From the NCBI GenBank assembly GCA_016706845.1, contig JADJIV010000004.1:47727-111726 (forward strand): a stretch of 64,000 nucleotides of DNA, given 5' to 3'. The stretch is from a bacterium. GTDB taxonomy: Bacteria; Krumholzibacteriota; Krumholzibacteriia; LZORAL124-64-63. Numbering within the stretch: the first letter of the stretch is position 1; every line of letters starts with the position of its first letter. A program made the position numbers and the translations under genes. Below, piece after piece: positions 1 through 64,000 of the stretch. The notes under the pieces were generated by a model, which saw only the letters and a list, made by a program, of their open reading frames with translations, was not told where the DNA came from and made no database searches.

Positions 1-359
1 TCGTGGCCGATGCGCACCGGCAGCAGGGTCACGTTGCTGCCGATCGAGGCGCGGTCCTCGATGGTCGTGGACTTCCACTTCTCCTTCTCGGGCTGAGGCG
101 GCATCGTGTCGTTGATGAACATGACGCCGTGGCCGACGAACACGTCGTCGCCGATGGTCACCAGCTCGCAGACGAAGGTGTGGCTCTGGACGCGCGTGCG
201 GTCGCCCACCTTGACGCCGTTCTGCAGCTCGACGAAGGTGCCGATCATGCTGTCGCGGCCCACCTCGCACTCGTACATGTTGACGAAGTTCCAGATCTTG
301 GTGCCCTCGCCGATCTTGCAGTTGCGGATGATCTGCTTGTCGTTCACGGGGTAGCTCAT
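1..359 (-). CDS. Hexapeptide-repeat acyltransferase (WbpD/FdtC-like sugar N-acetyltransferase), runs off the window start
   Basis: Hand translation: MSYPVNDKQIIRNCKIGEGTKIWNFVNMYECEVGRDSMIGTFVELQNGVKVGDRTRVQSHTFVCELVTIGDDVFVGHGVMFIND; left-handed beta-helix hexapeptides; AAGGAG RBS before ATG at 359. Absent from the ORF track because it has no stop in the window. Confidence 0.85.
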   Translation of the reverse strand, partial: MSYPVNDKQIIRNCKIGEGTKIWNFVNMYECEVGRDSMIGTFVELQNGVKVGDRTRVQSHTFVCELVTIGDDVFVGHGVMFINDTMPPQPEKEKWKSTTIEDRASIGSNVTLLPVRIGH

Positions 360-396
360 CGCCTCTCCTTGGTTGCGGACGTGGTGGTGACGTCGA

Positions 397-1521
397 CTAG
401 ACGGAAGCGTCGCCGCCCCCGGCGGGCAGACGCAGCAGTTCGCGGAAATGCGCTTCGACCTCGTCGAGCATCCGGCGGCTCGAGTACAGTTCGCCGGCCC
501 GCCGCCGGCCCGCGTCGGCCAGGCGCGCGGCCAGCGCCGCGTCGCCGAGCAGGGACGCGACGGCCCCGCGCCAGCCCTCCCCGTCGTCGGGGTCGCGCAG
601 CAGGCCCGCCTCGCCGTCCGGCACGATCTCCGGCAGGTTGCTCGCCCGCGCGACGACGACCGGCTTGCCGGCGGCCATCGCCTCGACCACGGCGTAGCCG
701 AAACCCTCGCGCCGCGCCGGGTGGCAGAAGACGTCGAGCCCCTGCAGCATGCGGGGCACGTCCTCGCGGAAGCCGAGCAGATGCAGGGCGTCCCCGGCGC
801 CGGCCTCGCGGGCGGCCGCCAGCAGGGTCGCCCGCTCCGGCCCCTCGCCGACGATCCACAGCTGCAGGTCGGGATAAGCCGCGCGCAGGGCGCCGAGCTG
901 CTGCACGACCACGAGGTGGTTCTTGCGCGCCGTCAGCTCGCCGACCATCCCGAGCACCGGCGTCCGCGGCCCGGCGCCGGCCTCGGCGCGCACCGCGGCG
1001 CGCGCGGCGGGGTCCGGGGCGTAGCGCCCGATGTCGATCCCGTTGGCGATGACGCGGACCTTGCCCGCGGGCAGCCAGGGGGCGCTCGCCAGCAGGGTGT
1101 CGCGGGTGGCCTGCGAGTTGGCGATGACGCCCGTGGCGACCCGCAGGTACGCGAACCGGTGCGAGACCTTGCCCCCGAGCGGGGACTCGCTGCCGCGCCG
1201 CGGCACGACCGCCGCGCCGGCCAGCCGCGCGGCCGGCCCCGCGACGCGCAGCACCTTGTCCATGTTCAGGCAGAGCAGGTCGATCCGCCGGCGCCGGCAC
1301 AGCCGCCAGTAGCGCCAGGAGAGCAGCGGGTCCAGGTCGCCGTGGAAGACCAGTTCGGTCACCGCGAGCCCCGCTTCCCCGCCCCGGCGCGCCAGTTCGC
1401 TGCCGCGGGCGCACGCCAGCTCGACGTGGTGGCCCCGGTCGCGCAGCCCGAGGGCGGTCGACAGCATCCAGTGCTCGCCGCCCCCCCACTCGCCCAGGCA
1501 ACTGCTGAACAGGATCCTCAC
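397..1521 (-). CDS. Glycosyltransferase family 4 (GT-B)
   Basis: N-terminal GGGE motif; C-terminal DVFCHPARREGFGYAVVEAMAAGKPVV (EX7E). Confidence 0.9.
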   Translation of the reverse strand: MRILFSSCLGEWGGGEHWMLSTALGLRDRGHHVELACARGSELARRGGEAGLAVTELVFHGDLDPLLSWRYWRLCRRRRIDLLCLNMDKVLRVAGPAARLAGAAVVPRRGSESPLGGKVSHRFAYLRVATGVIANSQATRDTLLASAPWLPAGKVRVIANGIDIGRYAPDPAARAAVRAEAGAGPRTPVLGMVGELTARKNHLVVVQQLGALRAAYPDLQLWIVGEGPERATLLAAAREAGAGDALHLLGFREDVPRMLQGLDVFCHPARREGFGYAVVEAMAAGKPVVVARASNLPEIVPDGEAGLLRDPDDGEGWRGAVASLLGDAALAARLADAGRRRAGELYSSRRMLDEVEAHFRELLRLPAGGGDASV

Positions 1522-1579
1522 GGGTCGCGCCTCGGACGTCCTGGGGCCCGCTCGTCGCGCCGGTGCGGCGCACCCACGA

Positions 1580-2467
1580 ATGAAACTTGTAATTCTTTAT
1601 TATTCAACGAGAATATTCCCTGAACGGCACTTCGGCGAGAACGGCCACCCGAGACGAGGCGCGACCCTGGACACCCTGGCGGCATTCCTGATCGTCAAGA
1701 ACGAGGAGCGGCTGCTGCCGCGCTGCCTGGCCAGCCTCGCGGGGCTGGTCGACGAGCTGGTCGTGCTGGACACCGGCAGCGACGACGGCACGCCCGGCAT
1801 CATCGCCGCCGCCGCCGCGGGCGGCGCCTTCCCCCGGGTCGTCGCCGACCGCATCGAGTTCCGCGGCTTCGGCGAGGCCTGGCAGGCGGCGCTGGACCGC
1901 GTGACCGCCGACTGGGCGCTGTGCATCGCCGCCGACGAGGAGCTGTCGCCCGCCCTGCGCGACCGGCTGCGCGGGTTGAAGGCCGCGGGCGGCCTCGGCG
2001 GGCACGACGGCTGGCAGCTGCACCGCGTCAACACCGTGCTGGGCCGGCGCATGCGCGCGCGCTGCCTGGCCCGCGACCACACCCTGCGCCTGGTCCGGCG
2101 CGGGCGGGCGCGCTTCACCCCCTCGCTGGTCCACGAGAGCCTGCAGCTCGCTCCGGGCGCCACGACGGGGCGGATCGAAGCGCCGCTGCTGCACGCGGCG
2201 ATGGACGACTGGCGCGCCTACCTGCGCAAGGTGGACCACTACACCACGCTGGACGCCCTGGGCGACAAGTACCGCTTCCGCTGGTGGCACCTGCTGACCA
2301 CGGGTCCGGCCACCTTCTGGCGCCAGTACGTGATGCGCACCGGCTTCGTGGACGGCTGGCCCGGCTTCGTCTGGTCGGCGACCTCGGCGATCGGCGCCGT
2401 CATGCGCGACTGGAAACTGCTGCGCCGGACGCGGGGCCGCGTTGACGCCGCCACCCGCGGCGGGTAG
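1580..2467 (+). CDS. Glycosyltransferase family 2 (LPS core glucosyltransferase-like); true start probably near 1660-1680
   Basis: LIVKNEERLLPRCLASL, VVLDTGSDDGT, IAADEE (DxD-like), VHE and KVDHYTTL motifs. The first ~30 codons lie in an AT-rich promoter-like stretch. Confidence 0.8.
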   Translation: MKLVILYYSTRIFPERHFGENGHPRRGATLDTLAAFLIVKNEERLLPRCLASLAGLVDELVVLDTGSDDGTPGIIAAAAAGGAFPRVVADRIEFRGFGEAWQAALDRVTADWALCIAADEELSPALRDRLRGLKAAGGLGGHDGWQLHRVNTVLGRRMRARCLARDHTLRLVRRGRARFTPSLVHESLQLAPGATTGRIEAPLLHAAMDDWRAYLRKVDHYTTLDALGDKYRFRWWHLLTTGPATFWRQYVMRTGFVDGWPGFVWSATSAIGAVMRDWKLLRRTRGRVDAATRGG

Positions 2468-2507
2468 AGTCGCACCCGACGCAACGACCCGCATCCCGGG
2501 AGGGACC

Positions 2508-3476
2508 ATGGGCAGGATCATCGTGACCGGCGGCGCCGGCTTCATCGGCGCCAACGTCGTGCGGGGGCTCAACGCCCGCGGGATCGACGACATCGTGGTC
2601 GTGGACCGGCTGCGCGACGGCGCCAAGTGGCGCAACCTGCTGGGCCTGCGCGTCGAGGACGTCGTGGACAAGGACGACTTCCGGCTGGACGTGCGCGAGG
2701 GCGCGCTCGCCGCCGACATCGACGCCGTGATCCATCTGGGCGCCTGCAGCAGCACCACCGAGACCGACGCCGACTACCTCCTGGACAACAACTACCGCTA
2801 CAGCCGCGAGCTCTGCGAGTGGTGCCTCGAGGAGGGGATCCGCTTCGTCTACGCCAGCAGCGCCGCCACCTACGGCGACGGCGCGCTCGGCTACAGCGAC
2901 CAGGACGCCGCGACGCCCGGGCTCGCGCCGCTGAACATGTACGGCTTCTCCAAGCACCTGTTCGACCTCTGGGCGCTGCGCAGCGGCCGCCTGGACCGGA
3001 TCGCCGGCCTGAAGTTCTTCAACGTCTACGGCCCGCACGAGGACCACAAGGGCGACATGCGCTCGGTCGTCCACAAGGCCCACGGCCAGATCCTCGCCAA
3101 GGGACGGGTCGAGCTGTTCCGGTCCTACCGGCCGGAATTTCCCGACGGCGGCCAGGTGCGCGACTTCGTGGACGTGCGCGACGCCGTGGCGGTCGTGCTG
3201 TGGCTGCTCGACAACCCCGCGGTCAACGGCCTGTTCAACTGCGGCACCGGCGAGGCGCGCAGCTGGAACGACCTGGCGACCGCCGTCTTCGCGGCCCTGG
3301 GCCGCGAACCCCGCCTCGACTACATCGAGATGCCCGACCACCTGCGCGGCAAGTACCAGTACCACACCCAGGCCGACCTCGCGAAGCTGCGCCGCGCCGG
3401 CTACGACCGCCCCTTCACCCGCCTCGAGGACGGCGTCCGCGACTACGTCCAGGGCCACCTGTCACCGCAGACATGA
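2508..3476 (+). CDS. hldD: ADP-L-glycero-D-manno-heptose 6-epimerase
   Basis: IIVTGGAGFIGAN, HLGACSSTTE, YASSAATYG, PLNMYGFSK (YxxxK), FFNVYGPHEDHKGDMRS, KYQYHTQAD; GGAGGG RBS before ATG 2508. Confidence 0.93.
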   Translation: MGRIIVTGGAGFIGANVVRGLNARGIDDIVVVDRLRDGAKWRNLLGLRVEDVVDKDDFRLDVREGALAADIDAVIHLGACSSTTETDADYLLDNNYRYSRELCEWCLEEGIRFVYASSAATYGDGALGYSDQDAATPGLAPLNMYGFSKHLFDLWALRSGRLDRIAGLKFFNVYGPHEDHKGDMRSVVHKAHGQILAKGRVELFRSYRPEFPDGGQVRDFVDVRDAVAVVLWLLDNPAVNGLFNCGTGEARSWNDLATAVFAALGREPRLDYIEMPDHLRGKYQYHTQADLAKLRRAGYDRPFTRLEDGVRDYVQGHLSPQT

Positions 3477-3524
3477 GCTGATCCCCTGCAAGCCGCGACC
3501 TCGCCGGTGATCCCCCCTCGAAAG

Positions 3525-3651
3525 CGCACATCCTGCCGTGACAGGGGTGTCCTGCAGGCCCTGGAGCCAGGATGGCGAAAGGGCCGGAAGGCCAAGCGCT
3601 CCGGGCACACGAGGTGCCCGGAGCGCGTCCCCTGTCACGGCAGGATGTGCG
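3525..3651. repeat. 23-bp perfect inverted repeat enclosing nested hairpins, between convergent genes
   Basis: cgcacatcctgccgtgacagggg (3525-3547) / cccctgtcacggcaggatgtgcg (3629-3651); inner 13-bp stem 3596-3608/3614-3626; ggcc-GGAA-ggcc at 3582-3593. Confidence 0.8.
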
Positions 3652-3666
3652 GACCCTGGTCGCATC

Positions 3667-4361
3667 TCACTCCCATAGAGGGATTTGACCTCGCCGAAGC
3701 TAAGGTTCTCGGTCGGGACCGTGCAGTCCACGACGCAGATGGCGCCGGCGATCGGCTCCAGCCTGTAGGTGCCGAAGCTGTACGCCAGCATCCCCGTCGC
3801 GCAGTCGTAGCAGTGGCCCAGCTGGACGCTCGTGTCGTCGTACCAGTAGTCGTCCATCCACAGGAACTGGCCGGGCGCCTCGTAGGACTCCACCTGCCAC
3901 TCGCCGTAGGCATTCGGCGCGTTCACCACGATCATGCCGTCGGTCACCATGATGAAGCAGCTCTCGTAGGCCTCGCCGTTGACGGCGAGCTCGGTCACGG
4001 TGACCGGCAGCGGGTAGATGGCGCCCATGTGCTCGCCCAGCACCGTGACGTAGCCGTTGGGGTCGGTGGAGACGTTGATCTCGGTGAAGTCGTAGTACTC
4101 CTCGTAGAGTCCGGCGACATCCACGAGATCGCCCACCGCGACGCCGGGGGCGGCGCTGGTGAAGACCCAGACGCCCGCGTAGGCGGCGTTCGGGTCCTCG
4201 GTCATGAAGAAGCCGTTGTAGCGGACGCCGGTGACCACGGCGCCGTCGACCACGATCTGGCTGCCGACGGTGAAGGCGCCCATCTGCAGGTCGATGATGG
4301 TTCCGGCGAACGCGGGCCCGGCGGCCAGCAGCAGCAGCACGGTAGCAAGCAGCTTCATCAC
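3667..4361 (-). CDS. Secreted OB-fold protein (YhcR/ExeM-like N-terminal domains) with short C-terminal tag; paralogue of 4572..5249
   Basis: Signal peptide MMKLLATVLLLLAAGPAFA; GVWVFTSAAPGVAVGDLVDVAGLYEEYYDFTEI; ends ENLSFGEVKSLYG. One extra G in the run at 3672-3674 gives LYGE-stop at 3667 and a length matching the paralogue, so the track's tail to 3462 is probably artefact. Confidence 0.75.
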
Positions 4362-4518
4362 GACAACCTTTCGTCGAAGTGGAGGCCTCCGTGGGCGCGC
4401 GAGGCGGCCCAGGATGTGGGGAAGCCGACCTGCCCGGATCCTAGCACGGATCGGGATGATTCTGCAAACGACCCGTCGAAATGGTGGCGATTTTCACGGA
4501 TGCGACGGATGGACGCAG

Positions 4519-4548
4519 AAAGGGACCGCCGTGACCGGCGGTCCCCTT
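4519..4548 (-). terminator. Intrinsic terminator after the 4572..5249 gene
   Basis: 10-bp stem gggaccgccg/cggcggtccc, 4-nt loop, followed by UUU on the minus strand. Confidence 0.65.
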
Positions 4549-4571
4549 CCCCAGCTCAGGAGCAGGCAGGC

Positions 4572-5249
4572 TTAGCGGTAGAGCGCCTTCAGCGAACCGA
4601 AGCTGAGGTCCTCGTTGGCGACCGTGCAGTCGGTGTCCGCGGTCGTGAAGACCTTGAAGATCCACATGTCGCCGAACCACTGGTACATGCCGTAGGCGTT
4701 GTTGTAGCAGTCGCCCAGGTCGACCGTGGCGTAGTCGTAGAAGTAGTCGTCGAAGATCACGCTCAGGCCGGTCTCGACCGAATCGGCGCGCCACATGCCC
4801 TCGGGCAGCAGCTCCTGGACGATCAGGCCGTCGGTGATGGTCACGACGTGGCTCTCCCAAGCCTCGGGATTGGCCTGCAGCTGGGTCGTGGTCAGCTGGA
4901 GGTTCGGCACCGGGCTGGAGCCGGTGGCCGTGGCGTGGGCGTCGCCGGGGTAGAGCAGGTTGATCTCGTCGCGGCCGTAGAAGCTGCGGGTCAGACCCTT
5001 GACCTCCACGACGTCGCCGACGGCGACCGCGGGCACGGCGCCGACGTAGACCCAGATGGCCGTGTAGGGTCCGGCGGGCAGCTCGGTCATCGTGAAGCTG
5101 CTGTTCTGGACAGCGGTCACCACGGCGCCTTCGACCAGGACCACGCTGCCGTCGGGGATCACGCCGGTGCGGATGTCGTTGATGACGCCGGCCTGCGCGA
5201 CGGCCGCGAGGCACAGGATCAGGAGGGATGCGATCACAAGCTGCTTCAT
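4572..5249 (-). CDS. Secreted OB-fold protein (YhcR/ExeM-like N-terminal domains) with short C-terminal tag
   Basis: AGGAG RBS before ATG 5249; signal peptide MKQLVIASLLILCLAAVAQA; AIWVYVGAVPAVAVGDVVEVKGLTRSFYGRDEI; ends NEDLSFGSLKALYR-stop. Confidence 0.85.
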   Translation of the reverse strand: MKQLVIASLLILCLAAVAQAGVINDIRTGVIPDGSVVLVEGAVVTAVQNSSFTMTELPAGPYTAIWVYVGAVPAVAVGDVVEVKGLTRSFYGRDEINLLYPGDAHATATGSSPVPNLQLTTTQLQANPEAWESHVVTITDGLIVQELLPEGMWRADSVETGLSVIFDDYFYDYATVDLGDCYNNAYGMYQWFGDMWIFKVFTTADTDCTVANEDLSFGSLKALYR

Positions 5250-5348
5250 AGTCTGTTCTCCTGTAGGCTGACGGCGGCGACCATCGCCGCACTTGGTGCT
5301 CCACCTCGCGTTCGCCGGATCCTGGGGAGACCCTTCGCGAACATCAAT

Positions 5349-5357
5349 ACTATAACA
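5349..5357 (-). promoter_or_regulatory. Extended -10 promoter candidate for the OB-fold genes
   Basis: TG-T-TATAGT on the minus strand within the AT-rich island 5345-5505. Confidence 0.4.
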
Positions 5358-5502
5358 CAAAAAGTAGAACTACGGCACAATATTTAATTGCATGATTCTT
5401 GGCCACCCACCATGCAGAATCCAATTATTCATTGAAATAAAATAACTTACAAGGATTCACGCAGCGCTGACATGGCTGTAAAAGGACCTAATCCGTCGCA
5501 AT

Positions 5503-5533
5503 AAAAAGCCCGGAGCCGCGTGGCTCCGGGCTT
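5503..5533 (-). terminator. Intrinsic terminator after rpsD
   Basis: aagcccggagcc / ggctccgggctt stem, 4-nt loop, U5 tract on the minus strand. Confidence 0.8.
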
Positions 5534-5554
5534 GTCGGGGGCGCAGGGCGCCGA

Positions 5555-6163
5555 TCAGCGCGAGTAGAACTCGATGACCAGCGGCACCTCGCAGAGCAGG
5601 GGCACCTCCGACCGCGGGGGGTCGTAGAGGAACTTCACGGTCATGGACTTCTTGTCGCGCTCCAGGTAGGGCGGCACCGTCTGCGACGTGTCCAGCGCGA
5701 TCTGGATGCAGTCGAGGTTGCGGCTCTTCTCGCGGATGCCGACGACCTGGTTGGGGCGCACGCGGTAGCTGGCGATGTTGACCTTGCGGCCGTCGACCAG
5801 GATGTGGCCGTGGCTCACGTACTGGCGCGCCGCGTAGATCGAGCGGGCCAGGCCGCCGCGCAGGACCACCGAATCCAGCCGCGACTCCAGCTCCTGCACC
5901 AGCGAGTTGACCATGTCGCCTTTGCGCGAGGCCTTCGCGTAGTAGTTGCGCAGCTGGCGCTCGTGGATGTTGTACTGGGCGCGCAGCTTCTGCTTCTCCA
6001 GCAGCTGGGTCTTGTACGGGGACATCTTGCGGCGCCGCATCTGCTGCAGCTTGCCGTGCTGTCCGGGCGGGTAGGGCTTGCGGTCCAGGTAGCGCTCCGC
6101 CTTCGGCGACAGGGGGATCCCCAGCGCTCGGGACTTCTTGATCTTCGATCCGGTGAACTTCAC
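5555..6163 (-). CDS. rpsD: 30S ribosomal protein S4 (zinc-motif-less form), monocistronic
   Basis: PYPPGQHG, QLLEKQKLRAQY, LESRLDSVVLR, ARQYVSHGHILVDGRKVNIASY, VIEFYSR; GTG start with GGAGG RBS. Confidence 0.95.
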   Translation of the reverse strand: MKFTGSKIKKSRALGIPLSPKAERYLDRKPYPPGQHGKLQQMRRRKMSPYKTQLLEKQKLRAQYNIHERQLRNYYAKASRKGDMVNSLVQELESRLDSVVLRGGLARSIYAARQYVSHGHILVDGRKVNIASYRVRPNQVVGIREKSRNLDCIQIALDTSQTVPPYLERDKKSMTVKFLYDPPRSEVPLLCEVPLVIEFYSR

Positions 6164-6331
6164 GTTACTGCCTCCAGGGCGTCTCGGGTTCGCGAAGGCC
6201 GTCGTGCGCGATCATGGGTCGATCGTCGATGGATTGACGGTGGCTTCACCTGCGGGCCGGCGGGCGTGGAGTCGGCCCCCGCGGGGCGCCGCTCGCACGC
6301 ATCCATCACCTAGGTCCGTATCGGCCCGGAA
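6164..6331 (-). ncRNA. Candidate structured rpsD 5' leader (possible S4 autoregulatory RNA)
   Basis: About 168 nt between the promoter and GTG; helices 6301-6307/6228-6234, 6292-6300/6264-6271 and 6239-6250. Confidence 0.35.
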
Positions 6332-6337
6332 CGGGCA

Positions 6338-6366
6338 AGAGTAGGCCTTTGACGCCGGGATGTCAA
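6338..6366 (-). promoter_or_regulatory. Sigma70-type promoter of rpsD
   Basis: TTGACA-N17-TACTCT on the minus strand. Confidence 0.65.
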
Positions 6367-6388
6367 GATGGGGGGGGCCGGCTGCGGA

Positions 6389-7132
6389 TCAGTCGAAGTC
6401 CCGGACCACACCCCTGAATTCGGGCAGGCGCGCCAGGCCGCGCAGCGCCTCGAGATCCTTCAGGATGACGCGTCGCCCCTTGACCTCGATCAGGGTCTGG
6501 TCCTGCATCTGCCGCAGGATGCGCGACAGGGAGGGCTGGTTCATGTTCAGCATGGTGGCGAGGTCGCGCTTGCGGGTCGGCAGTTCGACCTGGGCGGCGG
6601 TGACGTAGCCGGCGTAGGGGCTCTTCTCGTGGAGCCCCACCAGGTAGCGGGCCAGCCGCTGGGCGCCGTCGCAGAGGGTCAGCTCGTCGATCTTTTCGAT
6701 GAGCTGCTGCATCCAGCCCGCCATGACCTCCAGCACGTAGCCCTGCAGAGCGGGCTGCCGCGACATGCAGGCGAGGAACGGCTCGCGCGTGAAGCACAGC
6801 AGGGTGCTCGGCTTCAGGGCGATCGCCGTCACGGGGTGGCTCGCCATGAAGAGCGACGCCTCCCCGAACACGGCCTGCCGCTCGGCGAGGTGGACGATGT
6901 GCTCGCGGTAGCCGGGACCGGAACGGATCAGCTTGACCTGGCCGTCGCAGACGAAGTAGACGCCCTGCGGCCGGTCCCCCTCCTCGAACAGGGTGGCGCC
7001 GGCCGCGCACACCAGCGGCGCGGCCATCTCCAGCAGGGCCGCGCAGATCTCCGGCCCCACCTTCCGGCCGAACGGGCTGTCGGCCAGGTGTCCGGCGCAT
7101 TTGGCATCGACGGTCGAGTCCATGGGCTCCAT
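6389..7132 (-). CDS. Crp/Fnr family transcriptional regulator
   Basis: cNMP-binding domain (TLFEEGDRPQGVYFVCDGQVKL, VFGEASLF) plus HTH (LPTRKRDLATMLNMNQPSLSRILRQM). Start at 7132 or 7123. Confidence 0.9.
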   Translation of the reverse strand: MEPMDSTVDAKCAGHLADSPFGRKVGPEICAALLEMAAPLVCAAGATLFEEGDRPQGVYFVCDGQVKLIRSGPGYREHIVHLAERQAVFGEASLFMASHPVTAIALKPSTLLCFTREPFLACMSRQPALQGYVLEVMAGWMQQLIEKIDELTLCDGAQRLARYLVGLHEKSPYAGYVTAAQVELPTRKRDLATMLNMNQPSLSRILRQMQDQTLIEVKGRRVILKDLEALRGLARLPEFRGVVRDFD

Positions 7133-7278
7133 CTCCCCCCGGTCGGCGCGTGTCGGGGCTATCATCCCTCAAAAGCGGAGAGAATCAACCCCTTCGGTCG
7201 AACGGGGTCAAGGGACGGGGGCGCCGCCCGTACGGGCAACGCCCCCTGGTCGCGTTCGGCACGCTTCGCGAGCGTCGC

Positions 7279-8217
7279 TCAAACCCCCGCAGCGTGCTCC
7301 ACGCGGATGCTGACCGAACCGTCCATCTCCGAGCGCAGATCGGGCTTGGCCACGGCTTCGACCTTGATCCAGTCGTCGGAGAGCAGCATGCACCCGACCA
7401 GGAACTCGGCCACGACCTTGGCCCGGTCCTGGGCCAGCCGCTTGTTCTCGGCCTGCACCACGACCTTCAGCGGCGAGTAGGGGTGGTCCTTGCGGATCTG
7501 GTCCGCCGCGCGGGTCAGCCAGCCGCGACCGCTGTCGCGCAGGAGCGTGCCGCCCTTCTGGAAGACCTCGTCGCCGGTGAACTCGAGCCGGCGCTCGTTC
7601 TTCTCGCGGTAGTCCACGGCCGGGATGCGGAAGCTGATGCCGGCGTAGTTGTAGGTGTTGGTCCCCTTGTCGGTGACGCTGAAGACGTAGCTGTAGGGGT
7701 AGCCCACCTGCAGCATCTCGTTCAGGTCGCCGCGGCCGTCCCAGGCGACCTGGCCCGGCGGCTGGCCCTTGTCCTCGAAGTGCCGGAACGGGGCGCCCCG
7801 GAAGTCGGTCACCGTCAGGGCCCAGCGGCGGGCCTGGTGCCCCTCGGGGTCCTCCGGGAAGAACGTCACCACCGGCGGCTGCGCCGGATCGCGCAGCCAG
7901 CAGTGCGGCGCCTGGTCGCTGTGCAGGTCGCGGGGGTTGTTCAGGAAGGGCTGCAGGCCCTCGACCGGGCTGATCTCCAGGACCGCCTCGTCGAAGTCCG
8001 TGAAGAACGTGTCGATGATCGCGGCGCTGAGCGCGACCTCGAACGTGCTCTTGACGATGTCCTGCAGGACCTGGTTCTCGGCCTCCACGACCATCTCGGG
8101 CAGGCCCTGGTCGGGGACCGTCTCCTGTTCCGTCACGGCGGGGGCCGGGGCGCTGCCGAACAGGAGGCAGGCGCCCGCGGCGATGATCCGGAATCCCCTG
8201 AAGTCGTTGCGAGTCAT
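7279..8217 (-). CDS. Secreted protein: TonB-box-like segment, FlgD-like Ig domain, degenerate OmpA-like C-domain
   Basis: AAAGGA RBS before ATG 8217; signal peptide; PEMVVEA; RRWALTVTDFRG..VAWDGRG..YSYVFSVTD; C-terminal LAQDRAKVVAEFL. Confidence 0.72.
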   Translation of the reverse strand: MTRNDFRGFRIIAAGACLLFGSAPAPAVTEQETVPDQGLPEMVVEAENQVLQDIVKSTFEVALSAAIIDTFFTDFDEAVLEISPVEGLQPFLNNPRDLHSDQAPHCWLRDPAQPPVVTFFPEDPEGHQARRWALTVTDFRGAPFRHFEDKGQPPGQVAWDGRGDLNEMLQVGYPYSYVFSVTDKGTNTYNYAGISFRIPAVDYREKNERRLEFTGDEVFQKGGTLLRDSGRGWLTRAADQIRKDHPYSPLKVVVQAENKRLAQDRAKVVAEFLVGCMLLSDDWIKVEAVAKPDLRSEMDGSVSIRVEHAAGV

Positions 8218-8271
8218 GATGTGTGTCCTTTGACTCAGGTTCATCGGCTATGGAGTTGTCGGGGTTCCGCC

Positions 8272-9618
8272 CTAGTTGAGGCGGAAGACGATCGTGATCA
8301 CCCCCCACTGCTCGACACGGTCCGCTCCGGCCAGGGGCTCGAAGCGGAACTGCTTGACGGCGTCCATCGCGGCCCGGTTCAGGTCGCGGTGGGCCGAGGT
8401 CTGGTCGAAGTACATGTTGTCCTTGACGCGCCCGTCGGGCAGGACCGTGAAGTGCACGGCCACCACGCCTTCCCAGCCGGCCTTGCGGGCCGCCTCGCTG
8501 TAGACGGGCATGGCGCTGGCGGCGACCTTGCGATCGCTGATCTGGCCGCTGATGGTCATCGAGACGCCCTTGCCGCCCATGGCCTTGGCCTGCGTTTCGG
8601 CCAGCTGCGTCTGCGGCGGGGCCGTCGGCTTGCTGGTGGCCTCGGCCACCGCCGCGGCGGTCGGCGTCTCGGCCGGGGCCTGCTGGCGGCCGCGCAGGCT
8701 GGCCTGGCCGGTGGCGCCGGTCGCGCCGCCGGGACCGTAGTCCAGGATGGTGGTGCGGCCCTGCGTGGAGCGCGCGGGCGCCGCCACGTCGACGGCGGCC
8801 GCGGCCCGGCGGTCGTTGTCCTTCGCGGTCTGGACGAGCGCGGCCACCGAACCCTGGTAGGCCGTCTGGCCCTCCTCGAGCCGGCCGCCGACCAGACCGG
8901 CGTGGCCGGTCTCGCTGCCGCCGGTGGCCAGCTGCAGGGCCATGCGGCCGCCGCCGGACGACGTCCCGCCCTGCCCGACCTCGAAGTCGACCTCCGAGAG
9001 GTCCACGCTGCTCTTGCGCCCGACCAGCGCCACGTCGTTGCCCTGGAACGCGGCCTGCGCCTCCCGCGACGTCAGGCGCGGCGCGTTCGCGTCCGCGGCC
9101 AGGGCCGAGGGATCACGCAGGTTGCGCGTGTCGAGCCGCGGCGCGGCGTCGGCGAACGTGCGGGAATCCAGCTGGCGCGAGGTGGTGTCCAGGAACTGCC
9201 GCTGCTGGGCGGACGTCAGGTGCGGGGCGTCGACGTCCGCGGCCTGGCGGCTCTGCAGCAGCGGACGCGTCGCCAGCTTGTTCGGCAGGGTCTGCAGCAT
9301 AGGCCGGCTCTGCAGCGCGGGCTGCGGCGTCTCCGGCTGCGGGACCGGCGTCTCTTCGAGCTTCGACTCGGCCGGCGTCTCCTGCTTGGGCTGGACCACC
9401 GGCTGGGTCTTGACGCGGACCTGCTGGGCCACGTCCTCGCCGTAGCGGGCCTCGATGTAGGCGATCTCGGTCAGCTCGTCGAGGGCCTCGCCGGCCTTGC
9501 GGGCGCCCTCGCGCATCATCAGCGCGAGCAGCAGGAAGATGGCGGCGTGGATGATGACGCTGGTGGTGAAGCCGCCCGTCGTCGCCGCGCGGCGGCTCAT
9601 CTCGTGTCTCATCATCAC
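8272..9618 (-). CDS. TonB family energy transducer with long periplasmic linker
   Basis: N-terminal TM with SVIIHAAIF (SxxxH); Pro/Gln/Ala-rich linker; TonB_C domain PVYSEAARKAGWEGVVAVHFTVLPDGRV..LNRAAMDAVKQFRFEP. Confidence 0.88.
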   Translation of the reverse strand: MMMRHEMSRRAATTGGFTTSVIIHAAIFLLLALMMREGARKAGEALDELTEIAYIEARYGEDVAQQVRVKTQPVVQPKQETPAESKLEETPVPQPETPQPALQSRPMLQTLPNKLATRPLLQSRQAADVDAPHLTSAQQRQFLDTTSRQLDSRTFADAAPRLDTRNLRDPSALAADANAPRLTSREAQAAFQGNDVALVGRKSSVDLSEVDFEVGQGGTSSGGGRMALQLATGGSETGHAGLVGGRLEEGQTAYQGSVAALVQTAKDNDRRAAAAVDVAAPARSTQGRTTILDYGPGGATGATGQASLRGRQQAPAETPTAAAVAEATSKPTAPPQTQLAETQAKAMGGKGVSMTISGQISDRKVAASAMPVYSEAARKAGWEGVVAVHFTVLPDGRVKDNMYFDQTSAHRDLNRAAMDAVKQFRFEPLAGADRVEQWGVITIVFRLN

Positions 9619-10025
9619 GAGCCCACCTCCTCGCCACCCTTTTTACCGGTGGAAATGGCGATGCGGCCCGCCTTGGCGCCTTCGACCTCGGCGATGAGAC
9701 GCTCGACGTCCCCGTACATCAGGCCCTTGTCCGCCTTGACGACGGCCACGGCGTCGGGGTTGTTCTCGAACAGGGGCGTCAGCAGGGCGCGCAATTCGCC
9801 GAGCGCCAGCTGCTCCTCGCCCACGAAGATCTGTCCCTCGAGGGTGAAGATGATCTCGGTCTTGTCGGTGTCGTCCATCTGGCTCGCGCGCGCCTCCGGC
9901 AGGTCCACCTTGTGGGTGGTGTCGTTGAGGAACGGCGAGATGATCATCAGGGTCAGCACGACCACCAGCGACACGTTGATCATCGGCACGACGTCGGTTT
10001 TCGTTTCGTAGCGGTAGACCTTCAA
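9615..10025 (-). CDS. ExbD/TolR family protein (second copy; Asn at the usual TM Asp position)
   Basis: VVPMINVSLVVVLTLMII, VDLPEA, AVVKADKGLMYGDVERLI; TTG start with GGAGG RBS. Confidence 0.88.
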   Translation of the reverse strand: MKVYRYETKTDVVPMINVSLVVVLTLMIISPFLNDTTHKVDLPEARASQMDDTDKTEIIFTLEGQIFVGEEQLALGELRALLTPLFENNPDAVAVVKADKGLMYGDVERLIAEVEGAKAGRIAISTGKKGGEEVGS

Positions 10026-10453
10026 CGCGCCTCCTCCTTGCGGTTGAGGAGCGCGAGGCTGCTGGCGCCGCCGCCCTTGGCGGCGTCCATGACGTCGACC
10101 ACGTCCCCGAGCTTCACGAAGTCGCTCGGCACGATGACGACGGTCTTGTCGGTGCGCGCGGAGAGCGCGTCCGCCAGCCGCTGCTCGAGGTCGGCGAGCG
10201 CCACCGTCTCCCCGTTCATCTTGACGCCCTCGGGGGTCACGCTCACCAGCAGCATCTCCTCGTCCTGCTTCTCGCGCGTGGTCACCACGGTCTCGCTGGC
10301 TTCGGCGCGCGTCGCGTTGACCTGGATGCCGTTGCCCAGGATGGCCGGCATGGTCATCAGGAACACGATGATCAGCGTGGTCGTGACGTCCGCCAACGGG
10401 GTGATGTTGGGGGCGTTCTCCTCACGCATCTGCGATCGACTGGATCGTGCCAC
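10022..10453 (-). CDS. exbD: ExbD/TolR family protein
   Basis: PNITPLADVTTTLIIVFLMTMP (conserved TM Asp), VVIVPSDFVKLGDVVDVMDAAK; start GTG 10453 or ATG 10429. Confidence 0.88.
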   Translation of the reverse strand: MARSSRSQMREENAPNITPLADVTTTLIIVFLMTMPAILGNGIQVNATRAEASETVVTTREKQDEEMLLVSVTPEGVKMNGETVALADLEQRLADALSARTDKTVVIVPSDFVKLGDVVDVMDAAKGGGASSLALLNRKEEAR

Positions 10454-10467
10454 GTCGGCCTCGCTTC

Positions 10468-11193
10468 CTACCGGCCGACCGCGGCGGGTTCCTGGGCCGT
10501 GGTGACGACGGCGTCGCAAAGGGCGTTGACGTCGCGCTTGTCCGCCTTGGCGCGCGCGGCCGGGCGATCTTCCTGCCGGGCCATGCCGCGCAGCACGTTG
10601 AAGAACTCCTCGCGGACGTCCTCCAGCTCGATGATCCGGGTGCGGATGCGGCGCACGCAGAAGTTGAAGCAGATCGAGGCCGTGACGGCCACGATGATGC
10701 CGGCCGCCGTGGTCAGCAGGGCCTCGCTGACGCCCATGGCCACCACGGCGCTGCCGCCGGCGCCGGTGCGCGCGATGTCGGAGAAGGCGCGGATGATGCC
10801 GACCACCGTGCCGTAGAGCCCCAGCAGCGGGCCGATGTTGCTCATCGTGCCCAGCACGCTCAGGTTGCGCTCCATCTCCACCTGCTCCATCTCGATGGCG
10901 GTGTCGAAGCGCTGCTTGAGCTCGGAAGTGGGGATGTCGGCGTGCGGCAGGCACTGGCTGACGACGCGGGCGGCCGCGCCCTTCTGCTGGTCGCACCACT
11001 GGCCGGCGACCTTCATGTCCCCGCCCTTCATCTTCGCGGCCAGAGCCTTCATGAAGCCGCGCGAGTCGGATCGGGACCGGTAGAAGTACAGGCTGCGTTC
11101 GATGGCGTAGCCTACGGTGACCACGGAACAGATGATCAGCACGATCATCGACAGTGATCCGAAAAGAGTCTTGGTGAGCGACATCCCCATCAT
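10468..11193 (-). CDS. exbB: MotA/TolQ/ExbB proton channel family protein
   Basis: LSVLGTMSNIGPLLGLYGTVVGIIRAF and GVSEALLTTAAGIIVAV signatures. Confidence 0.92.
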   Translation of the reverse strand: MMGMSLTKTLFGSLSMIVLIICSVVTVGYAIERSLYFYRSRSDSRGFMKALAAKMKGGDMKVAGQWCDQQKGAAARVVSQCLPHADIPTSELKQRFDTAIEMEQVEMERNLSVLGTMSNIGPLLGLYGTVVGIIRAFSDIARTGAGGSAVVAMGVSEALLTTAAGIIVAVTASICFNFCVRRIRTRIIELEDVREEFFNVLRGMARQEDRPAARAKADKRDVNALCDAVVTTAQEPAAVGR

Positions 11194-11224
11194 GAGCGGG
11201 TTCCCCTCTCTCTGTGTTGTCCGG

Positions 11225-14200
11225 CTAGTTGCCGGCTGACATGGCCTGGATCTCGGCGAGCCGGCCCTCGGCCATCGCCGTCCATTCCGGCTTGCCGTTG
11301 GTCTGCACGATCCGGTTGTAGGCCTGGACGGCGGCGTTCCAGTCCCCGCGCTCCTCGCTGATCTGGCCGATCTGGGCCAGGCTGGCGATGCGGTGCGGGG
11401 CCGCGGCGTCGGCGCCGCTGGCGGACATCTCGTAGCTGGCGACGGCCTGCTCGATGCGGTCGAGCTTCTCGTAGCACTGGCCCTGCCGGTAGCCGATCTC
11501 CTCGATGCCGGCTTCGCCCTTCTCCAGCGCCTTCTGGTAGGCCGCCGCGGCGTTCTCGTAGTCGCCGAGCTCGTCCTGGTACAGCGTGGCGATCTGGAAG
11601 GAGAGGCCCTTGGCCCGCTCGTCGGCGGGGTAGTCCGCCTGGAAGCGGATCAGCGCCCCGATGGCGGACGGCCAGTCCTCGAGCTCCTGGTAGCAGAGGC
11701 CGGCGTTGAACAGGGCCAGCGGCGAGTACTCGCCGGCGGGCATGGTGTCGACCAGGTACTCGTAGGCCTCCGCCGCCTCCTCGTACTGCTCCGTCTTGTA
11801 CAGGACGGTGCCCTCGCGGAAGCGCGACAGCCCGACCAGCTCGTGGTCGGGGTTCGTCTTCAGGAAGCTGCGGTAGCCGGCGAGCGCCATCGGCATCTGC
11901 TCCAAGCGGTAGTAGCTCTCGGCCAGGTAGAAGAGGGCGCCCGGGGCGCTCTCGCTGTCGGCGTAGTCCAGAGTGACCTTTTCGAACGCCTTGGCAGCGG
12001 CCTCGTAGTTTCCTTCGGCAAAGAGGTTTTGACCTTTAGTCCAGTAATAGTCCCCGGCCAGGGGGCTGTCCGGACGGTTGCCGAGGTACTCCTCCATGTC
12101 CTTGCCGCTGCGGTAGTAGCAGCTCTGGATGCCGAGTTCCGCGTCCTCGACGCGGGGGTCCTCCGGGAAGGCCTCGACGAAGGCCTGGAAGGCCGTGATC
12201 GCCGCCTGGTCCTGCTGCTGGTTGTAGTGGCAGTTGGCCAGGCCGAAGGCGGCGTCGGCGGCGTGCGGGCCGTCGGGGGCGCGGTTCTGCAGCGTCAGGT
12301 AGCTGGCGCGCGCCTGCTCGAAGCGGGCCAGTCCGAACTGCGTGTCGGCCAGGCGGTAGAGCGCCTCTTCGGCCTCGCCCGCCCGCGGGTAGTTGGTGAC
12401 CAGCTTCTGCCAGGCCTCCACCGCGTTCTCGTAGTACTGCAGGCGGTAGAAGCAGTCGCCCTGGTTCAGCAGCGCGGCCGCCACCTGCGGTCCCTCGGGG
12501 CTGCGCTCCAGGAACTTGGTGATCTCCTCCAGCGCCTTCTGGTAGTCGTGCTGGTTGAAGTACAGCGAGCCCAGGGCCAGCGAGTTGCCGCCCTCCTCGC
12601 TGTCGGCGTTCGCCAGCTCGAAGAGGAACTTCTCCTGCTCCTCGAGGGCCAGGTCGTACTCGCCGATCTGGCTGTAGCTGGCGACGAGGCCCCTGCAAGC
12701 TGGCCGCCGCCACCTCGCTGCGCGGGTAGCCCGTCAGCACCAGCCGGTACATGCCGCCCGCCTCGCGGAAGAGACCCTCGTGGTAGTAGGCCTCGCCGAG
12801 CTGGTAGTAGGTGCGGGCGCGCCAGGGGCTGGGCGTCGGCAGCAGGCGGTTGGCGATGAAGTGGTAGTTGGTGATCAGGCGGTCGTACTGCTCCAGCTTC
12901 AGGTAGGTGTCGGTGGCCAGGAACAGCGCCCGCTCGCCGGCGTCGGTGTTGACGTGCCGGTCCATGACGTTCTGGAATTCGCGCACCGCGAGGTCGTACT
13001 CCTGCAGCTCCTTGTGGGCGTAGCCCAGCAGAACCTGGACGCGGGCGGACAGCGGGTCGCCGGGGAAGATGTCCAGGAACTCGTGCGCCATCAGGACGGC
13101 CTGGGGGTAGTTCTTCTCGGCGATGTAGGCGTAGACGACCTTGTGCATGGCGGCGCTGGCCAGCTCCGAGTCCTGGTAGCCCTTGACCACTTCGGTGAAG
13201 GCGAAGATGGCGTGGCTGGTGCGGCCGAGCGCCATCCAGGCCGAGCCCATCAGGTAGTTGGCGGGCGCGCAGATCGGCTCGCCGCCGAGGTCCTTGCAGA
13301 GGTCCTCGAGCTTGTTCACGCACTCGTTGTACTCGCCGGAGCGGTAGTCCACGCAGGCCTGCTTGTAGCGGGCCATCGGCACGAACTTGCTCTCGGGGTA
13401 GCCCTCGAGGAAGTCGCGGTAGCTGCGCGCGGCGACCTTGTTCTGGTCGCTGTTGTAGAAGGCCTCCGCCACGCTGAACGCGGCGTCGTCGGCCAGCGGG
13501 CTCTCCGGGAAGAGCCGCAGGGCCTGGCGGTAGCGCTGCACGGCCAGGATGTACTGGCCCGTGGCCTCGAGGCAGCGGCCGAGGTAATAGAGGCCCAGGT
13601 CCGTGTCCACCTTCTCGAAATGCTGCGTGGCCTCCTCGTAGTCCTGCTCGACGTAGGCGAACAGGCCCAGGACGAACTGCACCTGCGGCAGCTTCTGGTA
13701 GCCGGGCCGGTCGGCCAGCAGCTGCTTGTAGGTCCGCTCCACGCTGCGCCAGTCCTGCAGCGAGGCCTGGGTCTGGCCCATGGCGAACAGGGCCTCGCCG
13801 GCCAGGAAGCTGTCGGCGCTCTGCTGCAGCAGCTGCGTGAAGGTCTCCAGGGCCCGCTCCCGCTTGCCCAGGTTGAACTGGCACTCGCCCCGGCGCAGCA
13901 GCGCGCTGCCCGCGAGGAACGGGTCGCCGCCCTTGAACTTCCCGACGCGGTCGTACTCGCGCAGCGCCGTGTCGTAGTCGCCGTTGCAGAAGTAGCACTC
14001 GGCCACCATGTACTGGGCGCGGGCCGCGCGGTCGGTCTTCTTGTAGTGCGTCAGGTACAGCTGGTACTGCTGCAGGGCGTTGCCCTTGTCCGCGTCGCGG
14101 GCGAAGGTGTCGCCGGCGGCGCGCCAGAGCGCGTCCTCGTTGGGGACCACGGCGTCGTCGTCGCCGGCGAAGGCCGGCGCGGCGGCGAAGGCCAGCAGGG

Positions 14201-14276
14201 CCAGCAGGGCCAGCAGGGCCGACAGATCCCGCAGGGCCGGTCGGGCCGGCCGCCGGGTGGCAGCAAGTCGTTTCAT
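11225..14276 (-). CDS. Secreted multi-TPR protein (CpoB/BamD-like repeats), about 1016 aa; one extra base at 12690-12693
   Basis: Signal peptide from ATG 14276; repeats such as AQYMVAECYF, FPESPLADDAAFSVAEAFY, YPRAGEAEEALYRLA. Removing one G from a GGGG run restores SLQGLVASYSQIGEY and joins the two track ORFs. Confidence 0.85.
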
Positions 14277-15607
14277 CGGTCGTCCTCTCGCGATTTCAGG
14301 CTCTCGGAACCGTCGACGTCGATGCGGATCGGAGTGCGGGTCCGGTTGCGGAAGCCCATGATCTCGACCTGGACCACGTGGTCCCACTCCTGGCCCAGGT
14401 CGTCCAGGATGACGACGGTGGCCCGGTAGACGCCGTCGCCCACCAGCCGGCCGTTCTCGTCCTCGCCGCCCCAGACCACGGCCTCCGGCGGCGGGCCCTC
14501 CTCGAAGATGCGGCGGACCAGCTCGCCCTGGTCGTTGCGGATCTCGACGCGCCACTCGGCCACCTCGCCGCGCAGCGCCGTGTCGACGCCGAAGGAGACG
14601 CTGCGGTCGTTGCCCGACGGGCTGAAGCGCAGGCGGTCGCTGTGGATCTCGACGCCGTCGGTGATGCCGAAGCGCATCGTGGCGCTGACCACCGTCGTGG
14701 AGCCGAGGTCGTGCGCGACGTGGGCGTAGTCGAGCTGCCAGTTCTGCCAGCGCACGCCGGCCCCGAAGCTGGTCTGGTCGCGCACCGTGTCGTAGCCGCC
14801 GCGCAGCACCAGCTGCCGCAACGGCCAGGCCTCGATGCCGCCCTGGAAGTCCAGGTCCATGAGGTCGGTGCGGACCAGGTCCGTCAGCACGAGCATGCGG
14901 TTGTTGAAGAAGTGCAGGCCGGCGCCGGCGCGCAGGGTCCTGGCCAGCTTCTCCGGCGTTTCCAGCAGCGTGATCTCCGGCTGCAGGGCGTTCTGGTAGG
15001 AGACGCCCAGGCTGAGCCGCCGCTCGGGGCGCAGGTAGAGGCCCACGTCGGCGCCGTAGCCCGAGCCGGTGAAGCCGCCCACGTCCTGGGAGATCGACTT
15101 CAGGGTGGCGCCCCAGCCGAAGCGGCTGCTGCCGCGGGCGTAGGTCAGCGCGAAGATCCCCTCCTTCTCTTGGAAGGTGTCGTTCATGTCGACCCACTCG
15201 GTCGCGCGCTCGAACTCGCCGCTGTTGGTGAAGGTGCCGCTGAAGGCGAAGGTGCCGCGGCCCTCGCTCGGCAGGCCGAACGCCACGTACGAGTAGCGGG
15301 TGTCGCCGAAGAGGGTGGCCCCCATCGCCGTCACCTCCATGGTGCGCAGCTGCGAGAGGGCGGCCGGGTTCCAGTACACGGTGGCGACGTCGCCGCCGAG
15401 CGCGCCGACGGCTCCGCCGAGGGCGAGGCTGCGGGCGCTGCTGCCGAAGCGCAGGAACGCGCCGGGCGCACCGCCGTCCTGGCCGGCGAGGACCGGTCCG
15501 GCAGCCAGCAGGGCCGCCAGGAGCAGGAGCGCGGGGTATCGTCTTTCCGCCGCGCCGAAGGCGCGTCGGGGGTGCTGGCGCTGGTTGTTGTCCGCGTCGC
15601 GCTTCAT
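14273..15607 (-). CDS. PorV/UPF0164-like outer-membrane beta-barrel fused to a C-terminal FlgD-like domain
   Basis: AGGAGAGG RBS; GAFLRFGSSARSLALGGA..DVATVYWNPAAL; amphipathic beta-strands ending LDYAHVAHDLGSTTVVSATMRFG; then FSPSGNDR..WRVEIRNDQGELVRRI..VVWGGEDENGRLVGDGVY. Confidence 0.8.
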   Translation of the reverse strand: MKRDADNNQRQHPRRAFGAAERRYPALLLLAALLAAGPVLAGQDGGAPGAFLRFGSSARSLALGGAVGALGGDVATVYWNPAALSQLRTMEVTAMGATLFGDTRYSYVAFGLPSEGRGTFAFSGTFTNSGEFERATEWVDMNDTFQEKEGIFALTYARGSSRFGWGATLKSISQDVGGFTGSGYGADVGLYLRPERRLSLGVSYQNALQPEITLLETPEKLARTLRAGAGLHFFNNRMLVLTDLVRTDLMDLDFQGGIEAWPLRQLVLRGGYDTVRDQTSFGAGVRWQNWQLDYAHVAHDLGSTTVVSATMRFGITDGVEIHSDRLRFSPSGNDRSVSFGVDTALRGEVAEWRVEIRNDQGELVRRIFEEGPPPEAVVWGGEDENGRLVGDGVYRATVVILDDLGQEWDHVVQVEIMGFRNRTRTPIRIDVDGSESLKSREDDR

Positions 15608-15615
15608 GGCCTCTC

Positions 15616-18600
15616 CTACTTCACCACCGCGATCTTGCGGCGGAAATCGAAGCCCTGGCCGGTCACCCGGCAGATGTAGCCGCCGTTGGCCACCACGTCG
15701 CCCTGGCCGTTGCGGCCGTCCCAGGCGAACTCGGTGGTCTGGTCGGCGGCGGCGTTCAGTTGGCGATTCAGCACGATCGTCCCGTAGAGGTCGTAGATCG
15801 TGATGTTCACCGTGCCGGCGGCCGTCGGTTTGAACAGGATCCGCGTCAGCTCGCGCACGGGGTTGAACGGGTTGGGCCGGTTGGTGATCTCCCGCCCCTC
15901 GTCCAGCGCCTGCGTGGTGTAGAGCACGATCTGCCGCAGCGCCTCCTTCACGCCCGTGTTCTCTTCGGCAAAGAACCGCAGGACATGAACGCCGGATTCG
16001 CCGGGGGCCAGCTCCTCGAGGCTGAAGGCCTCCTGGTAGGCGGTCAGGGGCTGCGCGCCGTCGGACTGGTCGACGTCGAAGCGGATCGTGGTGGTGGCCT
16101 CCGGGATGCCCGGGACCGCCGCCAGGGTGATCTGCGTGTCGGCGCTGACGTACCAGCCGTCGAGGTACTCGCTGGCGACGCCGGTGAAGGACGGGGTGGT
16201 GACCGGCGGCCCGGCCACGGCCAGCAGGACCTCCTCGGGGTCGAGGGCGTCCACGCCGGCCCGCAGCAGGACGTCGGTGGTGCCGAAGGCGGCGACGCGC
16301 AGGGTCGTCTCGGCGGTGCCGTCGCTGCCGGTCAGCAGGTGGACGGCGCCGGCGCGGGCCGAGCCGAGCGTGGCCTCGCCGGCGCGGACCTCGAAGGCGA
16401 CGGCGGCGCGGGGCGCCGGGTTGCCGCCCTCGTCGCGGGCCGCGACGCGGACGCGGATCTGCTGGTCGGGCCGCAGGACGCGGTCGAAGGGCGAGCCGTC
16501 CGACTCGAGCAGGGTCAGGGTGAAGGTCCGCGCCGGGGCCGCCAGCACGGTGATCAGGCGGCTGAGCACGTCGCCGCCGGCGGCGTCGGTCACGCGCAGG
16601 TAGATCGACTCGGCGCGGTCGTAGGCCTGGTCGTCGAGCAGCGCGCGGCCCTCGACGGTGGCGCCGTAGGTGTAGCGCAGCACGCCGGTCGGGACGAGCG
16701 CCGGGTCCGGGCGCACCGCGCCCGACCAGGCGTTGATCGCCGAGATGCTGAAGGTCTCGTCGTAACCGGTGACCAGCCGGCCCGTGGTCACGTCGACGCG
16801 CGTGACCGACAGCGGCCACGGCTCCCCGGCGACGACCGTGTCCGGGGCCGTCACCGCGTAGGTCACGCCCACCGGGATGACCGTCACCACGGGGCTGTCG
16901 GTCGAGCGGCCGCGCTCGTCGGAGACGCGGATGATGATGCGCTCGCTGACGCCGTAGCTCTGGGTCGCGATGTCGGCCGCGCCCTGCAGGAGCGTCCATT
17001 CCGTCACGCCCAGCTGCCCGTCGGGGGCGCCGAAGTCGTAGCGCAGCGCCTCCAGGGCGATGCGGTTGCCGGCCGGCACCGTGGCGCCGGTGGCGGGGTT
17101 GACCAGGCGCACGCCCACGCCGAAGCGCGAGGGCGGCCCCACGAAGGTCGTGTCCGGGACGCTGACCTGGTAGACGGCCTCCGCCACCGGGATGGTCACG
17201 TGGCCCTGGCCGGCCTCGGGGTGCTGGTTGTCGTCGGCGCTGAGGACCAGGTTGCCGGCGCCGTCGAGCACGACCCCGACCTGCCGGCGGCCGCCGATGA
17301 AGGGGGCGTGGTAGTCCGCGGGGTTCTGCCACGCGAACAGGTCGGGCTCCGAGCAGTCGAGCTCCAGGGCGCCGCCGTCCAGCGACGTGATCGGGTTGAA
17401 GAACTGGTCGACCGCGCGCAGCTCCACGACGAAGGGTTCGCCCGCCGTCTGGACGACCGGCGCGCCGGTCTTGCCGGTGCCGACCTCGGCGCCGGGCTCC
17501 GGCGTCTCGCCGGGCGCGACGATCTGCAGCTGCTTGAAGCCGTCGGCCGCGAGGCGGCAGCTGTTGGAGAAGCCCTCGTTGCCGTCGCCGTCGACGATGC
17601 GGAAGTAGACCTCCTCGGCCAGCGTGTAGGTCTGCTGGACGTCGGTGTGGCCGCCGGTCAGCATCTGCTGGACGGTGCCCAGCACGCCGCCGCCGGCCTC
17701 GCCGGTGGCGGCGCTCAGCACCGAGATCTGGATCAGGCCGCTGTGGGCCGCGACGCGCTCGCCGGTGTTGCTGTCGATCAGGTCGACCGCCAGCGGGAAG
17801 GTGGCCGGGCCGCCCACGATCGCTGCCGCGGGGGCCGCGACGTCGTAGTAGAGCCCGCCCGTCTGCATCGTCACGACGCTGCTCGTGGTCTGCCGCCCGA
17901 AGTCGTCGGACACGCGGATCCGCAGGTCCTCCAGGGCGCTGTAGCTCTGATCGCTGATGAACGAGACGCCGTTGATCAGGTAGACCTCCGTGGTGCCGAG
18001 CACGCCGTTGCCGGGCGCGAAATTCGCCCGCAGCGGCGTCAGGTCGACCCGGTGGCCGGCGCCGGCGACGGGTTCGCCGGTGTCGGGATCGACGAGCCGC
18101 ACCGTCATCGCGAAGCCCGGCATGCCGCCGGTCTGGGCCGCGGCGGGCACGGTGATCTGGTAGACGTAGGGCCGGCGCACCGGCACCGCGACGGTCTGTC
18201 CCGGCAGCTGCGGCGCGTCGAGGTCGCCCACGGTGACGCCCACCGCGCCCTCGGCCACCAGGAAGGCGTCGACGGCGCGGCTGCCGAGGAAGAACGGCGC
18301 GTCCTGCGGGTCGGGGTTGTCCGGCCAGGAGAACGAGCCGTCGGTGGCCGAGAGGTGGACCCGGCCGCCCGACGCGTCGCCGATCGGGTTCCAGTACTGG
18401 TCCACGGCCCGCACCACCATCGGGAACGGTTCGCCCGAACGCTGGGTGTCCGGCAGGGCCGACTTGCCCGTGGCGGCGAAGGCGGCCTCGCCCGGCCGCG
18501 CCGTCTCGCCCGGGGTCAGCAGCTGCAGCCGCTGATAGCCGGCGGGCCGGACGGTGAACAGGGGGCTGTCGCCGGCCAGGCCGCTGGGATCGAAGGCGCG

Positions 18601-21600
18601 CACCGCGAACTCGCCGGCCTGCGTGTAGGTCTGCTGGAAGCTGACCTGGCCGTCGACGAGGCGGCGCGAGGTCACGCCCACGGCGCCGGCGCCGAGCGTC
18701 CCGCCGCCGTCGACGACCGCGACGCTGAAGAAGCGGTCGTCGTCCACGAGCGATCCCGTCTCGGTGTCGCGCAGCCTCACCGTCACCGGGAAGGCCGCCG
18801 GCGGCCCCGCCACGGGCGCGGGCGTCGTGCCGACGACGACGTCGTACCACAGGCCGTTGGGATCCATGCGGATGATGTCGCTGTAGCCGAGGCGGCCGGA
18901 GGAGTCGCTCACCTCGATGACGATGCGGCTGGCGACGTCGTAGGCCTGGGCGGGGATCGCCACGACGCCGGCGGTCAGCTGGGCCTGCGTCGCCAGCAGC
19001 ACGCCCGGGGCGGGCTGCAGCGTCGGCGTCAGGGCGCGCAGGGTGACCTGGTTGTAGGCGTTGGTCATGACGGTCCCGGCCTCGTCCACCAGTTCCACGC
19101 TCATGGCGAAGGAGCTGGGCGGCCCGACGAACGCCGTGTCGGGGGTCGTGATCCGGTACTGGGCCCCGGCGGCGACCTGCACGACCACGTCGTGGCCCAG
19201 GATCTCCGCGTCGGTCAGGTCGTAGGCCGTGAGCGTGGCGTAGCCGAGGCTCGACAGCGCCACGGGGAACACGATCTCGCCGGCGGCGAGCGCCTGGCCG
19301 TTGTTCAGGGGATTGCCCGGCACGACGGAGCCCTCGTCGCTGCCGAGGTGGATGTTGTGCACGCTGTTGTCGACGCGGTTCCAGAAGCGGTCGACGGCGT
19401 CGACGGTCAGCGGGAACTGCAGCGTCGCGGTCTGCACCGCGGGCGTGCCGGTCTTGCCGTCGACCTCGGGGCCGCCGGGGTTCGGCGTCTCGCCGGGCGC
19501 GACGGCCAGCAGGCGGTAGAATTCGCCGGGATTCACGCGCACGGCGCTGGAGTCGCGGCGGGCGGACACCGCCAGGTCCCGCGCGCGCAGCGTCTGGGTC
19601 GTCGCCGTGCGGAAGGACAGGGCGAAGGCCGTGGAGCCGTCGGGCTCCAGCGGCACGTCGTTGGCCGTGACCAGGTCGGCGTAGCTGCTGGTCGACACCC
19701 TGACGATCGGGCTGGCGGGCACCGGGTTCCACCACGCGTCCAGGGCGGTCACCGCGGCGGTCACGTCCGCGCCGGCGACCACCGGCAGCGGCTCGCCGAA
19801 CTTGCCGGGCGCCTCGCCCGGCGTGGCCGTCTCGCCCGGCAGCAGGACCTGCAGGCCCGCGTACGCGCCGGGGAAGACGGTGAAGGGGTTGCTCTCGCCG
19901 GTGCGCCCGTAGACGTCGTCCACGGCCGACACGGTGATGCCCTGGCCGGCGCGCGTGATGCGCATGCTGCCGCGCCACACGCCCTGGTAGATGCCGGTGC
20001 CGTAGCCGTCGGCGAGGCTGACGCGCAGCGGCGCCAGCACGTCGCCGCCCACGTTCAGGCGCAGCGAGACGCTGTCGGTGAAGGTGCGGATGTGGTTGCC
20101 GTAGGCGTCGCGCGCGATCACGGTGAGGTTCGGCAGCCAGGCGCCGGCCTGGTGGTCGGGCACCGGCTCGAGGATGTCGGTCGGGTCGGGGTTGACGCCG
20201 TCGTTGACGCCGATCTCGAAGTGGTCGATCACGCCGGCCTCGACCGGGATGAGCGCCGACGCGGTGCGCGTGCTCACCGGGTCGGTGGCGGTGACCAGCT
20301 GCTGGTTCGGATCCGCCAGAGTCTCGAGCGTGACCGGGAAGACGCCGGTCCCGGACTGCAAGCTCTGGGGCGCCGCGGGCAGGGTCGCCTGGGGATCGGT
20401 GCTGGTGAACACCAGCGGGATCGGCAGGGACGGGCTCGTCGCCTCGATGGGGTTGTAGTAGTAGTCCGTGGCGATGACCTGGATGTTGAAGGGCGCGCCC
20501 GCGTCCTGGGGGGACGGGGTGCCGACCTTGCCGGGCGCGTAGATCGTGCCGGCGTCCAGGGTTTCGCCGGGCGCGATCACCATCAGCCGCTGGTAGACGT
20601 TCGGCGAGACGCGCAGGGGGCTCGAGAAGCTGTCCGCCTGGCCGCCGACGCTGGCCTGCAGCAGCTGGTCGCCGTGCGTCGCCATCAGGGCGCTGTAGAC
20701 GCCGGTGCCGTTCAGGGTGATGACCCCGCTCTCGATCAGGGTGCCGCCGCCGTCGAGCAGCAGCAGGTGGCCCGTCGGGCAGGTGATCGCGACGGTGCGC
20801 GAGCCGGACACGAGGTTGCCGTAGCGGTCCACGGCCCTGATCTCCAGGGATTCGATCATCTGCCCGGCGATGATCGGCGTGGGCAGGCCGATGTTGCCGC
20901 CGAAGGCCGGGTCGTTCAGGCCCGGGGTCCAGGTCTGGCCCGGCAGCGTGAACAGGACCTTCTCCATGGGGCCCGCGTTCACCTGGAAGTCGCCCGACAG
21001 CGTCACCACGCCGGTGTTGCTGTCGACGATCAGCCGGGCGCTGAACGCACGCTTGGTCACCTGCACCGAGGCGTTGAGCACGCCGTTGACGAAGTTGTTG
21101 CTGGTGGTGATCAGGTAGTCCGCGCTCTCGTCGACGGCGCCGATGCGGACCCGCATCGAGACGGGCCCGTTGTACGGGAACACGTTGTTGAACGAGTCGT
21201 AGGCGCGCACCCGGATCTGGAACGGGGTCGTGGTCGCCTGCACGGCGTTGGTGTCGAGCACGGCGTAGTCGAAGGAGAAGTGGTGGAGCCCGGCCGGGTT
21301 GACCTGGACGTTGGCCGAGCTCGAGGTCGAGATCGGGCCCGAGGCGGTGACCGTCACCTGGCGCAGGCCCGAGGTCATCAGCGTGGCCGACTGGTCCTGG
21401 ACCGTGTTGCTGCTCATGGCCCCGCCGGCGGGCAGCGCCACGCCGGGGGCCGCGTCGTTGGCGCTCCAGGCCAGCGTCGGGAAGGGGCCCGACGCCACGG
21501 GGTTCCAGTACTGGTCGGTCGCGTAGACGTCGATGCCGGTGAACGGGAAGCCCGAGATCTGGGCGATGGCCGTGCCGCTGCGGCCCGGGCTGACGCCCGG

Positions 21601-22407
21601 CGTCAGGGTCTGGCCCGGCAGCAGCAGGACGACGCGGTTCAGGGCCCCGGGATAGAGCGGCGCCACGAGGCCGCTGCCGGCCGCGGCCGCGGCCTGCGTC
21701 GGGTAGACGACAGTGTTCAGGGCGTTGACCGTGTTCTGCTGCAGCGCCGGGTCGGTGCCCTGGAAGACGACGTTGGCCGCGGCGACGCCGGCGACGAACG
21801 AGCCGCCGCCGATGGTGAGCGACGGGCCGGAGGTGAAGTGCCCGATCGCCGGCGACAGCACCACGTCGTCGTCGAAGTTGCGGACGGCCACGTTCATGAG
21901 GTCGCGGGCGGTGACCGTCAGCGCGACGTTCTGGCCGACGTACTTGTCGCCGGCCGGTACGCCGATCTCGAAGTGGTGGACGAAGTTGTAGCAGTTGATT
22001 TCAACCTGGGCGAACGGCACCGAACCGTCGTCCTGGTCCGCGACGCGCAACCGCACCGGCTGCCCGTCGTCCAGGAAATCGATCCCGGTGAAGATGCGCT
22101 CGCCGTTCTGCAGGTAAGCCGAAGCCGGCAGGGTCGCAGCCACGTCCGGCGAGGACAGCGCGGCGCGGATGAAGTCCGCCGCAGTGTCGGTCGTGCCGTC
22201 GGTGTTCACCGCCCGCACGAGCACGCTGAACTGCTCGTAGATGGTGACCGCGGGCCGACCGTCGACGATCTCGGGGTTGATCACCGTGATCTCGAGGTGG
22301 TCGAAGGCCAGGGCGGCCGCCGGCGCCAGGGCCAGCAGGCCCACAGCCAGGACGGTGGCGAACTTGGCGATGGCGATCCTGTTGCGCGTGCGCTCGTTCA
22401 TGGTCAT
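15616..22407 (-). CDS. Giant secreted multi-repeat (Ig-like) surface protein with T9SS/FlgD-like CTD, about 2260 aa
   Basis: Signal peptide ending ..ALAPAAALA; 7 copies of PG[EQ]TxxPG..GK.G.P..AVD.[YW]WN; 6 copies of Y.[VI]..P....G.P..F...V.L.D...G; CTD ITNRPNPFNP..TIYDLYG..FAWDGRNGQGDVVANGGYICRV..RRKIAVVK. Confidence 0.88.
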   Translation of the reverse strand: MTMNERTRNRIAIAKFATVLAVGLLALAPAAALAFDHLEITVINPEIVDGRPAVTIYEQFSVLVRAVNTDGTTDTAADFIRAALSSPDVAATLPASAYLQNGERIFTGIDFLDDGQPVRLRVADQDDGSVPFAQVEINCYNFVHHFEIGVPAGDKYVGQNVALTVTARDLMNVAVRNFDDDVVLSPAIGHFTSGPSLTIGGGSFVAGVAAANVVFQGTDPALQQNTVNALNTVVYPTQAAAAAGSGLVAPLYPGALNRVVLLLPGQTLTPGVSPGRSGTAIAQISGFPFTGIDVYATDQYWNPVASGPFPTLAWSANDAAPGVALPAGGAMSSNTVQDQSATLMTSGLRQVTVTASGPISTSSSANVQVNPAGLHHFSFDYAVLDTNAVQATTTPFQIRVRAYDSFNNVFPYNGPVSMRVRIGAVDESADYLITTSNNFVNGVLNASVQVTKRAFSARLIVDSNTGVVTLSGDFQVNAGPMEKVLFTLPGQTWTPGLNDPAFGGNIGLPTPIIAGQMIESLEIRAVDRYGNLVSGSRTVAITCPTGHLLLLDGGGTLIESGVITLNGTGVYSALMATHGDQLLQASVGGQADSFSSPLRVSPNVYQRLMVIAPGETLDAGTIYAPGKVGTPSPQDAGAPFNIQVIATDYYYNPIEATSPSLPIPLVFTSTDPQATLPAAPQSLQSGTGVFPVTLETLADPNQQLVTATDPVSTRTASALIPVEAGVIDHFEIGVNDGVNPDPTDILEPVPDHQAGAWLPNLTVIARDAYGNHIRTFTDSVSLRLNVGGDVLAPLRVSLADGYGTGIYQGVWRGSMRITRAGQGITVSAVDDVYGRTGESNPFTVFPGAYAGLQVLLPGETATPGEAPGKFGEPLPVVAGADVTAAVTALDAWWNPVPASPIVRVSTSSYADLVTANDVPLEPDGSTAFALSFRTATTQTLRARDLAVSARRDSSAVRVNPGEFYRLLAVAPGETPNPGGPEVDGKTGTPAVQTATLQFPLTVDAVDRFWNRVDNSVHNIHLGSDEGSVVPGNPLNNGQALAAGEIVFPVALSSLGYATLTAYDLTDAEILGHDVVVQVAAGAQYRITTPDTAFVGPPSSFAMSVELVDEAGTVMTNAYNQVTLRALTPTLQPAPGVLLATQAQLTAGVVAIPAQAYDVASRIVIEVSDSSGRLGYSDIIRMDPNGLWYDVVVGTTPAPVAGPPAAFPVTVRLRDTETGSLVDDDRFFSVAVVDGGGTLGAGAVGVTSRRLVDGQVSFQQTYTQAGEFAVRAFDPSGLAGDSPLFTVRPAGYQRLQLLTPGETARPGEAAFAATGKSALPDTQRSGEPFPMVVRAVDQYWNPIGDASGGRVHLSATDGSFSWPDNPDPQDAPFFLGSRAVDAFLVAEGAVGVTVGDLDAPQLPGQTVAVPVRRPYVYQITVPAAAQTGGMPGFAMTVRLVDPDTGEPVAGAGHRVDLTPLRANFAPGNGVLGTTEVYLINGVSFISDQSYSALEDLRIRVSDDFGRQTTSSVVTMQTGGLYYDVAAPAAAIVGGPATFPLAVDLIDSNTGERVAAHSGLIQISVLSAATGEAGGGVLGTVQQMLTGGHTDVQQTYTLAEEVYFRIVDGDGNEGFSNSCRLAADGFKQLQIVAPGETPEPGAEVGTGKTGAPVVQTAGEPFVVELRAVDQFFNPITSLDGGALELDCSEPDLFAWQNPADYHAPFIGGRRQVGVVLDGAGNLVLSADDNQHPEAGQGHVTIPVAEAVYQVSVPDTTFVGPPSRFGVGVRLVNPATGATVPAGNRIALEALRYDFGAPDGQLGVTEWTLLQGAADIATQSYGVSERIIIRVSDERGRSTDSPVVTVIPVGVTYAVTAPDTVVAGEPWPLSVTRVDVTTGRLVTGYDETFSISAINAWSGAVRPDPALVPTGVLRYTYGATVEGRALLDDQAYDRAESIYLRVTDAAGGDVLSRLITVLAAPARTFTLTLLESDGSPFDRVLRPDQQIRVRVAARDEGGNPAPRAAVAFEVRAGEATLGSARAGAVHLLTGSDGTAETTLRVAAFGTTDVLLRAGVDALDPEEVLLAVAGPPVTTPSFTGVASEYLDGWYVSADTQITLAAVPGIPEATTTIRFDVDQSDGAQPLTAYQEAFSLEELAPGESGVHVLRFFAEENTGVKEALRQIVLYTTQALDEGREITNRPNPFNPVRELTRILFKPTAAGTVNITIYDLYGTIVLNRQLNAAADQTTEFAWDGRNGQGDVVANGGYICRVTGQGFDFRRKIAVVK

Positions 22408-22512
22408 CCCGCCGTGGAAGGGATCCTGGAACGTCCGGGGCGCGGACGGCCGTGCAGAATGCAAAGCCGGACAGGGAGATCCGGCGTTGCGGCACGGGCC
22501 AGCGGGTCCAGG

Positions 22513-22529
22513 TGCAAGCGATATGCCAC
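22513..22529 (-). promoter_or_regulatory. Sigma54 (-24/-12) promoter candidate for the giant-protein/PorV/TonB operon
   Basis: TGGCATATCGCTTGCA on the minus strand: GG-N10-GC spacing with a TTGCA -12 box, about 105 bp upstream of the ATG. Confidence 0.55.
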
Positions 22530-22911
22530 AGGTCGGGGCGGGCGACGTTTACGTAACGCGCTTTTGCACATGGGATTGCAGATGTCCCGCCAGGACGCGG
22601 CAAGCGGCGCGTGGATGAAGGGTTGGCGTCCGGAAGCGGCGGTTGCTGAGGGCCCGGGACCGGGCGGACGACTGCGGGAGGACGGACCCCGAACGCGATA
22701 CCGCTGTTCATTGTCGGGTGGCGGGCCGGTCCGGACAGGGCAATTCAGGTCTCCGGCGCCGGCGATCGTGCAGGATCGGTGCGCCGCGGATTCAGGGCGG
22801 GATCCGACCGATTGGTGGTTGTTCGCAGTCGCCGCGTGTGATTATGTTCCCCGGCGTCGGCGTCCCGCGCGGGGTCGCCACCGGAGGGCCGTACGATCGG
22901 GAGACAACACC

Positions 22912-23724
22912 TTGCCCAGGACAGCCAGGCGTCCGCGGCTGACCGCCGCCACCGCCGATCCCCACTGGCTCTACGAGAACGCCGTGCAGAACCCCGAGGC
23001 CGAAGTCGAGTTCATCGACCGCGCCTTCGCCGCCGTCTACGGGCGCCCCCCGCGCGACCTGCGCGAGGACTTCTGCGGCACGCTCAACCTGGGCTGCAGC
23101 TGGATCCGCCACCGCCCGGACAACACGGCGCTCGGCGTGGACCTCGACGGCCCGACCCTCGACTGGGGCCGCGAGCACAACGTGCAGCCGCTGGGCGCCG
23201 ACGCCGCGCGCGCCACGATGGTGCAGGACGACGTGCGCCGCGTCTGCGGGCCGCCCGTCGACGTCCTGGCCGCCACGAACTTCTCGTGGTGGTGCTTCCA
23301 CGAGCGCGCGGAACTGAAGGGCTACCTGGAGAACTGCCGGCGCTCGCTGCGGGACGAAGGCATGCTGATGCTGGACATCTTCGGCGGGTCCGAGGCCCAG
23401 GTGCTCCAGTTCGAGGAGCGCGACTGCGAAGGCTACACCTACGTGTGGGACCAGGACGCCTTCAACCCCATCACCCACGAGTACGTCTGCCGGATCCACT
23501 TCCGCTTCCCCGACGGCAGCGAACTGACCGACGCCTTCGTCTACCACTGGCGCCTGTGGTCGATCCCCGAGGTGCGCGACCTGCTGCTGGAGGTCGGCTT
23601 CTCGCGGGTGGAGGTCTACTGGGAGGGCGCCGACGAGGACGGCGAGCCCAGCGGCGAATTCCAGATCGACAACGGGGGCGACAATTCGCCGGCCTGGGTG
23701 GCCTACATCGTGGCTTTTCGCTGA
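22912..23724 (+). CDS. Class I SAM-dependent methyltransferase
   Basis: TTG start with GGGAG RBS; HWLYENAVQNP, LREDFCGT, ALGVDLDGPTL, LMLDIFGG, FVYHWRLWSIPE. It is only the tail of the spurious 15760..23724 track ORF. Confidence 0.85.
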   Translation: MPRTARRPRLTAATADPHWLYENAVQNPEAEVEFIDRAFAAVYGRPPRDLREDFCGTLNLGCSWIRHRPDNTALGVDLDGPTLDWGREHNVQPLGADAARATMVQDDVRRVCGPPVDVLAATNFSWWCFHERAELKGYLENCRRSLRDEGMLMLDIFGGSEAQVLQFEERDCEGYTYVWDQDAFNPITHEYVCRIHFRFPDGSELTDAFVYHWRLWSIPEVRDLLLEVGFSRVEVYWEGADEDGEPSGEFQIDNGGDNSPAWVAYIVAFR

Positions 23725-23750
23725 ATCGCAGGAAGGCCGCTGCAGAAAGC

Positions 23751-23787
23751 GAAGGCGGGGAGGGTCGCCCTCCCCGCCTTCTTTTTC
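23751..23787 (+). terminator. Intrinsic terminator
   Basis: 14-bp stem gaaggcggggaggg/ccctccccgccttc followed by T5. Confidence 0.8.
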
Positions 23788-23803
23788 AGATTCCCGGCAA
23801 TGG

Positions 23804-24151
23804 TCAGCCGCAGCTGCCGCTGCCGCAGCTGCCGCCCCCGCACTCGCCGCCGAGGCGGTCGGCCAGGTTCAGCGTGTAGCCCCTGCGGGCGCCGTCGTCG
23901 ACGTAGTCGATGACGATGCCGCCGCCCTGCTCGATCACCGAGACCACGTCCGGCGCCAGGATGAAATCCAGCGTCCGGGTCGAAACTGTCTTGTCGTCGT
24001 CCTTAGGCTCGTCCAGAGCCATGCCCACGGAGGGACCGCCTCAGCCGAAGCCCTGGAAGTAGAGTCGGATGGCCCGCAGGCCGTCCGGCGGCAGGTCGAG
24101 GGCGCCGAAGGCGTCCGCCGCCGCGTCGGAGATCCGGATCAACTCGTTCAC
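23804..24151 (-). CDS. HesB/IscA-like selenoprotein (UGA at 24041-24043 read as Sec)
   Basis: In-frame read-through gives MNELIRISDAAA..IRLYFQGFG-U-GGPSVGMALDEPKDDD..GECGGGSCGSGSCG, matching the HesB-like (C/U)xGPSxGMALDEP pattern; candidate SECIS downstream. Start GTG 24151 or ATG 24160. Confidence 0.8.
24001..24043 (-). promoter_or_regulatory. Bacterial SECIS element candidate
   Basis: Hairpin GGCUC-UGGAC-GAGCC (24020-24006); the loop starts 25 nt after the UGA and has G at loop position 2. Confidence 0.6.
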
Positions 24152-24221
24152 GTCCCACATCCTCGCTGGAGTGTCGCAATCGGTGGTTCCAGTGTAATCA
24201 ACAAAGATCGAAACTGCAAGA

Positions 24222-24250
24222 GAAAGCCCCGGCCGCGGGGCCGGGGCTTC
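24222..24250 (-). terminator. Intrinsic terminator
   Basis: aagccccggcc/ggccggggctt stem, 4-nt loop, short U tract on the minus strand. Confidence 0.7.
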
Positions 24251-24279
24251 CGTGCGTCCGGGAAGCAGTCGGGAACCGG

Positions 24280-26199
24280 CTACTTCACCAGCATGAGCTT
24301 GCGGACCTGCAGCACGTCGCCGCCGATGCGCAGACGGGCGAAGTAGGTGCCGCTGGCCACCTGCTGGCCCGCGTTGTTGGTGCCGTCCCAGGTCACGACG
24401 CGCTCGCCGCTGCCCTGGAGCCGCTCGTTGACGAGCGTGGAGACCAGCTCGCCGCGGATGTTGTAGACGTTCAGCTGGACCAGGTTGTCCCGCGTCAGGA
24501 CGAAGCGGATCTCCGTCTTGGGGTTGAACGGGTTCGGCTTGATGCTCGAGAACCCGCCCGCGGGCAGGATCTGGGGCAGGTCGCCCTCGACGGCCGTCGC
24601 GCCGACGGTGATGTCCTCGTCGCGCAGCGGGACCAGCTGGAACTCGCCGAAGGCGTAGTCCATGAAGCCCTTCACGGTGACCACGTCGCCGATGACCGGC
24701 GCGTACACCATGTTGAAGGCGGCGTTGACGACCAGCGAGTCGGCCCGCGCGCCGGTGTCGGAGACCAGGAACTCGCTGTACAGGGCCGAGCCCAGGGTGT
24801 CGACCACGGTCGAGGAGAACGTGCTCACCAGGACGCTCTCGTAGGCCTCGCCCAGGTAGCCGCCGGGCGACGTGTCGTCGGCCAGGACGGCGGTGTGCGC
24901 CTGGTTGTAGGCGGGCAGCGCGTTCTCGAAGGAGATGTACTCGATCGCCGTGCCGTTGTGCGGGTTCATCTCGGTCAGGCCGAAGTACTCCTCGATGTAG
25001 CCGCCGACCTGGACCTCGTCGCCGGGCAGCAGGAAGTTGGCGGCGGTGCCCTCGTAGCAGAGCAGGCCGCTGAAGGTGCCCGAGCCGTCCTGCATGATGA
25101 ACTTGCTGGTCGAGCCGGCGTCGCCGGTGCCGGCCGTCACGATGCCCTGCACGTTGACAACGCGGCCCGTGAACGGCGAGTTCTGCGGGGTGGTCGCGGG
25201 GTCGACGTACTGCACGTCGTGGATGGACGTGATGCCCACCGCGACCTCGTACCAGCCGGCCGGGGCGTCGCCCGGGTTCAGCGAGATGTTGCCGTTGCCG
25301 TCCAGGGCGCGGACGTAGAAGTCGACCTGACGGCCCAGGAAGCCGCCGGGGATGGTCGCCGACCACGTGCTGCCGCTGGTGTTGGTCATCGGGGTGCTCA
25401 GGAAGACGCCGGTGCTGTCGCCGGAGTCGTCGCGGTAGTAGAGGGCCGCGGAGGTCACGGCGACGTCGTCGGTGATCGTCGCGGTGACGGTGATCGGGTC
25501 GCTGGCCAGCGGGGTCCAGTCGGCGCAGTTGACGGCGTCGACGATCGGGCCCGAGCCCTCGATGAGGTCGCTCTGGCGGCGGGGCTTCAGCTCCATGATG
25601 CCGCCCGTGAAGTTGACCAGCGGGGCGATGATCCGGTAGCTGTCGCCGATCGCGACGCCGCCCGTGTTGATCCCCGTGTCGGTGTCGACGTAGACGATGA
25701 TGGTGTCGGTGCCGGAGTGCATCTTGAACTGGTTGGAGGCCACCGCCGTCGAGATCGTGCCGGAGATCGAGACGAACTTGCCGACGTTTTCGTAGTCGGA
25801 CTTCGCCTGGGCGATGGTCATCGTGACGGGCGTCGGAGCGGCCTCGGCGCCGAGGAAGGTGACCGTGGGCGCCGGGGAGAGCTGGATCTCGCCCTGGAAG
25901 ATGCCGACGGTGCCGGTGACCGAGACCCGGTCGCCGTAGGTCAGCGGGGGAGCCGCCGAGTTGAAGAAGGCGATGCCGTTGCCGGAATCGTCGATGATGT
26001 AGTGGGAGCCGGCGTTGTAGGTGCCCTTCAGAACGTAGACCCGGCCCTCGACCGTCTGGGTCGTGCCGTTGTAGGGGCTGGCCGGGGCGCCGGTCGTCGG
26101 ATTGTAGTACTGGATGTCGTCGATCGTCTGGGCGGCGGCCAAGCCGGCCACGCACACGACGACGGCGAGCGCCACGGCGCTCTGAATCGATCGCTTCAT
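24280..26199 (-). CDS. Secreted multi-OB-fold protein with FlgD/T9SS-like CTD
   Basis: ATG 26199 with AGGAG RBS; signal peptide; TIDDIQY..SPYNG and SIHDVQY..SPFTGRVVNVQGIVTA modules; CTD KPNPFNPKTEIRF..VYNIRGELV..WDGTNNAGQQVASGTYFARL..VRKLMLVK. Confidence 0.88.
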   Translation of the reverse strand: MKRSIQSAVALAVVVCVAGLAAAQTIDDIQYYNPTTGAPASPYNGTTQTVEGRVYVLKGTYNAGSHYIIDDSGNGIAFFNSAAPPLTYGDRVSVTGTVGIFQGEIQLSPAPTVTFLGAEAAPTPVTMTIAQAKSDYENVGKFVSISGTISTAVASNQFKMHSGTDTIIVYVDTDTGINTGGVAIGDSYRIIAPLVNFTGGIMELKPRRQSDLIEGSGPIVDAVNCADWTPLASDPITVTATITDDVAVTSAALYYRDDSGDSTGVFLSTPMTNTSGSTWSATIPGGFLGRQVDFYVRALDGNGNISLNPGDAPAGWYEVAVGITSIHDVQYVDPATTPQNSPFTGRVVNVQGIVTAGTGDAGSTSKFIMQDGSGTFSGLLCYEGTAANFLLPGDEVQVGGYIEEYFGLTEMNPHNGTAIEYISFENALPAYNQAHTAVLADDTSPGGYLGEAYESVLVSTFSSTVVDTLGSALYSEFLVSDTGARADSLVVNAAFNMVYAPVIGDVVTVKGFMDYAFGEFQLVPLRDEDITVGATAVEGDLPQILPAGGFSSIKPNPFNPKTEIRFVLTRDNLVQLNVYNIRGELVSTLVNERLQGSGERVVTWDGTNNAGQQVASGTYFARLRIGGDVLQVRKLMLVK

Positions 26200-26330
26200 A
26201 CTGTCTGTCTCCTCTGCTTCGGACACACGTTTCCCGCGCAGGGCACGAGTTGGGAGTCGGATCCAGGCGTCAAGTTCAGGATTATGAAGCGTGGAAAGTG
26301 GATCGCGGCCCATGACTCAGTGCACGCAAG

Positions 26331-26359
26331 ATGATACACCGGAGCCCTTGATTTGTCTA
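26331..26359 (-). promoter_or_regulatory. Sigma70-type promoter candidate
   Basis: TAGACA-N17-TATCAT on the minus strand in an AT-rich intergenic stretch. Confidence 0.5.
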
Positions 26360-26432
26360 CAACTTCGCGGTTTTTCACATCATATGACAAAGGGCCGCGG
26401 GAACGGCCCCTTTTATTGAATTGAGTTCAAAA

Positions 26433-28008
26433 TCAGGGCGCCAGGAGGGACCGGCCGGTCATGGCGGCCGGCCGGGGCAGCCCGAGAAGGTCGAGCATGG
26501 TCGGGGCGATGTCCCTCAGGCCGGCGTCGTTCCGCACCGTCAGGGCGTCGTCCCGGCCGGCGAACTCCCGGCCGACCACCACGAAGGGCACGTCGTTCAG
26601 GGTGTGGTTGGTCAGGACGCGCCCGTCCGGGGCGATCATCTCCTCGCAGTTGCCGTGGTCGGCGGTCAGCAGCAAAACGCCGTCGCGTTCCAGCACCGCG
26701 GGCACGATCCTCGCGAGCAGCCCGTCCAGCGTCCGCACCGCCGCGATCGCCGCCTCCAGCACGCCGGTGTGGCCCACCATGTCGCCGTTGGCGAAGTTCA
26801 CCACGATCACTTCGTGCCGGCCGGCCGCCAGCGCGTCCAGGACGATCGCGGCGACTTCCGGCGCGCTCATCCCGGGCTGCAGGTCGTAGGTGGCGACCTT
26901 CGGCGAGGGCACCAGGCGGCGGTCCTCGCCCGCGAAGGGCTCCTCGCGCCCGCCGTTGAAGAAGTAGGTCACGTGGGCGTACTTCTCGGTCTCGGCGGTG
27001 CGCAGGTTGGTCACCCCGTGCGCGGCGAAGACGTCGGCCAGCAGGTCGCGGGGCGCCTCGGGATCGAAGACGACCGGCAGGCCCAGGCTCTCGTCGTAGA
27101 CCGTCATGCAGAGGTAGTCCACGACGGGGCGCAACGGCCGCGGGAAACCGTCGAAGCCGTCCACGTTGAACGCCCAGGTCAGCTCGCGGGCCCGGTCGGA
27201 GCGGAAATTCCAGAAGAAGACGGCGTCGCCGTCGCGGACCGTCGCCAGCGGGGCGCCGCCGCCGTCCACGATCACGGTCGGCAGCACGAACTCGTCGGTG
27301 ACCCCCGCCTCGTAGGAACGGCGGATCGCCGACGCGGCGTCGGGCGACGTCTCCCCCTCGCCGTGGACCATGGCCCGCCAGGCCTTCTCGACGCGGTCCC
27401 AGCGCTTGTCGCGGTCCATGCCGTAGTAGCGGCCGCCGACGGTCGCGATCTTGCCGGCGCCGATGCCGGCCAGTGCGGCCTCCAGGTCCTGCACATACTG
27501 CAAGCCGCCGTGGGGATCGGTGTCGCGCCCGTCCAGGAAGGCGTGGACGTAGATCTTCGGCCACGCCCTGGCGGGCCGCGATCCGCACGATCTCCACGAG
27601 GTGGTCGACGTGGGAGTGGACGCCGCCGTCGGAGACCAGGCCCGGCAGGTGCAGCCGCCCTCCGCGCTCCTTGAGCCCCGCGACGAGGCGCCGCCAGGCG
27701 GGGTGCTCGGCGAAGGCGCCGCTCGCGAGGCTGCGCGTCACCAGATTGAGGTCCTGGTCGATGACGCGGCCCGAGCCGATCGTCAGGTGCCCCACTTCGC
27801 TGTTGCCCATCTGGCCCGCGGGCAGCCCGACCTCGAGCCCGTGGCAGTGCAGGGTCGTGTGCGGGTAGCGGGCCAGCAGGCTCTCGTAGAACACCGGCTC
27901 GGCCAGCGCGATGGCGTTGCCGTGCTCGGAGCCCGGCCCGCGGCGCCAGCCGAAGCCGTCCAGGATGCACAGGACCAGCGGGGTATGGGGGCGGCGGCGG
28001 TCGGTCAT
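26433..28008 (-). CDS. gpmI: 2,3-bisphosphoglycerate-independent phosphoglycerate mutase; one extra base near 27560
   Basis: LCILDGFG, GQMGNSEVGHLTIGSGR, SDGGVHSH, then in the shifted frame HAFLDGRDT, GRYYGMDRDKRW, AETEKYAHVTYFFNGG, TADHGNCE. Confidence 0.9.
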
Positions 28009-28265
28009 CGGTACTCCTCGACGGTGTGGTCGGTGGTCGCGTCCAGGCGCCCGAGCGCACCGGTGGGCAGCTGCCAGAGTTCGGCCTCGCCCAGGGCCAT
28101 GAGCACACAGGCGCCCAGTGCGGTCCCGTTGCGCCCGGCGGCCGTCGGCGCGTGGATCGTGAAGCAGAAGCCGGCCTGCAGGATCGCGCGGCAGACCTCC
28201 CGCCCATCCGGCAGGAACTCCGACAGGCGGATCCGCCCGTGACGGACCACGAAATCCCCCGGCAC
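28005..28265 (-). CDS. Hypothetical protein upstream of gpmI (may extend further 5')
   Basis: Stop overlaps the gpmI ATG (ATGA coupling); no recognisable motif. Confidence 0.4.
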   Translation of the reverse strand: MPGDFVVRHGRIRLSEFLPDGREVCRAILQAGFCFTIHAPTAAGRNGTALGACVLMALGEAELWQLPTGALGRLDATTDHTVEEYR

Positions 28266-28507
28266 AGCCGGGTGGTGGATCTGGTCCGGCGCCAGGCGAA
28301 GCCGGGCCGACCGCTCGCCCTCCCAGGCAGGGCCAGGGCGCCCGGGCGTCTGACGAACAGGCGCGCGCTCGCGGAGCAGTTCCAGGGGGCGCTTCGGCGT
28401 CGCGGTCGCACCTCGCGCCGTGCAGGTCGTCGTCGTTCGGCTCGGGTCGCCAGGTCAGCGGCAGGACGTTAACACGGCCCCCGCTCAGCGCCACGACCGC
28501 GCCATCC

Positions 28508-28536
28508 TTGACACGTCCCGACGCCGGGCCTATGGT
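28508..28536 (+). promoter_or_regulatory. Sigma70 promoter of the thiamine operon
   Basis: TTGACA-N17-TATGGT, immediately before the riboswitch. Confidence 0.75.
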
Positions 28537-28547
28537 GGTCGGGTCAA

Positions 28548-28622
28548 CCGTTAGGGGTGGCCTTCGAGGCCTGAGAGAGACCCTTGGAACCTGACCCGGG
28601 TCATGCCGGCGTAGGGAAACGG
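28548..28622 (+). promoter_or_regulatory. TPP (THI-box) riboswitch aptamer
   Basis: AGGGGT..CTGAGA..ACCCTTGGAACCTGA.CCGGG.CATGCCGGCGTAGGGAA; P1 ccgtt/aacgg; thiamine-related genes downstream. Confidence 0.92.
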
Positions 28623-28645
28623 GAATCTGCAACGACCGCCATGCG

Positions 28646-28678
28646 GCCGGCCCCCTCGACGGAGCCGGCGTTTGTTTG
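28646..28678 (+). terminator. Possible riboswitch attenuator hairpin
   Basis: gccggc..gccggc stem followed by gtttgttt, between aptamer and RBS. Confidence 0.4.
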
Positions 28679-28717
28679 ATAGCCGCCGGTTCCACGACCC
28701 TTCAGGGAGGAACCACC

Positions 28718-30991
28718 ATGGCACGCTTCCCCAACGCGGCCGGCCCCGGCGCCGCGGTTCTCGCCTGCCTCCTGATCGCCTCCGCGGCCCCGGCGGCCGA
28801 GCCCGGCGCCGCGCTCGCGGACACCGTCGGCCTGGGCTGGGCCCCCGAAGTGGTCGTCACGGCCTCGCGGTACGGCGGGAATGTGCGGCTCAGCCAGCAC
28901 AACATCACGGCCGCGGAACTGCAGGACCGCCTCGGCTCCGGCGACCTGCCCCTGCTGCTCGAGGACACCCCGGGCCTGCACGCCACCTCCGACGCCGGCA
29001 ACGGCGTCGGATACACCTACCTGAACATCCGCGGCTTCGACCAGAAGCGCGTGGGCGTGATGATCAACGGCATCCCGCTGAACGACCCCGAGGACCACCA
29101 GGTGTACTGGGTGGACGTGCCCGACCTGGCCTCGTCGCTGCAGGACGTCCAGGTGCAGCGCGGCATCACCAACTCGCTGGGCGCGACCACCGCCGTCGGC
29201 GGCACCGTGAACCTCGTCACCGAGCAGCTCGGCGACGAGCCCTCCGGCCGCGTCGCCCTGCAGGGCGGCAGCTTCGGCACCCGGCGCGGTTCGGTCGCCT
29301 GGCAGTCCGGACGGATCGGCGGCGGCTTCAGCAGCGCCGCCCGCTGGTCGCGGATCGTCAGCGACGGCTTCCGCGACCGCACCGGCAGCCGTCTGTGGGG
29401 CGTGTTCTGGAGCGGGCGCTGGACCGGCGGGAACCAGTCGCTGCAGGCCAACGTCTACACGGGCCACGAGGTCAGCCGGCACGGCTGGAACGCGGCCGCC
29501 GAAGCGGACCTGCTCGTCGACCGGCGCGCCAACCCCGAGACCTACCCGCACGCCGTCGACGACTTCCGGCAGCCCCACTACGAGCTGCACCACCGCTGGG
29601 TCCTGTCCGACCGCGTGACCCTGGTGCAGGCCGCCTACCTGATCCACGGCGAGGGGTTCTACGAGAACCTGAAAGAGGGGGTGCGGGCCGGCGACTACAG
29701 CCTCGACCACTCGCTGGGCATCGGCGCCGACGACGTGGTCGACCTCGTGCGCCGCAAGATCGTGGATAAGGACCAGCTCGGCTGGGTGCCCCACCTGGAG
29801 ATCCGCCACGCCGGCGGCCGCACCATCCTGGGCGGCGACCTCTACGACTTCCACAGCGACCACCACGGCGACGTGCTGTCGGTGGCCGGCGTCGCCGACG
29901 GCCTGCAGGGCGTGGACTACTACCGCTACACCGGCGACAAGCAGGCGCAGAGCGTCTTCGTCAACACGATGTTCGAGGCGGCGCCGGGCCTGACCCTGAT
30001 CGCCGACCTGCAGCTCCAGCACAAGCAGTACGCCTTCCGGCAGGCCGCGCTGGGCAACTTCACCGGCGCGGACCGCCACGCCTACGAGGTCAGCTACGAC
30101 TGGTTCAACCCCAAGGGCGGCGTGCACTGGGAGCTGCCGTCGCGGCCGTGGGGCGGGCGCGCGACGACGTACCTCCACGTCGGCGTGACGCGCCGCGAGC
30201 CGACCGACGGCGAGCTCTACGACACCTGGTACGGGCCCGACGACCTGGGCGTCGCGCCGCTGTTCCGCACCAGCCGCGGCGTGGACGAAGACGGCGACGG
30301 GGACACCGACTACCTGCAGTGGTCCGACCCCTACGTCCGCGAGGAGAAGGCCGTCGACTGGGAGCTGGGCTGGTCGTGGCGCGGCGAGCGCCTGAGCTGG
30401 ACGCTGAACGGGTACTGGATGGACTTCACGAACGAGATCGTGCCCTACGGCGCGGTCGACGACGAGGGCGCCGCGATCCGCGGCAACGCCGAGCGCACCC
30501 TGCACCGCGGGCTGGAACTGGGCCTGACCGCGCGCCTGGCCGACCGTCACGAGCTGCGGGTGGCCGCCTCGCGCAGCTGGGACGAGTTCGACGCCTACGT
30601 CGCCACCCTGGACCCCGAGACCTGGGAGAGCGGCAGCTTCGACTACGCCGGCAACCCGATCCCCCTGTTCCCGAACCACCTCGCGAGCCTGACCCTGGCG
30701 TCGGACTTCGGCGCCCTCGACACCCGCGTGCGCCTGCGCAGCGTGGGCCGCCAGCACCTCGACGCCACGGGGCGCGGCGAGCGCACGATCGACGGCTACG
30801 CGACCCTGGACCTGGGCGCGGGCTGGGACCTGTCCGCCTTCGCGCCCGACCTGCGCGGCGCCCGCCTCTCGCTGGACGTGCGCAACCTCCTGGACGAGGC
30901 GTACGAGACCAGCGGCTACTGGTACGGCGGCCGCTGGCTGATTCCGGCCGCCGGGCGCCACTTCGAGGCGGGGGTGCGCTATGACTTCTGA
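28718..30991 (+). CDS. TonB-dependent receptor, probably for thiamine or a precursor
   Basis: GGAGG RBS; TonB box PEVVVTA; plug LNIRGFDQKRVGVMINGIPLNDPED; ends GVRYDF; directly under the TPP riboswitch. Confidence 0.92.
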   Translation: MARFPNAAGPGAAVLACLLIASAAPAAEPGAALADTVGLGWAPEVVVTASRYGGNVRLSQHNITAAELQDRLGSGDLPLLLEDTPGLHATSDAGNGVGYTYLNIRGFDQKRVGVMINGIPLNDPEDHQVYWVDVPDLASSLQDVQVQRGITNSLGATTAVGGTVNLVTEQLGDEPSGRVALQGGSFGTRRGSVAWQSGRIGGGFSSAARWSRIVSDGFRDRTGSRLWGVFWSGRWTGGNQSLQANVYTGHEVSRHGWNAAAEADLLVDRRANPETYPHAVDDFRQPHYELHHRWVLSDRVTLVQAAYLIHGEGFYENLKEGVRAGDYSLDHSLGIGADDVVDLVRRKIVDKDQLGWVPHLEIRHAGGRTILGGDLYDFHSDHHGDVLSVAGVADGLQGVDYYRYTGDKQAQSVFVNTMFEAAPGLTLIADLQLQHKQYAFRQAALGNFTGADRHAYEVSYDWFNPKGGVHWELPSRPWGGRATTYLHVGVTRREPTDGELYDTWYGPDDLGVAPLFRTSRGVDEDGDGDTDYLQWSDPYVREEKAVDWELGWSWRGERLSWTLNGYWMDFTNEIVPYGAVDDEGAAIRGNAERTLHRGLELGLTARLADRHELRVAASRSWDEFDAYVATLDPETWESGSFDYAGNPIPLFPNHLASLTLASDFGALDTRVRLRSVGRQHLDATGRGERTIDGYATLDLGAGWDLSAFAPDLRGARLSLDVRNLLDEAYETSGYWYGGRWLIPAAGRHFEAGVRYDF

Positions 30992-31693
30992 CGCGGCGCC
31001 GCCCGCCCTCGACGGGATCCTGCTGCCGAAGCGCGGCCGGCGCGCGGTCGTGCTGGCCGACGGCGAGCCTCCGCCGCCGCGCCTGCTGGCCGCCCACCTG
31101 GCCCTGGCCGACCTCTTCCTCTGCACCGACGCCGCGGGCCGGCCCTACGCGGCGCTCCCGCGCCTGCCGGACGCGATCGTGGGCGACCTCGACACCCTGG
31201 GCGCGGGCGTGAGCGAGGTGCCGCCGGGCGTGACGGTGGCGCGCGACGCCCGGCAGGACACGACCGACGCGGAGAAGGCCCTGGCCTTCGCCTTGGACGA
31301 CGGCTGCCGCGAGGCCGTGCTGCTGGGCGCCGGCGGCGGCCTGCTCGACCACGCCCTGCACAACGCGCTGCTGCCGGAGCGCTGGGCCGGGCGGCTGCGC
31401 CTGCTGCTGGCGGACGCCGGGACGGCGGCGCTGCGGGTCGGCGCGGGCGAATCGTGCACCTGGGACCTGCCCCGGGGGACCACGTTCTCGCTGCTGCCGC
31501 TGCCGGGCGGCGCGCGCGGCGTCGCGTGCGACGGCGTCCGCTACCCGCTGCGGGACGCCGCGGTGGACGGGCGCGGTCCGGCCACCGTCTCCAACGAGGT
31601 CGCCGGGGGCCCGTGCGGCTGACGGTCACCGCGGGCTCATTGCTGGTGGTCGTGCGGCGCGCCGGCTTCCGCGGGGATGCCGCGTCGCCATGA
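30981..31693 (+). CDS. thiN: Thiamine diphosphokinase; one base missing near 31610
   Basis: IVGDLDT, QDTTDAEKAL, GAGGGLLDHALHN, TFSLLP, GVRYPL, TVSNEV. The shifted frame continues VRLTVTAGSLLVVV to a stop overlapping the next ATG. Confidence 0.82.
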
Positions 31694-33066
31694 TCATCGT
31701 CGGCGTCTACCTCCTGTTCCTGGCCTACGCGGTGCTGCGGCTGTTCCGGGCGCCGGCGCGCGACGAGGCCGACTACCTGGTCGCCGGCCGCCGGCTGACC
31801 CTGCCCGCCTTCGTGGCGACCACGGTCGCGACCTGGTACGGCGGCATCCTCGGCGTCGGCGAGTACGCCTGGACCTACGGCGTCTCCAACTGGCTGGTGT
31901 TCGGACTGCCCTACTACCTCTACGCGCTGGTCTTCGCGCTGGTCCTGGCACGACGCGCGCGGCGCGGCCCGGCGCTGACCATGCCCGACCTGCTGCAGGA
32001 GCGCTACGGCACGCGCACGGCGGTGCTGGGCGCGACGGTGATCTTCGTGATGACGGTGCCGGCGGCTTATGTGCTGATGCTCGGCGTGCTGTTCGAGATG
32101 GCGACGGGCTGGCCGCTGTGGCTCGGCGTCGCGCTGGGGACGGCGCTGTCGGTGGGCTACGTGATGCGCGGGGGCCTGCGCGCGGTGGTGGGCACCGACA
32201 TCGTGCAGTTCGTCCTGATGTTCCTGGGCTTCCTGGTGCTCGTGCCGGTCTGCGTCGCGAAGTTCGGGGGCTGGGACTTCCTGCGCGACGCCCTGCCGCC
32301 GCAGCATCTGACCTGGCACGGCGGCCGCGGCTTCCAGGCCGTCGCGGTCTGGTACGTGATCGCGGCCTCGACCGCTGGTCGAGCCGGCCTTCTACCAGCG
32401 CTGCAGCGCCGCGCGCGACGAGCGCACGGCCCGGCGCGGCCTGCTCGTCTCGATCCTGTTCTGGGTCCTGTTCGACTTCCTGACCACCACGGCGGGCCTC
32501 TACGCGCGCGCCGTCCTGCCCGGCCTCGCGGAGCCGGTGGCCGCGTTCCCGCGGCTGGCGGCGGTCGCCCTGCCGCCGCTGCTGCAGGGCCTGTTCCTGA
32601 CGAGCCTGCTGGCGACGATCATGTCCACGGTCGATTCCTACGCCTTCATCGCCGCGATCACCGGCGGCCGCGACGTCTGGCTGCGCCTCAAAACCGGCGG
32701 CTCGCCGGCCGACGACCCCCGCGCGATGACGGCGGTGCGCGCCGGCCTGCTCGCGACCTCGGTCCTCGCCGTCGCCTTGGCCCTGTGGTCGGGATCGGTG
32801 GTCGGCCTCTGGCACCACCTCGGCAGCGTGGGCACGCCCGTGCTGCTGCTGCCGATCACCCTCGGCCACACGCGCTGGCGACCGCGCCCGGGCCGCGCCA
32901 CCGCCTCGATGCTCGCCTCCGGCGGCGTCTCCCTGGCCTGGCTGGCCCTCGGCCGCGGCGCCCCCTGGTGCGGCGTCGAACCCATCTTCCCCGGCCTGCT
33001 CGTCTCCGCCCTGGTGATGCTGCCCGGCCTCCGGCGCCAACCTCTCCTGAACGGGGGGGGGGCTAG
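31690..33066 (+). CDS. Sodium:solute symporter family transporter; indels near 32372 and in the G10 run at 33053-33062
   Basis: DYLVAGRRL, ATWYGG, TMPDLLQERYG, GGLRAVVGTDIVQF; after the shift, VEPAFYQRCSAA and LLATIMSTVDS. Confidence 0.85.
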   Translation: MIIVGVYLLFLAYAVLRLFRAPARDEADYLVAGRRLTLPAFVATTVATWYGGILGVGEYAWTYGVSNWLVFGLPYYLYALVFALVLARRARRGPALTMPDLLQERYGTRTAVLGATVIFVMTVPAAYVLMLGVLFEMATGWPLWLGVALGTALSVGYVMRGGLRAVVGTDIVQFVLMFLGFLVLVPVCVAKFGGWDFLRDALPPQHLTWHGGRGFQAVAVWYVIAASTAGRAGLLPALQRRARRAHGPARPARLDPVLGPVRLPDHHGGPLRARRPARPRGAGGRVPAAGGGRPAAAAAGPVPDEPAGDDHVHGRFLRLHRRDHRRPRRLAAPQNRRLAGRRPPRDDGGARRPARDLGPRRRLGPVVGIGGRPLAPPRQRGHARAAAADHPRPHALATAPGPRHRLDARLRRRLPGLAGPRPRRPLVRRRTHLPRPARLRPGDAARPPAPTSPERGGG

Positions 33067-33891
33067 AACAGCTTGTAGGTCACGCCGAACCCGAAGATCT
33101 CCCGCCACCGCCCGCGGTCGGAGATCTCGCGGTCGTAGAGCCACTCCAGGAACAGCGTGGTCTGGATGTACTTGGAGACCTGCGCCGAGAACTTCGTCTC
33201 CAGGGCGGCGTCGGTGCCCTGCCAGTCGTCGCCGTACGTCTCGTCGAGGTTGCTGGTGACGGCCTGGAAGACGCGCAGCTTCGAGACAACGTTCAGCTGG
33301 GGGTTGAAGGTGTGCGTCAGGTCCGAGACCCACTCCAGACCGGCGTCCTGGACCGTCGCGACCCGGTAGGCCGTGCGCTGGCGCACGCCGAGGCCGACGC
33401 GGGTCGTCAGGTCGGTCGTCTCGTTCTTGACGAGCTGGCGGCCGAGTCCCGCGGACTCGGTCAGCAGGGCCGGCGTCAGCGGGTGCTTGTCGGCGTCGTG
33501 GAACTGGGTCTCGGCCGCGAACGCCACGTACGGCGTGATCGGGCGCTCGACGCCGAAGCGCATCAGCGATTCGAGGAAGATGCGGTCGGTCGACTTCAGG
33601 GGCGAAGCCCAGGTCTTGCCCGCGGCGGTCTCCCGCTCCTGGTGGGTCTGGCCGTAGGTGAGCTTCAGCGTGTTCTTCCAGTTCGTGGAGGTGCTGAGGT
33701 CCTTCTGCGCCGCGACGTCGCCGCTGAAGGTCCAGACCACCGTGCCCAGTTCGCTGCCGGCCCAGGATCCGCTGTACCCGCTCTGGCTGAACATCAGCCC
33801 CAGGTCCGCCGACTTCTGCCACTCCCCGGCCGACGCGCCGGAACAGACATGCGACCAGCGCCGCCACCATCAGGGCATGTCTCGACTTCAC
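33063..33891 (-). CDS. DUF3078/DUF481-like outer-membrane beta-barrel; one extra base near 33839
   Basis: Signal peptide from GTG 33891, then EWQKSADLGLMFSQSGYSGSWAG, WKNTLKLTYGQ, KSTDRI; ends FGFGVTYKLF. Confidence 0.7.
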
Positions 33892-34092
33892 ACCGAACCT
33901 CCAGATTGCAGTTCACGAAACGACCGTCTGCCGGCGCCGATTCTAACGACGACCGCCGCACTCCGCAACCACGCTCCCGCGCCACCGGCCCCCGCGATGC
34001 AATTTCCGGCCGCGCGCGCCGGGATGTGTACTATAATTTCGCGGGAGATCCATCGCTTCAGCGAGCAGAATCGTCGGAACGGGGGGTTATTC

Positions 34093-36480
34093 ATGCATCC
34101 ATTCGCAAGGATCGGCGTCGCGGTTCTGATGCTCACGATCGCCGTCGGGCCTGCCATCGCACAGGAGTTCACGCCTGACGAGCACACGCTCCTGCTTCTG
34201 CACGGCAACGGGAACCTGCTGGGCGCGGCGGGCGAGAACCCGACCACGGCCTCGGGCATCGGCTACACGGACGGCGTGTTCGGTCAGGCCATCGATCTGC
34301 CGAACGGATCGCAACTGCGCTACGCCGCGGCGAACAACCTGGTCATGGCGGCGGGAACCGTCGAGTTCTGGCTGAAGCCGCACTGGAACGGCAACGACGG
34401 CGGGACGTACCTGATGCTGACCTGGGGGACGTGGGGCGGCCTGCTGCTGGCGAAGGACGGCGCCGACAACCTGCGGATCATGATCAACCGGTGGAGCGAC
34501 CACGGCCTGCCCGAACGCGGCGCGAGCTGCAACGTGGCCGGCGAATGGGCGGCCGAACAGTGGCACCACTGCGCGTTCACCTGGGACAGCGAATTCGTTC
34601 GCGTCTACATCGACGGCGTGAAGCGAGGCGAAGAGGGCGTGGGCTTCACGCCGCCGGCGATCGCGGCCACGCAGTTCCAGATCGGCGGCGAGGGCGTCGA
34701 CGGCACGCTCCAGGGCGCGATCGACGAATGGCGCATCAGCGACGTCGTGCGCAGCGCGGCGGAAATCGAAGCGTCGTTCCTGGCGGGCGTGGCGGTCACC
34801 GACCTGGCGGCGGCGCCGCGCACCACCAAACCGTGGGTGACCTGGCCCGTCCACGTGACGCTGACGGCCACGACGCAGGTCGGCGAGATCGAGATCCCGC
34901 AGGGCGCCGCCGTCTGGTCGACCAGCGACGCGGATGTCGTGAGCGTGCAGCCGGACGGCGAACTGCGCGCCGTGGGCGAAGGAACGGCCACGCTGACGGC
35001 GACGTACCGGGGCCAGTCGGCGACGTGCGACCTGCAGGTGCGGGCGCCGGTCCTGGCGCCGACGCACGAAGCGCTGCCGAACGACCTGTCGACGCCCGCG
35101 GACGACGCCATCTGGGAGGTGCCGGTGCTGGTCATCAGGTACTTCGCCACGGCCGACGGGGTCAACCTGGACACGTCCATCTCGCCGGACTTCTGGTGGC
35201 TGAACCCGCTGACCCTGGCCCAGCTGGATGCCGACGTGCTGGCGATGAACCGCCGCACGAAGTTCGCCCTGGAGCAGGGCAGCCGCTTCCGCGCGTACAA
35301 CGACCCGCAGGCGCGGCCGTCGCTGGGTTACCGGGTGGTGGACCAGATCACCGTGTACGAACAGACGCCGCCCGGCAAGATCGTCGGCTACGACCAGGGC
35401 GACCCGTTGTGGGAAGCGGACTGGTTCGCGATCTTCGACCGCCTCGACGTGCGCCACTACGTGGAGGACCTGGGCGTCAAGGAGATCTGGGTCTGGACGG
35501 GCGGCCTGGGGCGTTGGCCCAGCTTCGATGCGGGCCTGCACGACGTGGCCGATTTCCGCGGCGGCTGGGAATCGAACATGTCGAGCCCGCTGACGGGCGA
35601 CATCTCCAACAGCAACCGCGACCCGTCCGACCTGCCGGTCTACGACAGGACCTACGTCGTCTACGGCTACAACTTCCGCCGCAGCCAGGCCGAGGCGATC
35701 CACGACCACGGGCACCAGCTGGAATCGCAGTTCGCCTGGGTGAACGAGCAGCAGGACGGCAACACCGACCTCTTCTGGAAGCAGTGGCGCGGCCAGGACC
35801 AGGACGGCAACAAGGTGACCGGCCGCTGCGGCGACACGCACAGCCCGCCCAACACGCTGGCCGATTACGACTACGAGAACCAGGCGGTGGTCCTCAGCGA
35901 CATCGCCGACTGGACCGTCGACGGCTCGGGCGCCTTCACGCCGGTGAACGCCGACACCTGGGGATCGCTGGTGTGGCCGTGGCCCGACGGCGTCATGGAC
36001 TTCAGCCAGCGCATCGAGACGCAGTGGTACATGTACTGGATGATGAGCATGCCGGGCTTCGACAACGGCCTGGCGTACGGCGACGAGGCGCTCGGCAACT
36101 GGTGGGAGTTCATCGGCAACTGGGACCAGGCGGTCGCGGCGGGGCACGGGCTGCACGGTCCCGACAGCCTGACCGGAGCGCCGCAGACGAGCGATGAGGC
36201 GGTGTTGCCGTCGATCCGCTTCCTGCTGGCCAATCCGTCGCCGGGGACCTCGTCGTTCGAGGTGACGTCCAGCGGGCGCGGCCGGCTCGAGGTGGGCGTG
36301 TACGACGTGCGCGGCCACCTGGTGCGGCTGCTCCACCGCGGCCCCGGCAGCGCGGCGCCGATGTCGTTCACCTGGGACGCACGGGACGAGGCGGGCCGCG
36401 CCGTGGCGGCCGGCGCCTACCTGCTCCGCGTGCGCGAGGGAGCGCGGCTGGCGACGCACAAGCTGGTGATCGTCAGATAG
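34093..36480 (+). CDS. Secreted LamG-like + Ig-like (Big_2) + putative metal-binding domain protein with FlgD-like CTD
   Basis: Signal peptide; LamG (GTVEFWLKP, QWHHCAFTWD, GAIDEWRISD); Big_2 (VWSTSDADVVSV..AVGEGTATLTATY); EAIHDHGHQLE; CTD ANPSPG..VYDVRGHLVRLL..WDARDEAGRAVAAGAYLLRV..HKLVIVR. Confidence 0.85.
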   Translation: MHPFARIGVAVLMLTIAVGPAIAQEFTPDEHTLLLLHGNGNLLGAAGENPTTASGIGYTDGVFGQAIDLPNGSQLRYAAANNLVMAAGTVEFWLKPHWNGNDGGTYLMLTWGTWGGLLLAKDGADNLRIMINRWSDHGLPERGASCNVAGEWAAEQWHHCAFTWDSEFVRVYIDGVKRGEEGVGFTPPAIAATQFQIGGEGVDGTLQGAIDEWRISDVVRSAAEIEASFLAGVAVTDLAAAPRTTKPWVTWPVHVTLTATTQVGEIEIPQGAAVWSTSDADVVSVQPDGELRAVGEGTATLTATYRGQSATCDLQVRAPVLAPTHEALPNDLSTPADDAIWEVPVLVIRYFATADGVNLDTSISPDFWWLNPLTLAQLDADVLAMNRRTKFALEQGSRFRAYNDPQARPSLGYRVVDQITVYEQTPPGKIVGYDQGDPLWEADWFAIFDRLDVRHYVEDLGVKEIWVWTGGLGRWPSFDAGLHDVADFRGGWESNMSSPLTGDISNSNRDPSDLPVYDRTYVVYGYNFRRSQAEAIHDHGHQLESQFAWVNEQQDGNTDLFWKQWRGQDQDGNKVTGRCGDTHSPPNTLADYDYENQAVVLSDIADWTVDGSGAFTPVNADTWGSLVWPWPDGVMDFSQRIETQWYMYWMMSMPGFDNGLAYGDEALGNWWEFIGNWDQAVAAGHGLHGPDSLTGAPQTSDEAVLPSIRFLLANPSPGTSSFEVTSSGRGRLEVGVYDVRGHLVRLLHRGPGSAAPMSFTWDARDEAGRAVAAGAYLLRVREGARLATHKLVIVR

Positions 36481-36487
36481 GGCGAGG

Positions 36488-37742
36488 TCAGGAAACCGGC
36501 GCCCGTCGCAGGGGCATCGTCATGCAGCGCGGCCCGCCGCCCCCGCGCGGGAGCTCGGAGCCCGGCAGGACGATCGCACAACGGCGGTAGCCCGCGGGAT
36601 CGACGCGCCCTTCGGCCACGTCGCGGGCCTCGACGCACGGCGAAGCCGTGGCGGTCCAGTTCCTCGACGGTGTGGACGTTGCGCGCGTAGACGATCACGC
36701 GTCCCGGCGCCAGCGCGAAGCTGTTGGTGCCGGAGTGCCACTGCTCGCGCTCCTGCAGCCAGGGGTCGGTGTGGCCGCCGCAGGCCACCGGCTCGAGGTC
36801 CAGCCCCAGCCCGCGCAGGCAGTCCAGCAGGTGCTCGTCCTCGCGGATCGAGACGACGCGCCCCCCCTCGACGCGCAGGTGCACCGTGCGCAGGCGCGAC
36901 GGTCCCGTGATCACGGGTTCGTAGACCAGGCAGGCGTCGCGGTCCAGGATGGTGAAGACCATGTCGAGGTGGATGAACGACTCCGGCGCCGCCGGCAGCT
37001 CCTGCACCACGACGTCGAAGCGCCCGCGGGTCTCGCGCAGCCGTTCCACGACGAAGTCGACCGCCTGCGGCGAGGTGCGCTGGCCGAGGCCGAAGATCAG
37101 CAGGTCCTCGCGCGCGACCAGCACGTCGCCGCCCTCGAGCTTCAGGGAGGGGCCGGCCTGCGGGTCCGGCTCGACGGTGCGCGCGCGCAGCGCCGGGTGG
37201 CAGCGCAGCACCGCTTCGAGGATGACCGCCTCGCGCTCGCGCACCGCGCTGGCCATGCGGCCCACCAGGACGCGGTCGCCGACGGCGGCCGCCGCGTCGC
37301 GCATGAAGAACAGGTTGTGCAGCGGGCGCAGGGCGTGGCGCTCGTCGCTGAGGTGCTCGGTCAGCGAGGCCGGCTCCAGGGCGATGCCCTCCACGAGGCG
37401 CCGCGCCAGCTCGGCGGCGGGCAGCGCCGCCAGGGCCCCCTCCAGCCGGTCGACGCCCTCGCGCGCGCAGATGCGGCGCAGCAGCGCGGCGCGCGCCGTC
37501 TCGTCCCCGAGCACGTCCGCCAGCAGTTCGTCCACGTGCAGGACCCGCGCGCTGCGGGCCAGCACCCCTTCCAGCACGGCGTACTCCGCCGCGGCCTCCT
37601 GCAGATTGAGGATGTCGCTGTAGAGCGCCCGCTCGGCGTTCTGCGGCGTCATGTTCTCGATCTCGGGGCCCGGACGGTGCAGCAGCACCGCCTCCAGCCC
37701 GCCGATCTCGGAGTCCACCGCCACCTGGATCCTGTCGGTCAT
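36488..37742 (-). CDS. arcA: Arginine deiminase; one extra base near 36636
   Basis: SEIGGLEAVLLHRPGPE, NLFFMRD, LEGGDV, FIHLDMVFT, EQWHSGTN; the shifted frame gives GSELPRGGGGPRCMTMPL with the catalytic Cys. Confidence 0.88.
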
Positions 37743-37859
37743 CACGGTCTCCCTTCGGGTGGTGCCAGAGTAAGCCGGAGCCGCGTCACGGCAAATCGAA
37801 ATGCGGGGCGCCGGCCCACAGCGACCGGCGCCCCGCCTTCCCTCACCTGCCGGGAAAAT

Positions 37860-38414
37860 CTATCGGTAGAGTACCTTCACGCCGCCCCAGGTGGCGTTCT
37901 CATTGCCGACGTAGGTGCCGGCCTCGATGGCGGCGGTGTCGAGCCGCGCCTCGGGCCAGGCCAAGATCTCCATGTCGTCGTCCTGGCTGGCGACCAGGGC
38001 CAGACCGACCTGGACGGGCCCGTCCAGCAGGAACGCCCAGTTCGCCACGGCGTTGCCGCCGATGGTCAAAAACGGCGTGCTGAGGTCGAAGGCGCCGGTC
38101 AGCGGCATCGCCACGGCCCACAGGAACCCACCTTGGGGGTCGGGCACGAACGCGACGAGTTCCGCAACCCAATCCACGAGATTGCCGTCGCCGTCGCGGC
38201 GCTGACCGTTGAAGGCCACGCCGGTCCAGTGGATCGACAGGTCGTCGATCGAGCCGACCTCGGGCGCGAGGGTGAAGGTGGTGGAGCGGGCGCTTTCCCC
38301 GAACCGCGCCACGTACTGGCCGTCGACCCCCGTCAGGGGGATGACCAGGGGGTCGGCCAGCGCGGGGACGGCGGCGATCAGGCAGAGCAGCAGCAGCAGG
38401 CGCAAGGTTGTCAT
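37860..38414 (-). CDS. Secreted hypothetical protein with short C-terminal tag
   Basis: GGGAG RBS; signal peptide MTTLRLLLLLCLIAAVPALA; ends VGNENATWGGVKVLYR-stop. Confidence 0.8.
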   Translation of the reverse strand: MTTLRLLLLLCLIAAVPALADPLVIPLTGVDGQYVARFGESARSTTFTLAPEVGSIDDLSIHWTGVAFNGQRRDGDGNLVDWVAELVAFVPDPQGGFLWAVAMPLTGAFDLSTPFLTIGGNAVANWAFLLDGPVQVGLALVASQDDDMEILAWPEARLDTAAIEAGTYVGNENATWGGVKVLYR

Positions 38415-38543
38415 GTCGGTCTCCCGGTTCGCGACGACTCGATGCCAACACCCTCGCCCGGCTCGCCGGCCGAATCCGGCGGCGAGGGGCGCGACCGGCT
38501 CATCCAGCCGGCCTCGATGTCAATAATTATACCATCGTCACAA

Positions 38544-40310
38544 TTATTGATCAATAGTGATTATTGCAATGAGGCTTTGGAGTTTTGCCATGCGGGGGAC
38601 GGGAGGCGGGAGGCGGTCCGCGTCGGCCAGCAAATCATGCAAGTGATTCCATGCCAATGGGATGTGAGTGCGGAAGGCCTTCTTGCCCTTGACGTTCGAG
38701 AGGAAGGCGAAGGCCCCGAGCGCCTGCATGACGCGCTGCAGGCCGGCCAGGGTGGCGTCCCGGTGCAGGTCGGTCGAACGGCTGGGGGCCGGCCCCCCGG
38801 CGACGGCGCTCGCCCGGGCGAACCGGTCCAGCAGCGCTGCGCGCAGGCCGTCGTCGAGATCGACGTAGGCGTCGCGCAGCAGGGACATCAGGTCGTAGGC
38901 CCAGGGCCCGAGCCGCATCCCCTGCACGTCGACCAGCCGGACGCGACCGTCGCGCCAGCCAGGATGTTGCGCGACTGGAAATCGCGGTGCATCAGCGCGC
39001 GCGGCTGCGCCGCCACGGCGTCGGCCAGCGCCGCGAACTCGGCGTCCAGGCCGGCGAGGTCCGCTTCGGGGACGCCGCGGTCCTCCCGCAGGAAGCGGCG
39101 GCGGAAGTAGGCGGTCTCGGCCAGCAGGTCCTCCCGCCCGAAGACGCGGTCGCAGGCCAGGGGGCAGGCGGCGCTGCGGGCGGTGCCGCGCGCCTGCAGC
39201 CCGGCCAGCAGGTCGACGACCGCGCCGTACAGGGCCGGGCGGTCGGCGCCGGGGGCGTGCGCGAGGCGGTGCAGCGAATCGTCGCCGAGATCCTCCATCA
39301 GGGCGGCGCCGTCCTCGCGGTCGGCGCCCAGGACGGCGGCGCCGCCGAGGTCCTCGGCGTGCAGGAAGGCGGCGACCGCGACCGAGCGGTCGAACTCGGG
39401 ATCGCGGGGGCGGTCCTTCATGAGCACGGCGCTCGCGCCGCCGCGGCGCAGGCGCCAGAAGCCGCGGTCGGAGCCTTCGGGCGCGAGGCGCGCGACTTCA
39501 GCGCCTTCCCAGCCGCCGGCCCGCACCACCGGCAGGGCCGCGACGGCGGCGGCGACGGCATCGGCGTCGGCGGGGTCGTCCAGTGCGAGCAGCGCTTCGA
39601 GGTAGCGTCCCGGCGTCCCGAGGTCGGACCAGCGCAGACCGGCCGGCGCAACGCCGCGCACCGCGCCGGGTTCGCACCCGATCCGGGACAGCAGCGCGTC
39701 GGCAAGCGAACCGGGACCGTCGGGCAGCCCGTCGAGGAAGCGCGCCGCGAGCACCGCGACGCCGGTGTAGGTCAGGGAGCGGTCGCCGTCGCGCGCCGGC
39801 GGCCCCGAGGCGGCCGCCGACGTCGCGCACGACGCCGTCGCCGCCCAGCCGCACGGAGTTGACCGGGGCCCAGTCGGCCAGCAGCAGGGTCGCCGCCGCG
39901 CCCGTCGCGAGGTGGTCCGCGACCAGGGCGCCGAGGTCGGTGTCGGCCTCTGCGGCGAGGTCGACGTCGCCGTTGTGCAGCAGGACGTGCGGCTCGCCGC
40001 GGAAGAACTCCCGCGCGTTCGCGATCCCGCCGGCGGTGCCCAGGATGTCCGGCTCGAGGAAGACGCGGATCTCGTCGAAGCCCGGCAGGGCGTGCGCCGC
40101 CCCCGCGACCAGCTGCGGCAGGTGGTGGGCGTTCACGGCGAGGCGCCGCGCGCCGGCGCCGTGCAGCCGCGCCGCGATCCGCGCCAGCAGCGTGCGGCCG
40201 CCGATCTGCACCAGGGGCTTGGGAGTCGTGTCGGTCAGGGGCCGCAGGCGGGTGCCGAGACCCGCGGCCAGGATCATCGCGCAGCGGACGCCGGGCGCGC
40301 GCTCAGCCAT
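38544..40310 (-). CDS. MurU-like nucleotidyltransferase fused to an AmgK-like anomeric sugar kinase; compensating indels near 39805 and 38960
   Basis: AMILAAGLGTRLRPLTDTTPKPL, ILGTAGGI, HNGD, WSDLGTP; in frame with GSDRGFWRL, LMEDLGD, LMHRDFQSRNI, DVQGMRLGPWAYDLMSLLRDAY. Confidence 0.8.
38545..38556. promoter_or_regulatory. Palindrome, possible operator
   Basis: Perfect TATTGATCAATA in the AT-rich island 38515-38590, upstream of the 38414 gene. Confidence 0.3.
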
Positions 40311-41481
40311 CGCCGCGCAGCTCCCTCAGCTCGTCCGCGAACCGCCGCAGCTCCGCGTCCCAGCCGGCGACGAGGTCGCGCGGGTCGGCGCCGGCCTCGA
40401 CGCCCTCGCGCAGGCCGGGGCCGCCGGCCAGGATGTCGATGGGCGGCTTGACCGTCTCGTACTCGTAGGGCGGCTCCTTCCAGCGGAACTCGTCCGGCCA
40501 CAGGGCGCGCGTCGCGCACAGCGCCGCCACCGCGGTCAGGACCGGCCGGAACGCGCGGCGGTCCACGACGTGCAGCTGCAGGCCCCCGCAGAGGCGGCCC
40601 CGGTGTTTCTGGAAGGTGGGCTCGAAGTGCAGCGGCCGCAGGCGCAGGCCGGGCAGGTCGTAGCCGGCGAGCCGGTCGGCGAGCCGCTCGGGCTCGATCC
40701 AGGGCGCGCCGAAGATCTCGAAGGGACGCGTCGTGCCCCTGCCCTCCGACAGCTCCGTGCCCTCGAGCAGGCACATGCCGGGGTAGACGGCCGCGGTGTC
40801 CAGCGTCGGCATGTTCGGAGACGGCAGGACCCAGGGCAGGCCGGTCTCGTCGAACCAGGCGCCGGGGTCCAGGCCGCGGCAGCCGACGACGTCGAGGTCG
40901 ACGTCCAGGCCGCGGCGGCGGCGGAAGAGCCGGGCCAGCTCGCCGACGGTCAGCCCGTGCCGCATGGGCAGCGGCTCGAGCCCGACGAAGGAGCGGTAGT
41001 CGGGGTCCAGGACGTTGCCCTCGCGGGCGTCGCCCAGCGGGTTCGGGCGGTCGAGCACCAGGACCGCCTTGCCCTGCTCGGCGCACGCCTCGAGGCACAG
41101 CAGCATGGTCCAGATGAAGGTGTAGTAGCGCGCGCCGACGTCCTGCAGGTCGATCACCAGCAGGTCGAGGTCCGCGAGCATCGCCGCGGTGGGCTTGCGG
41201 TGCTCGCCGTAGAGCGAGTAGGCCGGCAGGCCGGTGGCCGGATCGGCGAAACCGCGCCACTCGACCATGTTGTCCTGGGTCTCGCCGCGCAGCCCGTGCT
41301 GCGGGCCGAACAGGCAGCGCAGGTCCGCGCCGAGGGCCGCGCTCAGCAGGGGCGCGGCGTGGCGCAGCCGGCGGTCCACCGAGGCGGGGTGGCAGAGCAG
41401 GCCGACGCGCCGCCCGCGCAGCGGCGCGAAGTCGTGCTCGACCAGGACGTCGAGACCGGTCAGGATGGTGTTGCGGGACAT
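40303..41481 (-). CDS. namZ: Exo-beta-N-acetylmuramidase NamZ (DUF1343/YbbC)
   Basis: LFGPQHGLRG, YSLYG, DLQDVGARYYTF, VLDRPNP, RHGLTVGELA, WVLPSPNMPT, EGTELSEGRGTTRPFE. Confidence 0.9.
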   Translation of the reverse strand: MSRNTILTGLDVLVEHDFAPLRGRRVGLLCHPASVDRRLRHAAPLLSAALGADLRCLFGPQHGLRGETQDNMVEWRGFADPATGLPAYSLYGEHRKPTAAMLADLDLLVIDLQDVGARYYTFIWTMLLCLEACAEQGKAVLVLDRPNPLGDAREGNVLDPDYRSFVGLEPLPMRHGLTVGELARLFRRRRGLDVDLDVVGCRGLDPGAWFDETGLPWVLPSPNMPTLDTAAVYPGMCLLEGTELSEGRGTTRPFEIFGAPWIEPERLADRLAGYDLPGLRLRPLHFEPTFQKHRGRLCGGLQLHVVDRRAFRPVLTAVAALCATRALWPDEFRWKEPPYEYETVKPPIDILAGGPGLREGVEAGADPRDLVAGWDAELRRFADELRELRGDG

Positions 41482-41615
41482 GGCGCCGCCTCGGCTGGAG
41501 TTCGGCGCCAGTGTAGGCGGCGGCCGCGCAACTGTCGAGGCGCGGTTGCGTAACCACGCGATCGGCGCCGATGGCGCGGTCCGGCCCTTCCCTGCAGCGG
41601 CGAGAGGCGGCTCCC

Positions 41616-43750
41616 ATGCGCACCCCCCTGCTGCGGACCCTGTTCATCGTTGCGTTCTGCGGCGCCGCCGGCCTCGCCGCCGCCGCGGATCCCGTCACCG
41701 CTCCCGCGCCTCCCGTCGCCCGGGTCGAGCCCCACCTGTTCCAGGAATTCGGCGGCGAGCGCGTCGACGACTACTACTGGCTCAACCGGCGCGAGGATCC
41801 CGCGGTGATCGCCTACCTCGAGGCCGAGAACGCCTACGCCGAGGCGGTCATGGCGCCCACGGCCGCCCTGCAGGAGTCGCTCTTCGCCGAGATCACCGGA
41901 CGCATCAAGAAGGACGACGACACGGTCCCCTACCTCGACCGCGGGCACTGGTATCGCACACGCTATGCCGAGGGTCAGGAGTACCCCGTGTTCTGCCGCC
42001 GGGCGGACGCGCCGGGCGCGGTCGAGCAGGTGATGCTGGACGTGAACGTCCTGGCCGAGGGCCACGCCTTCTTCCAGGCCCGCAACACCGCGGTCAGCTC
42101 CGGCAACGGCGTGCTGGCCTGGGCCGACGACGCCGTCGGGCGCCGCCTCTACACGATCCGCTTCAAGGACCTGGCGACCGGCGCGATCCTGCCCGACGCC
42201 ATCCCCAACGCCAGCGGCAACCACGTCTGGGCCGAGGACGACCGCACCCTCTTCTACACCAAGAAGGACCCGGGCACCCTGCGCTCCTACCAGGTCTGGC
42301 GCCACACGCTGGGCGAGGACCCCGCCGGCGACGTCCTGGTCTACCAGGAGGACGACGAGACGTTCGCCGTCGGCGTCGGCAAGACGAAGTCGCGCCGGTA
42401 CGTGCTGATCGGCTGCTACCAGTCGGTGAGCACCGAGTACCGCTACGTGGCGGCCGACCGGCCGCGCGACGCCTTCCGGGTCTTCCAGCCCCGCGAGCGG
42501 GATCACGAGTACTCCATCGACCACCTGGGCGACACGTTCTTCGTGACCACCAACTGGCAGGCCCGCAATTTCCGGCTCATGACCGCCGCGCCGGGGGCCA
42601 CCGCCAAGGAGGACTGGCGCGAGCTGCTGCCGCACCGCGAGGACGCGCTGCTGCAGGGCGTCGAGCCGTTCCGCGACTGGCTGGTCGCGAGCGAGCGGCG
42701 CGACGGGCTGACCCGGCTGCGCGTGCGGGCCTGGCCCGGGGGCGACGGGGCCTGGGAGGACCTCGACTTCGGCGAGCCCGCCTACGTGGCCTACGTCGGC
42801 GTGAACCGCGAGGCCGGCACCGACCTGCTGCGCTTCGGCTACGAGTCCCCCACCACGCCCGCCTCGACCTACGACTACGACATGCGCACGCACCGCCGGA
42901 CCCTGCTGAAGCGGGACGAGGTCCTCGGCGGCTTCGACCCGGCCGACTACGCGTGCGAGCGCCTGGCGATCGGCGTCCGCGACGGCGCGCAGGTGCCCGT
43001 CACGCTGGTCTACCGGCGCGACTTCCCGCGCGACGGCACGCGCCCGCTGCTGCTCTACGGCTACGGCTCGTACGGCTCGAGCACCGACCCCGACTTCGAC
43101 CCGGCGCGGCTGAGCCTGCTGGACCGCGGCTTCTGCTACGCCATCGCGCACGTGCGCGGCGGCGACGAGCTGGGCCGCCGCTGGTACGAGGACGGCAAGC
43201 TGCTGAACAAGATGCACACCTTCGAGGACTTCATCGACTGCGGCCGCGGCCTGGTGGCGGCCGGCTACGCCGATCCGCGGCGGCTCTACGCCATGGGCGG
43301 CAGCGCCGGCGGCCTGCTCGTGGGCGCGGTGGTCAACCTGGCGCCCGACCTGTTCGCGGGCGTCGTGGCGCAGGTGCCGTTCGTCGACGTGGTCACCACC
43401 ATGCTCGACGAGTCGATCCCTTTGACCACCGCCGAGTACGACGAATGGGGCGACCCCCACGACGAGACGGCCTACCGCTGCATGCTGGCCTATTCGCCCT
43501 ACGACAACGTCGCGGCCGTGCCCCGTCCCCACCTGCTGGTCACCACGGGACTGCACGACTCCCAGGTGCAGTACTGGGAACCGGCGAAGTGGGTGGCCAA
43601 GCTGCGCCGGCTGAAGGCCGACGACCGCCGGCTGCTGCTGGTCACGAACATGGAGGCGGGCCACGGCGGCGCTTCGGGCCGCTTCCAGCGCCACCGCGAG
43701 ACGGCGCGGGAGTACGCCTTCCTGCTGGACCTGGCGGGGGAGCGCGGTAG
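41616..43750 (+). CDS. ptrB: Oligopeptidase B (S9A) with N-terminal signal peptide; stop probably at 43748-43750
   Basis: DDYYWL, YGYGSYG, HVRGG, GGSAGGLL (catalytic Ser), HDSQVQYWEPAKW, AGHGG. One more G in the run at 43736-43740 gives LAGGAR-stop just before the convergent gene. Confidence 0.92.
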
Positions 43751-43760
43751 GCGGGGCCCG

Positions 43761-45588
43761 TCAGCGGGGAACGGGGACGCGGGCCTCGGTCTCGACGCGG
43801 TTGCGGCCGCTGTTCTTGGCCCGGTAGAGGGCCCCGTCGGCGAGGCGGATCAGGTCCTCGGGCGTGTCGGCCGGACCCGGCAGCAGCGTGCCGCCGCCCA
43901 CGCTGACGGTCACCGGGACGCGGCGCCCGTCGACGACGAACACGAGGTCGCCCACGGCCCGGCGCAGGCGCTCGCCGAAGGCGGCCAGCTGGCCGGGGAT
44001 CGCGTCCGGGATGATCACCGCGAATTCTTCACCGCCGTAACGGGCCACGAAGTCGGTCGTGCGGCGGGCGGCGTGCCCGATCGTCTTCGCCACGGCCGTC
44101 AGGCAGTCGTCGCCGACCAGGTGCCCATAGGAGTCGTTGAAGTCCTTGAAGTGGTCGATGTCCACCATGAGCAGGGCGACCGGCCTGCTCTCGCGCAGCG
44201 CCCGGCCGAACTCCAGGTCCAGGCGCTCGTCGAACGCGCGGCGGTTGTAGCTGCCGGTCAAGCCGTCGATGTGGTTGCGCTGCTCCGACTCCTCGTTCGC
44301 CTGGGCCAGCATGCGCATCATGTTCTGCATCTCGGCCGTGCGCAGCTGGACCTCCTGCTTCAGGACGCGGTTGGCCTCCTGTTGCAGGCGCAGCACCTCG
44401 GCCTGCGCGGTCCGGCGCGCCGTCTTGTGCTCCTGATACCGCCCGGCCAGGGCGAGCGATAGCAGCGCCGACTCGGCCGCCAGCCCGAACAGGGGGCCGT
44501 TCTCGGTGATGAACGTGCGCGGCAGCAGGCCGAATTTGCTGGCGATCATCAGGAACATGCCGAGCAGGAACGTGAGCCAGGCCGCGATGAACCAGCGGAC
44601 GGACGGTCCCCCGTCGCGCCACTGCCGCAGCGCGCCCCAGGCGATGACGCCGGCGCCCAGCACGGCCGTCACCAGCACCGGTCGCATGACTTGCGTGTAG
44701 GGCAGCAGGCAGGCCGCGGCCAGGCAGGCCGCGCCGGCGTACATCCCTGCGCGGAAGAGCCGCGAACAGCGGCGCGAACGTTCGCGCAAGCCCAGCAGGT
44801 CGTGCGCAAAGATGAAGGCGCTGCCCGTGGCCGCGGCCACGAACACGGCCGGCGCCTTCTCCTGCAGCCACGGCCAGTACGGCCACAGGTACTGGTAGCC
44901 CAGCCCCTGCAGGCCGACCATCAGGCCGAGGAACGAACCCGTGTGCAAGACGAAGGCGAGGTGCACGCGCTCGCGCAGCACGACGAACAGGAACGCGTTG
45001 TAGAGGATGACCAGCACCATCGCGCCGTAGAAGAAACCGTAGAACGCGTAGCGGTCGGTTTCGGCCCGGAAGAACAGGTTCGCGTCCCACAGCGACAGGG
45101 GCACCTGCAGCGAGCTGCTCGAGCGCACGCGCAACAGGTAGACGGTCGGCTCGGCCGTCGACGCCGGCAGCGGGAACAGGAAATGCCGGTGCACGAGCGG
45201 GCGCCGGGCGAACGGTTCGCGATCGCCGGTCTTGCCTACAGCGACGGGCAAACCGTCCGCGACGGCGTACAGCTCGATCTCGTCGAGCAGGGGGGTAGGA
45301 GACCGCGAGCAGGGTCTCGGGCCTCTTCGCGCCTTCCGGCGCGATGCGGAAGGCCAGCCACTTCTCCTGGTCCGTGTAGCCGAAGTTCGGGATCCCGTCG
45401 GCCAGCTGCAGCCAGGCGCCGGATTCGGCGTCGTAAGCGAGCATGCCGCGGTCCATCTCGACGTGTTCGGTGCCGGTGCCGATCCGGAACGCGGCCGCGC
45501 CCCAATCGGCGGGCACGGGAGGCACGGCGGCGACGGCGGGCATCGTTAAAACCAGGATCAAACACAGCAGAGCGACACGAAACGACAT
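43761..45588 (-). CDS. Diguanylate cyclase with 7TMR-DISM extracellular and 7TM domains; one extra base in the run at 45290-45295
   Basis: PNFGYTDQEKWL and YPLLDEIELY (DISMED2); GFFYGAMVLVILYNAFLF (7TM); IDGLTGSYNRR, MVDIDHFKDFNDSYGH, RTTD-N5-GGEEF, ADGALYRAK. Confidence 0.9.
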
Positions 45589-45684
45589 TGTGGACCTGCT
45601 AACCGTTCGGGCTGACAGTCGATGCAGGCTGATTCAATGTCGTTATCGGTCCTAACGGGGCGGAGTTGAGCGGGATCCGCGTCG

Positions 45685-47898
45685 TCAATCGGGCGGCTGG
45701 TTGCGGACCAGCTCACGGAAGCTGCCGAGCGCTGCGTTCTGCGGATCGATCTGCATCGCCTCGTCCAGGGCCAGCAGGGCCGCCTCGCCGCGGCCGGCGT
45801 CCAGACAGATCAGGGCGGCACGGGACCACAGCGCGGGGTCCTCGTGGACGGGATCCCCTGGTCCGAGCTCGCCGGCCTCGAGTTGGCCGACCAGGGCCAG
45901 GGCCCGTTCCGGACGGCCCAGGGCCCGGTCCGCCTCCAACAGCATCTGCTGTTCGAGCGGTGCGAGGTCCGTGCGCCAGTGGCTCGCGAGCAGGTCGAGC
46001 AGGGCGTCGTGGCGGCCGGACTTCAGCAACGCGGCGGCCAGGTCCTGCCGCAGCTGCGGCGACGGAGTCCGGGCGTAACACGCGGCCAGGCTGTCGGCGA
46101 TCGCGTCACGGTCCGCGTCCGCGGTCGCGGCGAGGGCGATCCCCAGCGCGTCGCGCGTCACCGGCCGCGCCGGATCGCGGGCCGCGCGCAATCCGGTGGC
46201 CGTGCTGTCGGCCGCGGCGCCGAGCCGGACGGCCGCGCCGCCCTGCCCGCTGCGCAGCAGGGATGTCTGGGCGACCTGCATCATTTCCAGGACATCGGCA
46301 TTGTCCGGCTCCAGGCGGACGGCGACGCCCAGGTCGCGGCAGGCGTCCTGCCAGCGGTGCAGATCGAGGTGGTGCAGCCCGCGGTTGTACCAGCCGCTGA
46401 CCTCGAAGGGGTCGAGGTCCACGGCGCGGTCCAGGACCGAGTCCGCCTCGGCGTGGCGATCCAGCTTCGCCAGCGCGACGCCGTTCGTACGCCAGGCGCC
46501 GGCCAGGCCCGGATCCAGGGCGACGGCCTCCTGAAGGCAGGTCAGTGCTGCTTCGTCCTGGCGCCGGTTCAGCAGGATCGTGCCCAGCACGAGGCTCGTC
46601 GCGGCGTCGCCGCGGCCGTCGGCCGCCAGGGCGGCGCGCGCGGCCCGCAGGTCCGCCAGCGCCTCCTCGTCCTCTCCCAGGTAGTAGTGCATGCGCCCGC
46701 GCAGAGCCTGGGCCAGCGTCGGGCGGTCGTGCTTGCGCATGCAGATCGACAGGGCCTCGATCACCGTTCGGCCGCGGCGGGGCCGGCGCGCCTCGTCGTC
46801 GAGCGTCCAGTAGCGGGCCATGGAGTTGGCGGCGAAGGCGAACAGCGAGCCCGCGAGGTAGTGCTCGCCCCAGGCCAGGTAGACCGGGACCGTGGGCGAG
46901 GGCTCGCCGAGGATCACCGGGGGCACCGAGCAGCCGTCGTACGGGAAGAACGCCACCAGCGGGAAGTGGCCCTTCAGCGAGCGCGCGTAGGCGGCATCGG
47001 ATTCGGCGTCGCTGCCGACCGTGTCCAGGATCAGGCCCACGTCGTTCCAGTACCGCGCCGCCTGCTGCAGTGCGCGGTGGGTGTAGATCTCGCCGAGGGC
47101 CTTGCGGGCGAAGGCCGGCTCGCCGATGGCGAACCAGGCCATGGCCTCGATCCAGTTGTTGGCGTGGCTGCCCGCGATCATGCCGTACCCGTAACGGTAG
47201 TACTTCAGCGGCGGCATCTCCTGCGCGACAGCGACGGCCTCCCGGAAGCGGCCGGCCCCGGCCAGCAGCAGGCCGCGCAGCAGCTGGTCCTGGTCGGCCG
47301 GCCGCACCGCGGCCGCCCCGTCCCCGCGCTCGAGCAGGGCGAGCCCCTGCTCCCAGCGCGCCGTGTCCCGGCACAGCCAGGCGTGGGCCAGCGAGATCGA
47401 CCGCGCCGCCGGCGCGCGGTCCTCCAGGCGGGGATCGTGGGGACAGGCCTGCCAGGCGGCCGCGTAGGCGGCGTCGGCCCGCGACCAGTCGCCGCACTGG
47501 GTGAGCAGGTCCCCCATCCGGGTCCAGGCTTCGGTGCAGGCGGGATCGACCTGCACGACGCGCTGCAGGATCGGCAGCATGCGGTCGAGGTCGTCGATGG
47601 TCCGGCGGCCGTCGGCGAGCAGTCCGTTCCCGTCAAAGAAGTTGGTGTAGATGCCGTTGCGGCGCAGCAGACTGGGGACGTCCTGCTGCCACCGCTGGAA
47701 TCGCGCCAGTTCCCCGTCGGCGAGCAGGCGGCGACGCTCGCGATCCGGTTCAGGGAGCGACAGGAACGTGGTCAGGTCGACGGCGTCGATCCCCACGGCC
47801 GGCGCGGTCGGCGGCTCGATCAGGGGCGCCGCGGGCCGCGTGCTGCTGCAGCCTGCGATCAGAAGCGGGAACGCCACGATGGTGATCAGCAACCGCAC
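45685..47898 (-). CDS. TPR-containing lipoprotein
   Basis: GTG 47898 with GGGAG RBS; lipobox LIAGC; repeats such as LQEAVALDPGLAGAWRTNG and AVDLDPFEVSGWYNRG. Confidence 0.8.
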   Translation of the reverse strand: MRLLITIVAFPLLIAGCSSTRPAAPLIEPPTAPAVGIDAVDLTTFLSLPEPDRERRRLLADGELARFQRWQQDVPSLLRRNGIYTNFFDGNGLLADGRRTIDDLDRMLPILQRVVQVDPACTEAWTRMGDLLTQCGDWSRADAAYAAAWQACPHDPRLEDRAPAARSISLAHAWLCRDTARWEQGLALLERGDGAAAVRPADQDQLLRGLLLAGAGRFREAVAVAQEMPPLKYYRYGYGMIAGSHANNWIEAMAWFAIGEPAFARKALGEIYTHRALQQAARYWNDVGLILDTVGSDAESDAAYARSLKGHFPLVAFFPYDGCSVPPVILGEPSPTVPVYLAWGEHYLAGSLFAFAANSMARYWTLDDEARRPRRGRTVIEALSICMRKHDRPTLAQALRGRMHYYLGEDEEALADLRAARAALAADGRGDAATSLVLGTILLNRRQDEAALTCLQEAVALDPGLAGAWRTNGVALAKLDRHAEADSVLDRAVDLDPFEVSGWYNRGLHHLDLHRWQDACRDLGVAVRLEPDNADVLEMMQVAQTSLLRSGQGGAAVRLGAAADSTATGLRAARDPARPVTRDALGIALAATADADRDAIADSLAACYARTPSPQLRQDLAAALLKSGRHDALLDLLASHWRTDLAPLEQQMLLEADRALGRPERALALVGQLEAGELGPGDPVHEDPALWSRAALICLDAGRGEAALLALDEAMQIDPQNAALGSFRELVRNQPPD

Positions 47899-47975
47899 TC
47901 GTGCTCCCTGCTGAGAAGTTGCGATGAGCCGATGGCGATGGATTGAACGTAGGGAGAACGCCCGACCGCCGCCAC

Positions 47976-49124
47976 TCAATCCGCGCCCCCGTCCACCAGC
48001 TGCCAGAGGTACCAGGCCGCCAGCGAGCGGTACGGGGCCCAGCGCTCGCCGATCGCGGCCATCTCCCGGGCCCTGGGCGTCTCGGCGAGGCCGAGGTGCT
48101 TCTGCACGCCCTTCTGCAGGCCCAGGTCGTCGACCGGCCAGACGTCGAGCCGGCCGAGGTGAAAGATCAGCATCATCTGCGCGGTCCAGACCCCGATGCC
48201 CCTGACGGTGCAGAGCGCGGCGGTGGCCTGCGCGTCGTCGAGGCGCCGCAGGGCGCGCAGGTCGAGCCGGCCGTCGTCGAGGCGCGCGCCGAGGTCGCGC
48301 AGGTAGCCGATCTTCTGCGAGGAGAGGCCGGCGCCGCGCAGCTCCGCGTCGGTCAGCAGCAGCAATTCCTGCGGCGAGGGGAACGCGTCGCCCGGCGTGA
48401 GCGCGCGCACGCGCCGCGCGATGGTGGCGGCGGCCTTCAGGGCGAGCTGCTGGTGCACGATGCTCGTGACCAGCACGTCGTAGGGGTCGCGCTTGTCGCC
48501 GAAGGCCGGCAGGTAGGGGCCGGCGCGGCGGATCACGCGGCCCAGCGCGCGGTCGCTGCGCGCGAGGTGGTCCAGGCCGGCCTGGTGGAGCGGGCTGAGC
48601 ACGACCCCCTCGCGGTGCAGCAGGCGCACCTTCAGGTCGGTGCCGCCGGGGGACGAGAAGCCGCCCAGGGCGCCGCCGGCCGCCAGCACGCGGTGGCAGG
48701 GCACCAGCAGGGGCAGCGGGTTGCGGGCCATGACCGTGCCGACGGCGCGCGAGGCGCCGGGCGAGCCGGCGCGTTTGGCGAGCTCCGCGTAGCTCACCGT
48801 CGCGCCGGGCGGGACCCGGCACAGGGCGCGCGCGACCTTGCGGGCGAAGGGCGGCAGGCGCTCGAGATCCAGGGGTACGTCGCGGAAGTCGTCGGGCTTG
48901 CCGGCCAGGTGGGTGCGCACGCGGCGCGCGAGGTCGCGCACGGCCGCCGGGGGCCGCGCCGGGTACTCGCGGCCGGGCGCGGCGCGTTCCAGCAGCTCGC
49001 GCACGGCGGCCGGCGAACGATCGGGCAGGGCGAAGGCGTCGACGCCGCGGCGCGTCCAGGCCAGGCCCCAGGGGCCGAGCGCGGAGTCGAAGACGGCGGC
49101 GCCGGGGGCGAGGTCTCGGAACAT
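47976..49124 (-). CDS. O6-alkylguanine alkyltransferase (Ogt) fused to an AlkA-type 3-methyladenine glycosylase
   Basis: GGAGG RBS; [27 protein letters not shown]; then [16 protein letters not shown], Hh[34 protein letters not shown]. Confidence 0.9.
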
Positions 49125-49264
49125 GTCGGCCTCCGATGACGGGACGCGGCGCGGTAGCCTGGCCGCGGGCGATGGGTTAGCTTGTGAGCAGGCTCGGCCG
49201 CGCGCATCGTACCCCGGCGGGCCGCGCGGACGCAACCCGGACCCCGCAGCGTTGGAGATCGCAG

Positions 49265-51351
<2,087 letters not shown>

Positions 51352-51371
51352 TCCCGCCGCCGTACAAGGAA

Positions 51372-51399
51372 GCGGCCCCGCTCCCGGAGGCGGGGCCGC
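51372..51399 (-). terminator. Hairpin between convergent genes, probable terminator
   Basis: gcggccccgc/gcggggccgc 10-bp stem followed by TTCCTT on the minus strand. Confidence 0.5.
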
Positions 51400-51429
51400 C
51401 GACGTTCCGTCACGTCGTGGACGGGGCCG

Positions 51430-53003
51430 TCACTTCACGGTCGTGAAGCTCTTGTCCGCGTAAACGCCTTCCTGCGAGTAGCGGGGCTGGAACTGCTGCA
51501 CCGGCGTCACCGTCACGTTGGTGCCGGCGATCGTCATGTCGAAGACGTGCCACCAACCGCTCAGGTCGGCGCCCTCCATGCTGACGTCCACGGCGTTCCA
51601 GGTGCGGATCGTGCCGCCCACTTCCAGGCGCACCTGGGCGCCGGAGTCGTGGGTGTTCTGGGAGTTGTTCATCGAGTAGTTGTGCACCCAGTACTGGTAC
51701 GTGCCCTGGTAGAGGTGGGCGCTGCTGATGATCTCGGGGCCGTAGGAGCTGGTGTCGTCGGTGTCCAGCATGGTGTAGGGGTTGTCGCCCATGTTGCCCA
51801 TGCTGTAGTAGGCGACGTTGTAGTAGATGTAGTCGGGGTTCCAGGTCATCGGGATCAGCAGGTGCGAGTCCAGGTCGCCCGGGCTCGCGCCCCAGGTCAG
51901 GGTGATCGCGAACGCGGGCTCGAGCAGCATCAGCGGCGCCTCGATGGTGACCGGGCATTCATCGAGCACGCTGACGCGCACCGTACCGCTGGCGAAGCTG
52001 CCGCGCAGCGCCCAGACGTCGCTGGCCGCGTTCATCATGGCGCGCACGCTGAAATGTCCCTCGGCGTCGGTGAAGTCGTCGTCCATGATGGCGTAGTCCA
52101 CGCCACGGCTGAATACGCGGGCGCCGGCGACCGGCTGCTCGTTCGTGTTCAGGACCGTGCCGACGATCGTGCAGACTTCGTCGACCGGCAGGTCCCAGTT
52201 CCAGGTCGTGAAGTGGGAGACGTCGGCCACGAAGCTGCCTCCGACGTACTCCGCGGCGCCGTCTTCGCGCCAGACGCCGGTCGCCTCGTCGAACCACCAC
52301 ATCGGGATCTGGTCGACGACCCGCTTGGATTCGTCGACCTGCAGGCTCAGTTCGGCGGTCACGCCGTCGGCCAGGCGGACCTCGGCGGACTTGTCGGCGT
52401 TGTACATGTTGACGCCCATGAAGCCGAAGCTCACGAACTGCGTCGTGGAGCCGTCCTCGCGGATGCCCTCGAAATCGCCCGGGAAGGCGTCGTAGAAGGA
52501 GGGATCCTCGGGCACGACGGTCGAGACCTCGAGGCTCACCTCGCCGGTGTAGGGATCACCGTCGGCGTCCACGAAGGAACCCGCCTCGAAGCTGACGGTG
52601 CCGTCGCCGACCGTGGCGCTGCCGCCGCTCTCGCCGTCGATCGCGAATTCCTGCGCGAAGGGCAGGTAGATGTTGGGAATGTGCAGGTTCTCGCCCGCGA
52701 CCACGGTGACGACTCGCTGGACCGACAGGTAACCGGGCCATGCGCGATGTTGACGATGCGACTGCCCACCGGCACGTTGGCCAGCGAGAAGTAGCCCTGC
52801 TCGTTGGAGGTCGTCGTCAGGGTGCCGACGGTGATCGTGGCGCCGCTGATCGCCGACTTGACGGCGCCGCCGTCGACGATGCCGGAGAGCGAGCCGTAAG
52901 TCGTCGCGGGCGGGTTGCCGCCGCCGTCGTCATCGTCGCCACAACCCCAGAACACGAGCATGCCGGCCATGACCAGCAGAACCAACCATGAAATTCTCTT
53001 CAT
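51430..53003 (-). CDS. Lipoprotein with carboxypeptidase-regulatory-like, HF[TS]-motif and YfaP/DUF2135-like domains; one base missing near 52737
   Basis: Lipobox VFWGC; [18 protein letters not shown]; [23 protein letters not shown]; [34 protein letters not shown]. Confidence 0.8.
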
Positions 53004-53245
53004 CTCCCACCTACCTGTTAAGGATCGGACTCGACGTCCCTGTCGTCGATCACTTGGAACGCAGTTTACCAGATACGATTCAGGCGTCACCCCGAAAATC
53101 GACCCTTTTTATCCAGGGATAAATGCTCCTGAATCAGCGACCTGCTGGTGCCGGCGACCCGGGAGAGCGATATTCTGCCGGGTGACGATCGCGTCTGTTC
53201 GATTTCGCGATCCCGAAACCGCGCCGACACGCAACGAGGACAACC

Positions 53246-55051
53246 ATGGCCCTGCTGACCCTCAAGGACGTGACCCTGGCCCACGGCGGTCCGCCCGTGC
53301 TCGACGGCGTGGACCTGCGTCTGGAGAAGGGCGAGCGCGTCTGCCTGCTCGGCCGCAACGGCGAGGGCAAGACCACCCTGCTGCGCGTGCTGGCCGGCGC
53401 CGTCACGCCGACGGGGGCGAGGTGATCCGCGCCGCCGGGCTGCGGGTGGGCCTGCTGCCCCAGGAGATCCCCGCCGACCTCTGCGGCCGCGCGGCCGACG
53501 TGGTGGCCGGAGGCTTGCCGGCCGGCGTCGAGCCCTGGGAAATCTCCCACCGGGTGTCCGGGGTCCTGGACCAGGTCGGGCTGGACGCGGACGCCGAGGT
53601 CGCCGAGATGTCGACCGGCCAGCGCCGCCGCGTGCTGCTGGCGCGCGCGCTGGCCGGCGAACCCGACCTGCTGCTGCTGGACGAGCCGACCAACCACCTG
53701 GACATCCCGGCCATCCGCTGGCTCGAAGCCTTCCTGCTGCGCTGGCGGGGCACGCTGCTGTTCGTGACGCACGACCGCGCCTTCCTGCGCGCGCTGGCGG
53801 GGCGCATCCTGGAACTGGACCGCGGCCGCCTGCGCGACTGGCACTGCGACTACGACACCTTCCTGCGCCGTCGCGACGAGGACCTGGCCGCCGAGCGCCG
53901 CCAGCGGGCCGAGTTCGACCGCGTGCTGGCCCAGGAGGAGGCCTGGATCCGCCAGGGGGTCCGCGAGCGCCGGACGCGCAACGAGGGGCGCGTGCGCCGG
54001 CTGCTGGCGCTGCGCGAGGAACGGTTCGCCCGGCGCGACCTGGGCGCCGCGGCCCAGATCGCGGTGCAGGACGCCGAGCGCAGCGGCAAGCTGGTGCTGC
54101 GGGCCGAGGGCGTCGACGCCGGCTACGGCGACCGCACGGTGGTGCGCGGCCTGACCACGACGATCCTGCGCGGCGATAAGGTCGGCGTGCTGGGCCCCAA
54201 CGGCGCCGGCAAGACGACGCTGCTGCGGGTGCTGCTCGGGGAGCTCGATCCGCTCGCCGGACGGGTCCGGCGCGGCGCGAACCTGAAGATCGCCTACTCC
54301 GACCAGCAGCGCGACGCCCTGGACCCCGCGCTCTCGGTGCAGGAGAACATCGCCTCGGGCCGCGACCACGTCGTGATCGACGGGCAGCACGTGCACGTCA
54401 TCACCTACCTGCAGCGCTTCCTGTTCCCGCCCGAGCAGGCCCGCGCCCCCATCACCCGGCTCAGCGGCGGCGAGCGCAACCGCCTGCTGCTGGCCAAGCT
54501 CTTCACCCAGCCGGCGAACGTGCTGGTCCTGGACGAGCCGACCAACGACCTGGACCTCGAGACGCTGGAGCTGCTCGAGGAACTGCTGGTCGACTTCGAC
54601 GGGACGGTCCTCTTGGTCAGCCACGACCGCGAGTTCCTGGACAACGTGGCCACCTCGACCCTGGTGGTGGGCCACGACGGCAGCGTGCTGGAGTCGGTCG
54701 GGGGCTACCGGGACTGGGAACGGGTCGAGCTGGCGGCCGCGGCCGCCAAAACCGCGGCCCGGCCGGCCGCCCGCACGGAGCCGGCGCCGCGGGCCGAGAA
54801 GTCGCGGGCCGAGTCACCCCGCCGCCTGACCTGGAAGGAGGCCCGCGAGCTCGAAGCCCTGCCCCAGCTGATCGAGGCGTCGGAGCAGCGCCGGGACGAA
54901 CTGCACGCCAGGCTGGCGGACCCCGCTCTACCAACGGGCCGGCGACGAGGTCCCGGCCCTGCGGTCGCAGCTGGAATCGATCGAGGCGGAGCTGGCGACG
55001 GCCTACGCGCGCTGGGAAGAGCTGGAGTCGATTCGCGAATCCCAGACCTGA
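53246..55051 (+). CDS. uup: ABC-F family ATPase Uup; indels near 53408 and 54922
   Basis: GRNGEGKTT, MSTGQRRR, LLDEPTNHLD, GPNGAGKTT, LSGGERNR, LDEPTNDLD; C-terminal RLTWKEARELE..LATAYARWEELE. Confidence 0.9.
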
Positions 55052-55102
55052 GCGATTACTTCATATTTTTAAGCATATGCCGATCGATGCTGGATTATTT
55101 GC

Positions 55103-55131
55103 TTGACCGCCCCACCAAACCTGCCGATACT
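55103..55131 (+). promoter_or_regulatory. Sigma70-type promoter candidate of the BMC operon, overlapped by an imperfect inverted repeat
   Basis: TTGACC-N17-GATACT; overlapping TACTTTCA-N4-TGAAGCGA. Confidence 0.45.
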
Positions 55132-55148
55132 TTCATTCATGAAGCGAA

Positions 55149-55520
55149 ATGCCGATCGCCAGCCTGGGAACCGACGCGATGCCGGAGTTTGACGCAAACC
55201 TGGCCTCGCCCGCGCGCCTGGCGATCATCGCCGCCCTGATCCAGGGGCAGCCCAAGAGCTTCATGGAATTGAGAAGCGAGACGGGCCTGGCCGACGGGAA
55301 TCTCCACGTGCAGACGCGCCACCTGGCCGAAGCCCAGTTCGTGGAGATCCGCAAGACCCGGCAGGGACGCCGCACGATCACGACCTTCCGGCTCACCGAG
55401 GAAGGTCTGGCCCACTTCCGGCGCTTCGTGCGGTTGCTGCAGGCGGTCCTGGAGGCCGAGTCCGGCGAGATCCGGGCCACCCCCGGCGGCGGGCCGGGCG
55501 CCCCCGAGCGGGTCTGGTAG
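55149..55520 (+). CDS. Winged-helix (ArsR/MarR-like, HTH_34) transcriptional regulator
   Basis: SPARLAIIAAL..SFMELRSETGLADGNLHVQTRHLAEAQFVEIRK..RRTITTFRLTEEG. Confidence 0.82.
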   Translation: MPIASLGTDAMPEFDANLASPARLAIIAALIQGQPKSFMELRSETGLADGNLHVQTRHLAEAQFVEIRKTRQGRRTITTFRLTEEGLAHFRRFVRLLQAVLEAESGEIRATPGGGPGAPERVW

Positions 55521-55532
55521 GGAGGTTGACGG

Positions 55533-56882
55533 ATGAAGATCGCCCTCGGCGCCGACCACGGCGGGTTCGACCTCAAGACCAAACTGGTCGCCCACCTGAA
55601 GTCCCAGGGGCACGAGGTGCTCGATCTTGGAACTTCATCCCATGAAGCAGTCGACTATCCCGTCTACGCCCTGGCCGTCGCCCAGGCCGTGGCCGACGGC
55701 CGGGCCCAGCGCGGCGTCATGATCGACGGCGCCGGCATCGGCTCCTGCATGGTCGCCAACAAGGTCCCCGGCGTGCGCGCCGCCATGGCCTACGACCTCT
55801 CCAGCGCCCGCAACGGCCGCGAGCACAACGACGCCAACCTGCTGACCCTCGGCGCCGGCCTGATCGGCGCCGCCCTGGCCGTCCAGATCCTGGACGCCTT
55901 CCTGACGACCGACTGCAAGGAGCCCCGCCACCAACGGAGGGTGGCGATGATCGACGACGTCGAGAAGGGAAGCGCCCCGGCCGGCGGCCGCCCCGCCGCC
56001 GCTGCCGACGCGCTGTCCCCGGAGGACCTCGACCGCATCGTCGCCAGGCTGGAACGCCTGGTGGGCTCGACGACGGGGGCCGCGTGCGAAGGACCGTGCG
56101 TGGCCTCCGCCCCCGACCGCGCGCGGCGCCTGGTGGAGCTGGGCGCCACCCGCCTTGGCCACGGCCCCGGCTCGCCCGGCGAGATCCCGCGCGACCTGGC
56201 CCGCTACATCGACCACACGATCCTGAAACCCGACGCCACGCGCGAGCAGGTGCTGGCCCTGTGCGCCGAGGCGCGCAAGTTCCTGTTCCGCTCCATCTGC
56301 GTGAACGCCTGCTGGACCAAGACCGTGAGCAACGCCCTGCGGGGCACGCCGGTCTTGACCTGCACGGTCGTCGGCTTCCCGCTCGGGGCGACGCTGCCCG
56401 AGATCAAGGCGGCCGAGGCGCGCCGCGCCATCCGCGACGGGGCCCGCGAGATCGACATGGTCATCAACGTCGGCGCGCTCAAGGGCGGCGACGACGACTT
56501 CGTGCTCAACGACATCCGCGCCGTGGTCGAGGCCTGCCGCGACGGCGGCGCCGTCTGCAAGGTCATCATCGAGACCGCGCTGTTGACCGACGACGAGAAG
56601 CGCCGCGCCTGCGAGGCCTCGCGCCGCGCCCGCGCGCACTTCGTGAAGACCTCGACCGGCTTCGCCAAGGGCGGGGCCACGGCCGAGGACGTCGCCCTGA
56701 TGGCCGCGGTGGTCCAGGGCGCCGGCATGGAAGTCAAAGCGTCCGGCGGCATCCGCAGCTACGCGGACGCGCGCCGGATGATCGAGGCGGGCGCCACGCG
56801 CCTCGGCGCCAGCGCCAGCGTGGCCATCATGGAGGAAGCCGGCGTCGGCGCCGGCGGTTCGTCGGAACGGGCAAGGAGCTGA
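55533..56882 (+). CDS. RpiB-like isomerase fused to deoxyribose-phosphate aldolase, BMC-targeted
   Basis: MKIALGADHGG..DYP..IDGAGIGS..ANKVPGVRAA..REHNDAN; linker helix LSPEDLDRIVARLERLV; DeoC IDHTILKP, VGFPLGA, EIDMVIN, FVKTSTGF, VKASGGIR. Confidence 0.92.
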   Translation: MKIALGADHGGFDLKTKLVAHLKSQGHEVLDLGTSSHEAVDYPVYALAVAQAVADGRAQRGVMIDGAGIGSCMVANKVPGVRAAMAYDLSSARNGREHNDANLLTLGAGLIGAALAVQILDAFLTTDCKEPRHQRRVAMIDDVEKGSAPAGGRPAAAADALSPEDLDRIVARLERLVGSTTGAACEGPCVASAPDRARRLVELGATRLGHGPGSPGEIPRDLARYIDHTILKPDATREQVLALCAEARKFLFRSICVNACWTKTVSNALRGTPVLTCTVVGFPLGATLPEIKAAEARRAIRDGAREIDMVINVGALKGGDDDFVLNDIRAVVEACRDGGAVCKVIIETALLTDDEKRRACEASRRARAHFVKTSTGFAKGGATAEDVALMAAVVQGAGMEVKASGGIRSYADARRMIEAGATRLGASASVAIMEEAGVGAGGSSERARS

Positions 56883-56884
56883 CC

Positions 56885-57508
56885 ATGGTCGACCTGAGGG
56901 CCTTCGTCGTCATCGACAGCCTGCAGCCGCAGTTCGCCGCCTTCCTGGCGACGGTGGCGCAGGGCTTCCTGCCCCGCACCGGCCAGGCGAGCCTGTTCGT
57001 CGAGATCGCGCCGGGCATGGAGATCAACCGCGTCACCGACATCGCGCTCAAGAGCACGCGCGTGACGCCCGGCATGCAGATCGTCGAGCGCCACTTCGGC
57101 ATGCTCGAGGTGCACGCCGACAGCCAGGCCGACGTGCGCCAGGCCGGGGCCGCCATCCTGTCGGCCCTGGAGCTCAAGGAGGAGCAGCGGCTGCGGCCGC
57201 GCGTGGTCAGCGACCAGGTGGTGCGCCACCTCGACGACCACCAGTGCATGCTGATCAACCGCATGCGGCACGGCAACATGATCATGGCCGGCCAGACCCT
57301 CTTCATCCTCGAATGCGAGCCGGCGGCCTACGTGACGCTCGCGGCCAACGAGGCGGAGAAGGCGGCCGACATCAGCATCCTCGAGGTGCGGGCCTTCGGC
57401 AGCTTCGGCCGGGTCTACATCGGCGGGGAGGAGAAGGACGTGGAAGCGGCGCGGCCCGCGGCGGTCCAGGCCCTGGCGGCCCTGACCGGACGCGAGCACG
57501 CCTCGTAG
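56885..57508 (+). CDS. BMC-T tandem shell protein (CcmP/CsoS1D-like)
   Basis: [47 protein letters not shown]. Confidence 0.9.
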
Positions 57509-57539
57509 GAGGCAGGACCCCAGCCCCCGAGGGAGGCTC

Positions 57540-57839
57540 GTGATGTCGGATGCTCTGGGTATGATCGAGTGCCGCAGCTTCGCGGCGATGGTCGAGGCGG
57601 CCGACGCGATGGTCAAGGCGGCCCGCGTCGAGCTGGTGAGCTACGAGAAGACCGGCGGCGGCTACACGACCGTCGTGGTGCGCGGCGACGTGGCCGCGGT
57701 CAAGGCGGCCTGCGACGCCGGGCAGACGGCCGCCGCCCGCGTGGGCGAGGTCGTCGCGGTGCACGTGATCGCGCGCCCGCACGCCAACGTGGACCTGATC
57801 ATCCCCCTGGGCCGCCAGGTGGAGACGGGCAAGAAGTGA
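57540..57839 (+). CDS. BMC-H hexameric shell protein
   Basis: [46 protein letters not shown]. Confidence 0.95.
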
Positions 57840-57867
57840 CCCCGCACCGCGGGTCCGGGAGGCGGCC

Positions 57868-58167
57868 ATGAATCTCGCGAAGGTGATGGGCACCGTGGTG
57901 GCCAGCCAGAAGGACGAGAAGCTCGACGGCCTGCGCTTCCTGCTGCTGGCCACGGCGGGCCCCGACGGGCAGCTGTCCGGCGGCTCGGTGGTGGCGGTCG
58001 ACGCGGTCGGGGCGGGACCCGGCGAGTACGTGCTGTACGCCTCGGGCTCCTCGGCGCGCCAGACGCGGGTCACCGACGGGCGCCCCGTCGACGCCGTGGT
58101 GATGGCCATCGTCGACAGCTGGGAGGTCGAGGGTGAGGAGCGGTACCACAAGGGCCGCGACGATTAG
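57868..58167 (+). CDS. BMC-P pentamer (EutN/CcmL family)
   Basis: [43 protein letters not shown]. Confidence 0.93.
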
Positions 58168-58185
58168 CCCAGCCGGGAGGCGGTC

Positions 58186-59634
58186 ATGAGCGGATTGAGC
58201 GACCGGCAGGTCGACGAGATCGCCCAACGCCTGGCGGCGCGGCTGCGCGGCGGCGGGGCGGCGATGGCCGCGACGGCGCACGAGCCGGCGGCAGCCAGGG
58301 AGTCGCTGGGCGACGGCGTGTTCCCCGACGTGGACCACGCCGTGGAAGCGGCGACGACGGCCTTCCGCCGCCTCGGCGAGGCGTCGCTGTCGCTGCGCGA
58401 GTCGCTGGTCGCGGCGATCCGCGCCGCCATGCTGCGCGAGGGCGAGGCCCTCGCCCGCCACGCCTGGGAGGAGACCGGCCTCGGCCGCTTCGAGGACAAG
58501 GTCGTCAAGAACCGGCTCGTGACGCTCAAGACGCCCGGGCCGGAGGCGCTGCAGCCCCGCACCTGGACCGGCGACCGCGGCCTGACGCTGACCGAGTGGG
58601 CGCCCTTCGGCGTCATCGGCGCCATCACCCCGACTACCAACCCCACCTCGACGATCATCTGCAACACCATCGGCATGGTGGCCGCCGGCAACAGCGTCGT
58701 GTTCAACGTGCACCCGAGCGCGCGCTCCTGCTCGATGCGGGCGATCCGCCTGATCAACCGCGCCGTGGTCGGCGCCGGCGGACCGCCCGACCTGGTGACC
58801 GCGGTGGCCGTGCCCACGGTGGCCTCGGCCCAGGAGCTGATGCAGCACCCCGGGGTGCGCCTGCTGGTGGTGACCGGCGGCACGGCGGTCGTCAAGGCCG
58901 CCATGCGCAGCGGCAAGCGCGCCATCTGCGCCGGGCCGGGCAACCCGCCGGTGGTCGTGGACCGCACCGCCGACATCGCCAAGGCCGGCGGCGACATCGT
59001 GCGCGGCGCCTCCTTCGACAACAACGTGATCTGCGTGGACGAGAAGGAAGTCTTCGTCGAGGCCGCGGTGGCCGACGCCCTGGTCGCCTCCATGGTGCGC
59101 CACGGCGCGCACCGCGCCAGCGCCTCGGACCTCGCCCGCCTCGAGCGCACGGTCTTCAGCGAGACCCGCGGCCCCGGCAAGCCGGGCGTGATGGAGAAGA
59201 CGCTGATCGGCAAGAACGCCGGCGAGATCCTCGCCCGCGCCGGCATCGCCTGCTCCGGCGACCCGCGGCTGGTCGTCTGCGAGGTGCCCGAGGACCACCC
59301 GCTGGTCTGGACCGAGCAGATGATGCCGGTGCTGCCGGTGGTGCGCGTCGCCGACGTCGAGCACGGCATCGAGCTGGCGCGCCGCGCCGAGCACGGCTTC
59401 GGCCACTCGGCGGCGATGCACAGCCGCGACATCGACGCGCTGAGCCGCATGGCCCGCGTCATCAACACCAGCATCTTCGTCAAGAACGCGCCGATCTACG
59501 CCGGCCTGGGCGAGGGCGGCGAGGGCTTCACGAGCTTCACCATCGCCAGCCCGACCGGCGAGGGCCTGACCGGGCCGCTCACCTTCAGCCGCCAGCGGCG
59601 CTGCTCGCTGGTGGACCACTTCAGGATCGTCTGA
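58186..59634 (+). CDS. CoA-acylating aldehyde dehydrogenase (EutE/PduP-like) with N-terminal encapsulation peptide
   Basis: LSDRQVDEIAQRLAARL; PFGVIGAITPTTNP, VTGG, AGPGNPP, FDNNVICVDEKE, EQMMP, TIASPTGEG. Confidence 0.93.
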   Translation: MSGLSDRQVDEIAQRLAARLRGGGAAMAATAHEPAAARESLGDGVFPDVDHAVEAATTAFRRLGEASLSLRESLVAAIRAAMLREGEALARHAWEETGLGRFEDKVVKNRLVTLKTPGPEALQPRTWTGDRGLTLTEWAPFGVIGAITPTTNPTSTIICNTIGMVAAGNSVVFNVHPSARSCSMRAIRLINRAVVGAGGPPDLVTAVAVPTVASAQELMQHPGVRLLVVTGGTAVVKAAMRSGKRAICAGPGNPPVVVDRTADIAKAGGDIVRGASFDNNVICVDEKEVFVEAAVADALVASMVRHGAHRASASDLARLERTVFSETRGPGKPGVMEKTLIGKNAGEILARAGIACSGDPRLVVCEVPEDHPLVWTEQMMPVLPVVRVADVEHGIELARRAEHGFGHSAAMHSRDIDALSRMARVINTSIFVKNAPIYAGLGEGGEGFTSFTIASPTGEGLTGPLTFSRQRRCSLVDHFRIV

Positions 59635-60242
59635 TGCACACCGACGCCCTCGCCCTGCTCGAATACGACAGCCTGGCGCTGGGCATCGCCGCGGTGGACC
59701 GCATGCTCAAGGCCTCCCCCATCGCGCTGCTGAAGTGCGGCTCGGTGCATCCGGGGCGTTGGCTGGCGCTGATCGGGGGCACGGTGGCGAGCGTCGAGGC
59801 GGCGTATGCCGCGGGCGTCGAGGAGACCGACGATGCGGTGCTGCTGCGCGACCCCCATCCCGAGCTGCGGGCGGCGCTGGCGGGGCGGCCTGCCGGGCTG
59901 CGGCCGGACTTTGCGCTGGGCGTGCTGGAGACTGGGTCCGCGGCGACGCTGCTGAAGGCGGTCGACGCGGCGCTGAAGGCGGCGCCGGTCGGGTTGGCGG
60001 AGCTGCGACTGTGCGACGATCTGGGGGGGCGCGGGCTGGCGTTGCTGCATGGGGAGTTGGCCGACGTGCAGGCGGCGCTGGCGGCGGGGTGCGAGATGGC
60101 CGCGCCGGCGGGGCGGTTGAGCGGGCGCACGCTCACGCCGCGATTGGATGCCCACTTCTGCGGGGTGCTGAACGCCGGGACCTCGTTCCGCGATTGCGTT
60201 GTCGCCGAGCCGGCCGGGGCGGAAATTCCGGAGGGGCGCTGA
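59634..60242 (+). CDS. BMC-T tandem shell protein (PduT-like)
   Basis: ALALLEYDSLALGIAAVDRMLKAS..GSVHPGRWLALIGG and LGVLETGSAATLLKAVDAALKAA..DLGGRG; ATG overlaps the AldDH stop. Confidence 0.88.
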   Translation: MHTDALALLEYDSLALGIAAVDRMLKASPIALLKCGSVHPGRWLALIGGTVASVEAAYAAGVEETDDAVLLRDPHPELRAALAGRPAGLRPDFALGVLETGSAATLLKAVDAALKAAPVGLAELRLCDDLGGRGLALLHGELADVQAALAAGCEMAAPAGRLSGRTLTPRLDAHFCGVLNAGTSFRDCVVAEPAGAEIPEGR

Positions 60243-60538
60243 TGTTCCTGGGCAGGGTGATCGGCACGCTGGTGGCCACCACGGCTTGCGAGGGGATGGC
60301 GGGGGTGCCGCTGCTGTGGGTGCAGCCGCTGGGGTCGGACGGGGAGCCGAAGGGCCAGCCCTTCGTGTGTGCGGACGGGACGCGTATGGCGGGGCCCGGG
60401 GAGACGATCTACTGGGAGGCGAGCCGGGAGGCGGCGCTGACGCTGGAGCCGAGTTTCGTGCCGGTGGATCATGCGGTGGTGGGGATCGTGGATGATCGGC
60501 AGATCGATGCGGTGCCGACTCGCACTGGAGGCCGGTGA
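60242..60538 (+). CDS. BMC-P pentamer (EutN/CcmL family)
   Basis: MFLGRVIGTLVAT, AGPGE, PVDHAVVGIVD. Confidence 0.88.
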   Translation: MFLGRVIGTLVATTACEGMAGVPLLWVQPLGSDGEPKGQPFVCADGTRMAGPGETIYWEASREAALTLEPSFVPVDHAVVGIVDDRQIDAVPTRTGGR

Positions 60539-60804
60539 TGATCCTGGGGCGCGTGGCAGGGCGCATCGTCTCGACGATCCATCACCCTTCGATGGCTGGG
60601 CGCAGTTTATTGATCGTCGACAAGGTTGGGGCTGATGGGGAGTTGGTCGGCGGCTACGTCATCGCGGTGGACGCGATCGGGGCGGGGTGGGGGGAGACGG
60701 TGTTGGTATTGGATGAGGGGAATGGGGCGCGGCAGATCCTGGAGGCGCCGGGGGTGCCGGTGCGGTCGGTGGTGGTGGGGATCGTCGACAATCCCGTCAC
60801 CTGA
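60535..60804 (+). CDS. BMC-P pentamer (EutN/CcmL family)
   Basis: ILGRVAGRIVST, IAVDAIGAGWGETVLV, GNGAR, PVRSVVVGIVD. Confidence 0.9.
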   Translation: MMILGRVAGRIVSTIHHPSMAGRSLLIVDKVGADGELVGGYVIAVDAIGAGWGETVLVLDEGNGARQILEAPGVPVRSVVVGIVDNPVT

Positions 60805-60898
60805 ACCGCATGTTGGCCCAAGAGGCCGCCTCTGAATCGATTGCGCGCCGGTTCGGCGATGCGTTATGATGAGCTCCGGCTCGACACGAAGGGCGCAC

Positions 60899-61189
60899 AT
60901 GACCACGCTGGATTTCCTGCAAGCGAAGCGCGGGGATCTCCTGGAAGTCGCCAGACGGCACGGGGTGACTTCCGTGCGCATCTTCGGCTCGGTCGCGCGT
61001 GGCGAGGATTCGCCGGAAAGCGACGTCGACTTCCTGATCACCACAGGACCCGAAGTCAGTTCTTGGTTCCCCGCCGGGCTCATCCTGGACCTCGAGCAAC
61101 TCCTGGGGCGGCACATCGATGTCGTCACGGAATCGGGTCTGAGTCCCCTGCTCCGCGACCAAGTCATGGCCGAGGCCATTGCGCTATGA
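60899..61189 (+). CDS. Minimal nucleotidyltransferase (MntA-type) antitoxin
   Basis: VRIFGSVARGEDSPESDVDFL (GS-X10-DXD), LEQLLGRHIDVV. Confidence 0.9.
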   Translation: MTTLDFLQAKRGDLLEVARRHGVTSVRIFGSVARGEDSPESDVDFLITTGPEVSSWFPAGLILDLEQLLGRHIDVVTESGLSPLLRDQVMAEAIAL

Positions 61190-61521
61190 AGAGCGACCGT
61201 GTCTATCTGCACCATATCCTCGACATGGTCAAGCGGGTCGAAAGTGCGGCCCGGGAAGGCAAGAGCGTTTTTCTGGCATCCCAGCTTCATCAAGACGCAG
61301 TCCTCCGCAACCTCCATACGATGACCGAAACCACCCAGCGCCTTTCCGATGATCTCAAGTCCGAACATCCGGAAGTCGACTGGGCGAAGCTCGCGGCATT
61401 TCGCAATGTACTCGTCCACGACTATTTGGGTATCGATCTGGAATTGGTATGGACTGTGGTGATGCGTGATGTCCCGGCGTTCAAGGCCGAGGTGACCCGA
61501 ATCATTGGCTCGATCGAATAG
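61186..61521 (+). CDS. HEPN/DUF86 ribonuclease toxin (HepT-type)
   Basis: QDAVLRNL, PEVDW, FRNVLVHDYLGID (R-X4-H followed by Tyr); ATGA overlap with the MNT gene. Confidence 0.9.
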   Translation: MKSDRVYLHHILDMVKRVESAAREGKSVFLASQLHQDAVLRNLHTMTETTQRLSDDLKSEHPEVDWAKLAAFRNVLVHDYLGIDLELVWTVVMRDVPAFKAEVTRIIGSIE

Positions 61522-61564
61522 AGTCCGGGGCCTCAGCGGCATCCCATCCCGGTCGACAAAGTGA

Positions 61565-62845
61565 TCAAGCCTGCGCCCTCTCCAACAACCGATCCAAATA
61601 CCGAGACTTCAACTGCTCCCCCGCCAACGCCCTCTTCACCGGCGGCAACTTCAAAATCGCCCCGAACACCGCCGCCATCGCCCGGTGACTCCACATCGCC
61701 CTCTCATCCCAGATCAGATCCTGCAGCTTCCCCCGCTCCACAGCCATCGCCACATACCGGTGCGCCGAAGTGACCGGCGTGATCACCCGCGCCCCCCGCT
61801 GCTTCAGCCTGATCCCGTCCCTCGAGCAGTTGCGCACGCACACCCCGCAACCGAGACAACGCTCCGCATCGAGCACCGCCTTCGACCGCCGAGGCGCCGC
61901 CTCGTCGCCCGCCGACGCCAGGTTCAACGCCTCGACGGGGCAGGCCGCCACGCACTTGCCGCAGCCGTTGCAGTTGGCGTCGTCGATCTCGGGCAGCCAG
62001 TTGGTGGTGTGCACGGGGTGCAGGAAGGCGAAGCGCCGGGCGGCGATCATGGCCTCGCAGCAGCAACCGCAGCAGTTGCAGATGAACGCGACCTGGCGCT
62101 GCACGTTCTCCCCGAACTGCACCAGGTTCGCCTCGTGGGCCTGGTCCAGCAGTTCCAGGCCCTCGACGCGGTCGACGCGGCGGGCGTGCCCGTGGCGGAT
62201 CAGCGAGTCGGCGGTCGGGCCGAAGGTCATGCAGATGTCCAGCGGGGCGTCGCAGGCGCGGCCCAGGTGCTGCATCTTGTGGCGGCAGTAGCAGAGGCCC
62301 ACGCCCATGTGCTTGGCGCCGCGGACCACCTCGCTGGCCCGCTCGTGGTCCAGGACGTGCAGCGCGTCCTCGGAGGTGAGCACCGGCTCGTGCACGAAGA
62401 CCCGGCCGAGTTGCGTCTCCCCTTGCGTGAAGAGGGCCTTGATGAAGTCCTCCTCCACGTTCAGGTACTGGTAGTACAGCTCGCTGAGCAGCTTCTGGTC
62501 GAGGTCGTCGCGCACGCGCATCAGGGAGAACTCGAAGAAGCCGGCCATCGGCGGCGGCAGGGCGTAGCGCACGCCGCGCTTGCCGGGCATGTCCACGAGC
62601 ATGGCCCGCGACGCCAGCTCGTCCAGGACGGCGCGCGCCTCGGCGGGATCCATCCGCCAGATGCGGGCCGCCTTCTCCGCCGTGAAGGGCTTGATCGGCA
62701 GGCCGGCGATCAGCTCCGCCTCGCGCTCGGAGACCAGTTCGTGCAGGATGCGCTCCAGCAGCACGGACGGCGGCGCGCCCTGGGGGAAGCGGTTGAGGCG
62801 CTCGACCATGCGGTCGTAGCCGGACTTCAGGGTGTGGTGGGCCAA
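61565..62845 (-). CDS. 4Fe-4S dicluster protein with extra Cys clusters
   Basis: TTG start with GGAGG RBS; CYCRH, ICNCCGCCC, CNGCGKCVAACP, CLGCGVCVRNC. Confidence 0.88.
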   Translation of the reverse strand: MAHHTLKSGYDRMVERLNRFPQGAPPSVLLERILHELVSEREAELIAGLPIKPFTAEKAARIWRMDPAEARAVLDELASRAMLVDMPGKRGVRYALPPPMAGFFEFSLMRVRDDLDQKLLSELYYQYLNVEEDFIKALFTQGETQLGRVFVHEPVLTSEDALHVLDHERASEVVRGAKHMGVGLCYCRHKMQHLGRACDAPLDICMTFGPTADSLIRHGHARRVDRVEGLELLDQAHEANLVQFGENVQRQVAFICNCCGCCCEAMIAARRFAFLHPVHTTNWLPEIDDANCNGCGKCVAACPVEALNLASAGDEAAPRRSKAVLDAERCLGCGVCVRNCSRDGIRLKQRGARVITPVTSAHRYVAMAVERGKLQDLIWDERAMWSHRAMAAVFGAILKLPPVKRALAGEQLKSRYLDRLLERAQA

Positions 62846-62875
62846 CGGGCCTCCATCTGTTCGTCGCCGGCGTCG

Positions 62876-63288
62876 TCAACCGAGCGAAATGTCGGGCGGG
62901 AACACGGTCAGGATGAACAGGATGCCGCACAAACTGCACCAGTGAACACCGTGAAGACGGTCTTGCTGAACGAGTAGTCGAGCGCTTCCACACTCGCGAT
63001 CCGCCCGTACGGGAGCGCGACCTCGGTCCCTACGCGGTCCGCGCCCTTCCGCACGACGATGCGCAGCGAGTCGGCTTCGGCGGCCCGCACGGTCCCGTGC
63101 AGCTGCCCGCCGTCGATCAGCGCCAGCTTCACCCGCTGGCCCGCCGGCAGCTCCTCGCGGATCCGCTCGCCCCAGGTGCGGGCGTCGTGCACGAGCAAGT
63201 ACCCCTTGGACGTGCTGCACCCGTTCACGACGAGCAGGAGGCACAGCGCGGCGAGGATCCGCTTGCCGTGGTCGACGAAGCCGCCCAT
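62876..63288 (-). CDS. Small lipoprotein; probable missing base near 62930
   Basis: GGAGG RBS before ATG 63288; lipobox VVNGC; the shifted frame gives a hydrophobic tail GILFILTVFPPDISLG-stop. Confidence 0.55.
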
Positions 63289-63407
63289 GCACACCTCCCG
63301 TCACCCCATCGCACGGTCGCACCGTCACCGCATTGTACGGCGGCCCGACGGCCGCCGATACCTCGGCTTGGGCCGCCCGGACCCGACCGGAACCGAATAG
63401 GGATTTC

Positions 63408-63436
63408 TTTACTCCGATATGGCCGCGTGGTAGAAT
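63408..63436 (+). promoter_or_regulatory. Sigma70-type promoter candidate
   Basis: TTTACT-N17-TAGAAT with a TG-n extended -10. Confidence 0.6.
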
Positions 63437-63491
63437 CATCGGCGATGCCGCACTGGCCCAGGTCGTTCGCCCTCAGCCCGGAGGCCCCGCC

Positions 63492-63923
63492 GTGACCACG
63501 AGCCCGAAGCGCAATACGTTGCCGCACAAGCTGTTGATCCTGATCTGCCTGTTGCTGGCGTCCACCGTCGCGTGGGCGGCGGACGCGGACCTCGACGGCG
63601 TCGACGATGCCGTCGACAACTGCCCCGGCGTCTACAACCCGACCCAGGCAGATGACGACATGGACCAGATCGGCGACCTGTGCGACCCGGACGCCGACCC
63701 GGATGCCGATGGCCTGCCCAACTACATGGACAACTGCCCGAACCTGTCCAACCCCAGCCAGGCCGATGACGACGCCGACGGCGCCGGCAACACCTGCGAC
63801 AACTGCCCGAACATTCCGAACGTGGACCAGGCCGACCTCGACCACAACGGCGTCGGCGACGCGTGCGAGACCGTGTCCGGAGACGACTCGGGCTGGGGCA
63901 TGCTCAAGAGCTGGTACCGGTAG
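63492..63923 (+). CDS. Secreted thrombospondin type-3 repeat protein with short C-terminal tag
   Basis: Signal peptide ..LLILICLLLASTVAWA; three DNCP..N..QADxD.D..GxxC repeats; ends VSGDDSGWGMLKSWYR-stop. Confidence 0.85.
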   Translation: MTTSPKRNTLPHKLLILICLLLASTVAWAADADLDGVDDAVDNCPGVYNPTQADDDMDQIGDLCDPDADPDADGLPNYMDNCPNLSNPSQADDDADGAGNTCDNCPNIPNVDQADLDHNGVGDACETVSGDDSGWGMLKSWYR

Positions 63924-64000
63924 GCCGACACGGGCCTGCGGCCGGCGGCGGCGCGGCTCGCCTGAGCTGCGCCCCCCCCCCCAGCTACCTGAGCAGGACG

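Follow-up and report, generated by a model that had tools for sequence, protein, structure and literature searches.

A short C-terminal tail of secreted proteins in Krumholzibacteriota resembles a protein address label of an undescribed kind

C-terminal sorting signals govern how bacteria dress their surface. To our knowledge, the described classes either are tripartite with a membrane helix or consist of a folded secretion domain. The genome studied here makes wide use of the latter: an FlgD-like T9SS CTD of about 85 residues is carried by about 126 of its proteins. In structures of the loaded translocon the CTD is recognised as a folded domain, with about 1,850 Å2 buried (PMC10994853), so that a helix of ten residues cannot imitate this recognition. 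Type A CTDs also hold near their C terminus a near-invariant and functionally important Lys that acts mainly “elsewhere in the transport process” (PMC10994853). PorV, for its part, binds the C-terminal helix of SkpA at the periplasmic face (PMC10994853).

We describe here a tail with a conserved region of 16-20 residues, called the tag below, which seems to be an address label for proteins, of a kind not yet described. It was analysed in four proteins of the window (the whole 64,000-nucleotide stretch of DNA under study), in the genome to which they belong and across the phylum.

The tail in the window and in the genome

The four proteins of the window have in common the 16-residue tail V-[AP]-N-E-x3-W-G-x-[VI]-K-x-[LM]-[YF]-[RK]-stop. 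P2 (4572..5249, minus strand; from the ORF, homologues, AF2 and Foldseek) has 225 residues, with a signal peptide, a tandem OB-fold body and the tag. It ends in ...CTVANEDLSFGSLKALYR-stop, the tag being VANEDLSFGSLKALYR (4575..4622, minus strand; from the ORF, HMM and homologues), followed by the stop at 4572-4574. Foldseek relates its body to HIN-200/POT1-like tandem OB folds, and NCBIfam gives a weak match to the N-terminal region of the ExeM/NucH nucleases. The tail is retained in 72 homologues of P2, the most distant of them 31% identical, and K221 does not vary. P1 (3462..4358, minus strand; from the ORF, codon reading and homologues), the tandem paralogue of P2 with 40% identity, carries ...CTVPTENLSFGEVKSLYG at 3672-3719, then 69 further residues in the same frame; its tag, VPTENLSFGEVKSLYG (3672..3719, minus strand), comes from a codon-by-codon reading and scores 30.2 bits with the HMM. 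The homologues of P1 all end in ...LY-R-stop (37/37), and one extra base in the DNA tat ggg agt gag would give ...LY-x-E-stop at 3667, the out-of-frame stop lying at 3667-3669. Judging from these letters, the stop of P1 was apparently lost by a one-nucleotide deletion near the terminal Arg codon.

P3 (37860..38414, minus strand; from the ORF, Pfam and a homologue search) has 184 residues and joins a signal peptide to a body without any Pfam match. It ends in ...YVGNENATWGGVKVLYR-stop, with the tag VGNENATWGGVKVLYR (37863..37910, minus strand; ORF and HMM), and has six homologues only, each at least 89% identical, its body being confined to close relatives. P4 (63519..63923, plus strand), with 134 residues from its signal-peptide start, consists of thrombospondin type 3 repeats (ORF; TSP_3, E = 1.6e-21) and the tag, VSGDDSGWGMLKSWYR (63873..63920, plus strand; ORF and HMM), and ends in ...ETVSGDDSGWGMLKSWYR-stop. 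An earlier sequence-only reading of this DNA had pointed to these four tails, and the ORF translations contain each of them at its position. The FlgD-like T9SS CTD is found on other proteins of the window: one of 2282 residues (15616..22464, minus strand) ending in ...RRKIAVVK, one of 677 residues (24280..26313, minus strand) ending in ...RKLMLVK, and one at 33658..36480 (plus strand), whose start is probably downstream of 33658 and which ends in ...THKLVIVR. Directly downstream of the 2282-residue CTD protein lies a PorV-family outer-membrane barrel (14660..15457, minus strand; NF033709, 119 bits, above the cut-off), with no tag gene beside it.

In the genome, a search with a 22-residue HMM found the tail in 69 ORFs; it lies 0-4 residues from the stop in 67 of them, the remaining two being read-throughs or frameshifts, and no internal match exceeds 10 bits. 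A loose regular expression applied to all six translated frames of the 3.37-Mb genome gave 36 matches, of which 34 are at most two residues from a stop, and a stop-anchored DNA pattern gave 23, against 0 for its reversed control. The bodies of the tailed ORFs form 43 clusters without BLAST relation to one another. Among them are bodies of extracellular type: PPC, LTD, cohesin, CBM_4_9, DUF642, TSP3 and OB folds related to a secreted nuclease. Sec signal-peptide-like N-termini were recognised by a start-searching heuristic in 54 of the 69; with a stricter heuristic the proportion is 66% of the tail genes versus 22% of the other genes (odds ratio 6.8, p = 7e-12). The tailed proteins are mostly non-catalytic binding modules with a median length of 218 residues, compared to 580 for the CTD ORFs. 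Canonical tails are highly conserved at W (90%), G (83%), K at -4 (100%), the aromatic Y/F/W (100%) and the basic R/K (100%), the terminal residue being Arg in 86% and Lys in 13%. When all 69 tails are counted, R or K is terminal in 43, and 0 to 4 residues follow the Tyr.

No Pfam or NCBIfam model matches the tails at E <= 1 and our literature search found no paper describing them, which agrees with the sequence-only reading, where the tag was called uncharacterised. That reading also kept it apart from the sortase and PEP-CTERM types for its lack of a transmembrane helix; indeed the tail lacks any hydrophobic or transmembrane segment, and in place of a basic cluster it has one R or K at its end. 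The HMM scan that it proposed brings out both terminal position and signal-peptide enrichment across the 69 ORFs: the tail is not scattered at random positions, is not a feature of cytoplasmic proteins, is not limited to one family and is not the end of a known domain. A tail-only search of a collection of 5.8 billion proteins, in which several shared words are needed for a match, returned only orthologues of the query and no name for the tag. The anatomy of the tail (copies, terminal position, signal peptides, conservation) corresponds to the criteria defining small C-terminal sorting domains (10.1101/2023.06.07.544157). From this anatomy and from its context we infer a sorting function for the tail.

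The AF2 model of P2 gives a body with pLDDT above 90, a coil at residues 207-216 and a helix at residues 217-224 with pLDDT around 70. In two unrelated families, that of P2 being one, the tail is predicted, at low confidence (pLDDT around 70 and around 51-57), as a detached helix of 8-11 residues after a coil. W, V, L and Y would occupy one face of this helix, flanked by K and R; the amphipathicity is modest, with a hydrophobic moment about one standard deviation above that of shuffled sequences.

The tail and the type IX system

In this genome the tail and the CTD exclude each other: no ORF has both. CTD-bearing paralogues exist for 16 tag proteins, and paralogue pairs share 56-64% identity starting at the signal peptide, up to a point where the homology stops and either a tag of 14-18 residues or a CTD of about 85 follows. 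The tag is real, strictly terminal, borne by heterologous signal-peptide bodies and swapped with the CTD on paralogues. The idea of a second C-terminal signal, for export or surface anchoring, beside the long FlgD-like CTD, put forward in the sequence-only reading, is thus supported by terminal position, heterologous signal-peptide bodies and CTD exclusivity. The two signals resemble each other at their ends, [VIL]-K-x-[LMAI]-[YFW]-[RK] for the tag and R-K-[MLV]-x-L-[VLAI]-[RK] for the CTD of the same genome, with Lys at -4 in 100% of tags and K or R at -5 in 81% of CTDs; this is a resemblance only, with a one-residue offset, and it is limited to the last 3-5 residues. A homology between the two was considered and rejected: when the tail profile was aligned by hhalign to a CTD profile built from this genome, the result was not significant (E = 0.37, probability 0.16), and its best local alignment falls on an internal W-D-G motif and not on the terminal strand.

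The tail is universal in this uncultured phylum, where it marks 2-4% of the predicted proteins, and amounts to thousands of copies in public data. The stop-anchored DNA pattern was found in 197 of 208 species genomes, with up to 48 matches per genome, and its reversed control gave 0 in each of the 208; a profile search found 8-134 tails in every phylum genome tested. Two families and two genera with few strict-pattern matches yet have 8-62 tails each by profile search, and many of the tail matches listed for them stop at Tyr, without the terminal Arg. Low-G+C members of the phylum also retain the tail. Phylogenetic profiling of the tag within the phylum was set aside, as no tag-less lineage offers a contrast. 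A spread over several phyla is not claimed, the labels of the genome records being inconsistent (near-identical proteins are filed under Fibrobacter sp. and Latescibacterota).

As for the type IX system, SprA is present in 125/125 high-quality genomes of the phylum and PorU in 21/21 genomes tested. Of the 46 tag-rich genomes from the pattern scan, several of which belong to the same GTDB phylum and share SprA coordinates with the high-quality set, 45 have SprA; the sole genome without a match, G240, is an unassessed MAG. SprA and PorU being ubiquitous, co-occurrence was discarded as an argument for T9SS dependence: tag, T9SS and the PorU-like peptidase described below are all universal in the phylum, so that their joint presence cannot discriminate between the hypotheses.

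CTD genes form the sole recurrent class among the neighbours of the 69 tag genes (37/318). SprA, PorV-family and true PorU genes had no tag gene beside them, and no LDT or Ctp gene was found near tag genes. The suggestion that a PorV-like barrel might read the tag receives no support here: at least five PorV-family genes adjoin large CTD proteins, none adjoins a tag gene. Across the phylum, tag genes are found beside a PorU-like C25 peptidase, PorU-L, which has a PorU-like N-terminal region, a full Peptidase_C25 domain whose catalytic His and Cys are invariant, and a CTD of the FlgD_ig type. PorU-L is present in 45/45 genomes searched, from all nine families. It forms a clan separate from PorU, with 21-23% identity to the PorU of the same genome, and scores 133-197 bits with NF033707 (PorU; cut-off 420) and 59-91 bits with NF052324 (“putative T9SS sortase PorU2”; cut-off 450). 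Directly upstream of 27 out of 33 PorU-L loci, in eight of the nine families, lie one to five co-directional tag-bearing cohesin-like genes, for a chance expectation of about 0.25 tails per 20 kb; the arrangement is absent from family f2. Tag genes flank none of the five true PorU loci examined and none of the three other C25 loci examined.

PorU-L is thereby a first candidate for the reader of the tail. Nevertheless, the tag genes beside it all belong to one cohesin-like superfamily, so the operon may tie PorU-L to the cohesin-like family and not to the tag as such. The operon also holds a dockerin-like protein, and cohesin-like proteins are the largest tagged family. Since PorU-L has a CTD of its own, its expected place of action is the cell surface; this does not account for the passage of the tagged proteins through the outer membrane.

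Possible readings of the tail

The reading that we prefer, and whose chances we judge to be evenly balanced, is that the tail is a portable linear signal for sorting or anchoring after Sec export, linked to the T9SS surface pathway, an alternative to the CTD, possibly processed by PorU-L. The tagged proteins would then be a second, smaller client class of the same surface-protein economy as the CTD proteins, with the T9SS involved and the tail cleaved. Once the protein has passed through Sec and folded, its flexible tail would be displayed beyond a coil of about ten residues; a T9SS-allied component of the outer membrane or cell surface might bind the W/V/L/Y face along with the invariant Lys and the basic end; PorU-L might act on the tail as PorU does on the CTD, cutting in or near V-[AP]-N-E. 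The protein could then be released by PorU-L or linked to a surface acceptor.

That the tail could be an artefact (chance, high-G+C low complexity or a translated DNA repeat) has only the 71% G+C of the genome in its favour and can be given practically no credit. The reversed control has no match in any of the 208 genomes, where the real pattern reaches 48 in a single one, the tail is located at the stop codon, and it is kept by the remote orthologues of P2 and by low-G+C genomes; moreover synonymous codons vary among the tail matches listed, which shows selection on the peptide rather than on a DNA repeat. An artefact is thus refuted by the controls. More serious, though we find it rather unlikely, is that the tag labels a T9SS-independent pathway read by another outer-membrane translocon or by a sorting enzyme, its association with the CTD reflecting a shared surface or secreted class. 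Tag and CTD without homology, a CTD recognition that requires a folded domain, SprA, PorV-family and true PorU genes without adjoining tag genes, and the tag-rich G240 without a SprA match would all fit this view. However, G240 is an unassessed MAG whereas SprA is present in every high-quality genome of the phylum, the two signals interchange on paralogues and have like ends, and the only conserved neighbour that is not cargo is a PorU paralogue, itself a T9SS client.

The tail might also remain unprocessed, its amphipathic helix docking non-covalently either at the surface of the outer membrane or LPS or inside a groove of a partner protein, as a dockerin-like handle, export being ensured by something else. 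This we regard as unlikely. The helix predicted in two families, with its W, V, L, Y face and flanking K and R, suits such a role, as do the 0-4 residues after Tyr, which dispense with a free carboxylate at fixed offset, and the cohesin-like nature of the largest tagged family, in operon with a dockerin-like protein; the C-terminal helix involved in the PorV-SkpA contact is a precedent for helix-barrel docking (PMC10994853). On the other hand, the W-G and the invariant K are more conserved than in generic membrane helices, the hydrophobic moment is but modestly above that of shuffled tails, the V-[AP]-N-E element and the obligate terminal position are not accounted for, and an export route is still needed. 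A periplasmic role seems to us highly improbable, be it a retention, quality-control or processing tag for a PDZ-type protease or chaperone, or a Lpp-like peptidoglycan linkage via the invariant Lys. PDZ proteases do read C-termini, and L,D-transpeptidases attach Lpp, with its ...Y-R-K end, to peptidoglycan via the terminal Lys; the terminal position of the tag, its aromatic then basic end and its invariant Lys recall both. But in the tags Arg is mostly terminal and Lys stands at -4, the bodies are typical extracellular binding modules, paralogues have a secretion domain in the slot of the tag, and tag genes have no LDT or Ctp gene nearby.

If the preferred reading of a T9SS-linked signal holds, a minimal linear signal is accepted by the type IX system or by a sortase branch paralogous to it; the prediction of T9SS cargo outside Bacteroidota would change, and a very small tag for secretion or display would be on offer. 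If the tail is instead T9SS-independent, it hints at an envelope pathway not described so far. The operon, with its dockerin-like protein, cohesin-like tagged proteins and PorU-like peptidase, makes the question experimentally concrete. In a bolder version, which we put forward as possible but doubtful, the tail would represent a third class of C-terminal signal, a bare linear peptide lacking both transmembrane anchor and folded domain, with PorU-L as a dedicated sortase cutting V-[AP]-N-E and attaching dozens of small binding modules to a diderm surface; these would include cohesin-like units pairing with dockerin-like proteins, a cellulosome-like assembly on a branch of the type IX system.

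Comparison with known sorting signals

Several known C-terminal signals were considered and rejected as identities for the tag. It shares with the outer-membrane beta-signal an aromatic residue near the C-terminal end, on Sec-exported proteins of a diderm; however its end is basic (R or K last in 43/69), it sits on soluble folds (OB, cohesin-like sandwich, TSP3) rather than on barrels, and a helix is predicted, not a strand. A type I secretion signal does not agree with the Sec signal peptides of the tagged proteins (at least 54/69), nor a Lpp-type peptidoglycan anchor with canonical tails whose last residue is far more often Arg (86%) than Lys (13%).

The LPXTG/sortase, PEP-CTERM/exosortase, GlyGly-CTERM/rhombosortase and MYXO-CTERM/myxosortase systems likewise use a short portable C-terminal motif present in many copies on unrelated secreted proteins. 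Some tag genes also lie beside a candidate peptidase, and the presumed substrates encoded there are cohesin-like, as with sortase-anchored scaffoldins. By contrast the tag has no transmembrane segment or Arg cluster, its host is diderm, and the candidate enzyme is a soluble surface C25 cysteine peptidase and not a membrane-embedded one. This candidate shares the architecture of PorU (NF033707), with its N-terminal region, the Peptidase_C25 domain bearing both catalytic residues, and a CTD; its scores fall below the cut-offs of the PorU and PorU2 (NF052324) models, and it differs from PorU by its separate clan and by its operon with tag-bearing cohesin-like genes.

The type A CTD of the T9SS (TIGR04183/PF18962; here the FlgD_ig-like PF13860) compares with the tag in several respects. 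Both stand at the extreme C terminus of unrelated Sec-exported proteins in dozens of copies per genome, occupy the same slot on paralogues, and finish with L-hydrophobic-[RK] and a Lys a few residues from the end; as far as tested, the tag is found only in genomes with SprA and PorU, the genome studied here also encoding PorV. The differences are equally marked: the tag has 16-20 residues instead of 70-100 and is without HMM or profile match, a coil and short helix are predicted instead of an Ig-like fold, and it is carried by small proteins, some encoded beside a PorU paralogue rather than beside PorU itself.

The tail in the window and across its genome

On a second reading of the sequence, all four C-terminal tails claimed by the sequence-only reading were found where it had placed them. 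P2 (4572-5249, minus strand) ends in CTVANEDLSFGSLKALYR-stop, P3 (37860-38414, minus strand) in YVGNENATWGGVKVLYR-stop and P4 (63519-63923, plus strand) in ETVSGDDSGWGMLKSWYR-stop; in P1 (3462-4358, minus strand) the tail CTVPTENLSFGEVKSLYG lies at 3672-3719 and the frame stays open for 69 residues beyond. Read codon by codon, the DNA at this tail runs ...ctc tat ggg agt gag atg..., i.e. a tag reading ...SLYG; the aligned homologues all end in ...LY-R-stop (37/37). Since one added base gives ...LY-x-E-stop at 3667, P1 has apparently lost one nucleotide, either by deletion or by assembly error. The extended frame overlaps the convergent epimerase gene (2442-3476) at its end.

P2 has P1 as its tandem paralogue. 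AF2 confidently models the P2 body as a tandem OB-fold, whose Foldseek hits are DNA-binding OB pairs of the HIN-200 and POT1 types, and the N-terminal region of the secreted nucleases ExeM/NucH weakly matches P1/P2. P4 is made up of thrombospondin type 3 repeats, and the relatives found for P3 are near-identical ones only. A further signal-peptide protein of the window (28676-30991, plus strand, 771 aa) ends in ...GVRYDF, its terminal aromatic residue being typical of an outer-membrane barrel.

In the six-frame translation of the source assembly (3.37 Mb, 71% G+C; the window is contig C4:47727-111726), a loose regular expression matched 36 times, 34 of them at most two residues from a stop. 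An HMM of the tails (22 residues), scanned over the genome, retrieved 69 ORFs; in 67 the tail lies 0-4 residues from the stop, the exceptions being P1 and a second read-through case, and no internal match exceeded 10 bits. Canonical Sec signal peptides were recognised on at least 54 of the 69 and a lipobox on two; by a stricter criterion, 66% of the tagged genes and 22% of the rest look exported (odds ratio 6.8, p = 7e-12). Without their tails, the proteins group into 43 clusters with no BLAST relationship to one another. The tail logo is V60-[A44/P30]-N58-E67-x-x-S53-W90-G83-x-V65-K100-x-L51-Y79-R86-COOH; past the Tyr come R (37), nothing (8), K (6), GR (3) and a few other short ends. Just 7 of 37 representative proteins match Pfam (PPC twice, TSP_3, DUF642, LTD, cohesin, CBM_4_9), all of them non-catalytic modules of the kind usual in surface or secreted proteins.

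Distribution in the phylum

A stop-anchored DNA pattern (W-G-x-[VIM]-K-x-Φ-[YF]-x, then a stop codon) matched 197 of the 208 species genomes of the phylum, 0 to 48 times each; the reversed pattern, used as control, matched none of the 208. This absence, together with the proximity of the regular-expression matches to stops, makes it hardly conceivable that the similarity of the tails is an artefact. The tail is very probably a genuine, strongly selected post-Sec C-terminal signal. Because the lineages poor in strict matches hold 8-62 tails each by profile search, many stopping at the Tyr, the tag is universal in the phylum, which leaves no tag-less lineage for profiling. SprA was detected in 202 of the 208 genomes, and in 125/125 of high quality.

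A stricter pattern, run on one genome per prokaryote species, gave at least 120 matching stretches; among the matches listed, 46 of 47 genomes hold 16-96 tails, and 45 of 46 have SprA. The titles of these listed records (Eisenbacteria, Krumholzibacteriia, Latescibacterota, Fibrobacteraceae, Gemmatimonadota, UBP1) are unreliable labels, several of the matched genomes belonging to the same GTDB phylum, as their identical SprA coordinates in both SprA searches indicate. Two records (L052, L055), titled "Candidatus Latescibacterota bacterium" and "Fibrobacter sp.", hold near-identical copies of tagged proteins of the source genome. Submitter taxonomy is thus too inconsistent for inferring phyletic spread, and the spread that we claim from these searches is one uncultured FCB-type phylum, of whose proteome the tag marks 2-4%.

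Relation to the type IX C-terminal domain

The source genome encodes SprA, PorU and at least five PorV-family barrels, and about 126 of its proteins end in the FlgD-like C-terminal domain (CTD) of type IX secretion (T9SS). CTD-bearing ORFs have a median length of 580 aa, tagged proteins of 218 aa; no ORF of this genome has both CTD and tail. For 16 tagged proteins a CTD-bearing paralogue exists, and the closest pairs are 56-64% identical from the signal peptide on, until homology stops and either a 14-18-residue tag or an ~85-residue CTD follows. Tag and CTD are alternative modules occupying one slot.

The two ends are alike: the CTD finishes with R-K-[MLV]-x-L-[VLAI]-[RK], the tag with [VIL]-K-x-[LMAI]-[YFW]-[RK]. 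According to Lauber et al. 2024 (PMC10994853), just one conserved residue of the CTD touches the translocon, a near-invariant, functionally important Lys near its C-terminal end, whose main role they see "elsewhere in the transport process". However, the CTD is bound as a folded domain burying ~1,850 A2 (PMC10994853), a contact that a short peptide cannot imitate, and a profile-profile comparison of tail and CTD was not significant. The resemblance goes no further than the similar termini and the Lys.

That the tag is uncharacterised, as first supposed, agrees with our searches: none of the Pfam or NCBIfam (June 2026) models matched the tails, and full-text literature searches on sorting signals in these lineages returned nothing describing them. 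Small C-terminal sorting domains were surveyed most recently in 10.1101/2023.06.07.544157, which describes tripartite ones only, i.e. motif, transmembrane helix and Arg cluster. In general kind the tag would be a C-terminal sorting signal, but one fitting neither described architecture and no catalogued model.

The neighbourhoods of the 69 tag genes give no support to the PorV-like barrel suggested earlier as tag reader. Their only recurring neighbours are CTD proteins (37 of 318); in this genome each PorV-family gene comes after a large CTD protein (in the window 14660-15457, after a 2282-aa protein) and none adjoins a tag gene. This general pairing of PorV-family genes with one large CTD cargo is reminiscent of SprB/SprF-type cargo-shuttle pairs. 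The order large CTD protein, PorV-family barrel, ExbB, ExbD and TonB-like protein is present twice, at 7279-22464 of the window (minus strand) and at C2:39840-45936; the window copy alone has a TPR protein between barrel and ExbB.

A candidate enzyme and its operon

True PorU scores about 325-560 bits (290 for the source-genome copy, cut by the contig end at C14:58-2253). Every genome of the PorU search has a second, PorU-like ORF of 1360-1550 aa, PorU-L: its N-terminal region is PorU-like, its Peptidase_C25 domain complete and its CTD of the FlgD_ig type. It lies below the cut-offs of PorU (133-197 vs 420 bits) and of NCBIfam "putative sortase PorU2" (59-91 vs 450 bits), keeps the only two invariant His and Cys columns, and forms a clan separate from PorU and other C25 paralogues; it recurred in 24/24 further genomes, with all nine families represented. 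In the source genome (C15:36880-41213) the first ~290 residues of its open frame are Arg/Ala/Pro-rich and of wrong-frame appearance, and may reflect a frameshift in the assembly; the same-genus orthologue (L150) is intact.

There, two tag genes stand directly upstream of PorU-L and one 3 kb downstream. When other PorU-L loci were scanned over ±10 kb, 10/11 and 15/20 had 1-5 co-directional tail-bearing ORFs of ~190-230 aa directly upstream, i.e. 27 of 33 loci and 8 of 9 families with the source genome and one other (G145) included. Family f2 does not have this arrangement. About 0.25 tails are expected by chance per 20 kb, and control loci had no tag gene (0/5 true PorU, 0/3 other C25).

The upstream genes form a single superfamily with an N-terminal I-G-x-Y-F-D motif; the tail ends 75 of the 80 members detected, the lowest-scoring of which match little besides the tail itself. 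Its AF2 fold is a beta-sandwich, and cohesin modules account for nearly all of the best 50 Foldseek matches (E from 2.5e-4, TM 0.45-0.54). A small secreted protein encoded upstream of them has two dockerin-like terminal D-x-N-x-D...V-N-L-S-D...F segments, and a SpoIID-like gene lies downstream of PorU-L; the conserved unit is thus a dockerin-like protein, 2-5 cohesin-like tagged proteins, PorU-L and a SpoIID-like protein (8/9 families; C15:29110-43611 in the source genome, loci L141-L152 and L161-L180 elsewhere). A multihaem cytochrome, a lipoprotein of 485 aa carrying eight CxxCH haem-binding motifs, is encoded at C15:29110-30567 (minus strand), some 2 kb from the nearest tag gene on its downstream side; separately, a tagged protein of 121 aa (C19:69866-70231) contains one CxxCH.

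The tag may well be linked to the T9SS surface pathway, and PorU-L is tentatively proposed as its processing enzyme. A component of the outer membrane or cell surface would bind the displayed tail; the PorU-type C25 paralogue would then cut it in or near V-[AP]-N-E, and the cut would release the protein or attach it, in the way that PorU handles CTD cargo. Co-occurrence of tag, T9SS and PorU-L is uninformative here, because all three are universal in the phylum; that the tag serves an independent pathway seems unlikely. The operon may, besides, tie PorU-L to the cohesin-like family and not to the tag. AF2 models P2 residues 207-216 (CTVANEDLS) as coil and 217-224 (FGSLKALY) as a helix at pLDDT ~70, on a body above 90; in the unrelated cohesin-like family the tail helix (163-173) has 51-57, on a body of 90-97. 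In these models the tail is thus a flexible appendage outside either fold. The helical hydrophobic moment of the tails (0.55) is about one standard deviation above that of shuffled tails (0.37 ± 0.18), and an uncleaved docking helix is a rather improbable reading; a periplasmic or peptidoglycan-linking role is more doubtful still.

Returning to a tail cut by PorU-L, the tag now has a testable candidate enzyme, and it could possibly mark a distinct sortase-like branch which, if true, would be a new class of signal. The operon itself points to a surface assembly of cohesin-dockerin type in a diderm lineage of FCB type. In Gram-positive bacteria, a C-terminal sortase signal serves to attach some anchoring scaffoldins to the cell wall; a tagged cohesin-like protein beside a sortase-like peptidase would follow the same logic.

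Follow-up and report, generated by a model that had tools for sequence, protein, structure and literature searches.

Eight co-oriented genes lie at 7279-22407 on the minus strand of a MAG from an uncultured member of the Krumholzibacteriota, within the 64-kb stretch of DNA analysed here as a whole (the window). They bring together a giant protein with a type IX secretion system (T9SS)-style C-terminal domain, a PorV-like barrel and an ExbB-ExbD-TonB motor, and so raise the question of what such a motor does beside a carrier and its cargo. To our knowledge, all known type IX secretion and Bacteroidota gliding relies on the GldLM/PorLM motor. An earlier note on this DNA had suggested that the motor drives export, display or movement, and we likewise consider that it may do so. 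No description of the eight-gene module was found in literature searches.

Operon organization

The earlier note had described eight co-oriented, tightly spaced genes (8-54 nt apart or with 4-nt overlaps) encoding a cargo protein, a PorV-like barrel, a TPR protein, ExbB, two ExbD, TonB and an FlgD/OmpA-like protein. The spacing was borne out by the ORF coordinates (Table 1) and the content agreed with the domain models, with the model for the cargo C-terminal domain (TIGR04183) at 22.1 bits against a cut-off of 23. Intergenic gaps measured 8, 31, 38 and 27-54 nt, and three 4-nt ATGA overlaps were observed, at barrel/TPR (where the TPR start overlaps the barrel stop), ExbD1/ExbD2 and ExbD2/TonB. 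The sigma-54-type element upstream of the cargo was the sole one-mismatch match to TGGCAC-N5-TTGCW within the window. Of the 56 related loci scanned, 30 had a matching element no more than 600 nt upstream of the cargo gene; 28 of these 30 were type A, and in them it lay 87-150 nt upstream of the cargo. As read from the sequence, the eight genes are predicted to be translationally coupled through their 4-nt overlaps and to be preceded by a conserved sigma-54 element. An intrinsic-terminator scan found no internal minus-strand terminator in the operon, and both that scan and a sigma-70 promoter scan were uninformative. Three related loci (L040, L041, L044) had about 4.5 kb between the TPR and ExbB genes, so that co-transcription is not obligatory; the insert, read in L040, contained unrelated genes, one of them on the opposite strand.

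Table 1. Genes of the operon and the promoter-like element upstream, in window positions.
Feature	Position	Strand	Basis or remarks
Sigma-54-type -24/-12 promoter-like element TGGCATATCGCTTGCA	22513..22528	-	about 106 nt upstream of cargo ATG
Cargo, 2263 aa	15616..22407	-	signal peptide, about 20 Ig-like modules, T9SS type-A-like C-terminal domain
Carrier barrel, 444 aa, PorV/PorQ-family	14273..15607	-	NF033709, 120 bits (cut-off 90)
Periplasmic TPR scaffold, 1016 aa after frameshift repair	11225..14276	-	TIGR02795
ExbB/TolQ-type proton channel subunit, 241 aa	10468..11193	-	PF01618, 91 bits
ExbD1, 135 aa	10022..10429	-	PF02472, 67.7 bits
ExbD2, 136 aa	9615..10025	-	PF02472, 66.7 bits
TonB, 448 aa	8272..9618	-	PF03544, 53 bits
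Last gene, adaptor-like periplasmic protein, 312 aa	7279..8217	-	alignment and AF2 model

Cargo, carrier barrel and TPR scaffold

The C-terminal domain of the cargo reads NRPNPF...RKIAVVK, and the PNPF...RKIAVVK terminus was shared by cargos of type A and type B alike. About 45 other ORFs of the same genome end in the same tail. On the same stretch as TIGR04183 the cargo also matched FlgD_ig (38 bits, cut-off 27); the PorU-tail region matched as well, and matches to Big_1 and Invasin_D3 were weak. A PGET...PG...WNP motif was present in seven of the approximately 20 Ig-like modules. It was their sole marker, since the repeats are too divergent for self-BLAST, which returned none in the cargo at E <= 1e-3. 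Relatives of the cargo were 2244-2265 aa long, which is within 1% over about 50% sequence divergence, a constancy more in keeping with a structural fibre than with a substrate binder. Pfam and NCBIfam profile searches found no enzyme or carbohydrate-binding domain, and the Pfam search found no vWA domain in the cargo.

The barrel exceeded the cut-off of the PorV/PorQ family model (Table 1) and was below all equivalog cut-offs (PorQ 89 vs 220 bits, PorV 36 vs 250 bits, and PorV2 too). The top PDB match of its AF2 model was 6h3i_F, the PorV of the F. johnsoniae SprA-PorV complex (Foldseek, E 3e-8), followed by FadL and TodX, and on this model the barrel is predicted to be a PorV/PorQ-family protein with a 14-strand FadL-like fold. 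An extra Ig-like domain with a FlgD_ig match was observed at its C-terminus (about 337-416) and is homologous to the one in the last protein (hhalign 95%); as modelled, this domain should face the periplasm. No TonB-box-like N-terminus was seen on reading the barrel sequence. The cargo gene lies 8 nt upstream of the barrel gene, and this adjacency makes the barrel a candidate binder of the cargo C-terminal domain.

The TPR protein carries a signal peptide and repeated TPR modules of the YbgF/CpoB and BamD types, with its two halves scoring 158 and 156 bits for TIGR02795 (tol_pal_ybgF, cut-off 90). Its match to SprE/PorW was 52 bits against a cut-off of 250, and that to PorE was likewise weak. 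The length of 1016 aa given in the earlier note holds after frameshift repair, but the window does not encode the protein in a single open frame: an extra base in CAGGGGCC, at about 12688-12693, splits the gene into 530 and 486 codons. The extra base was absent from five close relatives, and more distant relatives have intact TPR genes of 1008-1022 aa. The SprA gene of the same MAG is also broken over two frames, and 44 gaps per 15.6 kb were counted between the window MAG and a 96%-identical relative, which makes assembly indels likely in this MAG. The TPR frameshift is probably an assembly error. A programmed frameshift was rejected, given the lack of this base in relatives and the presence of other split genes in the MAG.

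Motor proteins

ExbB, both ExbD proteins and the TonB_C domain all exceeded their Pfam cut-offs. The tolQ and exbB equivalog models were below cut-off on the operon ExbB, and the best NCBIfam matches (tolQ for ExbB, tolR for both ExbD) were far below the equivalog cut-off. Thirty-nine sequences, 38 orthologues and the window, made up the ExbD alignment. ExbD1 retains the transmembrane Asp (NITPLADV), and ExbD2 has Asn in its place (VVPMINVS). Most type-A ExbD2 orthologues also have Asn, with Asp in L025 and L036 among the sequences shown; the FCPU426 and Goldbacteria copies keep Asp in both ExbD proteins. TonB begins with a transmembrane helix bearing an S-x3-H motif (SVIIH); next come the conserved segment ELTEIAYIEARYGEDVA and a variable, roughly 300-aa linker, and then the conserved TonB_C (371-447). 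When the PDB was searched by sequence with this head domain, TonB chains alone were found, never TolA.

The genome encodes five ExbB paralogues, including the operon ExbB, as well as about five TonB-dependent receptor (TBDR)-like genes. We rejected the operon motor as the only Ton system of the genome because of these paralogues and of two other Ton sets that adjoin TBDRs, and we rejected the operon as the housekeeping Tol-Pal system because a canonical TolQ-TolR-TolB-Pal locus is present on contig C5. Given these other sets, the operon motor is not the housekeeping one. A further cluster, on contig C2, combined a genuine TBDR with C-terminal-domain-type proteins, a PorV-family barrel, a GWxTD protein and ExbB-ExbD-TonB, so that this organism does link PorV-family barrels to uptake loci. 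No TBDR was observed in or beside the module, either in the window operon or in the orthologous loci examined.

The last protein

The last protein, 321 aa if started at an upstream ATG (8244), opens with a signal peptide and a disordered N-terminal region, after which come an Ig-like sandwich and an OmpA/MotB-like domain. The earlier note had called it FlgD/OmpA-like, and the Ig and OmpA/MotB-like folds were confirmed by structure, with Foldseek matches to the OmpA-like peptidoglycan-binding domains 6jfw, 4b62 and 3s0h (E about 1e-7), but not by sequence (Pfam OmpA, 18 bits). The Arg of the OmpA-like motif was not conserved in type B, and a lipobox was absent from the orthologue alignment. In the AF2 model, a TonB-box-like LPEMVVEAxNxVxQ lies in the disordered N-terminus after the signal peptide; LPEMVVEA was invariant in 26 of 29 type-A sequences in an alignment of 29 orthologues, and the TonB box of a TBDR in the same window reads APEVVVTAS. 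Analogous strand motifs were observed in the last protein of type-B copies and of other phyla. The family of approximately 300-aa "hypothetical" proteins to which the last gene belongs yielded 289 clusters at 50% identity with E <= 1e-30, many of these matches being multi-Ig repeat proteins, and the module gives this family a candidate role.

Conservation and distribution of the module

The order cargo, barrel, TPR, ExbB, ExbD, ExbD, TonB and last gene was identical in every orthologous locus long enough to display it, with differing flanks. It was kept across all Krumholzibacteriota families sampled at 50-98% barrel identity, and all 16 loci from six families of the phylum shared it (15 complete, one cut by a contig end). 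A divergent paralogous form, type B, had the same order, its cargo being about 1000 aa long and its TonB about 300 aa. Outside the phylum, the order was observed in MAGs bearing the labels FCPU426 and Goldbacteria, with two copies each, and WOR-3, while loci labelled Elusimicrobiota and "bacterium K_1_bin.22" ran from the TPR gene to the last gene, the contig ending before cargo and barrel. These loci in other phyla had GC contents of 42-65%, and the order persisted across phyla down to roughly 25-30% identity. Two genomes (G030 and G056) each contained one complete type A and one complete type B module, each with its own motor, and such complete paralogous copies with private motors speak against the idea that a housekeeping Ton system lies beside the other genes by chance. 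The proposal that the eight genes form one module was upheld by this conservation within Krumholzibacteriota, in type B and in other phyla; lack of conserved gene order had been named as speaking against it, and the synteny search beyond the window found the contrary.

Six SprA-bearing genomes from other phyla were without the module, which is therefore not a general energy source for SprA-type secretion. The same six genomes weakened its candidacy as a general substitute for the T9SS motor in GldLM-less phyla. The FCPU426 MAG, which may be incomplete, had the module and no SprA match.

T9SS components in the genome and phylum

SprA was over cut-off in 61 of 61 genomes of the phylum. In the genome of the window it was found with TIGR04189 at C2:88745-92723, in two frames, and was over cut-off when these were summed. 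A PorU-like match (NF033707, 289 bits, cut-off 420) was located at C14:58-2253, beginning 58 bases from the contig end, and a second one on C15 scored 114 bits. The earlier statement that the operon has no TBDR and no recognisable SprA, PorK/N or PorL/M was borne out; for SprA it is true of the operon only, as SprA and a PorU-like gene are encoded elsewhere in the genome.

None of the 61 genomes had GldL, GldM or GldN over cut-off (TIGR03513, PF12081, TIGR03523) in a search without a positive control, and TIGR03517 had no match in the window's own genome, also without a positive control. A control search for GldL in a "Cytophagia"-labelled MAG and 24 genomes of its phylum likewise gave no match. 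The GldN model had no match anywhere, so that the absence of GldN is without a positive control. Because the GldL positive control failed, the absence of GldL, GldM and GldN is stated with this caveat. A complete canonical T9SS, the presence of which would have spoken against a separate apparatus, was thus not found in these searches (no GldL/GldM/GldN match, 61 genomes, no positive control).

Proposed function

We give about an even chance to the view that one sigma-54-controlled operon builds a dedicated envelope-spanning apparatus powered by the proton motive force (PMF). Most likely it would give a dedicated carrier-cargo pair a proton-driven energy chain of its own. The giant Ig-repeat cargo would cross the outer membrane via the SprA translocon of the genome, through its type-A-like C-terminal domain, and would then be held on its own PorV/PorQ-family barrel. 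Carrier-cargo pairs of Bacteroidota include PorV-PorU, PorZ on PorQ and SprB on SprF, and the last two are the arrangements that holding on the barrel would resemble. The barrel Ig domain, the TPR scaffold and the Ig and OmpA-like protein may join the carrier to the ExbB-ExbD1/ExbD2-TonB motor, with TonB_C gripping the LPEMVVEA strand of the latter protein by beta-augmentation. The motor would replace the pulling force that Bacteroidota get from GldLM and the Hub complex; its force would free the carrier with its cargo from the translocon, after which it might also move the surface fibre or put it under tension. During type 9 transport the step that requires energy is carrier-substrate release from SprA, for which PMF-derived force is needed, and carriers connect adhesins to the energy chain (PMC10994853).

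More speculatively, and in our judgement with a rather modest chance of being right, the module could represent a third class of Ton/Tol-type force-transduction machine, in which TonB grips a TonB-box strand carried by a soluble Ig and OmpA-like adaptor instead of a receptor plug, and pulls through this adaptor and the giant TPR scaffold at a PorV-like carrier barrel, extracting a giant surface fibre from the SprA translocon and perhaps propelling it. If so, GldLM-less phyla would have a different type-9 energy chain, and possibly a novel device for surface motility. With a TonB-type motor that is genetically tied to a carrier-cargo pair in several phyla, the module offers a concrete candidate for how the many other SprA phyla energise C-terminal-domain cargo and PorV-like carriers, and it would extend the partners of 5:2 proton motors beyond TBDRs, Pal/TolB and the Glt complex.

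Alternative explanations

The motor could instead serve nutrient capture, the surface protein binding a polymer or particle and the motor powering import via the barrel or distant TBDRs. The FadL/TodX transporter fold of the barrel, the TonB type of the TonB_C domain, the pairing of a TBDR with a PorV-family barrel and ExbB-ExbD-TonB on contig C2, and the other TBDR-like genes of the genome would all suit such a role. We nevertheless consider it unlikely: at every locus examined the module was without a TBDR in or beside it, the sole TonB-box-like motif sits on the soluble Ig and OmpA-like protein rather than on the N-terminus of the barrel, the near-constant cargo length fits a structural fibre better, and no enzyme or carbohydrate-binding domain was found. 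A tether resembling Tol-Pal, holding the outer membrane to the cell wall through the barrel and surface fibre, seems to us somewhat less probable still. It draws on the best NCBIfam matches (tolQ, tolR for both ExbD, and tol_pal_ybgF on the TPR protein), on the OmpA/MotB-like fold of the last protein, whose disordered N-terminal strand recalls the TolA box of TolB, and on PorE, which has been described as a CpoB-TolB-Pal-like fusion within the T9SS (PMC12204202). Against this, the tolQ and tolR matches fall far short of the equivalog cut-offs, the C-terminal domain of the transducer matches TonB chains only, a TolB propeller is missing, the last protein is without a lipobox, type B does not keep the peptidoglycan-binding Arg, and a canonical locus already exists on contig C5.

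It is also conceivable that the operon is two side-by-side units, cargo and barrel (with or without the TPR protein) and an ordinary TBDR-serving Ton set, their adjacency being due to descent. The insert of about 4.5 kb between TPR and ExbB in three loci, with unrelated genes where it was read, is what one might expect from such units, as are the distant PorV-family barrels of other phyla that adjoin C-terminal-domain proteins without motor genes. This seems the most improbable of the alternatives, since the order is retained across phyla to the low identities given above with changing flanks, all eight genes recur in each paralogous copy of one genome, the 4-nt overlaps couple barrel with TPR gene and ExbD genes with TonB, and the other Ton sets of the genome adjoin its TBDRs.

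Comparison with known systems

The dedicated carrier-cargo apparatus that we favour shares with the T9SS a C-terminal-domain protein gene adjoining that of its cognate PorV/PorQ-family barrel, with PorV as the top structural match of the barrel, a genome with SprA and a PorU-like gene, and a large TPR protein in the set (cf. SprE/PorW). It differs in its motor, which is ExbB-ExbD-ExbD-TonB with no GldL/GldM/GldN match (no positive control), in a barrel that has the extra, predicted periplasmic Ig domain and fails the PorV and PorQ equivalog cut-offs, and in a TPR protein that resembles SprE/PorW at the level of generic TPR repeats only (52 vs 250 bits).

As in Ton systems, ExbB, ExbD and TonB_C are above the Pfam cut-offs, TonB has the S-x3-H transmembrane motif, and LPEMVVEA is very similar to APEVVVTAS, the TonB box of the TBDR encoded in the window. 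The module is unlike them in having no 22-strand plug receptor, its box-like strand being on a soluble periplasmic protein and its outer-membrane partner a PorV/FadL-type barrel, and in having two ExbD proteins, one usually without the transmembrane Asp. With Tol-Pal it has in common 5:2-type motor genes, a long-linker transducer, a CpoB-like TPR protein and an OmpA-fold protein whose disordered N-terminal strand is reminiscent of the TolA box of TolB. It departs from Tol-Pal in having neither a TolB propeller nor a lipoprotein, in its TonB-type transducer head and in the addition of a giant secreted protein and a barrel, in a genome that encodes canonical Tol-Pal elsewhere.

The earlier note had drawn a parallel to the Agl-Glt machinery of Myxococcus, which held for the architecture but not for Glt-specific components. 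GltC (NF033756) scored about 20 against 450 bits and the AgmX/PglI tail (NF033768) 22.8 against 40 on the module, and we rejected Agl-Glt membership because these models were far below cut-off. The barrel family and gene order also differ, and the module's adhesin is no vWA protein. A pair of ExbD beside a single ExbB and a single TonB may be ordinary, as in Bacteroidota Ton loci, so that this feature alone is no pointer to Agl-Glt. What the two have in common is a TolQ/TolR-like motor, a TonB_C-like inner-membrane protein, a TPR protein, an outer-membrane barrel and a surface adhesin, and with these an overall logic in which a PMF motor is coupled to a surface protein.

Gene layout of the module

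The window has a G+C content of about 70% and spurious open frames were abundant; real genes were chosen by frame-specific GC3 and domain content. The intergenic gaps of the operon (8, 31, 38 and 27-54 nt) and three 4-nt ATGA overlaps bear out the tight spacing of eight co-oriented genes claimed in the earlier note. The 1016-aa TPR gene described there was also present, but not as one open frame: its 3052 nt are not divisible by three, and an extra base within CAGGGGCC (near 12688-12693) breaks it into 530 and 486 codons. Five relatives (barrel identity 91-98%) read CAGGG(G/C)CTCGTC at this site, and TPR genes of more distant relatives were intact (1008-1022 aa). We take the frameshift for an assembly indel rather than a genuine feature, because the SprA of the same MAG is also broken over two frames (contig C2, ~90970; one frame of ~2100-2300 aa in most relatives) and an alignment of the operon with a relative of 96% identity has 44 gaps over 15.6 kb. 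Single-base indels split long genes in this MAG (TPR gene, SprA), and further frames in the genome may be artificially broken.

Coordinates of the eight module genes in the window
Gene	Position	Strand	Product
Cargo	15616-22407	minus	2263 aa
Barrel	14273-15607	minus	444 aa
TPR protein	11225-14276	minus	
ExbB	10468-11193	minus	241 aa
ExbD1	10022-10429	minus	135 aa
ExbD2	9615-10025	minus	136 aa
TonB	8272-9618	minus	448 aa
Last gene	7279-8217	minus	312 aa; 321 aa if upstream ATG used

The sigma-54 consensus TGGCAC-N5-TTGCW had a single one-mismatch match in the window, at 22528-22513 on the minus strand, which places it 106 nt before the ATG of the cargo gene. A matching element preceded the cargo gene in 30 of 56 loci scanned, 28 of them carrying the window-like form of the module (type A), at 87-150 nt. 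The window scan found no minus-strand terminator-like site within the operon.

Conservation of the module

Gene-order conservation was the strongest evidence for the module. Two megabase contigs (~55% barrel identity) carry all eight genes in identical order, with differing downstream flanks. Species genomes yielded 51 loci (barrel identity 50-98%), and all those long enough showed the full order. In three loci (L040, L041, L044) about 4.5 kb separates the TPR gene from ExbB; the insert L040:14322-18812 encodes an enoyl-CoA-hydratase-like gene, an opposite-strand hybrid histidine kinase and a reductive-dehalogenase-like gene, all unrelated to the module. Of 121 phylum genomes, 82 matched a profile of the last protein, with scores that fell into three tiers. 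All 16 weaker-tier loci fetched, from six families of the phylum, had the same order (15 complete, one cut by a contig end), and most were of a divergent paralogous form (type B), in which the cargo measures ~1000 aa and TonB ~300 aa. In genomes G030 and G056, type A and type B modules occurred together, each complete and each on its own contig.

Beyond Krumholzibacteriota, MAGs with the labels FCPU426 and Goldbacteria (two copies each) and WOR-3 showed the complete gene order, starting at the barrel or cargo and ending with the last gene; loci labelled Elusimicrobiota and "bacterium K_1_bin.22" ran from TPR to last gene on contigs that stop before cargo and barrel. The GC of these loci ranged from 42 to 65%. 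More distant PorV-family barrels (KSB1, Cloacimonetes, Zixibacteria, Calditrichia and others) often stood after a gene with the same C-terminal domain, with no motor genes nearby in the loci examined, which points to the pairing of a C-terminal-domain protein with a cognate barrel as an old and widespread theme. The cross-phylum order and whole-set duplicates argue that this pair joined to the TPR-ExbB-ExbD-ExbD-TonB-adaptor set is a specific module, inherited and duplicated whole.

Many related contigs (among L021-L071), clearly from Krumholzibacteriota, were deposited as uncultured Fibrobacteraceae, Candidatus Latescibacterota, Gemmatimonas sp. or Fibrobacter sp., and genome G062 (labelled Latescibacteria) may be the same assembly as G152 (Krumholzibacteriota). 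A last-gene copy at G057:C4:58772-59648 has in-frame stops (TGA, TAA), from either pseudogenization or assembly error.

Cargo and carrier barrel

The cargo begins with a signal peptide followed by a long row of Ig-like modules (weak Big_1 and Invasin_D3 matches), seven of which share a PGET...PG...WNP motif. Its C-terminal domain scored 38 bits against FlgD_ig (cut-off 27) and 22.1 bits against TIGR04183, the T9SS type A sorting domain (cut-off 23). Cargo length was near-constant (2244-2265 aa) at ~50% divergence, which is more suggestive of a structural fibre than of a fast-evolving adhesin. A 678-aa ORF at 24280-26316 (minus strand) of the window matches the cargo-type C-terminal tail, and a FlgD_ig protein of ~800 aa was observed upstream of the cargo genes in two relatives (L015, L016).

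The barrel passed the PorV/PorQ subfamily cut-off (120 bits, cut-off 90) and fell below the equivalog cut-offs for PorQ, PorV2 and PorV. Its AlphaFold model (pLDDT 71) was closest in the PDB to 6h3i_F, the PorV of the F. johnsoniae SprA-PorV complex (E 3e-8), followed by FadL and TodX. An extra Ig-like sandwich (residues 337-416) lies C-terminal to the barrel proper and, for a barrel with an even number of strands, should be periplasmic.

TPR protein, motor and last protein

Behind its signal peptide, the TPR protein carries repeated TPR modules of the CpoB/YbgF and BamD types. ExbB, ExbD1, ExbD2 and TonB_C exceeded Pfam cut-offs. In TonB, the TM helix bears the S-x3-H motif and is followed by a conserved segment, a linker of ~300 aa that varies in sequence, and a conserved head, whose only PDB matches were TonB chains. 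The TM Asp is retained in ExbD1 and replaced by Asn in ExbD2 of most type A orthologues (Asp in L025 and L036, among the sequences shown). In the copies from FCPU426 and Goldbacteria both ExbD proteins keep it; ExbD2 has Asn at this position in the K_1 copy and lacks the Asp in the WOR-3 copy.

The last protein had no significant sequence-family match. In its model the 116 N-terminal residues are disordered and two folded domains follow, an Ig-like sandwich and one that is OmpA/MotB-like (Foldseek matches 6jfw, 4b62 and 3s0h, E ~1e-7); the Ig domain is homologous to the C-terminal Ig domain of the barrel (hhalign 95%, E 2e-8). Soon after the signal peptide, within the predicted-disordered region, LPEMVVEAxNxVxQ was observed in 26 of 29 type A sequences (window and 28 orthologues). 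The TonB box of the bona fide TonB-dependent receptor (TBDR) in the window (28595-30991, plus strand) is APEVVVTAS. Analogous strands at the same position were SLT(I/V)EGEDR(I/V)RIEF in type B, and DVVIRGV, EVVIQGE, DFVVSGE, EIIIKGK and LDVTVTGE in other phyla. A loose regular expression for such strands gave 11 matches in ~1.44 million filtered residues of the genome, of which only those in the window TBDR and the last protein were near-N-terminal. These patterns are suggestive of pairing between the last-protein strand and TonB_C by beta-augmentation. The TBDR itself is encoded ~6 kb away, on the strand opposite to the operon, and was not kept beside the module in L015 or L016, the two relatives with flanking genes listed.

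Genome context

Named homologues assign the source MAG (3.37 Mb, 51 contigs, 84% complete) to Krumholzibacteriota. The MAG encodes a SprA homologue at C2:88745-92723, recovered by genome profile scan; the earlier statement of no recognisable SprA thus holds for the operon itself and not for the genome. We also observed a PorU-like gene near a contig end and a second, weaker one, ~45 ORFs bearing the cargo's C-terminal tail, six PorV/PorQ-family barrels (none passing equivalog cut-offs) and five ExbB paralogues. Contig C5 has a canonical TolQ-TolR-TolB-Pal locus. On contig C1 an ExbB gene clusters with those for a TBDR and a TPR protein, an arrangement that we read as TonB2-like. In a further cluster outside the window (C2:39840-50571), a CarboxypepD_reg-Plug TBDR is grouped with two unknown ORFs, of which one has a C-terminal-domain-like tail, and with a PorV (PF19572) barrel, a GWxTD protein, ExbB, ExbD and a short TonB. 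The genome thus has a housekeeping Tol system and other Ton systems besides the module motor. A TBDR-barrel neighbourhood similar to the C2 cluster was observed on C22 (~32-36 kb).

In 60 high-quality Krumholzibacteriota genomes and the source MAG, SprA was above cut-off in all 61. GldL, GldM_1st and GldN were above cut-off in none, in searches lacking a positive control, so that absence of the canonical Gld motor from these genomes is likely rather than proven. Among genomes of other phyla without a GldL match, 12 of 13 had SprA.

Proposed mechanism and relation to known systems

In Bacteroidota, the carrier barrel to which T9SS substrates bind at the SprA translocon is PorV in the case of type A substrates and another carrier in that of type B; the energy-requiring step is release of the carrier-substrate complex, driven by GldLM via the Hub complex; carriers also connect gliding adhesins to the moving track (PMC10994853). 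For the module, the data show which genes it contains, their predicted folds and order, their joint duplication and the conserved strand. We consider it an even call whether all eight proteins work as a single PMF-driven apparatus on the carrier-cargo pair. The cargo would be exported via SprA and then captured by its private barrel, which would be linked to TonB through its own periplasmic Ig domain together with the TPR scaffold and the Ig+OmpA adaptor. Motor pull would extract the fibre, and perhaps move or tension it. All contacts between module proteins and the use of motor force we infer.

An uptake system would fit the FadL-like fold of the barrel and the C2 cluster, which ties a PorV-family barrel to a TBDR; it is nevertheless unlikely, as the module has no TBDR and no binding or enzyme domain was found in it. 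We regard as somewhat more doubtful a Tol-Pal-like tether: canonical Tol-Pal is encoded elsewhere in the genome, the transducer head is of TonB type, and the module lacks TolB and a lipoprotein, against top NCBIfam matches to tolQ, tolR and ybgF and the OmpA fold of the last protein. Mere juxtaposition of separate units, to which the L040-type insertion lends some weight, seems the least probable, given that the order is kept across phyla, that genes are translationally coupled and that complete sets have been duplicated.

Full-text literature searches turned up no account of the module. The closest recent work, a survey of periplasmic force transducers that points out a resemblance of PorE to a CpoB-TolB-Pal fusion, does not include the module operon (PMC12204202). 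The TPR protein resembles SprE/PorW and PorE of the T9SS only generically. A carrier-type barrel with cognate cargo is common to the module and the Bacteroidota T9SS, whereas the motor is of TonB type in the module and GldLM in the T9SS. We rate the module as a 5:2 motor system of Ton/Tol type whose outer-membrane partner is new and drawn from the T9SS repertoire.

Follow-up and report, generated by a model that had tools for sequence, protein, structure and literature searches.

A current question is how mechanical energy reaches the outer-membrane carrier barrels of the T9SS; in 2025 the periplasmic tail of SprF was found, unexpectedly, to be bonded to a moving track. The locus described here raises this question for another kind of barrel. 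In the window, by which we mean the whole 64,000-nucleotide stretch of DNA that was analyzed, a PorV-type barrel with an additional C-terminal domain is encoded directly after a giant CTD-bearing protein, and we asked what this domain does there. The gene and the regions of its product are as follows.

14273..15607, minus strand: PorV/PorQ-family barrel with a C-terminal FlgD_ig domain, 444 aa plus stop.
15485..15607, minus strand: predicted signal peptide of the barrel protein, aa 1-41, ending in LLLLAALLAAGPVLA before GQD (read from the sequence).
15344..15478, minus strand: N-terminal hatch segment, aa 44-88, with an invariant ARSLALG...YWNPA (FadL-type NPA motif).
14669..15343, minus strand: 14-strand beta-barrel, aa 89-313 (DSSP on the AF2 model).
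14360..14668, minus strand: linker and FlgD_ig-type Ig-like domain, aa 314-416 (Pfam match at aa 334-399).
14276..14359, minus strand: conserved C-terminal tail, aa 417-444, with the consensus EILGFRDRTRVPIRVEISG plus a charged end.

The minus-strand ORF is translated without interruption over its 444 residues, and the third-codon-position GC profile supports both this strand and this frame. The plus-strand reading of the same interval is open as well; we rejected it as a coding frame because the GC3 phase is that of minus-strand coding. The TAG stop of the giant gene (15618..15616) is followed by 8 nt (gagaggcc) and then by the barrel ATG at 15607, a spacing already noted in the preliminary description, and the spacer is part of a GGAGAGG Shine-Dalgarno-like run. 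The signal peptide would be cleaved after aa 41; AF2 confidence in this region is low, with a helix at aa 24-34.

The product is an outer-membrane barrel of the PorV/PorQ family with 14 strands. On the NCBIfam model PorV_fam (NF033709, cut-off 90) it reaches 120.3 bits, with aa 51-316 aligned to model positions 6-323 of 326, its orthologues carry the NCBI name "PorV/PorQ family protein," and its top Foldseek matches are the PorV chains 8gl6_F (E 6e-9) and 6h3i_F, with FadL/TodX ranking after them. These data are in agreement with the PorV-like barrel of the preliminary description, which had named a grouping with FadL/TodX lipid transporters and unrelated neighbors as the outcome that would overturn it. 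We rejected that assignment, with Toluene_X (Pfam PF03349) reaching 14.9 bits against 29.7 on aa 61-94 only and FadL/TodX standing below PorV by fold.

The barrel also falls below the equivalog cut-offs for PorV (NF033710, 36.4 bits versus 250, aa 50-195 only), PorQ (NF033711, 89.2 bits versus 220, aa 28-207 only), and PorP/SprF (TIGR03519, 11.3 bits versus 90.55), and Pfam PorP_SprF gives 12.9 bits versus 22.3. Because the equivalog scores lie far under their cut-offs, we assign a carrier function by analogy, and the likeness to PorP/SprF is functional only. PorV_fam and UPF0164 barrels are also found in bacteria without a T9SS. All other PorV-family paralogues in this genome end at the barrel, and a better PorV candidate is encoded at G000:C2:43625-44668 (194 bits on PorV_fam).

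The AF2 model (pLDDT 78, pTM 0.70) comprises 14 main strands between aa 90 and 313, a beta-sandwich at aa 337-416, and a disordered tail. It thereby supplies the strand number for which an AlphaFold model had been proposed, and the estimate of some 130 residues beyond the last strand compares with 131 counted on the model. The FSP with which the additional domain was said to begin corresponds to F328 S329 P330, invariant in 31 orthologues. Short helices (aa 50-86) precede strand 1, and the orthologue alignment shows invariant columns in the hatch between D44 and L87, among them WNPA at aa 79-82. Turns on the face that holds the termini measure 2-4 residues, and loops on the other face reach 15-18 (aa 129-146 and 209-223); long loops are conserved among orthologues (SGEFERAT...FSEKEG). 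The Ig-like domain is modeled at pLDDT 85-95. The C-terminal tail is disordered in the monomer model (pLDDT 41-52) and aligns with a segment of the 7279..8244 protein that leads into an OmpA-like domain.

The genes on either side of the barrel gene are read from the same strand.

15616..22407, minus strand: giant Ig-repeat secreted protein of about 2,260 aa, bearing a CTD.
15619..15888, minus strand: CTD of the giant, T9SS type A/FlgD_ig-like, of a "VVANGGYICR...RKIAVVK" subclass.
11225..14276, minus strand: periplasmic TPR protein of about 1,011 aa (TPR family matches).
10468..11193, minus strand: ExbB/TolQ-type proton-channel subunit (PF01618, 91 bits).
10022..10432, minus strand: ExbD/TolR-type subunit 1 (PF02472, 67 bits; start codon uncertain).
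9615..10025, minus strand: ExbD/TolR-type subunit 2 (PF02472, 67 bits).
8272..9618, minus strand: TonB-like protein with a long linker and TonB_C (PF03544, 53 bits; TIGR01352, 58 bits).
7279..8244, minus strand: periplasmic Ig plus OmpA/MotB-like protein, with a signal peptide, a disordered N terminus, an Ig domain, and an OmpA/MotB-like domain.

The operon order is giant, barrel-Ig, TPR protein of about 1,000 aa, ExbB, ExbD, ExbD, TonB, and Ig plus OmpA-like protein. The ATG of the TPR gene overlaps the TGA of the barrel gene (ATGA); in the window, a 1-nt insertion near 12689 shifts the frame of this TPR gene relative to four close relatives and reflects either an assembly error or a pseudogene. 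The TPR protein lies above the cut-off on a YbgF/CpoB repeat model and gives weak PorW/SprE-like matches (47-53 bits versus a cut-off of 250), and the ExbB/TolQ-type gene scores under the cut-offs of both the TolQ and the ExbB equivalogs. The last protein of the operon carries a near-invariant, TonB-box-like LPEMVVEAEN in its disordered N terminus, and its AF2 model matches OmpA/MotB peptidoglycan-binding domains in Foldseek (E 6e-7).

The barrel-Ig fusion recurs in about 80 protein clusters (53-97% identity, roughly 430-450 aa), nearly all of them with PF13860, and its Ig domain and tail are highly conserved among orthologues. Among the best 150 matches of a library-wide search, about 38 further 50%-identity clusters cover both barrel and Ig, and within the class at least 38 of 61 genomes sampled gave a match. 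The preliminary description had called for a survey of how often the fusion sits next to giant CTD proteins; by a strict test, a CTD-bearing ORF ends no more than 400 nt upstream of the barrel in 50 of 53 loci. The remaining three comprise two loci with a CTD match that overlaps the barrel start and one with a CTD match ending 535 nt upstream of it. Downstream, a TPR gene is present in 51/51 loci and ExbB-ExbD-ExbD-TonB in 35/35. The same arrangement occurs on the distant contigs L076, L078, and L080, and the contigs of the proteins P0188, P0086, and P0100 are short, with a CTD upstream. In the literature, we found no description of a PorV-FlgD fusion or of this operon.

The probable start codon of the giant is the ATG at 22407; a TTG at 22464 opens the longest ORF. 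The giant aligns with its orthologues over one stretch of about 2,260 aa (48-95% identity, about 50 loci), with weak Big_1 and Invasin_D3 matches and a FlgD_ig match at the C terminus. Its CTD scores 38.4 bits on FlgD_ig, 22.1 bits on TIGR04183 (cut-off 23), and 72.8 bits on an HMM made from 79 CTDs of this genome. Because of this fit to the general profile, the general PorV paralogue at G000:C2:43625-44668 might serve the giant's CTD. Within the genome, the CTD ranks 76 of 79 in centrality and is never the best match of another CTD; it is the best match for the barrel-adjacent CTDs of five distant lineages (L059, L061, L076, L078, and L080). The L076 giant is otherwise non-homologous to the giant of the window, yet its CTD best-matches that of the window giant. 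By these sequence comparisons, the CTD forms its own subclass, which travels with the barrel. Together with the strict adjacency, this supports the earlier idea that the barrel is dedicated to the giant.

The additional domain of the barrel protein matches Pfam FlgD_ig (PF13860) at 29.6 bits (GA 27), with aa 334-399 aligned to model positions 7-74 of 79. The checks against PorV and FlgD_ig family models that had been proposed earlier thus both gave a score above threshold. By hhalign, its nearest relatives are the FlgD_ig repeats of an OmpA-family protein (99.1%, E 4e-19), followed by the cargo CTDs of this genome (97.2%, E 3e-11), the Ig domain of the 7279..8244 protein (96-97%, E 1e-9 to 6e-11), and the cognate CTD of the giant (90.8%, E 1e-6). 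The resemblance to the 7279..8244 domain and to the cargo CTDs noted in the preliminary description is thus real at the profile level. Specific mimicry of the cognate CTD was rejected, this being the weakest of the four profile comparisons. The type A CTD model TIGR04183 gave no match to the barrel protein at E up to 1, and the CTD HMM of this genome reaches 21.6 bits on core positions 27-77 of 92 only. The domain lacks the PNPF motif found at the N-terminal end of the CTD profile as well as the final strand, and with about 45 residues following it, it does not lie at the extreme C terminus; we rejected it as a type A CTD.

Topology rules and homologous fusions argue strongly that the Ig domain most likely faces the periplasm. 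The barrel has an even number of strands and the domain follows strand 14; it would therefore emerge on the periplasmic side, and the short turns on the face of the termini, opposite the long loops, fit this placement. The FlgD_ig repeats to which the domain is closest stand ahead of OmpA domains, and its homology to the Ig domain of the operon's own OmpA/MotB-like protein points the same way. In P0188, the barrel is followed by FlgD_ig, Ig, and OmpA domains. In P0141 (L076), a single metagenomic gene call present on two contigs, the barrel runs straight into an orthologue of the TPR protein encoded in the operon. The TPR part aligns collinearly (30-32% identity, E 8e-53 and 5e-72), the fusion lacks an internal signal peptide, and the operon order is that of the window. 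Four more barrel-TPR fusions were found besides P0141.

The architecture, family, conservation, and synteny of the barrel, the CTD subclass, and the TPR and OmpA fusions are observed; which partners would bind, how force would be transmitted, and what the machine would do are inferred. The reading we favor, with a probability of roughly 55%, is that the barrel acts as the cognate carrier or anchor of the giant and that its periplasmic Ig domain is a handle coupling it to a TPR/Ton-type motor. If the pairs PorV-PorU, PorQ-PorZ, and SprF-SprB are a guide, the SprA translocon of this genome would export the giant, which would then be held by its special CTD on the extracellular loops of the barrel. 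The FlgD_ig domain and tail would hang from strand 14 into the periplasm and would join the barrel to the TPR scaffold, the Ig plus OmpA-like protein, and the TonB-like arm, the latter being driven by the ExbB-ExbD-ExbD proton motor. Because the barrel protein contains no cysteine, the link would be a folded domain and not a disulfide.

SprA lies above its cut-off in this genome and in 21/21 relatives, a PorU-like gene (289 bits) is found at a contig end, and 79 ORFs end in a CTD, among 84 with a significant CTD match; we put the CTD proteins of the genome at about 80-100. The models TIGR03517 and TIGR03513 (GldM/PorM and GldL/PorL) had no match here, nor in any control genome, and PF12081 (GldM_1st) matched in 0/21 relatives in a search without a positive control. 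A more general reading, speculative and rather unlikely in our estimation, is that an ExbB-ExbD-TonB motor and a giant TPR scaffold form the energy chain for T9SS-type carriers in FCB-related lineages with SprA, PorV-type barrels, and CTD cargos but without detectable GldLM, the Ig domain being a pulling handle. If true, the motor would pull the loaded carrier and giant from the translocon or drive the carrier along the cell surface, which would give type IX-style export or gliding a second, Ton-derived source of power. In keeping with such a Ton-type energy chain, the genome contains another PorV-ExbB-ExbD-TonB cluster.

The same genes could instead be the lineage's Tol-Pal-type system for envelope integrity or division, in which the barrel would serve as an outer-membrane anchor, the Ig domain as a spacer to peptidoglycan-bound partners, and the giant as a sheath or layer of the envelope. 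Among the equivalogs, the motor genes match TolQ and TolR best, at scores below threshold, and the YbgF/CpoB match of the TPR protein, the OmpA/MotB-like fold of the last gene, and the joining of barrel and OmpA domain in P0188 point the same way. However, the operon has no TolB, its arm has a TonB_C domain, and its genes go together with those of a CTD protein of the T9SS type and a barrel of the PorV type. Sequence motifs place a separate cluster of TolQ-like, TolB-like beta-propeller, and Pal-type lipoprotein genes at G000:C5:64200-67987, and with this canonical cluster elsewhere we rejected the operon as the genome's Tol-Pal system. As a whole, we consider this explanation improbable.

The preliminary description had suggested that the built-in domain mimics a cargo CTD and acts as a plug or docking module. 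Whether as a plug, an auto-inhibitory occupant of the CTD site, or a dock for the translocon, we judge such mimicry to be more improbable still. Homology to the cargo CTDs of this genome and strict conservation beside a CTD-bearing giant are in its favor, but cargo CTDs engage PorV at its extracellular loops, inside SprA (PMC10994853), whereas the domain of this barrel would emerge in the periplasm. Against a plug or an occupant of the CTD site also stand the conserved N-terminal hatch with its WNPA, which already takes up the lumen, the core-only match to the CTD profile, the silence of TIGR04183, and the closer relationship to the OmpA-family repeats than to the cognate CTD. In homologous barrels, moreover, TPR or OmpA domains occupy the same position. 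What survives is docking on the periplasmic side, where it is plausible that a CTD-like domain is recognized by the TPR protein, given its weak PorW/SprE-like matches, or by other periplasmic T9SS parts.

Least probable of all is a FadL-like small-substrate channel gated by TonB, with the 14-strand barrel in place of a 22-strand receptor and the giant as a surface capture protein: the FadL-type fold with hatch and NPA motif, the strong fold matches to FadL/TodX structures, a TonB-ExbB-ExbD set in an operon without a TonB-dependent receptor, and the conserved TonB-box-like motif of the last gene speak for it, whereas PorV outranks FadL by sequence and fold, the barrel itself shows no TonB box, it would be left unexplained why the barrel is paired so strictly with a single special subclass of CTD, and FadL-family channels operate by diffusion, with no energy input.

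The view of the barrel as a cognate carrier of the giant invites comparison with known carriers. The barrel shares the 14-strand FadL-type fold and the NCBIfam family with PorV of the Bacteroidota T9SS (PorV-PorU, PorQ-PorZ; 6H3I, 8GL6), and its gene likewise adjoins one for a protein whose CTD is type-A-like, in a genome with SprA, a PorU-like gene, and many CTD cargos. It differs from PorV and PorQ in its low equivalog scores (36 of 250 and 89 of 220 bits) and in the roughly 130 extra C-terminal residues of Ig domain and tail, and from PorV-PorU in an operon that holds TPR, ExbB, ExbD, and TonB genes, not porU. Unlike the Bacteroidota systems, it belongs to a Krumholzibacteriota-like lineage in which GldM was not detected by models that lacked a positive control. 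The source organism is uncultured.

In SprB-SprF of Flavobacterium johnsoniae, as in the window, the gene for a giant surface protein is followed by that of its own barrel, the carrier anchors the protein, and a periplasmic C-terminal extension couples, as we propose here, to a motor-driven periplasmic structure. The two systems differ in barrel family, in the CTD (type-A-like here, type B for SprB), and in the motor genes (ExbB/ExbD/TonB-like here, GldLM there). The coupler of SprF is a CxC tail disulfide-bonded to GldK (PMC12635249, PMC12618676), whereas here it would be a folded Ig domain. The operon has the ingredients of Tol-Pal, of Ton, and of the Agl-Glt core of Myxococcus: a motor of ExbB/TolQ and ExbD/TolR with a TonB/TolA-like arm, TPR proteins of large size, a peptidoglycan binder of the OmpA type, and barrels in the outer membrane. 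None of these machines is known to use a barrel of the PorV family or a CTD protein of the T9SS type. Membership in Agl-Glt was rejected, as the Glt-specific models matched only weakly (GltC, 21 bits; AgmX/PglI tail, 23 bits).

The barrel-Ig family represents a natural variant of a carrier-type barrel with a folded, probably periplasmic domain. It is linked genetically to a TPR scaffold and a Ton-type motor, and in some lineages the link to the scaffold is covalent. Motors of the Ton/Tol type, this suggests, can be coupled to barrels of the PorV family. The module extends T9SS-like biology beyond the Bacteroidota and offers concrete, testable interaction partners. Annotators can also recognize it by a rule, namely that the gene for a "PorV/PorQ family protein" (about 440 aa, with FlgD_ig) lies between those for a giant CTD protein and a TPR protein of about 1,000 aa.

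Finally, the Ig domain finds its closest counterpart in OmpA-family proteins with tandem FlgD_ig repeats, such as P0102 (eight FlgD_ig plus OmpA) and the Leptospira Lsa66 type. Unlike in these proteins, the domain is present here as a single copy on a membrane barrel, and the OmpA-like domain belongs to another product of the operon; fusions such as P0188 are the exception. The pattern FSP..G...W.L.I.D..G..V....G.G.PP....W.G.D..G..V.DG.Y. is common to the barrel Ig domain and the OmpA-family repeats.

We assessed the gene that directly follows the one for the ~2,260-aa secreted giant protein (15616..22407, minus strand). Its product, P0002, was modeled with AF2 using 31 orthologues as input (pLDDT 78, pTM 0.70).

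14273..15607, minus strand: barrel-Ig gene, 444-aa translation, frame confirmed by third-position GC phase
P0002 aa 50–86: short helices (AF2 model)
P0002 aa 90–313: 14 main strands (AF2 model)
P0002 aa 337–416: β-sandwich (AF2 model, pLDDT 85–95)
P0002 after the β-sandwich: disordered tail (AF2 model)

Two families matched P0002 above threshold, namely NCBIfam PorV_fam NF033709 (120.3 bits, cut-off 90, aa 51–316) and Pfam FlgD_ig (29.6 bits, gathering score 27, aa 334–399). The FadL/Toluene_X and PorP/SprF models scored under their cut-offs, as did the PorV and PorQ equivalogs. The top PDB fold matches were PorV chains of the Flavobacterium johnsoniae translocon, 8gl6_F (E 6e-9) and 6h3i_F, with FadL and TodX ranking after them. 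The giant gene stops with TAG at 15618..15616, followed by 8 bases, gagaggcc, that form part of a GGAGAGG run, and the ATG of P0002 at 15607. At its other end, the TGA overlaps the next gene's ATG as ATGA, indicating translational coupling to both neighbors. Families, fold, and gene spacing together confirmed in every detail the observation of the preliminary description, a PorV-like barrel with a FlgD-like C-terminal domain, whose gene starts 8 nt past the giant gene.

Orthologues preserve the fusion: some 80 clusters of equal length, at 53–97% identity and nearly all with PF13860, come from Krumholzibacteria MAGs and are named "PorV/PorQ family protein" by NCBI. Conservation is among the highest in the Ig domain and in the tail behind it (consensus EILGFRDRTRVPIRVEISG). 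Among the best 150 matches of a profile search against 1.84 billion representatives, ~38 more 50%-identity clusters cover barrel and Ig domain in one stretch. The profile was also matched, almost always over positions ~10–430, in at least 38 of 61 sampled genomes of the class, a lower bound because 28 candidates were scored per genome. Every other PorV-family paralogue in the genome holding the window (G000) ends at the barrel, without an Ig extension.

The gene order is constant in 61 related loci: giant CTD protein, barrel-Ig, ~1,000-aa TPR protein, ExbB, ExbD, ExbD, TonB-like protein, and a 320-aa protein. Counting only loci long enough to test, a CTD-bearing ORF ended ≤400 nt upstream of the barrel in 50 of 53, the TPR gene lay downstream in 51 of 51, and ExbB, two ExbD, and TonB followed farther downstream in 35 of 35. 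Two of the three loci failing the upstream test have a CTD match overlapping the barrel start, and in the third the match ends 535 nt off. The order is kept at just 38% identity in L059 and L061, whose records are labeled Zixibacteria and Gemmatimonadota, and in L078 and L080, short contigs with distant fusions. In the window, the TPR gene (11225–14276, minus strand; ~1,011 aa) is split into two frames by a 1-nt insertion near 12689 (GCAGGGGCCTCG versus GCAGGGG-CTCG in four relatives of 96–98% identity), reflecting either an assembly error at the G/C run or a real pseudogene.

Five lines of evidence strongly suggest that the Ig domain of P0002 is periplasmic. In a 14-strand barrel both termini lie on the same side, and barrels usually have short turns in the periplasm and long loops outside the cell. 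In the AF2 model, the turns on the termini side have 2–4 residues and the opposite loops 15–18 (aa 129–146 and 209–223). The lumen is occupied by a conserved N-terminal hatch, with ARSLALG...YWNPA invariant. Homologous barrels bear periplasmic modules where P0002 has its Ig domain: P0188 reads barrel, FlgD_ig, Ig, OmpA, and P0157, P0173, P0193, and P0213 are barrel-TPR fusions. In P0141 (1,361 aa), the barrel is joined directly, with neither Ig domain nor internal signal peptide, to a part collinear with the operon's TPR protein (E 8e-53 and 5e-72). P0141 belongs to a distant lineage (L076:599–18079, a JGI metagenome contig of 43.5% GC) with the same operon: a 3,116-aa giant with CTD, the fusion, ExbB, ExbD, ExbD, TonB, and a 305-aa protein. 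Collinearity and shared order thus provide a Rosetta-stone link between the barrel C terminus and the TPR protein.

By hhalign probability, the relatives of the Ig domain rank in the order FlgD_ig repeats preceding an OmpA domain in P0102 (99.1%, E 4e-19), the cargo CTDs of G000 (97.2%, E 3e-11), the Ig domain encoded last in the operon (97.1%, E 6e-11), and the cognate giant CTDs (90.8%, E 1e-6). The last gene encodes a periplasmic protein with a similar Ig domain, after which its AF2 model shows a fold like that of OmpA/MotB peptidoglycan-binding domains (Foldseek E 6e-7). The preliminary description had read the Ig domain as a CTD mimic acting as a plug or docking module. Published structures, however, place cargo CTDs on the extracellular loops of PorV within SprA (PMC10994853), making a plug or CTD-site mimic unlikely for a domain placed in the periplasm. 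Moreover, the hatch already fills the lumen, and the CTD HMM matches just the core of the Ig domain (positions 27–77 of 92), the PNPF-type start and final CTD strand being absent.

The proposal that the barrel is dedicated to the giant fared better. The giant's CTD (15619–15888, minus strand) scored 72.8 bits on the G000 CTD profile and is an outlier, ranking 76 of 79 in centrality; it is the best hit of no other CTD in the genome and the sole one with an NGGYxCR motif. Nevertheless, it outscored the other 78 for the barrel-adjacent CTDs of L059, L061, L076, L078, and L080, by margins of 2–15 bits. The body of the L076 giant is non-homologous to that of the window's giant, the CTD alone being common to both. 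The giant's CTD therefore appears, from sequence comparison, to form a separate subclass tied to the barrel-Ig gene and inherited with it, as a cognate CTD-carrier pair predicts.

Architecture, conservation, synteny, and fusions are observed directly; what P0002 binds, how it would transmit force, and what it does in the cell are inferred. We read it as a probable cognate carrier barrel of T9SS type that is equipped with a coupler in the periplasm. The barrel would carry and anchor the giant, and the Ig domain and tail would form its handle on the periplasmic side, linking it to the TPR scaffold, the Ig and OmpA-like protein, the TonB-like arm, and an ExbB-ExbD2 motor. SprF offers the nearest precedent: it anchors the giant adhesin SprB and is coupled through its periplasmic C-tail to a motor-driven track (PMC12635249). 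The translated P0002 contains no cysteine, and coupling, if it occurs, would have to be non-covalent. Literature searches turned up no account of either the fusion or the operon; new here are the reading of the Ig domain as a periplasmic handle, the fusions of the barrel to TPR and OmpA parts, and the distinct CTD subclass.

The TolQ/TolR-like, YbgF-like, and OmpA-like parts would also fit the Tol-Pal system of the lineage, a reading that we consider improbable given a canonical-looking cluster at G000:C5:64200–67987, where sequence motifs point to genes for a TolQ-like protein, part of a TolB-like propeller, and a Pal-type lipoprotein whose C terminus reads NRRAHF. A FadL-like TonB-gated uptake channel is compatible with the fold and very improbable, as PorV outranks FadL, the barrel lacks a TonB box, the CTD pairing is left unexplained, and the operon neighbors are constant rather than unrelated, as the preliminary description had envisaged for a FadL grouping. 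The operon's last protein (7279–8244, minus strand) has a near-invariant LPEMVVEAEN at aa 48–57 of an otherwise disordered N-terminal region; the motif resembles a TonB box, yet this Ig and OmpA/MotB-like protein is no receptor, and it may be a direct target of the TonB-like arm.

The carrier reading finds a T9SS-like background in G000, which encodes SprA and a PorU-like protein. A significant CTD match occurs in 84 of its ORFs, 79 of which terminate in the CTD; a looser search found 99 ORFs. SprA occurs in 21 of 21 genomes (G000 and 20 relatives). GldM_1st (PF12081) matched 0 of the 21, and the NCBIfam GldL and GldM models had no match in G000, both searches lacking a T9SS-positive control, so that absence is unproven. 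A second cluster (G000:C2:39840–45975) encodes on one strand a CTD-bearing protein, the best PorV homologue of the genome (which stops at the barrel), two GWxTD-like ORFs, ExbB, ExbD, and a short TonB, tying PorV-type barrels to Ton-type motors twice in G000. The SprA and GldM_1st counts and this cluster fit our boldest reading, that such carriers might draw their energy from Ton-type motors in place of GldLM. The window also encodes a 679-aa secreted protein (24280–26316, minus strand) ending in the common CTD type, one of about 80–100 in the genome.

Follow-up and report, generated by a model that had tools for sequence, protein, structure and literature searches.

A single gene in a 64,000-nucleotide stretch of Krumholzibacteriota DNA (the window) encodes a secreted repeat protein that is predicted to form a chain of about 19 Ig-like β-sandwich domains, with three repeat families (A, seven copies; B, six; C, four). 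We refer to this as the poly-Ig protein. Since its gene is invariably found next to those for its own outer-membrane barrel and a proton-driven TonB-type motor, it is probably an anchored surface fiber, and possibly forms part of an undescribed envelope machine.

An earlier note on this DNA had proposed a single giant surface-protein gene. This is borne out: there is one gene, lying in a minus-strand frame (15616..22548) for which GC1/GC2/GC3 = 0.68/0.51/0.97. Public gene calls begin two codons further in, at ATG 22401, giving a protein of 2,261 aa, and a database protein of this length is a 100% match to the product. Two other reading frames over the same DNA were rejected. A plus-strand ORF of 2,654 aa across the gene is a shadow frame whose translation is R/G/A/D-rich nonsense, and a minus-strand ORF of 1,901 aa is a shadow frame of this 70% GC genome, coding only at its 14273-15607 end, which is the barrel gene discussed below. 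The poly-Ig product is acidic, with a mass of 233 kDa and a pI of 4.5. Its signal peptide leads into the modules C0-C-A-C-A-A-C-A-A-B-B-A-B-B-A-B-B; a Big_1-like and an orphan domain come next, and a disordered linker joins these to a C-terminal domain of FlgD_ig/T9SS type. The parts are located as follows.

15616..22407, minus strand: gene for the poly-Ig protein (2,263 aa), from ATG 22407 to the stop codon at 15616-15618
22309..22407, minus strand: Sec-type signal peptide, residues 1-33 (MTMNERTRNRIAIAKFATVLAVGLLALAPAAALA, followed by FDH), read from the sequence
19174..22299, minus strand: N-terminal half, nine Ig-like domains (AF2, hhalign matrix and module HMM scan), namely C0 (residues 37-143), C1 (144-252), A1 (253-373), C2 (374-478), A2 (479-602), A3 (603-725), C3 (726-846), A4 (847-960) and A5 (961-1078)
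16537..19173, minus strand: remainder of the A-B-B super-repeat, whose A5 sits in the N-terminal half (self-BLAST, hhalign and AF2), namely B1 (1079-1184), B2 (1185-1288), A6 (1289-1412), B3 (1413-1517), B4 (1518-1621), A7 (1622-1743), B5 (1744-1846) and B6 (1847-1957)
16243..16536, minus strand: Big_1-like Ig domain (domain 18), residues 1958-2055, PF02369 at 25.3 bits against a cut-off of 34.9
15907..16242, minus strand: orphan β domain X, residues 2056-2167, folded in the AF2 model
15868..15906, minus strand: disordered linker, residues 2168-2180 (model residues 1090-1102), pLDDT < 50
15619..15867, minus strand: C-terminal FlgD_ig / T9SS type-A-like sorting domain, residues 2181-2263, PF13860 at E = 1.2e-9

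By eye the signal peptide has a basic n-region, a hydrophobic core and a cleavage site between ALA and F, and inspection of its sequence reveals no lipobox cysteine. In precomputed annotation PF02369 passes its cut-off in some orthologues; PF28243 is annotated on five orthologues in the same way. Domain X is unrelated to A, B and C, with an hhalign probability of ≤3% against every other domain. The linker is the sole internal stretch with pLDDT < 50 in the AF2 model of the C-terminal half.

The earlier note had counted seven copies of module A, six of B and about four of C, and these counts hold. The PG[EQ]T motif of module A is found at residues 264, 489, 613, 857, 971, 1299 and 1632; a further PGQT at 1402 is the end of module A6 and heads no module. 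The Y.[VI]..P motif of module B is found at 1084, 1416, 1521, 1746 and 1850, the sixth copy (1185-1288) being without the exact motif. Module C has [DH]HF.[IF] at 144, 375 and 728, together with a divergent DHLEI at residue 36. A and B were also said to alternate through the C-terminal half; both are present there, but the actual pattern is A-B-B, three times over (A5-B1-B2, A6-B3-B4 and A7-B5-B6). A self-BLAST with the whole protein gave the identity match alone, and segment queries were required to reveal the repeats. The repeats lie well outside chance expectation: BLASTP with such segments gave 71 off-diagonal pairs, with E down to 2e-22, and a super-repeat of ∼330 aa at 963-1290, 1291-1622 and 1623-1955. 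Profile-profile comparison by hhalign on 95 orthologues gave repeat E values down to 1e-36, with probabilities of 96-100% among A1-A7, 99-100% among B1-B6 and 73-95% among C1-C3.

The modules do not map cleanly onto known Big or invasin families, because none of 51 copies of A, B and C is significant for any family in the 2025 copy of Pfam, and a PDB sequence-profile search with the three modules gave nothing significant (best FUS1p, E = 0.005). Against a bacterial surface layer protein of known structure (4uj7/4uj8) module A reached E 0.03-0.13, which is not significant. The description of the repeats in the earlier note as unclassified and Ig-like stands in so far as the predicted fold is Ig-like and lies outside Pfam, but A and C are remotely related to Big_1, and the modules are not entirely new. 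Both A and C match the protein's own Big_1-like domain with hhalign probabilities of 60-87%, and the central part of profile A picks up Big_1/Big_3_5/MBG proteins as well. Clustering at 50% identity places module A in ∼11,500 protein clusters of many architectures, and a single protein may have as many as 37 copies. An intramolecular isopeptide bond through the lysine of the module A GK.G motif was considered and rejected, because this position is arginine in A1 and asparagine in A2.

Structure prediction supports the assignment of the modules as Ig-like β-sandwiches. The AF2 models of residues 24-1078 and of the C-terminal half are both all-β, with pLDDT of 89.3 and 88.3, respectively. In Foldseek searches both halves matched solely long Ig-like strings, including Nup210, ciliary central-apparatus proteins, the MG arrays of alpha-2-macroglobulin and Aureispira GhpA (9flp/9fly); the whole-chain TM-scores of 0.05-0.23 identify the kind of domain and do not indicate specific homology. 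Neither Pfam and NCBIfam nor the predicted fold revealed a catalytic domain, in agreement with the earlier failure to see a catalytic motif, and the proposal of an extended, non-catalytic secreted protein is supported. Identification as an alpha-2-macroglobulin was rejected; the protein is without the thioester C.EQ motif, A2M/TED domains and a lipobox, and its MG2 match is below threshold.

The C-terminal domain matches PF13860 (FlgD_ig) with 38.4 bits against a cut-off of 27. It falls below the T9SS models TIGR04183 (22.1 versus 23 bits) and PF18962 (13.3 versus 27), and it can be aligned with the C-terminal domain (CTD) of PorU and with those of two proteases that depend on the T9SS. The source genome has SprA above its cut-off, a PorU-like gene that is cut by a contig end (289 bits against a cut-off of 420), and ∼48 other ORFs that match the PorU CTD positions. 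Models for GldL and GldM (TIGR03513, TIGR03517) gave no match in 31 genomes of the family nor in any control genome, and because the controls are silent too this is uninformative as to absence. Our literature search found no work joining the FlgD Ig-like domain and the T9SS.

Immediately downstream of the fiber gene, and on the same strand, lies a block that gives the gene order fiber, PorV/FadL-like barrel with FlgD_ig, 1,000-aa TPR protein, ExbB, ExbD, ExbD, TonB and OmpA-like protein.

14273..15607, minus strand: outer-membrane barrel of 444 aa with a C-terminal FlgD_ig (E = 6.9e-7); weak barrel matches
11225..14147, minus strand: TPR protein of ∼1,000 aa (TPR families)
10468-11193, minus strand: ExbB (PF01618, E = 6.5e-26)
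10022-10426, minus strand: first ExbD (PF02472; 1.4e-18 and 2.7e-18 for the pair)
9615-10025, minus strand: second ExbD (PF02472, as above)
8272-9642, minus strand: TonB (TonB_C, E = 4e-14)
7279..8247, minus strand: final gene, encoding 322 aa with weak similarity to OmpA (PF00691 at a sub-threshold E = 0.0035)

The barrel gene starts 8 nt past the stop codon of the fiber gene, and has a start codon and a signal peptide. Its family matches are all sub-threshold (Toluene_X 1e-4 to 0.014, UPF0164 0.001-0.14, PorV 0.068, PorP_SprF 0.077), and suggest a barrel of PorV/FadL/UPF0164/PorP-like type. Weak FadL, UPF0164, PorV, PorP_SprF and DUF5723 matches, together with FlgD_ig, were seen on barrels of four lineages. 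The TPR gene is interrupted near 12690 by a 1-nt frameshift at a run of G; tblastn with an intact orthologue places the frame change at residue 516. A protein of 294-315 aa occupies the position of the last gene in loci L001, L002 and L004, and FlgD_ig was not detected in the last gene of the window's own block. The source genome contains seven MotA/ExbB and five TonB_C genes, with at least four ExbB/TonB loci beyond this block.

The 95 orthologues in Krumholzibacteria metagenome-assembled genomes (MAGs) are 2,231-2,321 aa long, align almost without gaps, are evenly conserved along their full length and are 41-63% identical across families. Among the 151 genomes surveyed in the phylum the giant was found in 52, representing 28 of 69 genera. 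In these 151 genomes, matches to the barrel of at least 37% identity (E ≤ 1e-82 for intact ones) occur solely where there is a giant, and adjoin it. The same eight-gene order, with different flanks, is found in two Krumholzibacteria lineages and in one Elusimicrobiota MAG. A relative of 1,825 aa is likewise followed by a barrel. Three genomes lacking the giant have instead a lead protein of 1,011-1,048 aa, built from A, B, C, Big_1 and CTD modules, followed by a barrel paralogue and a TPR ORF of ∼1,030 aa. In the one such cluster that was scanned (L017) a TonB_C gene follows the lead, barrel and TPR genes, and the ORF over the last gene, which overlaps the TonB frame, gives a FlgD_ig match (E 5.5e-4) that falls short of the Pfam cut-off. 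The fixed length, the gap-free alignment and the conserved operon, like the T9SS-type C-terminal domain, go unmentioned in the earlier note; they point to a defined envelope assembly, and argue against a free-standing variable adhesin. The poly-Ig protein does not figure in the titles or abstracts of the Krumholzibacteriota papers that were listed (15 of 68), nor does the eight-gene block in those of ten papers on the T9SS with ExbB, ExbD, TonB and PorV.

The interpretation that we favor, and hold to be reasonably probable, is that of a surface fiber exported by the T9SS and held by its cognate barrel, with the motor of the block perhaps acting on that barrel. The poly-Ig protein would pass the inner membrane by Sec, and its C-terminal domain would bring it to the genome-encoded SprA/Sov translocon. 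The adjoining gene's barrel, putatively of the PorV/PorQ family, would retain the fiber on the cell surface, presumably by binding the C-terminal domain, by analogy with the PorZ-PorQ, PorU-PorV and SprB-SprF pairs of Bacteroidota, in which the second member retains the first. The TPR protein, ExbB, two ExbD, the long TonB and the OmpA-like protein would form an envelope-spanning motor and scaffold, driven by the proton-motive force, on the barrel. If the fiber is coupled to this motor, the latter may help to export, anchor or move it. At roughly 4 nm per Ig domain an extended fiber would be about 75-80 nm long, and its role may be adhesion or spacing.

A more ambitious proposal, which we regard as rather unlikely, is that the eight genes encode a self-contained, undescribed trans-envelope machine. 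Here the ExbB/ExbD/ExbD-TonB motor, the TPR scaffold and the OmpA-like tie to the peptidoglycan would act on the barrel through its FlgD_ig domain to export, tension or move a length-quantized fiber, as a counterpart of GldLM-SprF-SprB. Fiber length would be set in A-B-B quanta (about 1,020, 1,890 or 2,250 aa), and the machine would play its counterpart role in phyla without detected GldL/GldM, namely Krumholzibacteriota, the block being present also in Elusimicrobiota.

The poly-Ig protein might instead lie beneath the outer membrane, as a scaffold in a Tol-Pal-like envelope-spanning system in which FlgD_ig domains on fiber and barrel, and possibly on the last protein, dock with one another while motor, TPR and OmpA-like proteins tether the outer membrane. 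The FlgD_ig domain of the barrel cannot be a signal for export, so that FlgD_ig could be an assembly module and the fiber could be periplasmic; the weak FlgD_ig match over the last gene of L017, the OmpA-like last gene and the TolQRA-like gene set of the block are in keeping with this. So too are the strong conservation of length and sequence, as in a machine part, the fold matches to MG arrays of periplasmic bacterial alpha-2-macroglobulins, and the occurrence of the block in the Elusimicrobiota MAG. Yet a domain at the extreme C terminus, following a disordered linker, is the typical layout of T9SS cargo, and the genome encodes ∼48 other proteins with the same tail as well as SprA and a PorU-like gene. 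Moreover, an extended rod of 19 domains would be several times the width of the periplasm, and the protein has neither lipobox nor thioester motif. We think a periplasmic scaffold distinctly unlikely.

The remaining alternatives place the protein on the surface. As an ordinary stand-alone adhesin or spacer it would be T9SS cargo that happens to lie beside a housekeeping TonB operon, its neighbors being functionally unlinked. Poly-Ig proteins with secretion tails are common, module A is scattered through many architectures, and TPR-ExbB-ExbD-ExbD-TonB blocks are widespread; as such blocks commonly stand alone, the linkage to the fiber could be one of co-regulation and not a physical machine. 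Against this, the gene order is kept across two phyla with unrelated flanks, fiber and barrel orthologues co-occur and adjoin, the short lead proteins have the same partners, and the genome holds other ExbB/TonB loci. The number of repeats is also fixed within the orthogroup, unlike that of typical variable adhesins, and we consider this explanation to be quite improbable. The protein could alternatively be a subunit of an S-layer or sheath, many copies of which tile the surface as a lattice. An acidic, large, non-catalytic, all-β protein with conservation even over every domain would suit such a role, and the marginal match of module A to 4uj7/4uj8 is in the same direction. However, no anchoring module was found in Pfam or NCBIfam, there is no sign of self-assembly, and the giant is confined to a minority of genera. 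S-layer proteins usually diverge fast, whereas the poly-Ig orthologues keep 41-63% identity between families. We hold a lattice subunit to be very improbable. Where the earlier note had offered an adhesin, S-layer or sheath, the extended and non-catalytic character stands, but sequence cannot pick among the three, and the block and fixed length oppose a variable adhesin.

The three Ig-like families lie outside the 2025 copy of Pfam, and with models for them thousands of giant 'hypothetical' proteins of uncultured bacteria could be annotated. Of greater weight is the strict pairing of a length-quantized poly-Ig protein with a PorV-like barrel, a giant TPR protein and ExbBD-TonB in at least two phyla, which provides a testable candidate for the anchoring or energizing of T9SS-type cargo outside Bacteroidota. 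If the coupling is true, TonB-type motors reach beyond nutrient import; if false, the poly-Ig protein remains a well-defined marker surface protein of a poorly known phylum.

The anchored fiber that we favor may be compared with several known systems. In the Agl-Glt system of Myxococcus a TolQR/ExbBD-type motor, large TPR and TonB-like proteins, barrels and a surface adhesin constitute one trans-envelope machine; the gene set and order differ from those of the present block, and the likeness is one of analogy only. The Big_1 arrays of invasin and intimin (PF02369, PF09134) are also rigid tandem Ig rods, and domain 18 is Big_1-like. However, Pfam, NCBIfam and AF2 reveal neither an N-terminal β-barrel/LysM anchor nor a C-type-lectin tip in the poly-Ig protein, and modules A, B and C lie under all Big-family thresholds. 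The grappling hook protein GhpA of Aureispira (9flp, 9fly), from the Bacteroidota, is a very long Ig-like chain, and ranks with the top bacterial fold matches of the C-terminal half (E 3.6e-20 and 1.4e-17); the two sequences are ∼10% identical and the TM-scores are 0.12-0.16. GhpA leaves the cell through the T9SS and forms a multi-chain hook with a specialized tip, whereas no tip domain or oligomerization element is evident in the poly-Ig protein.

The PorZ-PorQ and PorU-PorV pairs of the Porphyromonas T9SS, in which the CTD is retained and a PorV-family 14-strand barrel holds the protein on the surface, follow the same anchoring logic as that proposed for the fiber and its barrel. PorZ and PorU are small enzymatic or accessory proteins in contrast to the 19-domain fiber, the PorQ and PorV barrels are not known to carry a FlgD_ig of their own, nor the pairs to be encoded with a TonB motor. 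The SprB/SprF/GldLM system of Flavobacterium johnsoniae likewise has a giant repetitive T9SS surface protein with the gene for a cognate barrel directly downstream. SprB ends in a type B C-terminal domain and pairs with a PorP/SprF barrel, whereas the tail of the poly-Ig protein is type-A/FlgD_ig-like, its barrel appears more PorV/FadL/UPF0164-like, and its sequence showed no similarity to SprB. The gliding and T9SS machinery of SprB depends on a MotA/ExbB-type proton motor (PMC8986121); the motor here is a canonical ExbB-ExbD-ExbD-TonB set, encoded in the same operon as the fiber, and not GldLM.

The window has a GC content of about 70%, so that long shadow ORFs are to be expected, and three overlapping ORFs, each exceeding 1,900 aa, lie between 14.3 and 23.7 kb. 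Only the minus-strand frame 15616-22548 carries a coding signature (GC1/GC2/GC3 = 0.68/0.51/0.97), and its translation gives a normal protein. The plus-strand frame of 2,654 aa was rejected as a gene; its product is R/G/A/D-rich nonsense up to the final ~270 codons, which belong to a distinct methyltransferase gene. The coordinates given for the fibre in an earlier note, 15616-22407, are sound, encoding 2,263 aa in the frame with a GC3 of 0.97. The public gene calls place the start two codons later (2,261 aa, 100% match); residues are numbered throughout on the 2,263-aa version.

Segment-wise BLASTP of the fibre against itself gave 71 off-diagonal alignments, the best with E = 2e-22, and revealed a super-repeat of ~330 aa present in three copies. 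We also aligned 95 full-length orthologues, divided the alignment at the domain boundaries, and compared every domain with the others using hhalign. The seven A modules (A1-A7) are mutually related with probabilities of 96-100%, the six B modules (B1-B6) with 99-100%, and C1-C3 with 73-95%. The divergent N-terminal domain C0 is weakly linked to other domains, as is the Big_1-like domain at 1958-2055 to A and C (60-87%), while domain X and the C-terminal domain (CTD) each have no relatives among the other domains of the fibre. The order is signal peptide, C0-C-A-C-A-A-C-A-A-B-B-A-B-B-A-B-B, Big1, X, linker, CTD. The earlier note had read its motifs at frequencies that we recover, and its counts of seven A, six B and three plus one C modules agree with ours. 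It was also right to place A and B together in the C-terminal half, but they do not alternate there; the pattern is A-B-B, three times over.

More than 100 full-length relatives were found, belonging to Krumholzibacteria wherever a taxon was named, the names being labels given by the sources. The 95 aligned relatives (2,231-2,321 aa, 41-94% identical) need hardly any gaps in the alignment and are evenly conserved along the entire length. The giant protein occurs in 52 of 151 sampled genomes of the phylum (28 of 69 genera), as a single intact copy wherever the assembly is unfragmented. In genome G057 (C4:48070-52325) the giant and barrel genes seem to be split into several fragments and to contain an in-frame stop, which may mean that this genome is losing the system.

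The two halves of the fibre were modeled by AlphaFold2, each with a 47-sequence orthologue alignment, giving a mean pLDDT of 89.3 and 88.3. Beta strands make up all the predicted secondary structure, in blocks of 7-9 that coincide with the domain boundaries, and the sole internal disordered stretch is residues 2168-2180, immediately before the CTD. The low pTM (0.46 and 0.37) is consistent with beads on a string. Foldseek searches of the PDB matched only long strings of Ig-like domains, namely Nup210, ciliary central-apparatus proteins, a mastigoneme, the MG arrays of complement and alpha-2-macroglobulin, and the Aureispira grappling-hook protein GhpA. Since the matches are of this kind alone, the predicted fold class is Ig-like; with identities of 7-13% and TM-scores of 0.05-0.23 for the two halves, no specific structural relative emerged from the PDB.

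FlgD_ig is the sole Pfam family above threshold in the fibre, with Big_1, Invasin_D3 and MG2 below it. A clean mapping of all modules to known Big or invasin families, which would have refuted the earlier note, was not seen; 51 copies from three species (21 A, 18 B and 12 C) gave no significant Pfam match, nor did the A, B and C profiles match any solved structure. The module A profile found 11,517 cluster representatives at E ≤ 1e-3 and 5,845 at 1e-10, with as many as 37 copies in one protein and hosts of up to 7,699 aa. Matches that span the module in full, PGET..PG..GK.G leader included, lack any Pfam annotation; those to the core only (profile positions 26-118) include Big_1, Big_3_5 and MBG proteins. 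On these profile matches, module A is assigned to an extensive branch of the Big_1-like Ig superfamily that has not been catalogued, and module B is more isolated. The leader (PGET..PG....GK.G.P) is ~25 residues long and mostly non-strand, as at residues 264-290 (21538-21618). It contains P12, G13, G19 and G23, four of the six columns invariant among 21 aligned A copies; the other two, D46 and N50, belong to the core. The leader may help to pack loops, or may bind a ligand or a metal. The precomputed annotation of orthologues P0016, P0017, P0020, P0021 and P0024 includes PF28243, absent from the Pfam copy searched, which may be a recent model covering part of the fibre.

The translation begins with a Sec signal peptide lacking a lipobox. 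The last 83 residues score 38.4 bits against FlgD_ig (cut-off 27) and align to the CTDs of PorU and of T9SS-dependent proteases; the TIGR04183 score is narrowly below threshold (22.1 bits, cut-off 23). The genome (3.37 Mb, 84% complete) encodes SprA above cut-off, a PorU-like protein, and ~48 further ORFs matching the same C-terminal positions of PorU. Together these point to a T9SS-type export route that serves many proteins, of which the fibre is a predicted one. Models of GldL and GldM gave no match in the 31 family genomes scanned, and none in the controls either. Two genes upstream of the fibre (24280-26313, minus strand) lies a 677-aa secreted protein with a FlgD_ig/T9SS-like tail and a weak OB-fold match.

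Downstream of the fibre lie genes on the same strand, with gaps of -28 to +41 nt at junctions with defined starts (the TPR start excluded):

14273-15607, minus strand: putative barrel, 444 aa; weak FadL, UPF0164, PorV and PorP_SprF matches and a C-terminal FlgD_ig domain
11225-14147, minus strand: TPR protein, ~1,000 aa; frameshifted in this assembly near 12690
After the TPR gene, minus strand: ExbB, ExbD, ExbD and TonB
Last gene, minus strand: weakly OmpA-like protein, 322 aa

The TPR gene is a single ORF in relatives. Here the frame switches at the G-run caggggcctc; in tblastn with the orthologue from Krumholzibacteria locus L001 it passes from -2 to -3 at residue 516. The break is either an assembly indel or the mark of a pseudogene.

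The same eight genes recur in identical order amid unrelated flanks in two Krumholzibacteria lineages (L001; L002/L003) and in an Elusimicrobiota MAG (L004). In the 151-genome survey, strong barrel orthologues (at least 37% identity) occur only in giant-bearing genomes, within ~100 nt of the 3′ end of the giant gene; giant-less genomes have only paralogues of 27-35% identity. In three of the latter a paralogous barrel is followed by a TPR ORF of ~1,030 aa, with a TonB_C gene downstream in L017, the one variant cluster scanned against Pfam. In all three the barrel is preceded by a lead protein of 1,011-1,048 aa that shares the fibre's modules, roughly A-(C)-A-C-A-A-B-Big1-CTD:

L017, 8517-11552: short-form lead protein
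L018, 8670-11816: short-form lead protein
L019, 8885-11947: short-form lead protein

The Elusimicrobiota lead protein, at 1,892 aa, is shorter than the 2,250-aa form by one A-B-B unit; length therefore changes in module steps between deep lineages, and is fixed within them. Upstream of the L017 cluster (4947-7661, genome G098) is a 904-aa PilY1-like beta-propeller protein. Several giant-bearing genomes have a second, non-adjacent barrel paralogue (31-36% identity), so that two such systems may coexist in one genome. A gene for cofactor-independent phosphoglycerate mutase is found a few kb upstream of the fibre (26433-27737, minus strand) and likewise in L004 (7009-8580), which may be an old synteny remnant or coincidence.

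We consider it probable that the protein is a poly-Ig fibre that would be exported by the T9SS and retained on the surface through binding of its CTD by the cognate PorV/PorQ-like barrel. The genome has seven MotA/ExbB and five TonB_C genes, so the fibre-adjacent motor is not its sole TonB system. A stand-alone adhesin beside an unrelated TonB operon is improbable, and we would give a periplasmic Tol-Pal-like scaffold the same low standing. An S-layer subunit, also suggested in the earlier note, is very improbable.

We infer coupling of the motor to the fibre solely from their conserved linkage. Conceivably, though this is unlikely, the eight-gene block constitutes a proton-driven machine, as yet undescribed, for exporting, tensioning or moving the fibre. 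Were that so, its proposed counterpart would be GldLM-SprF-SprB.
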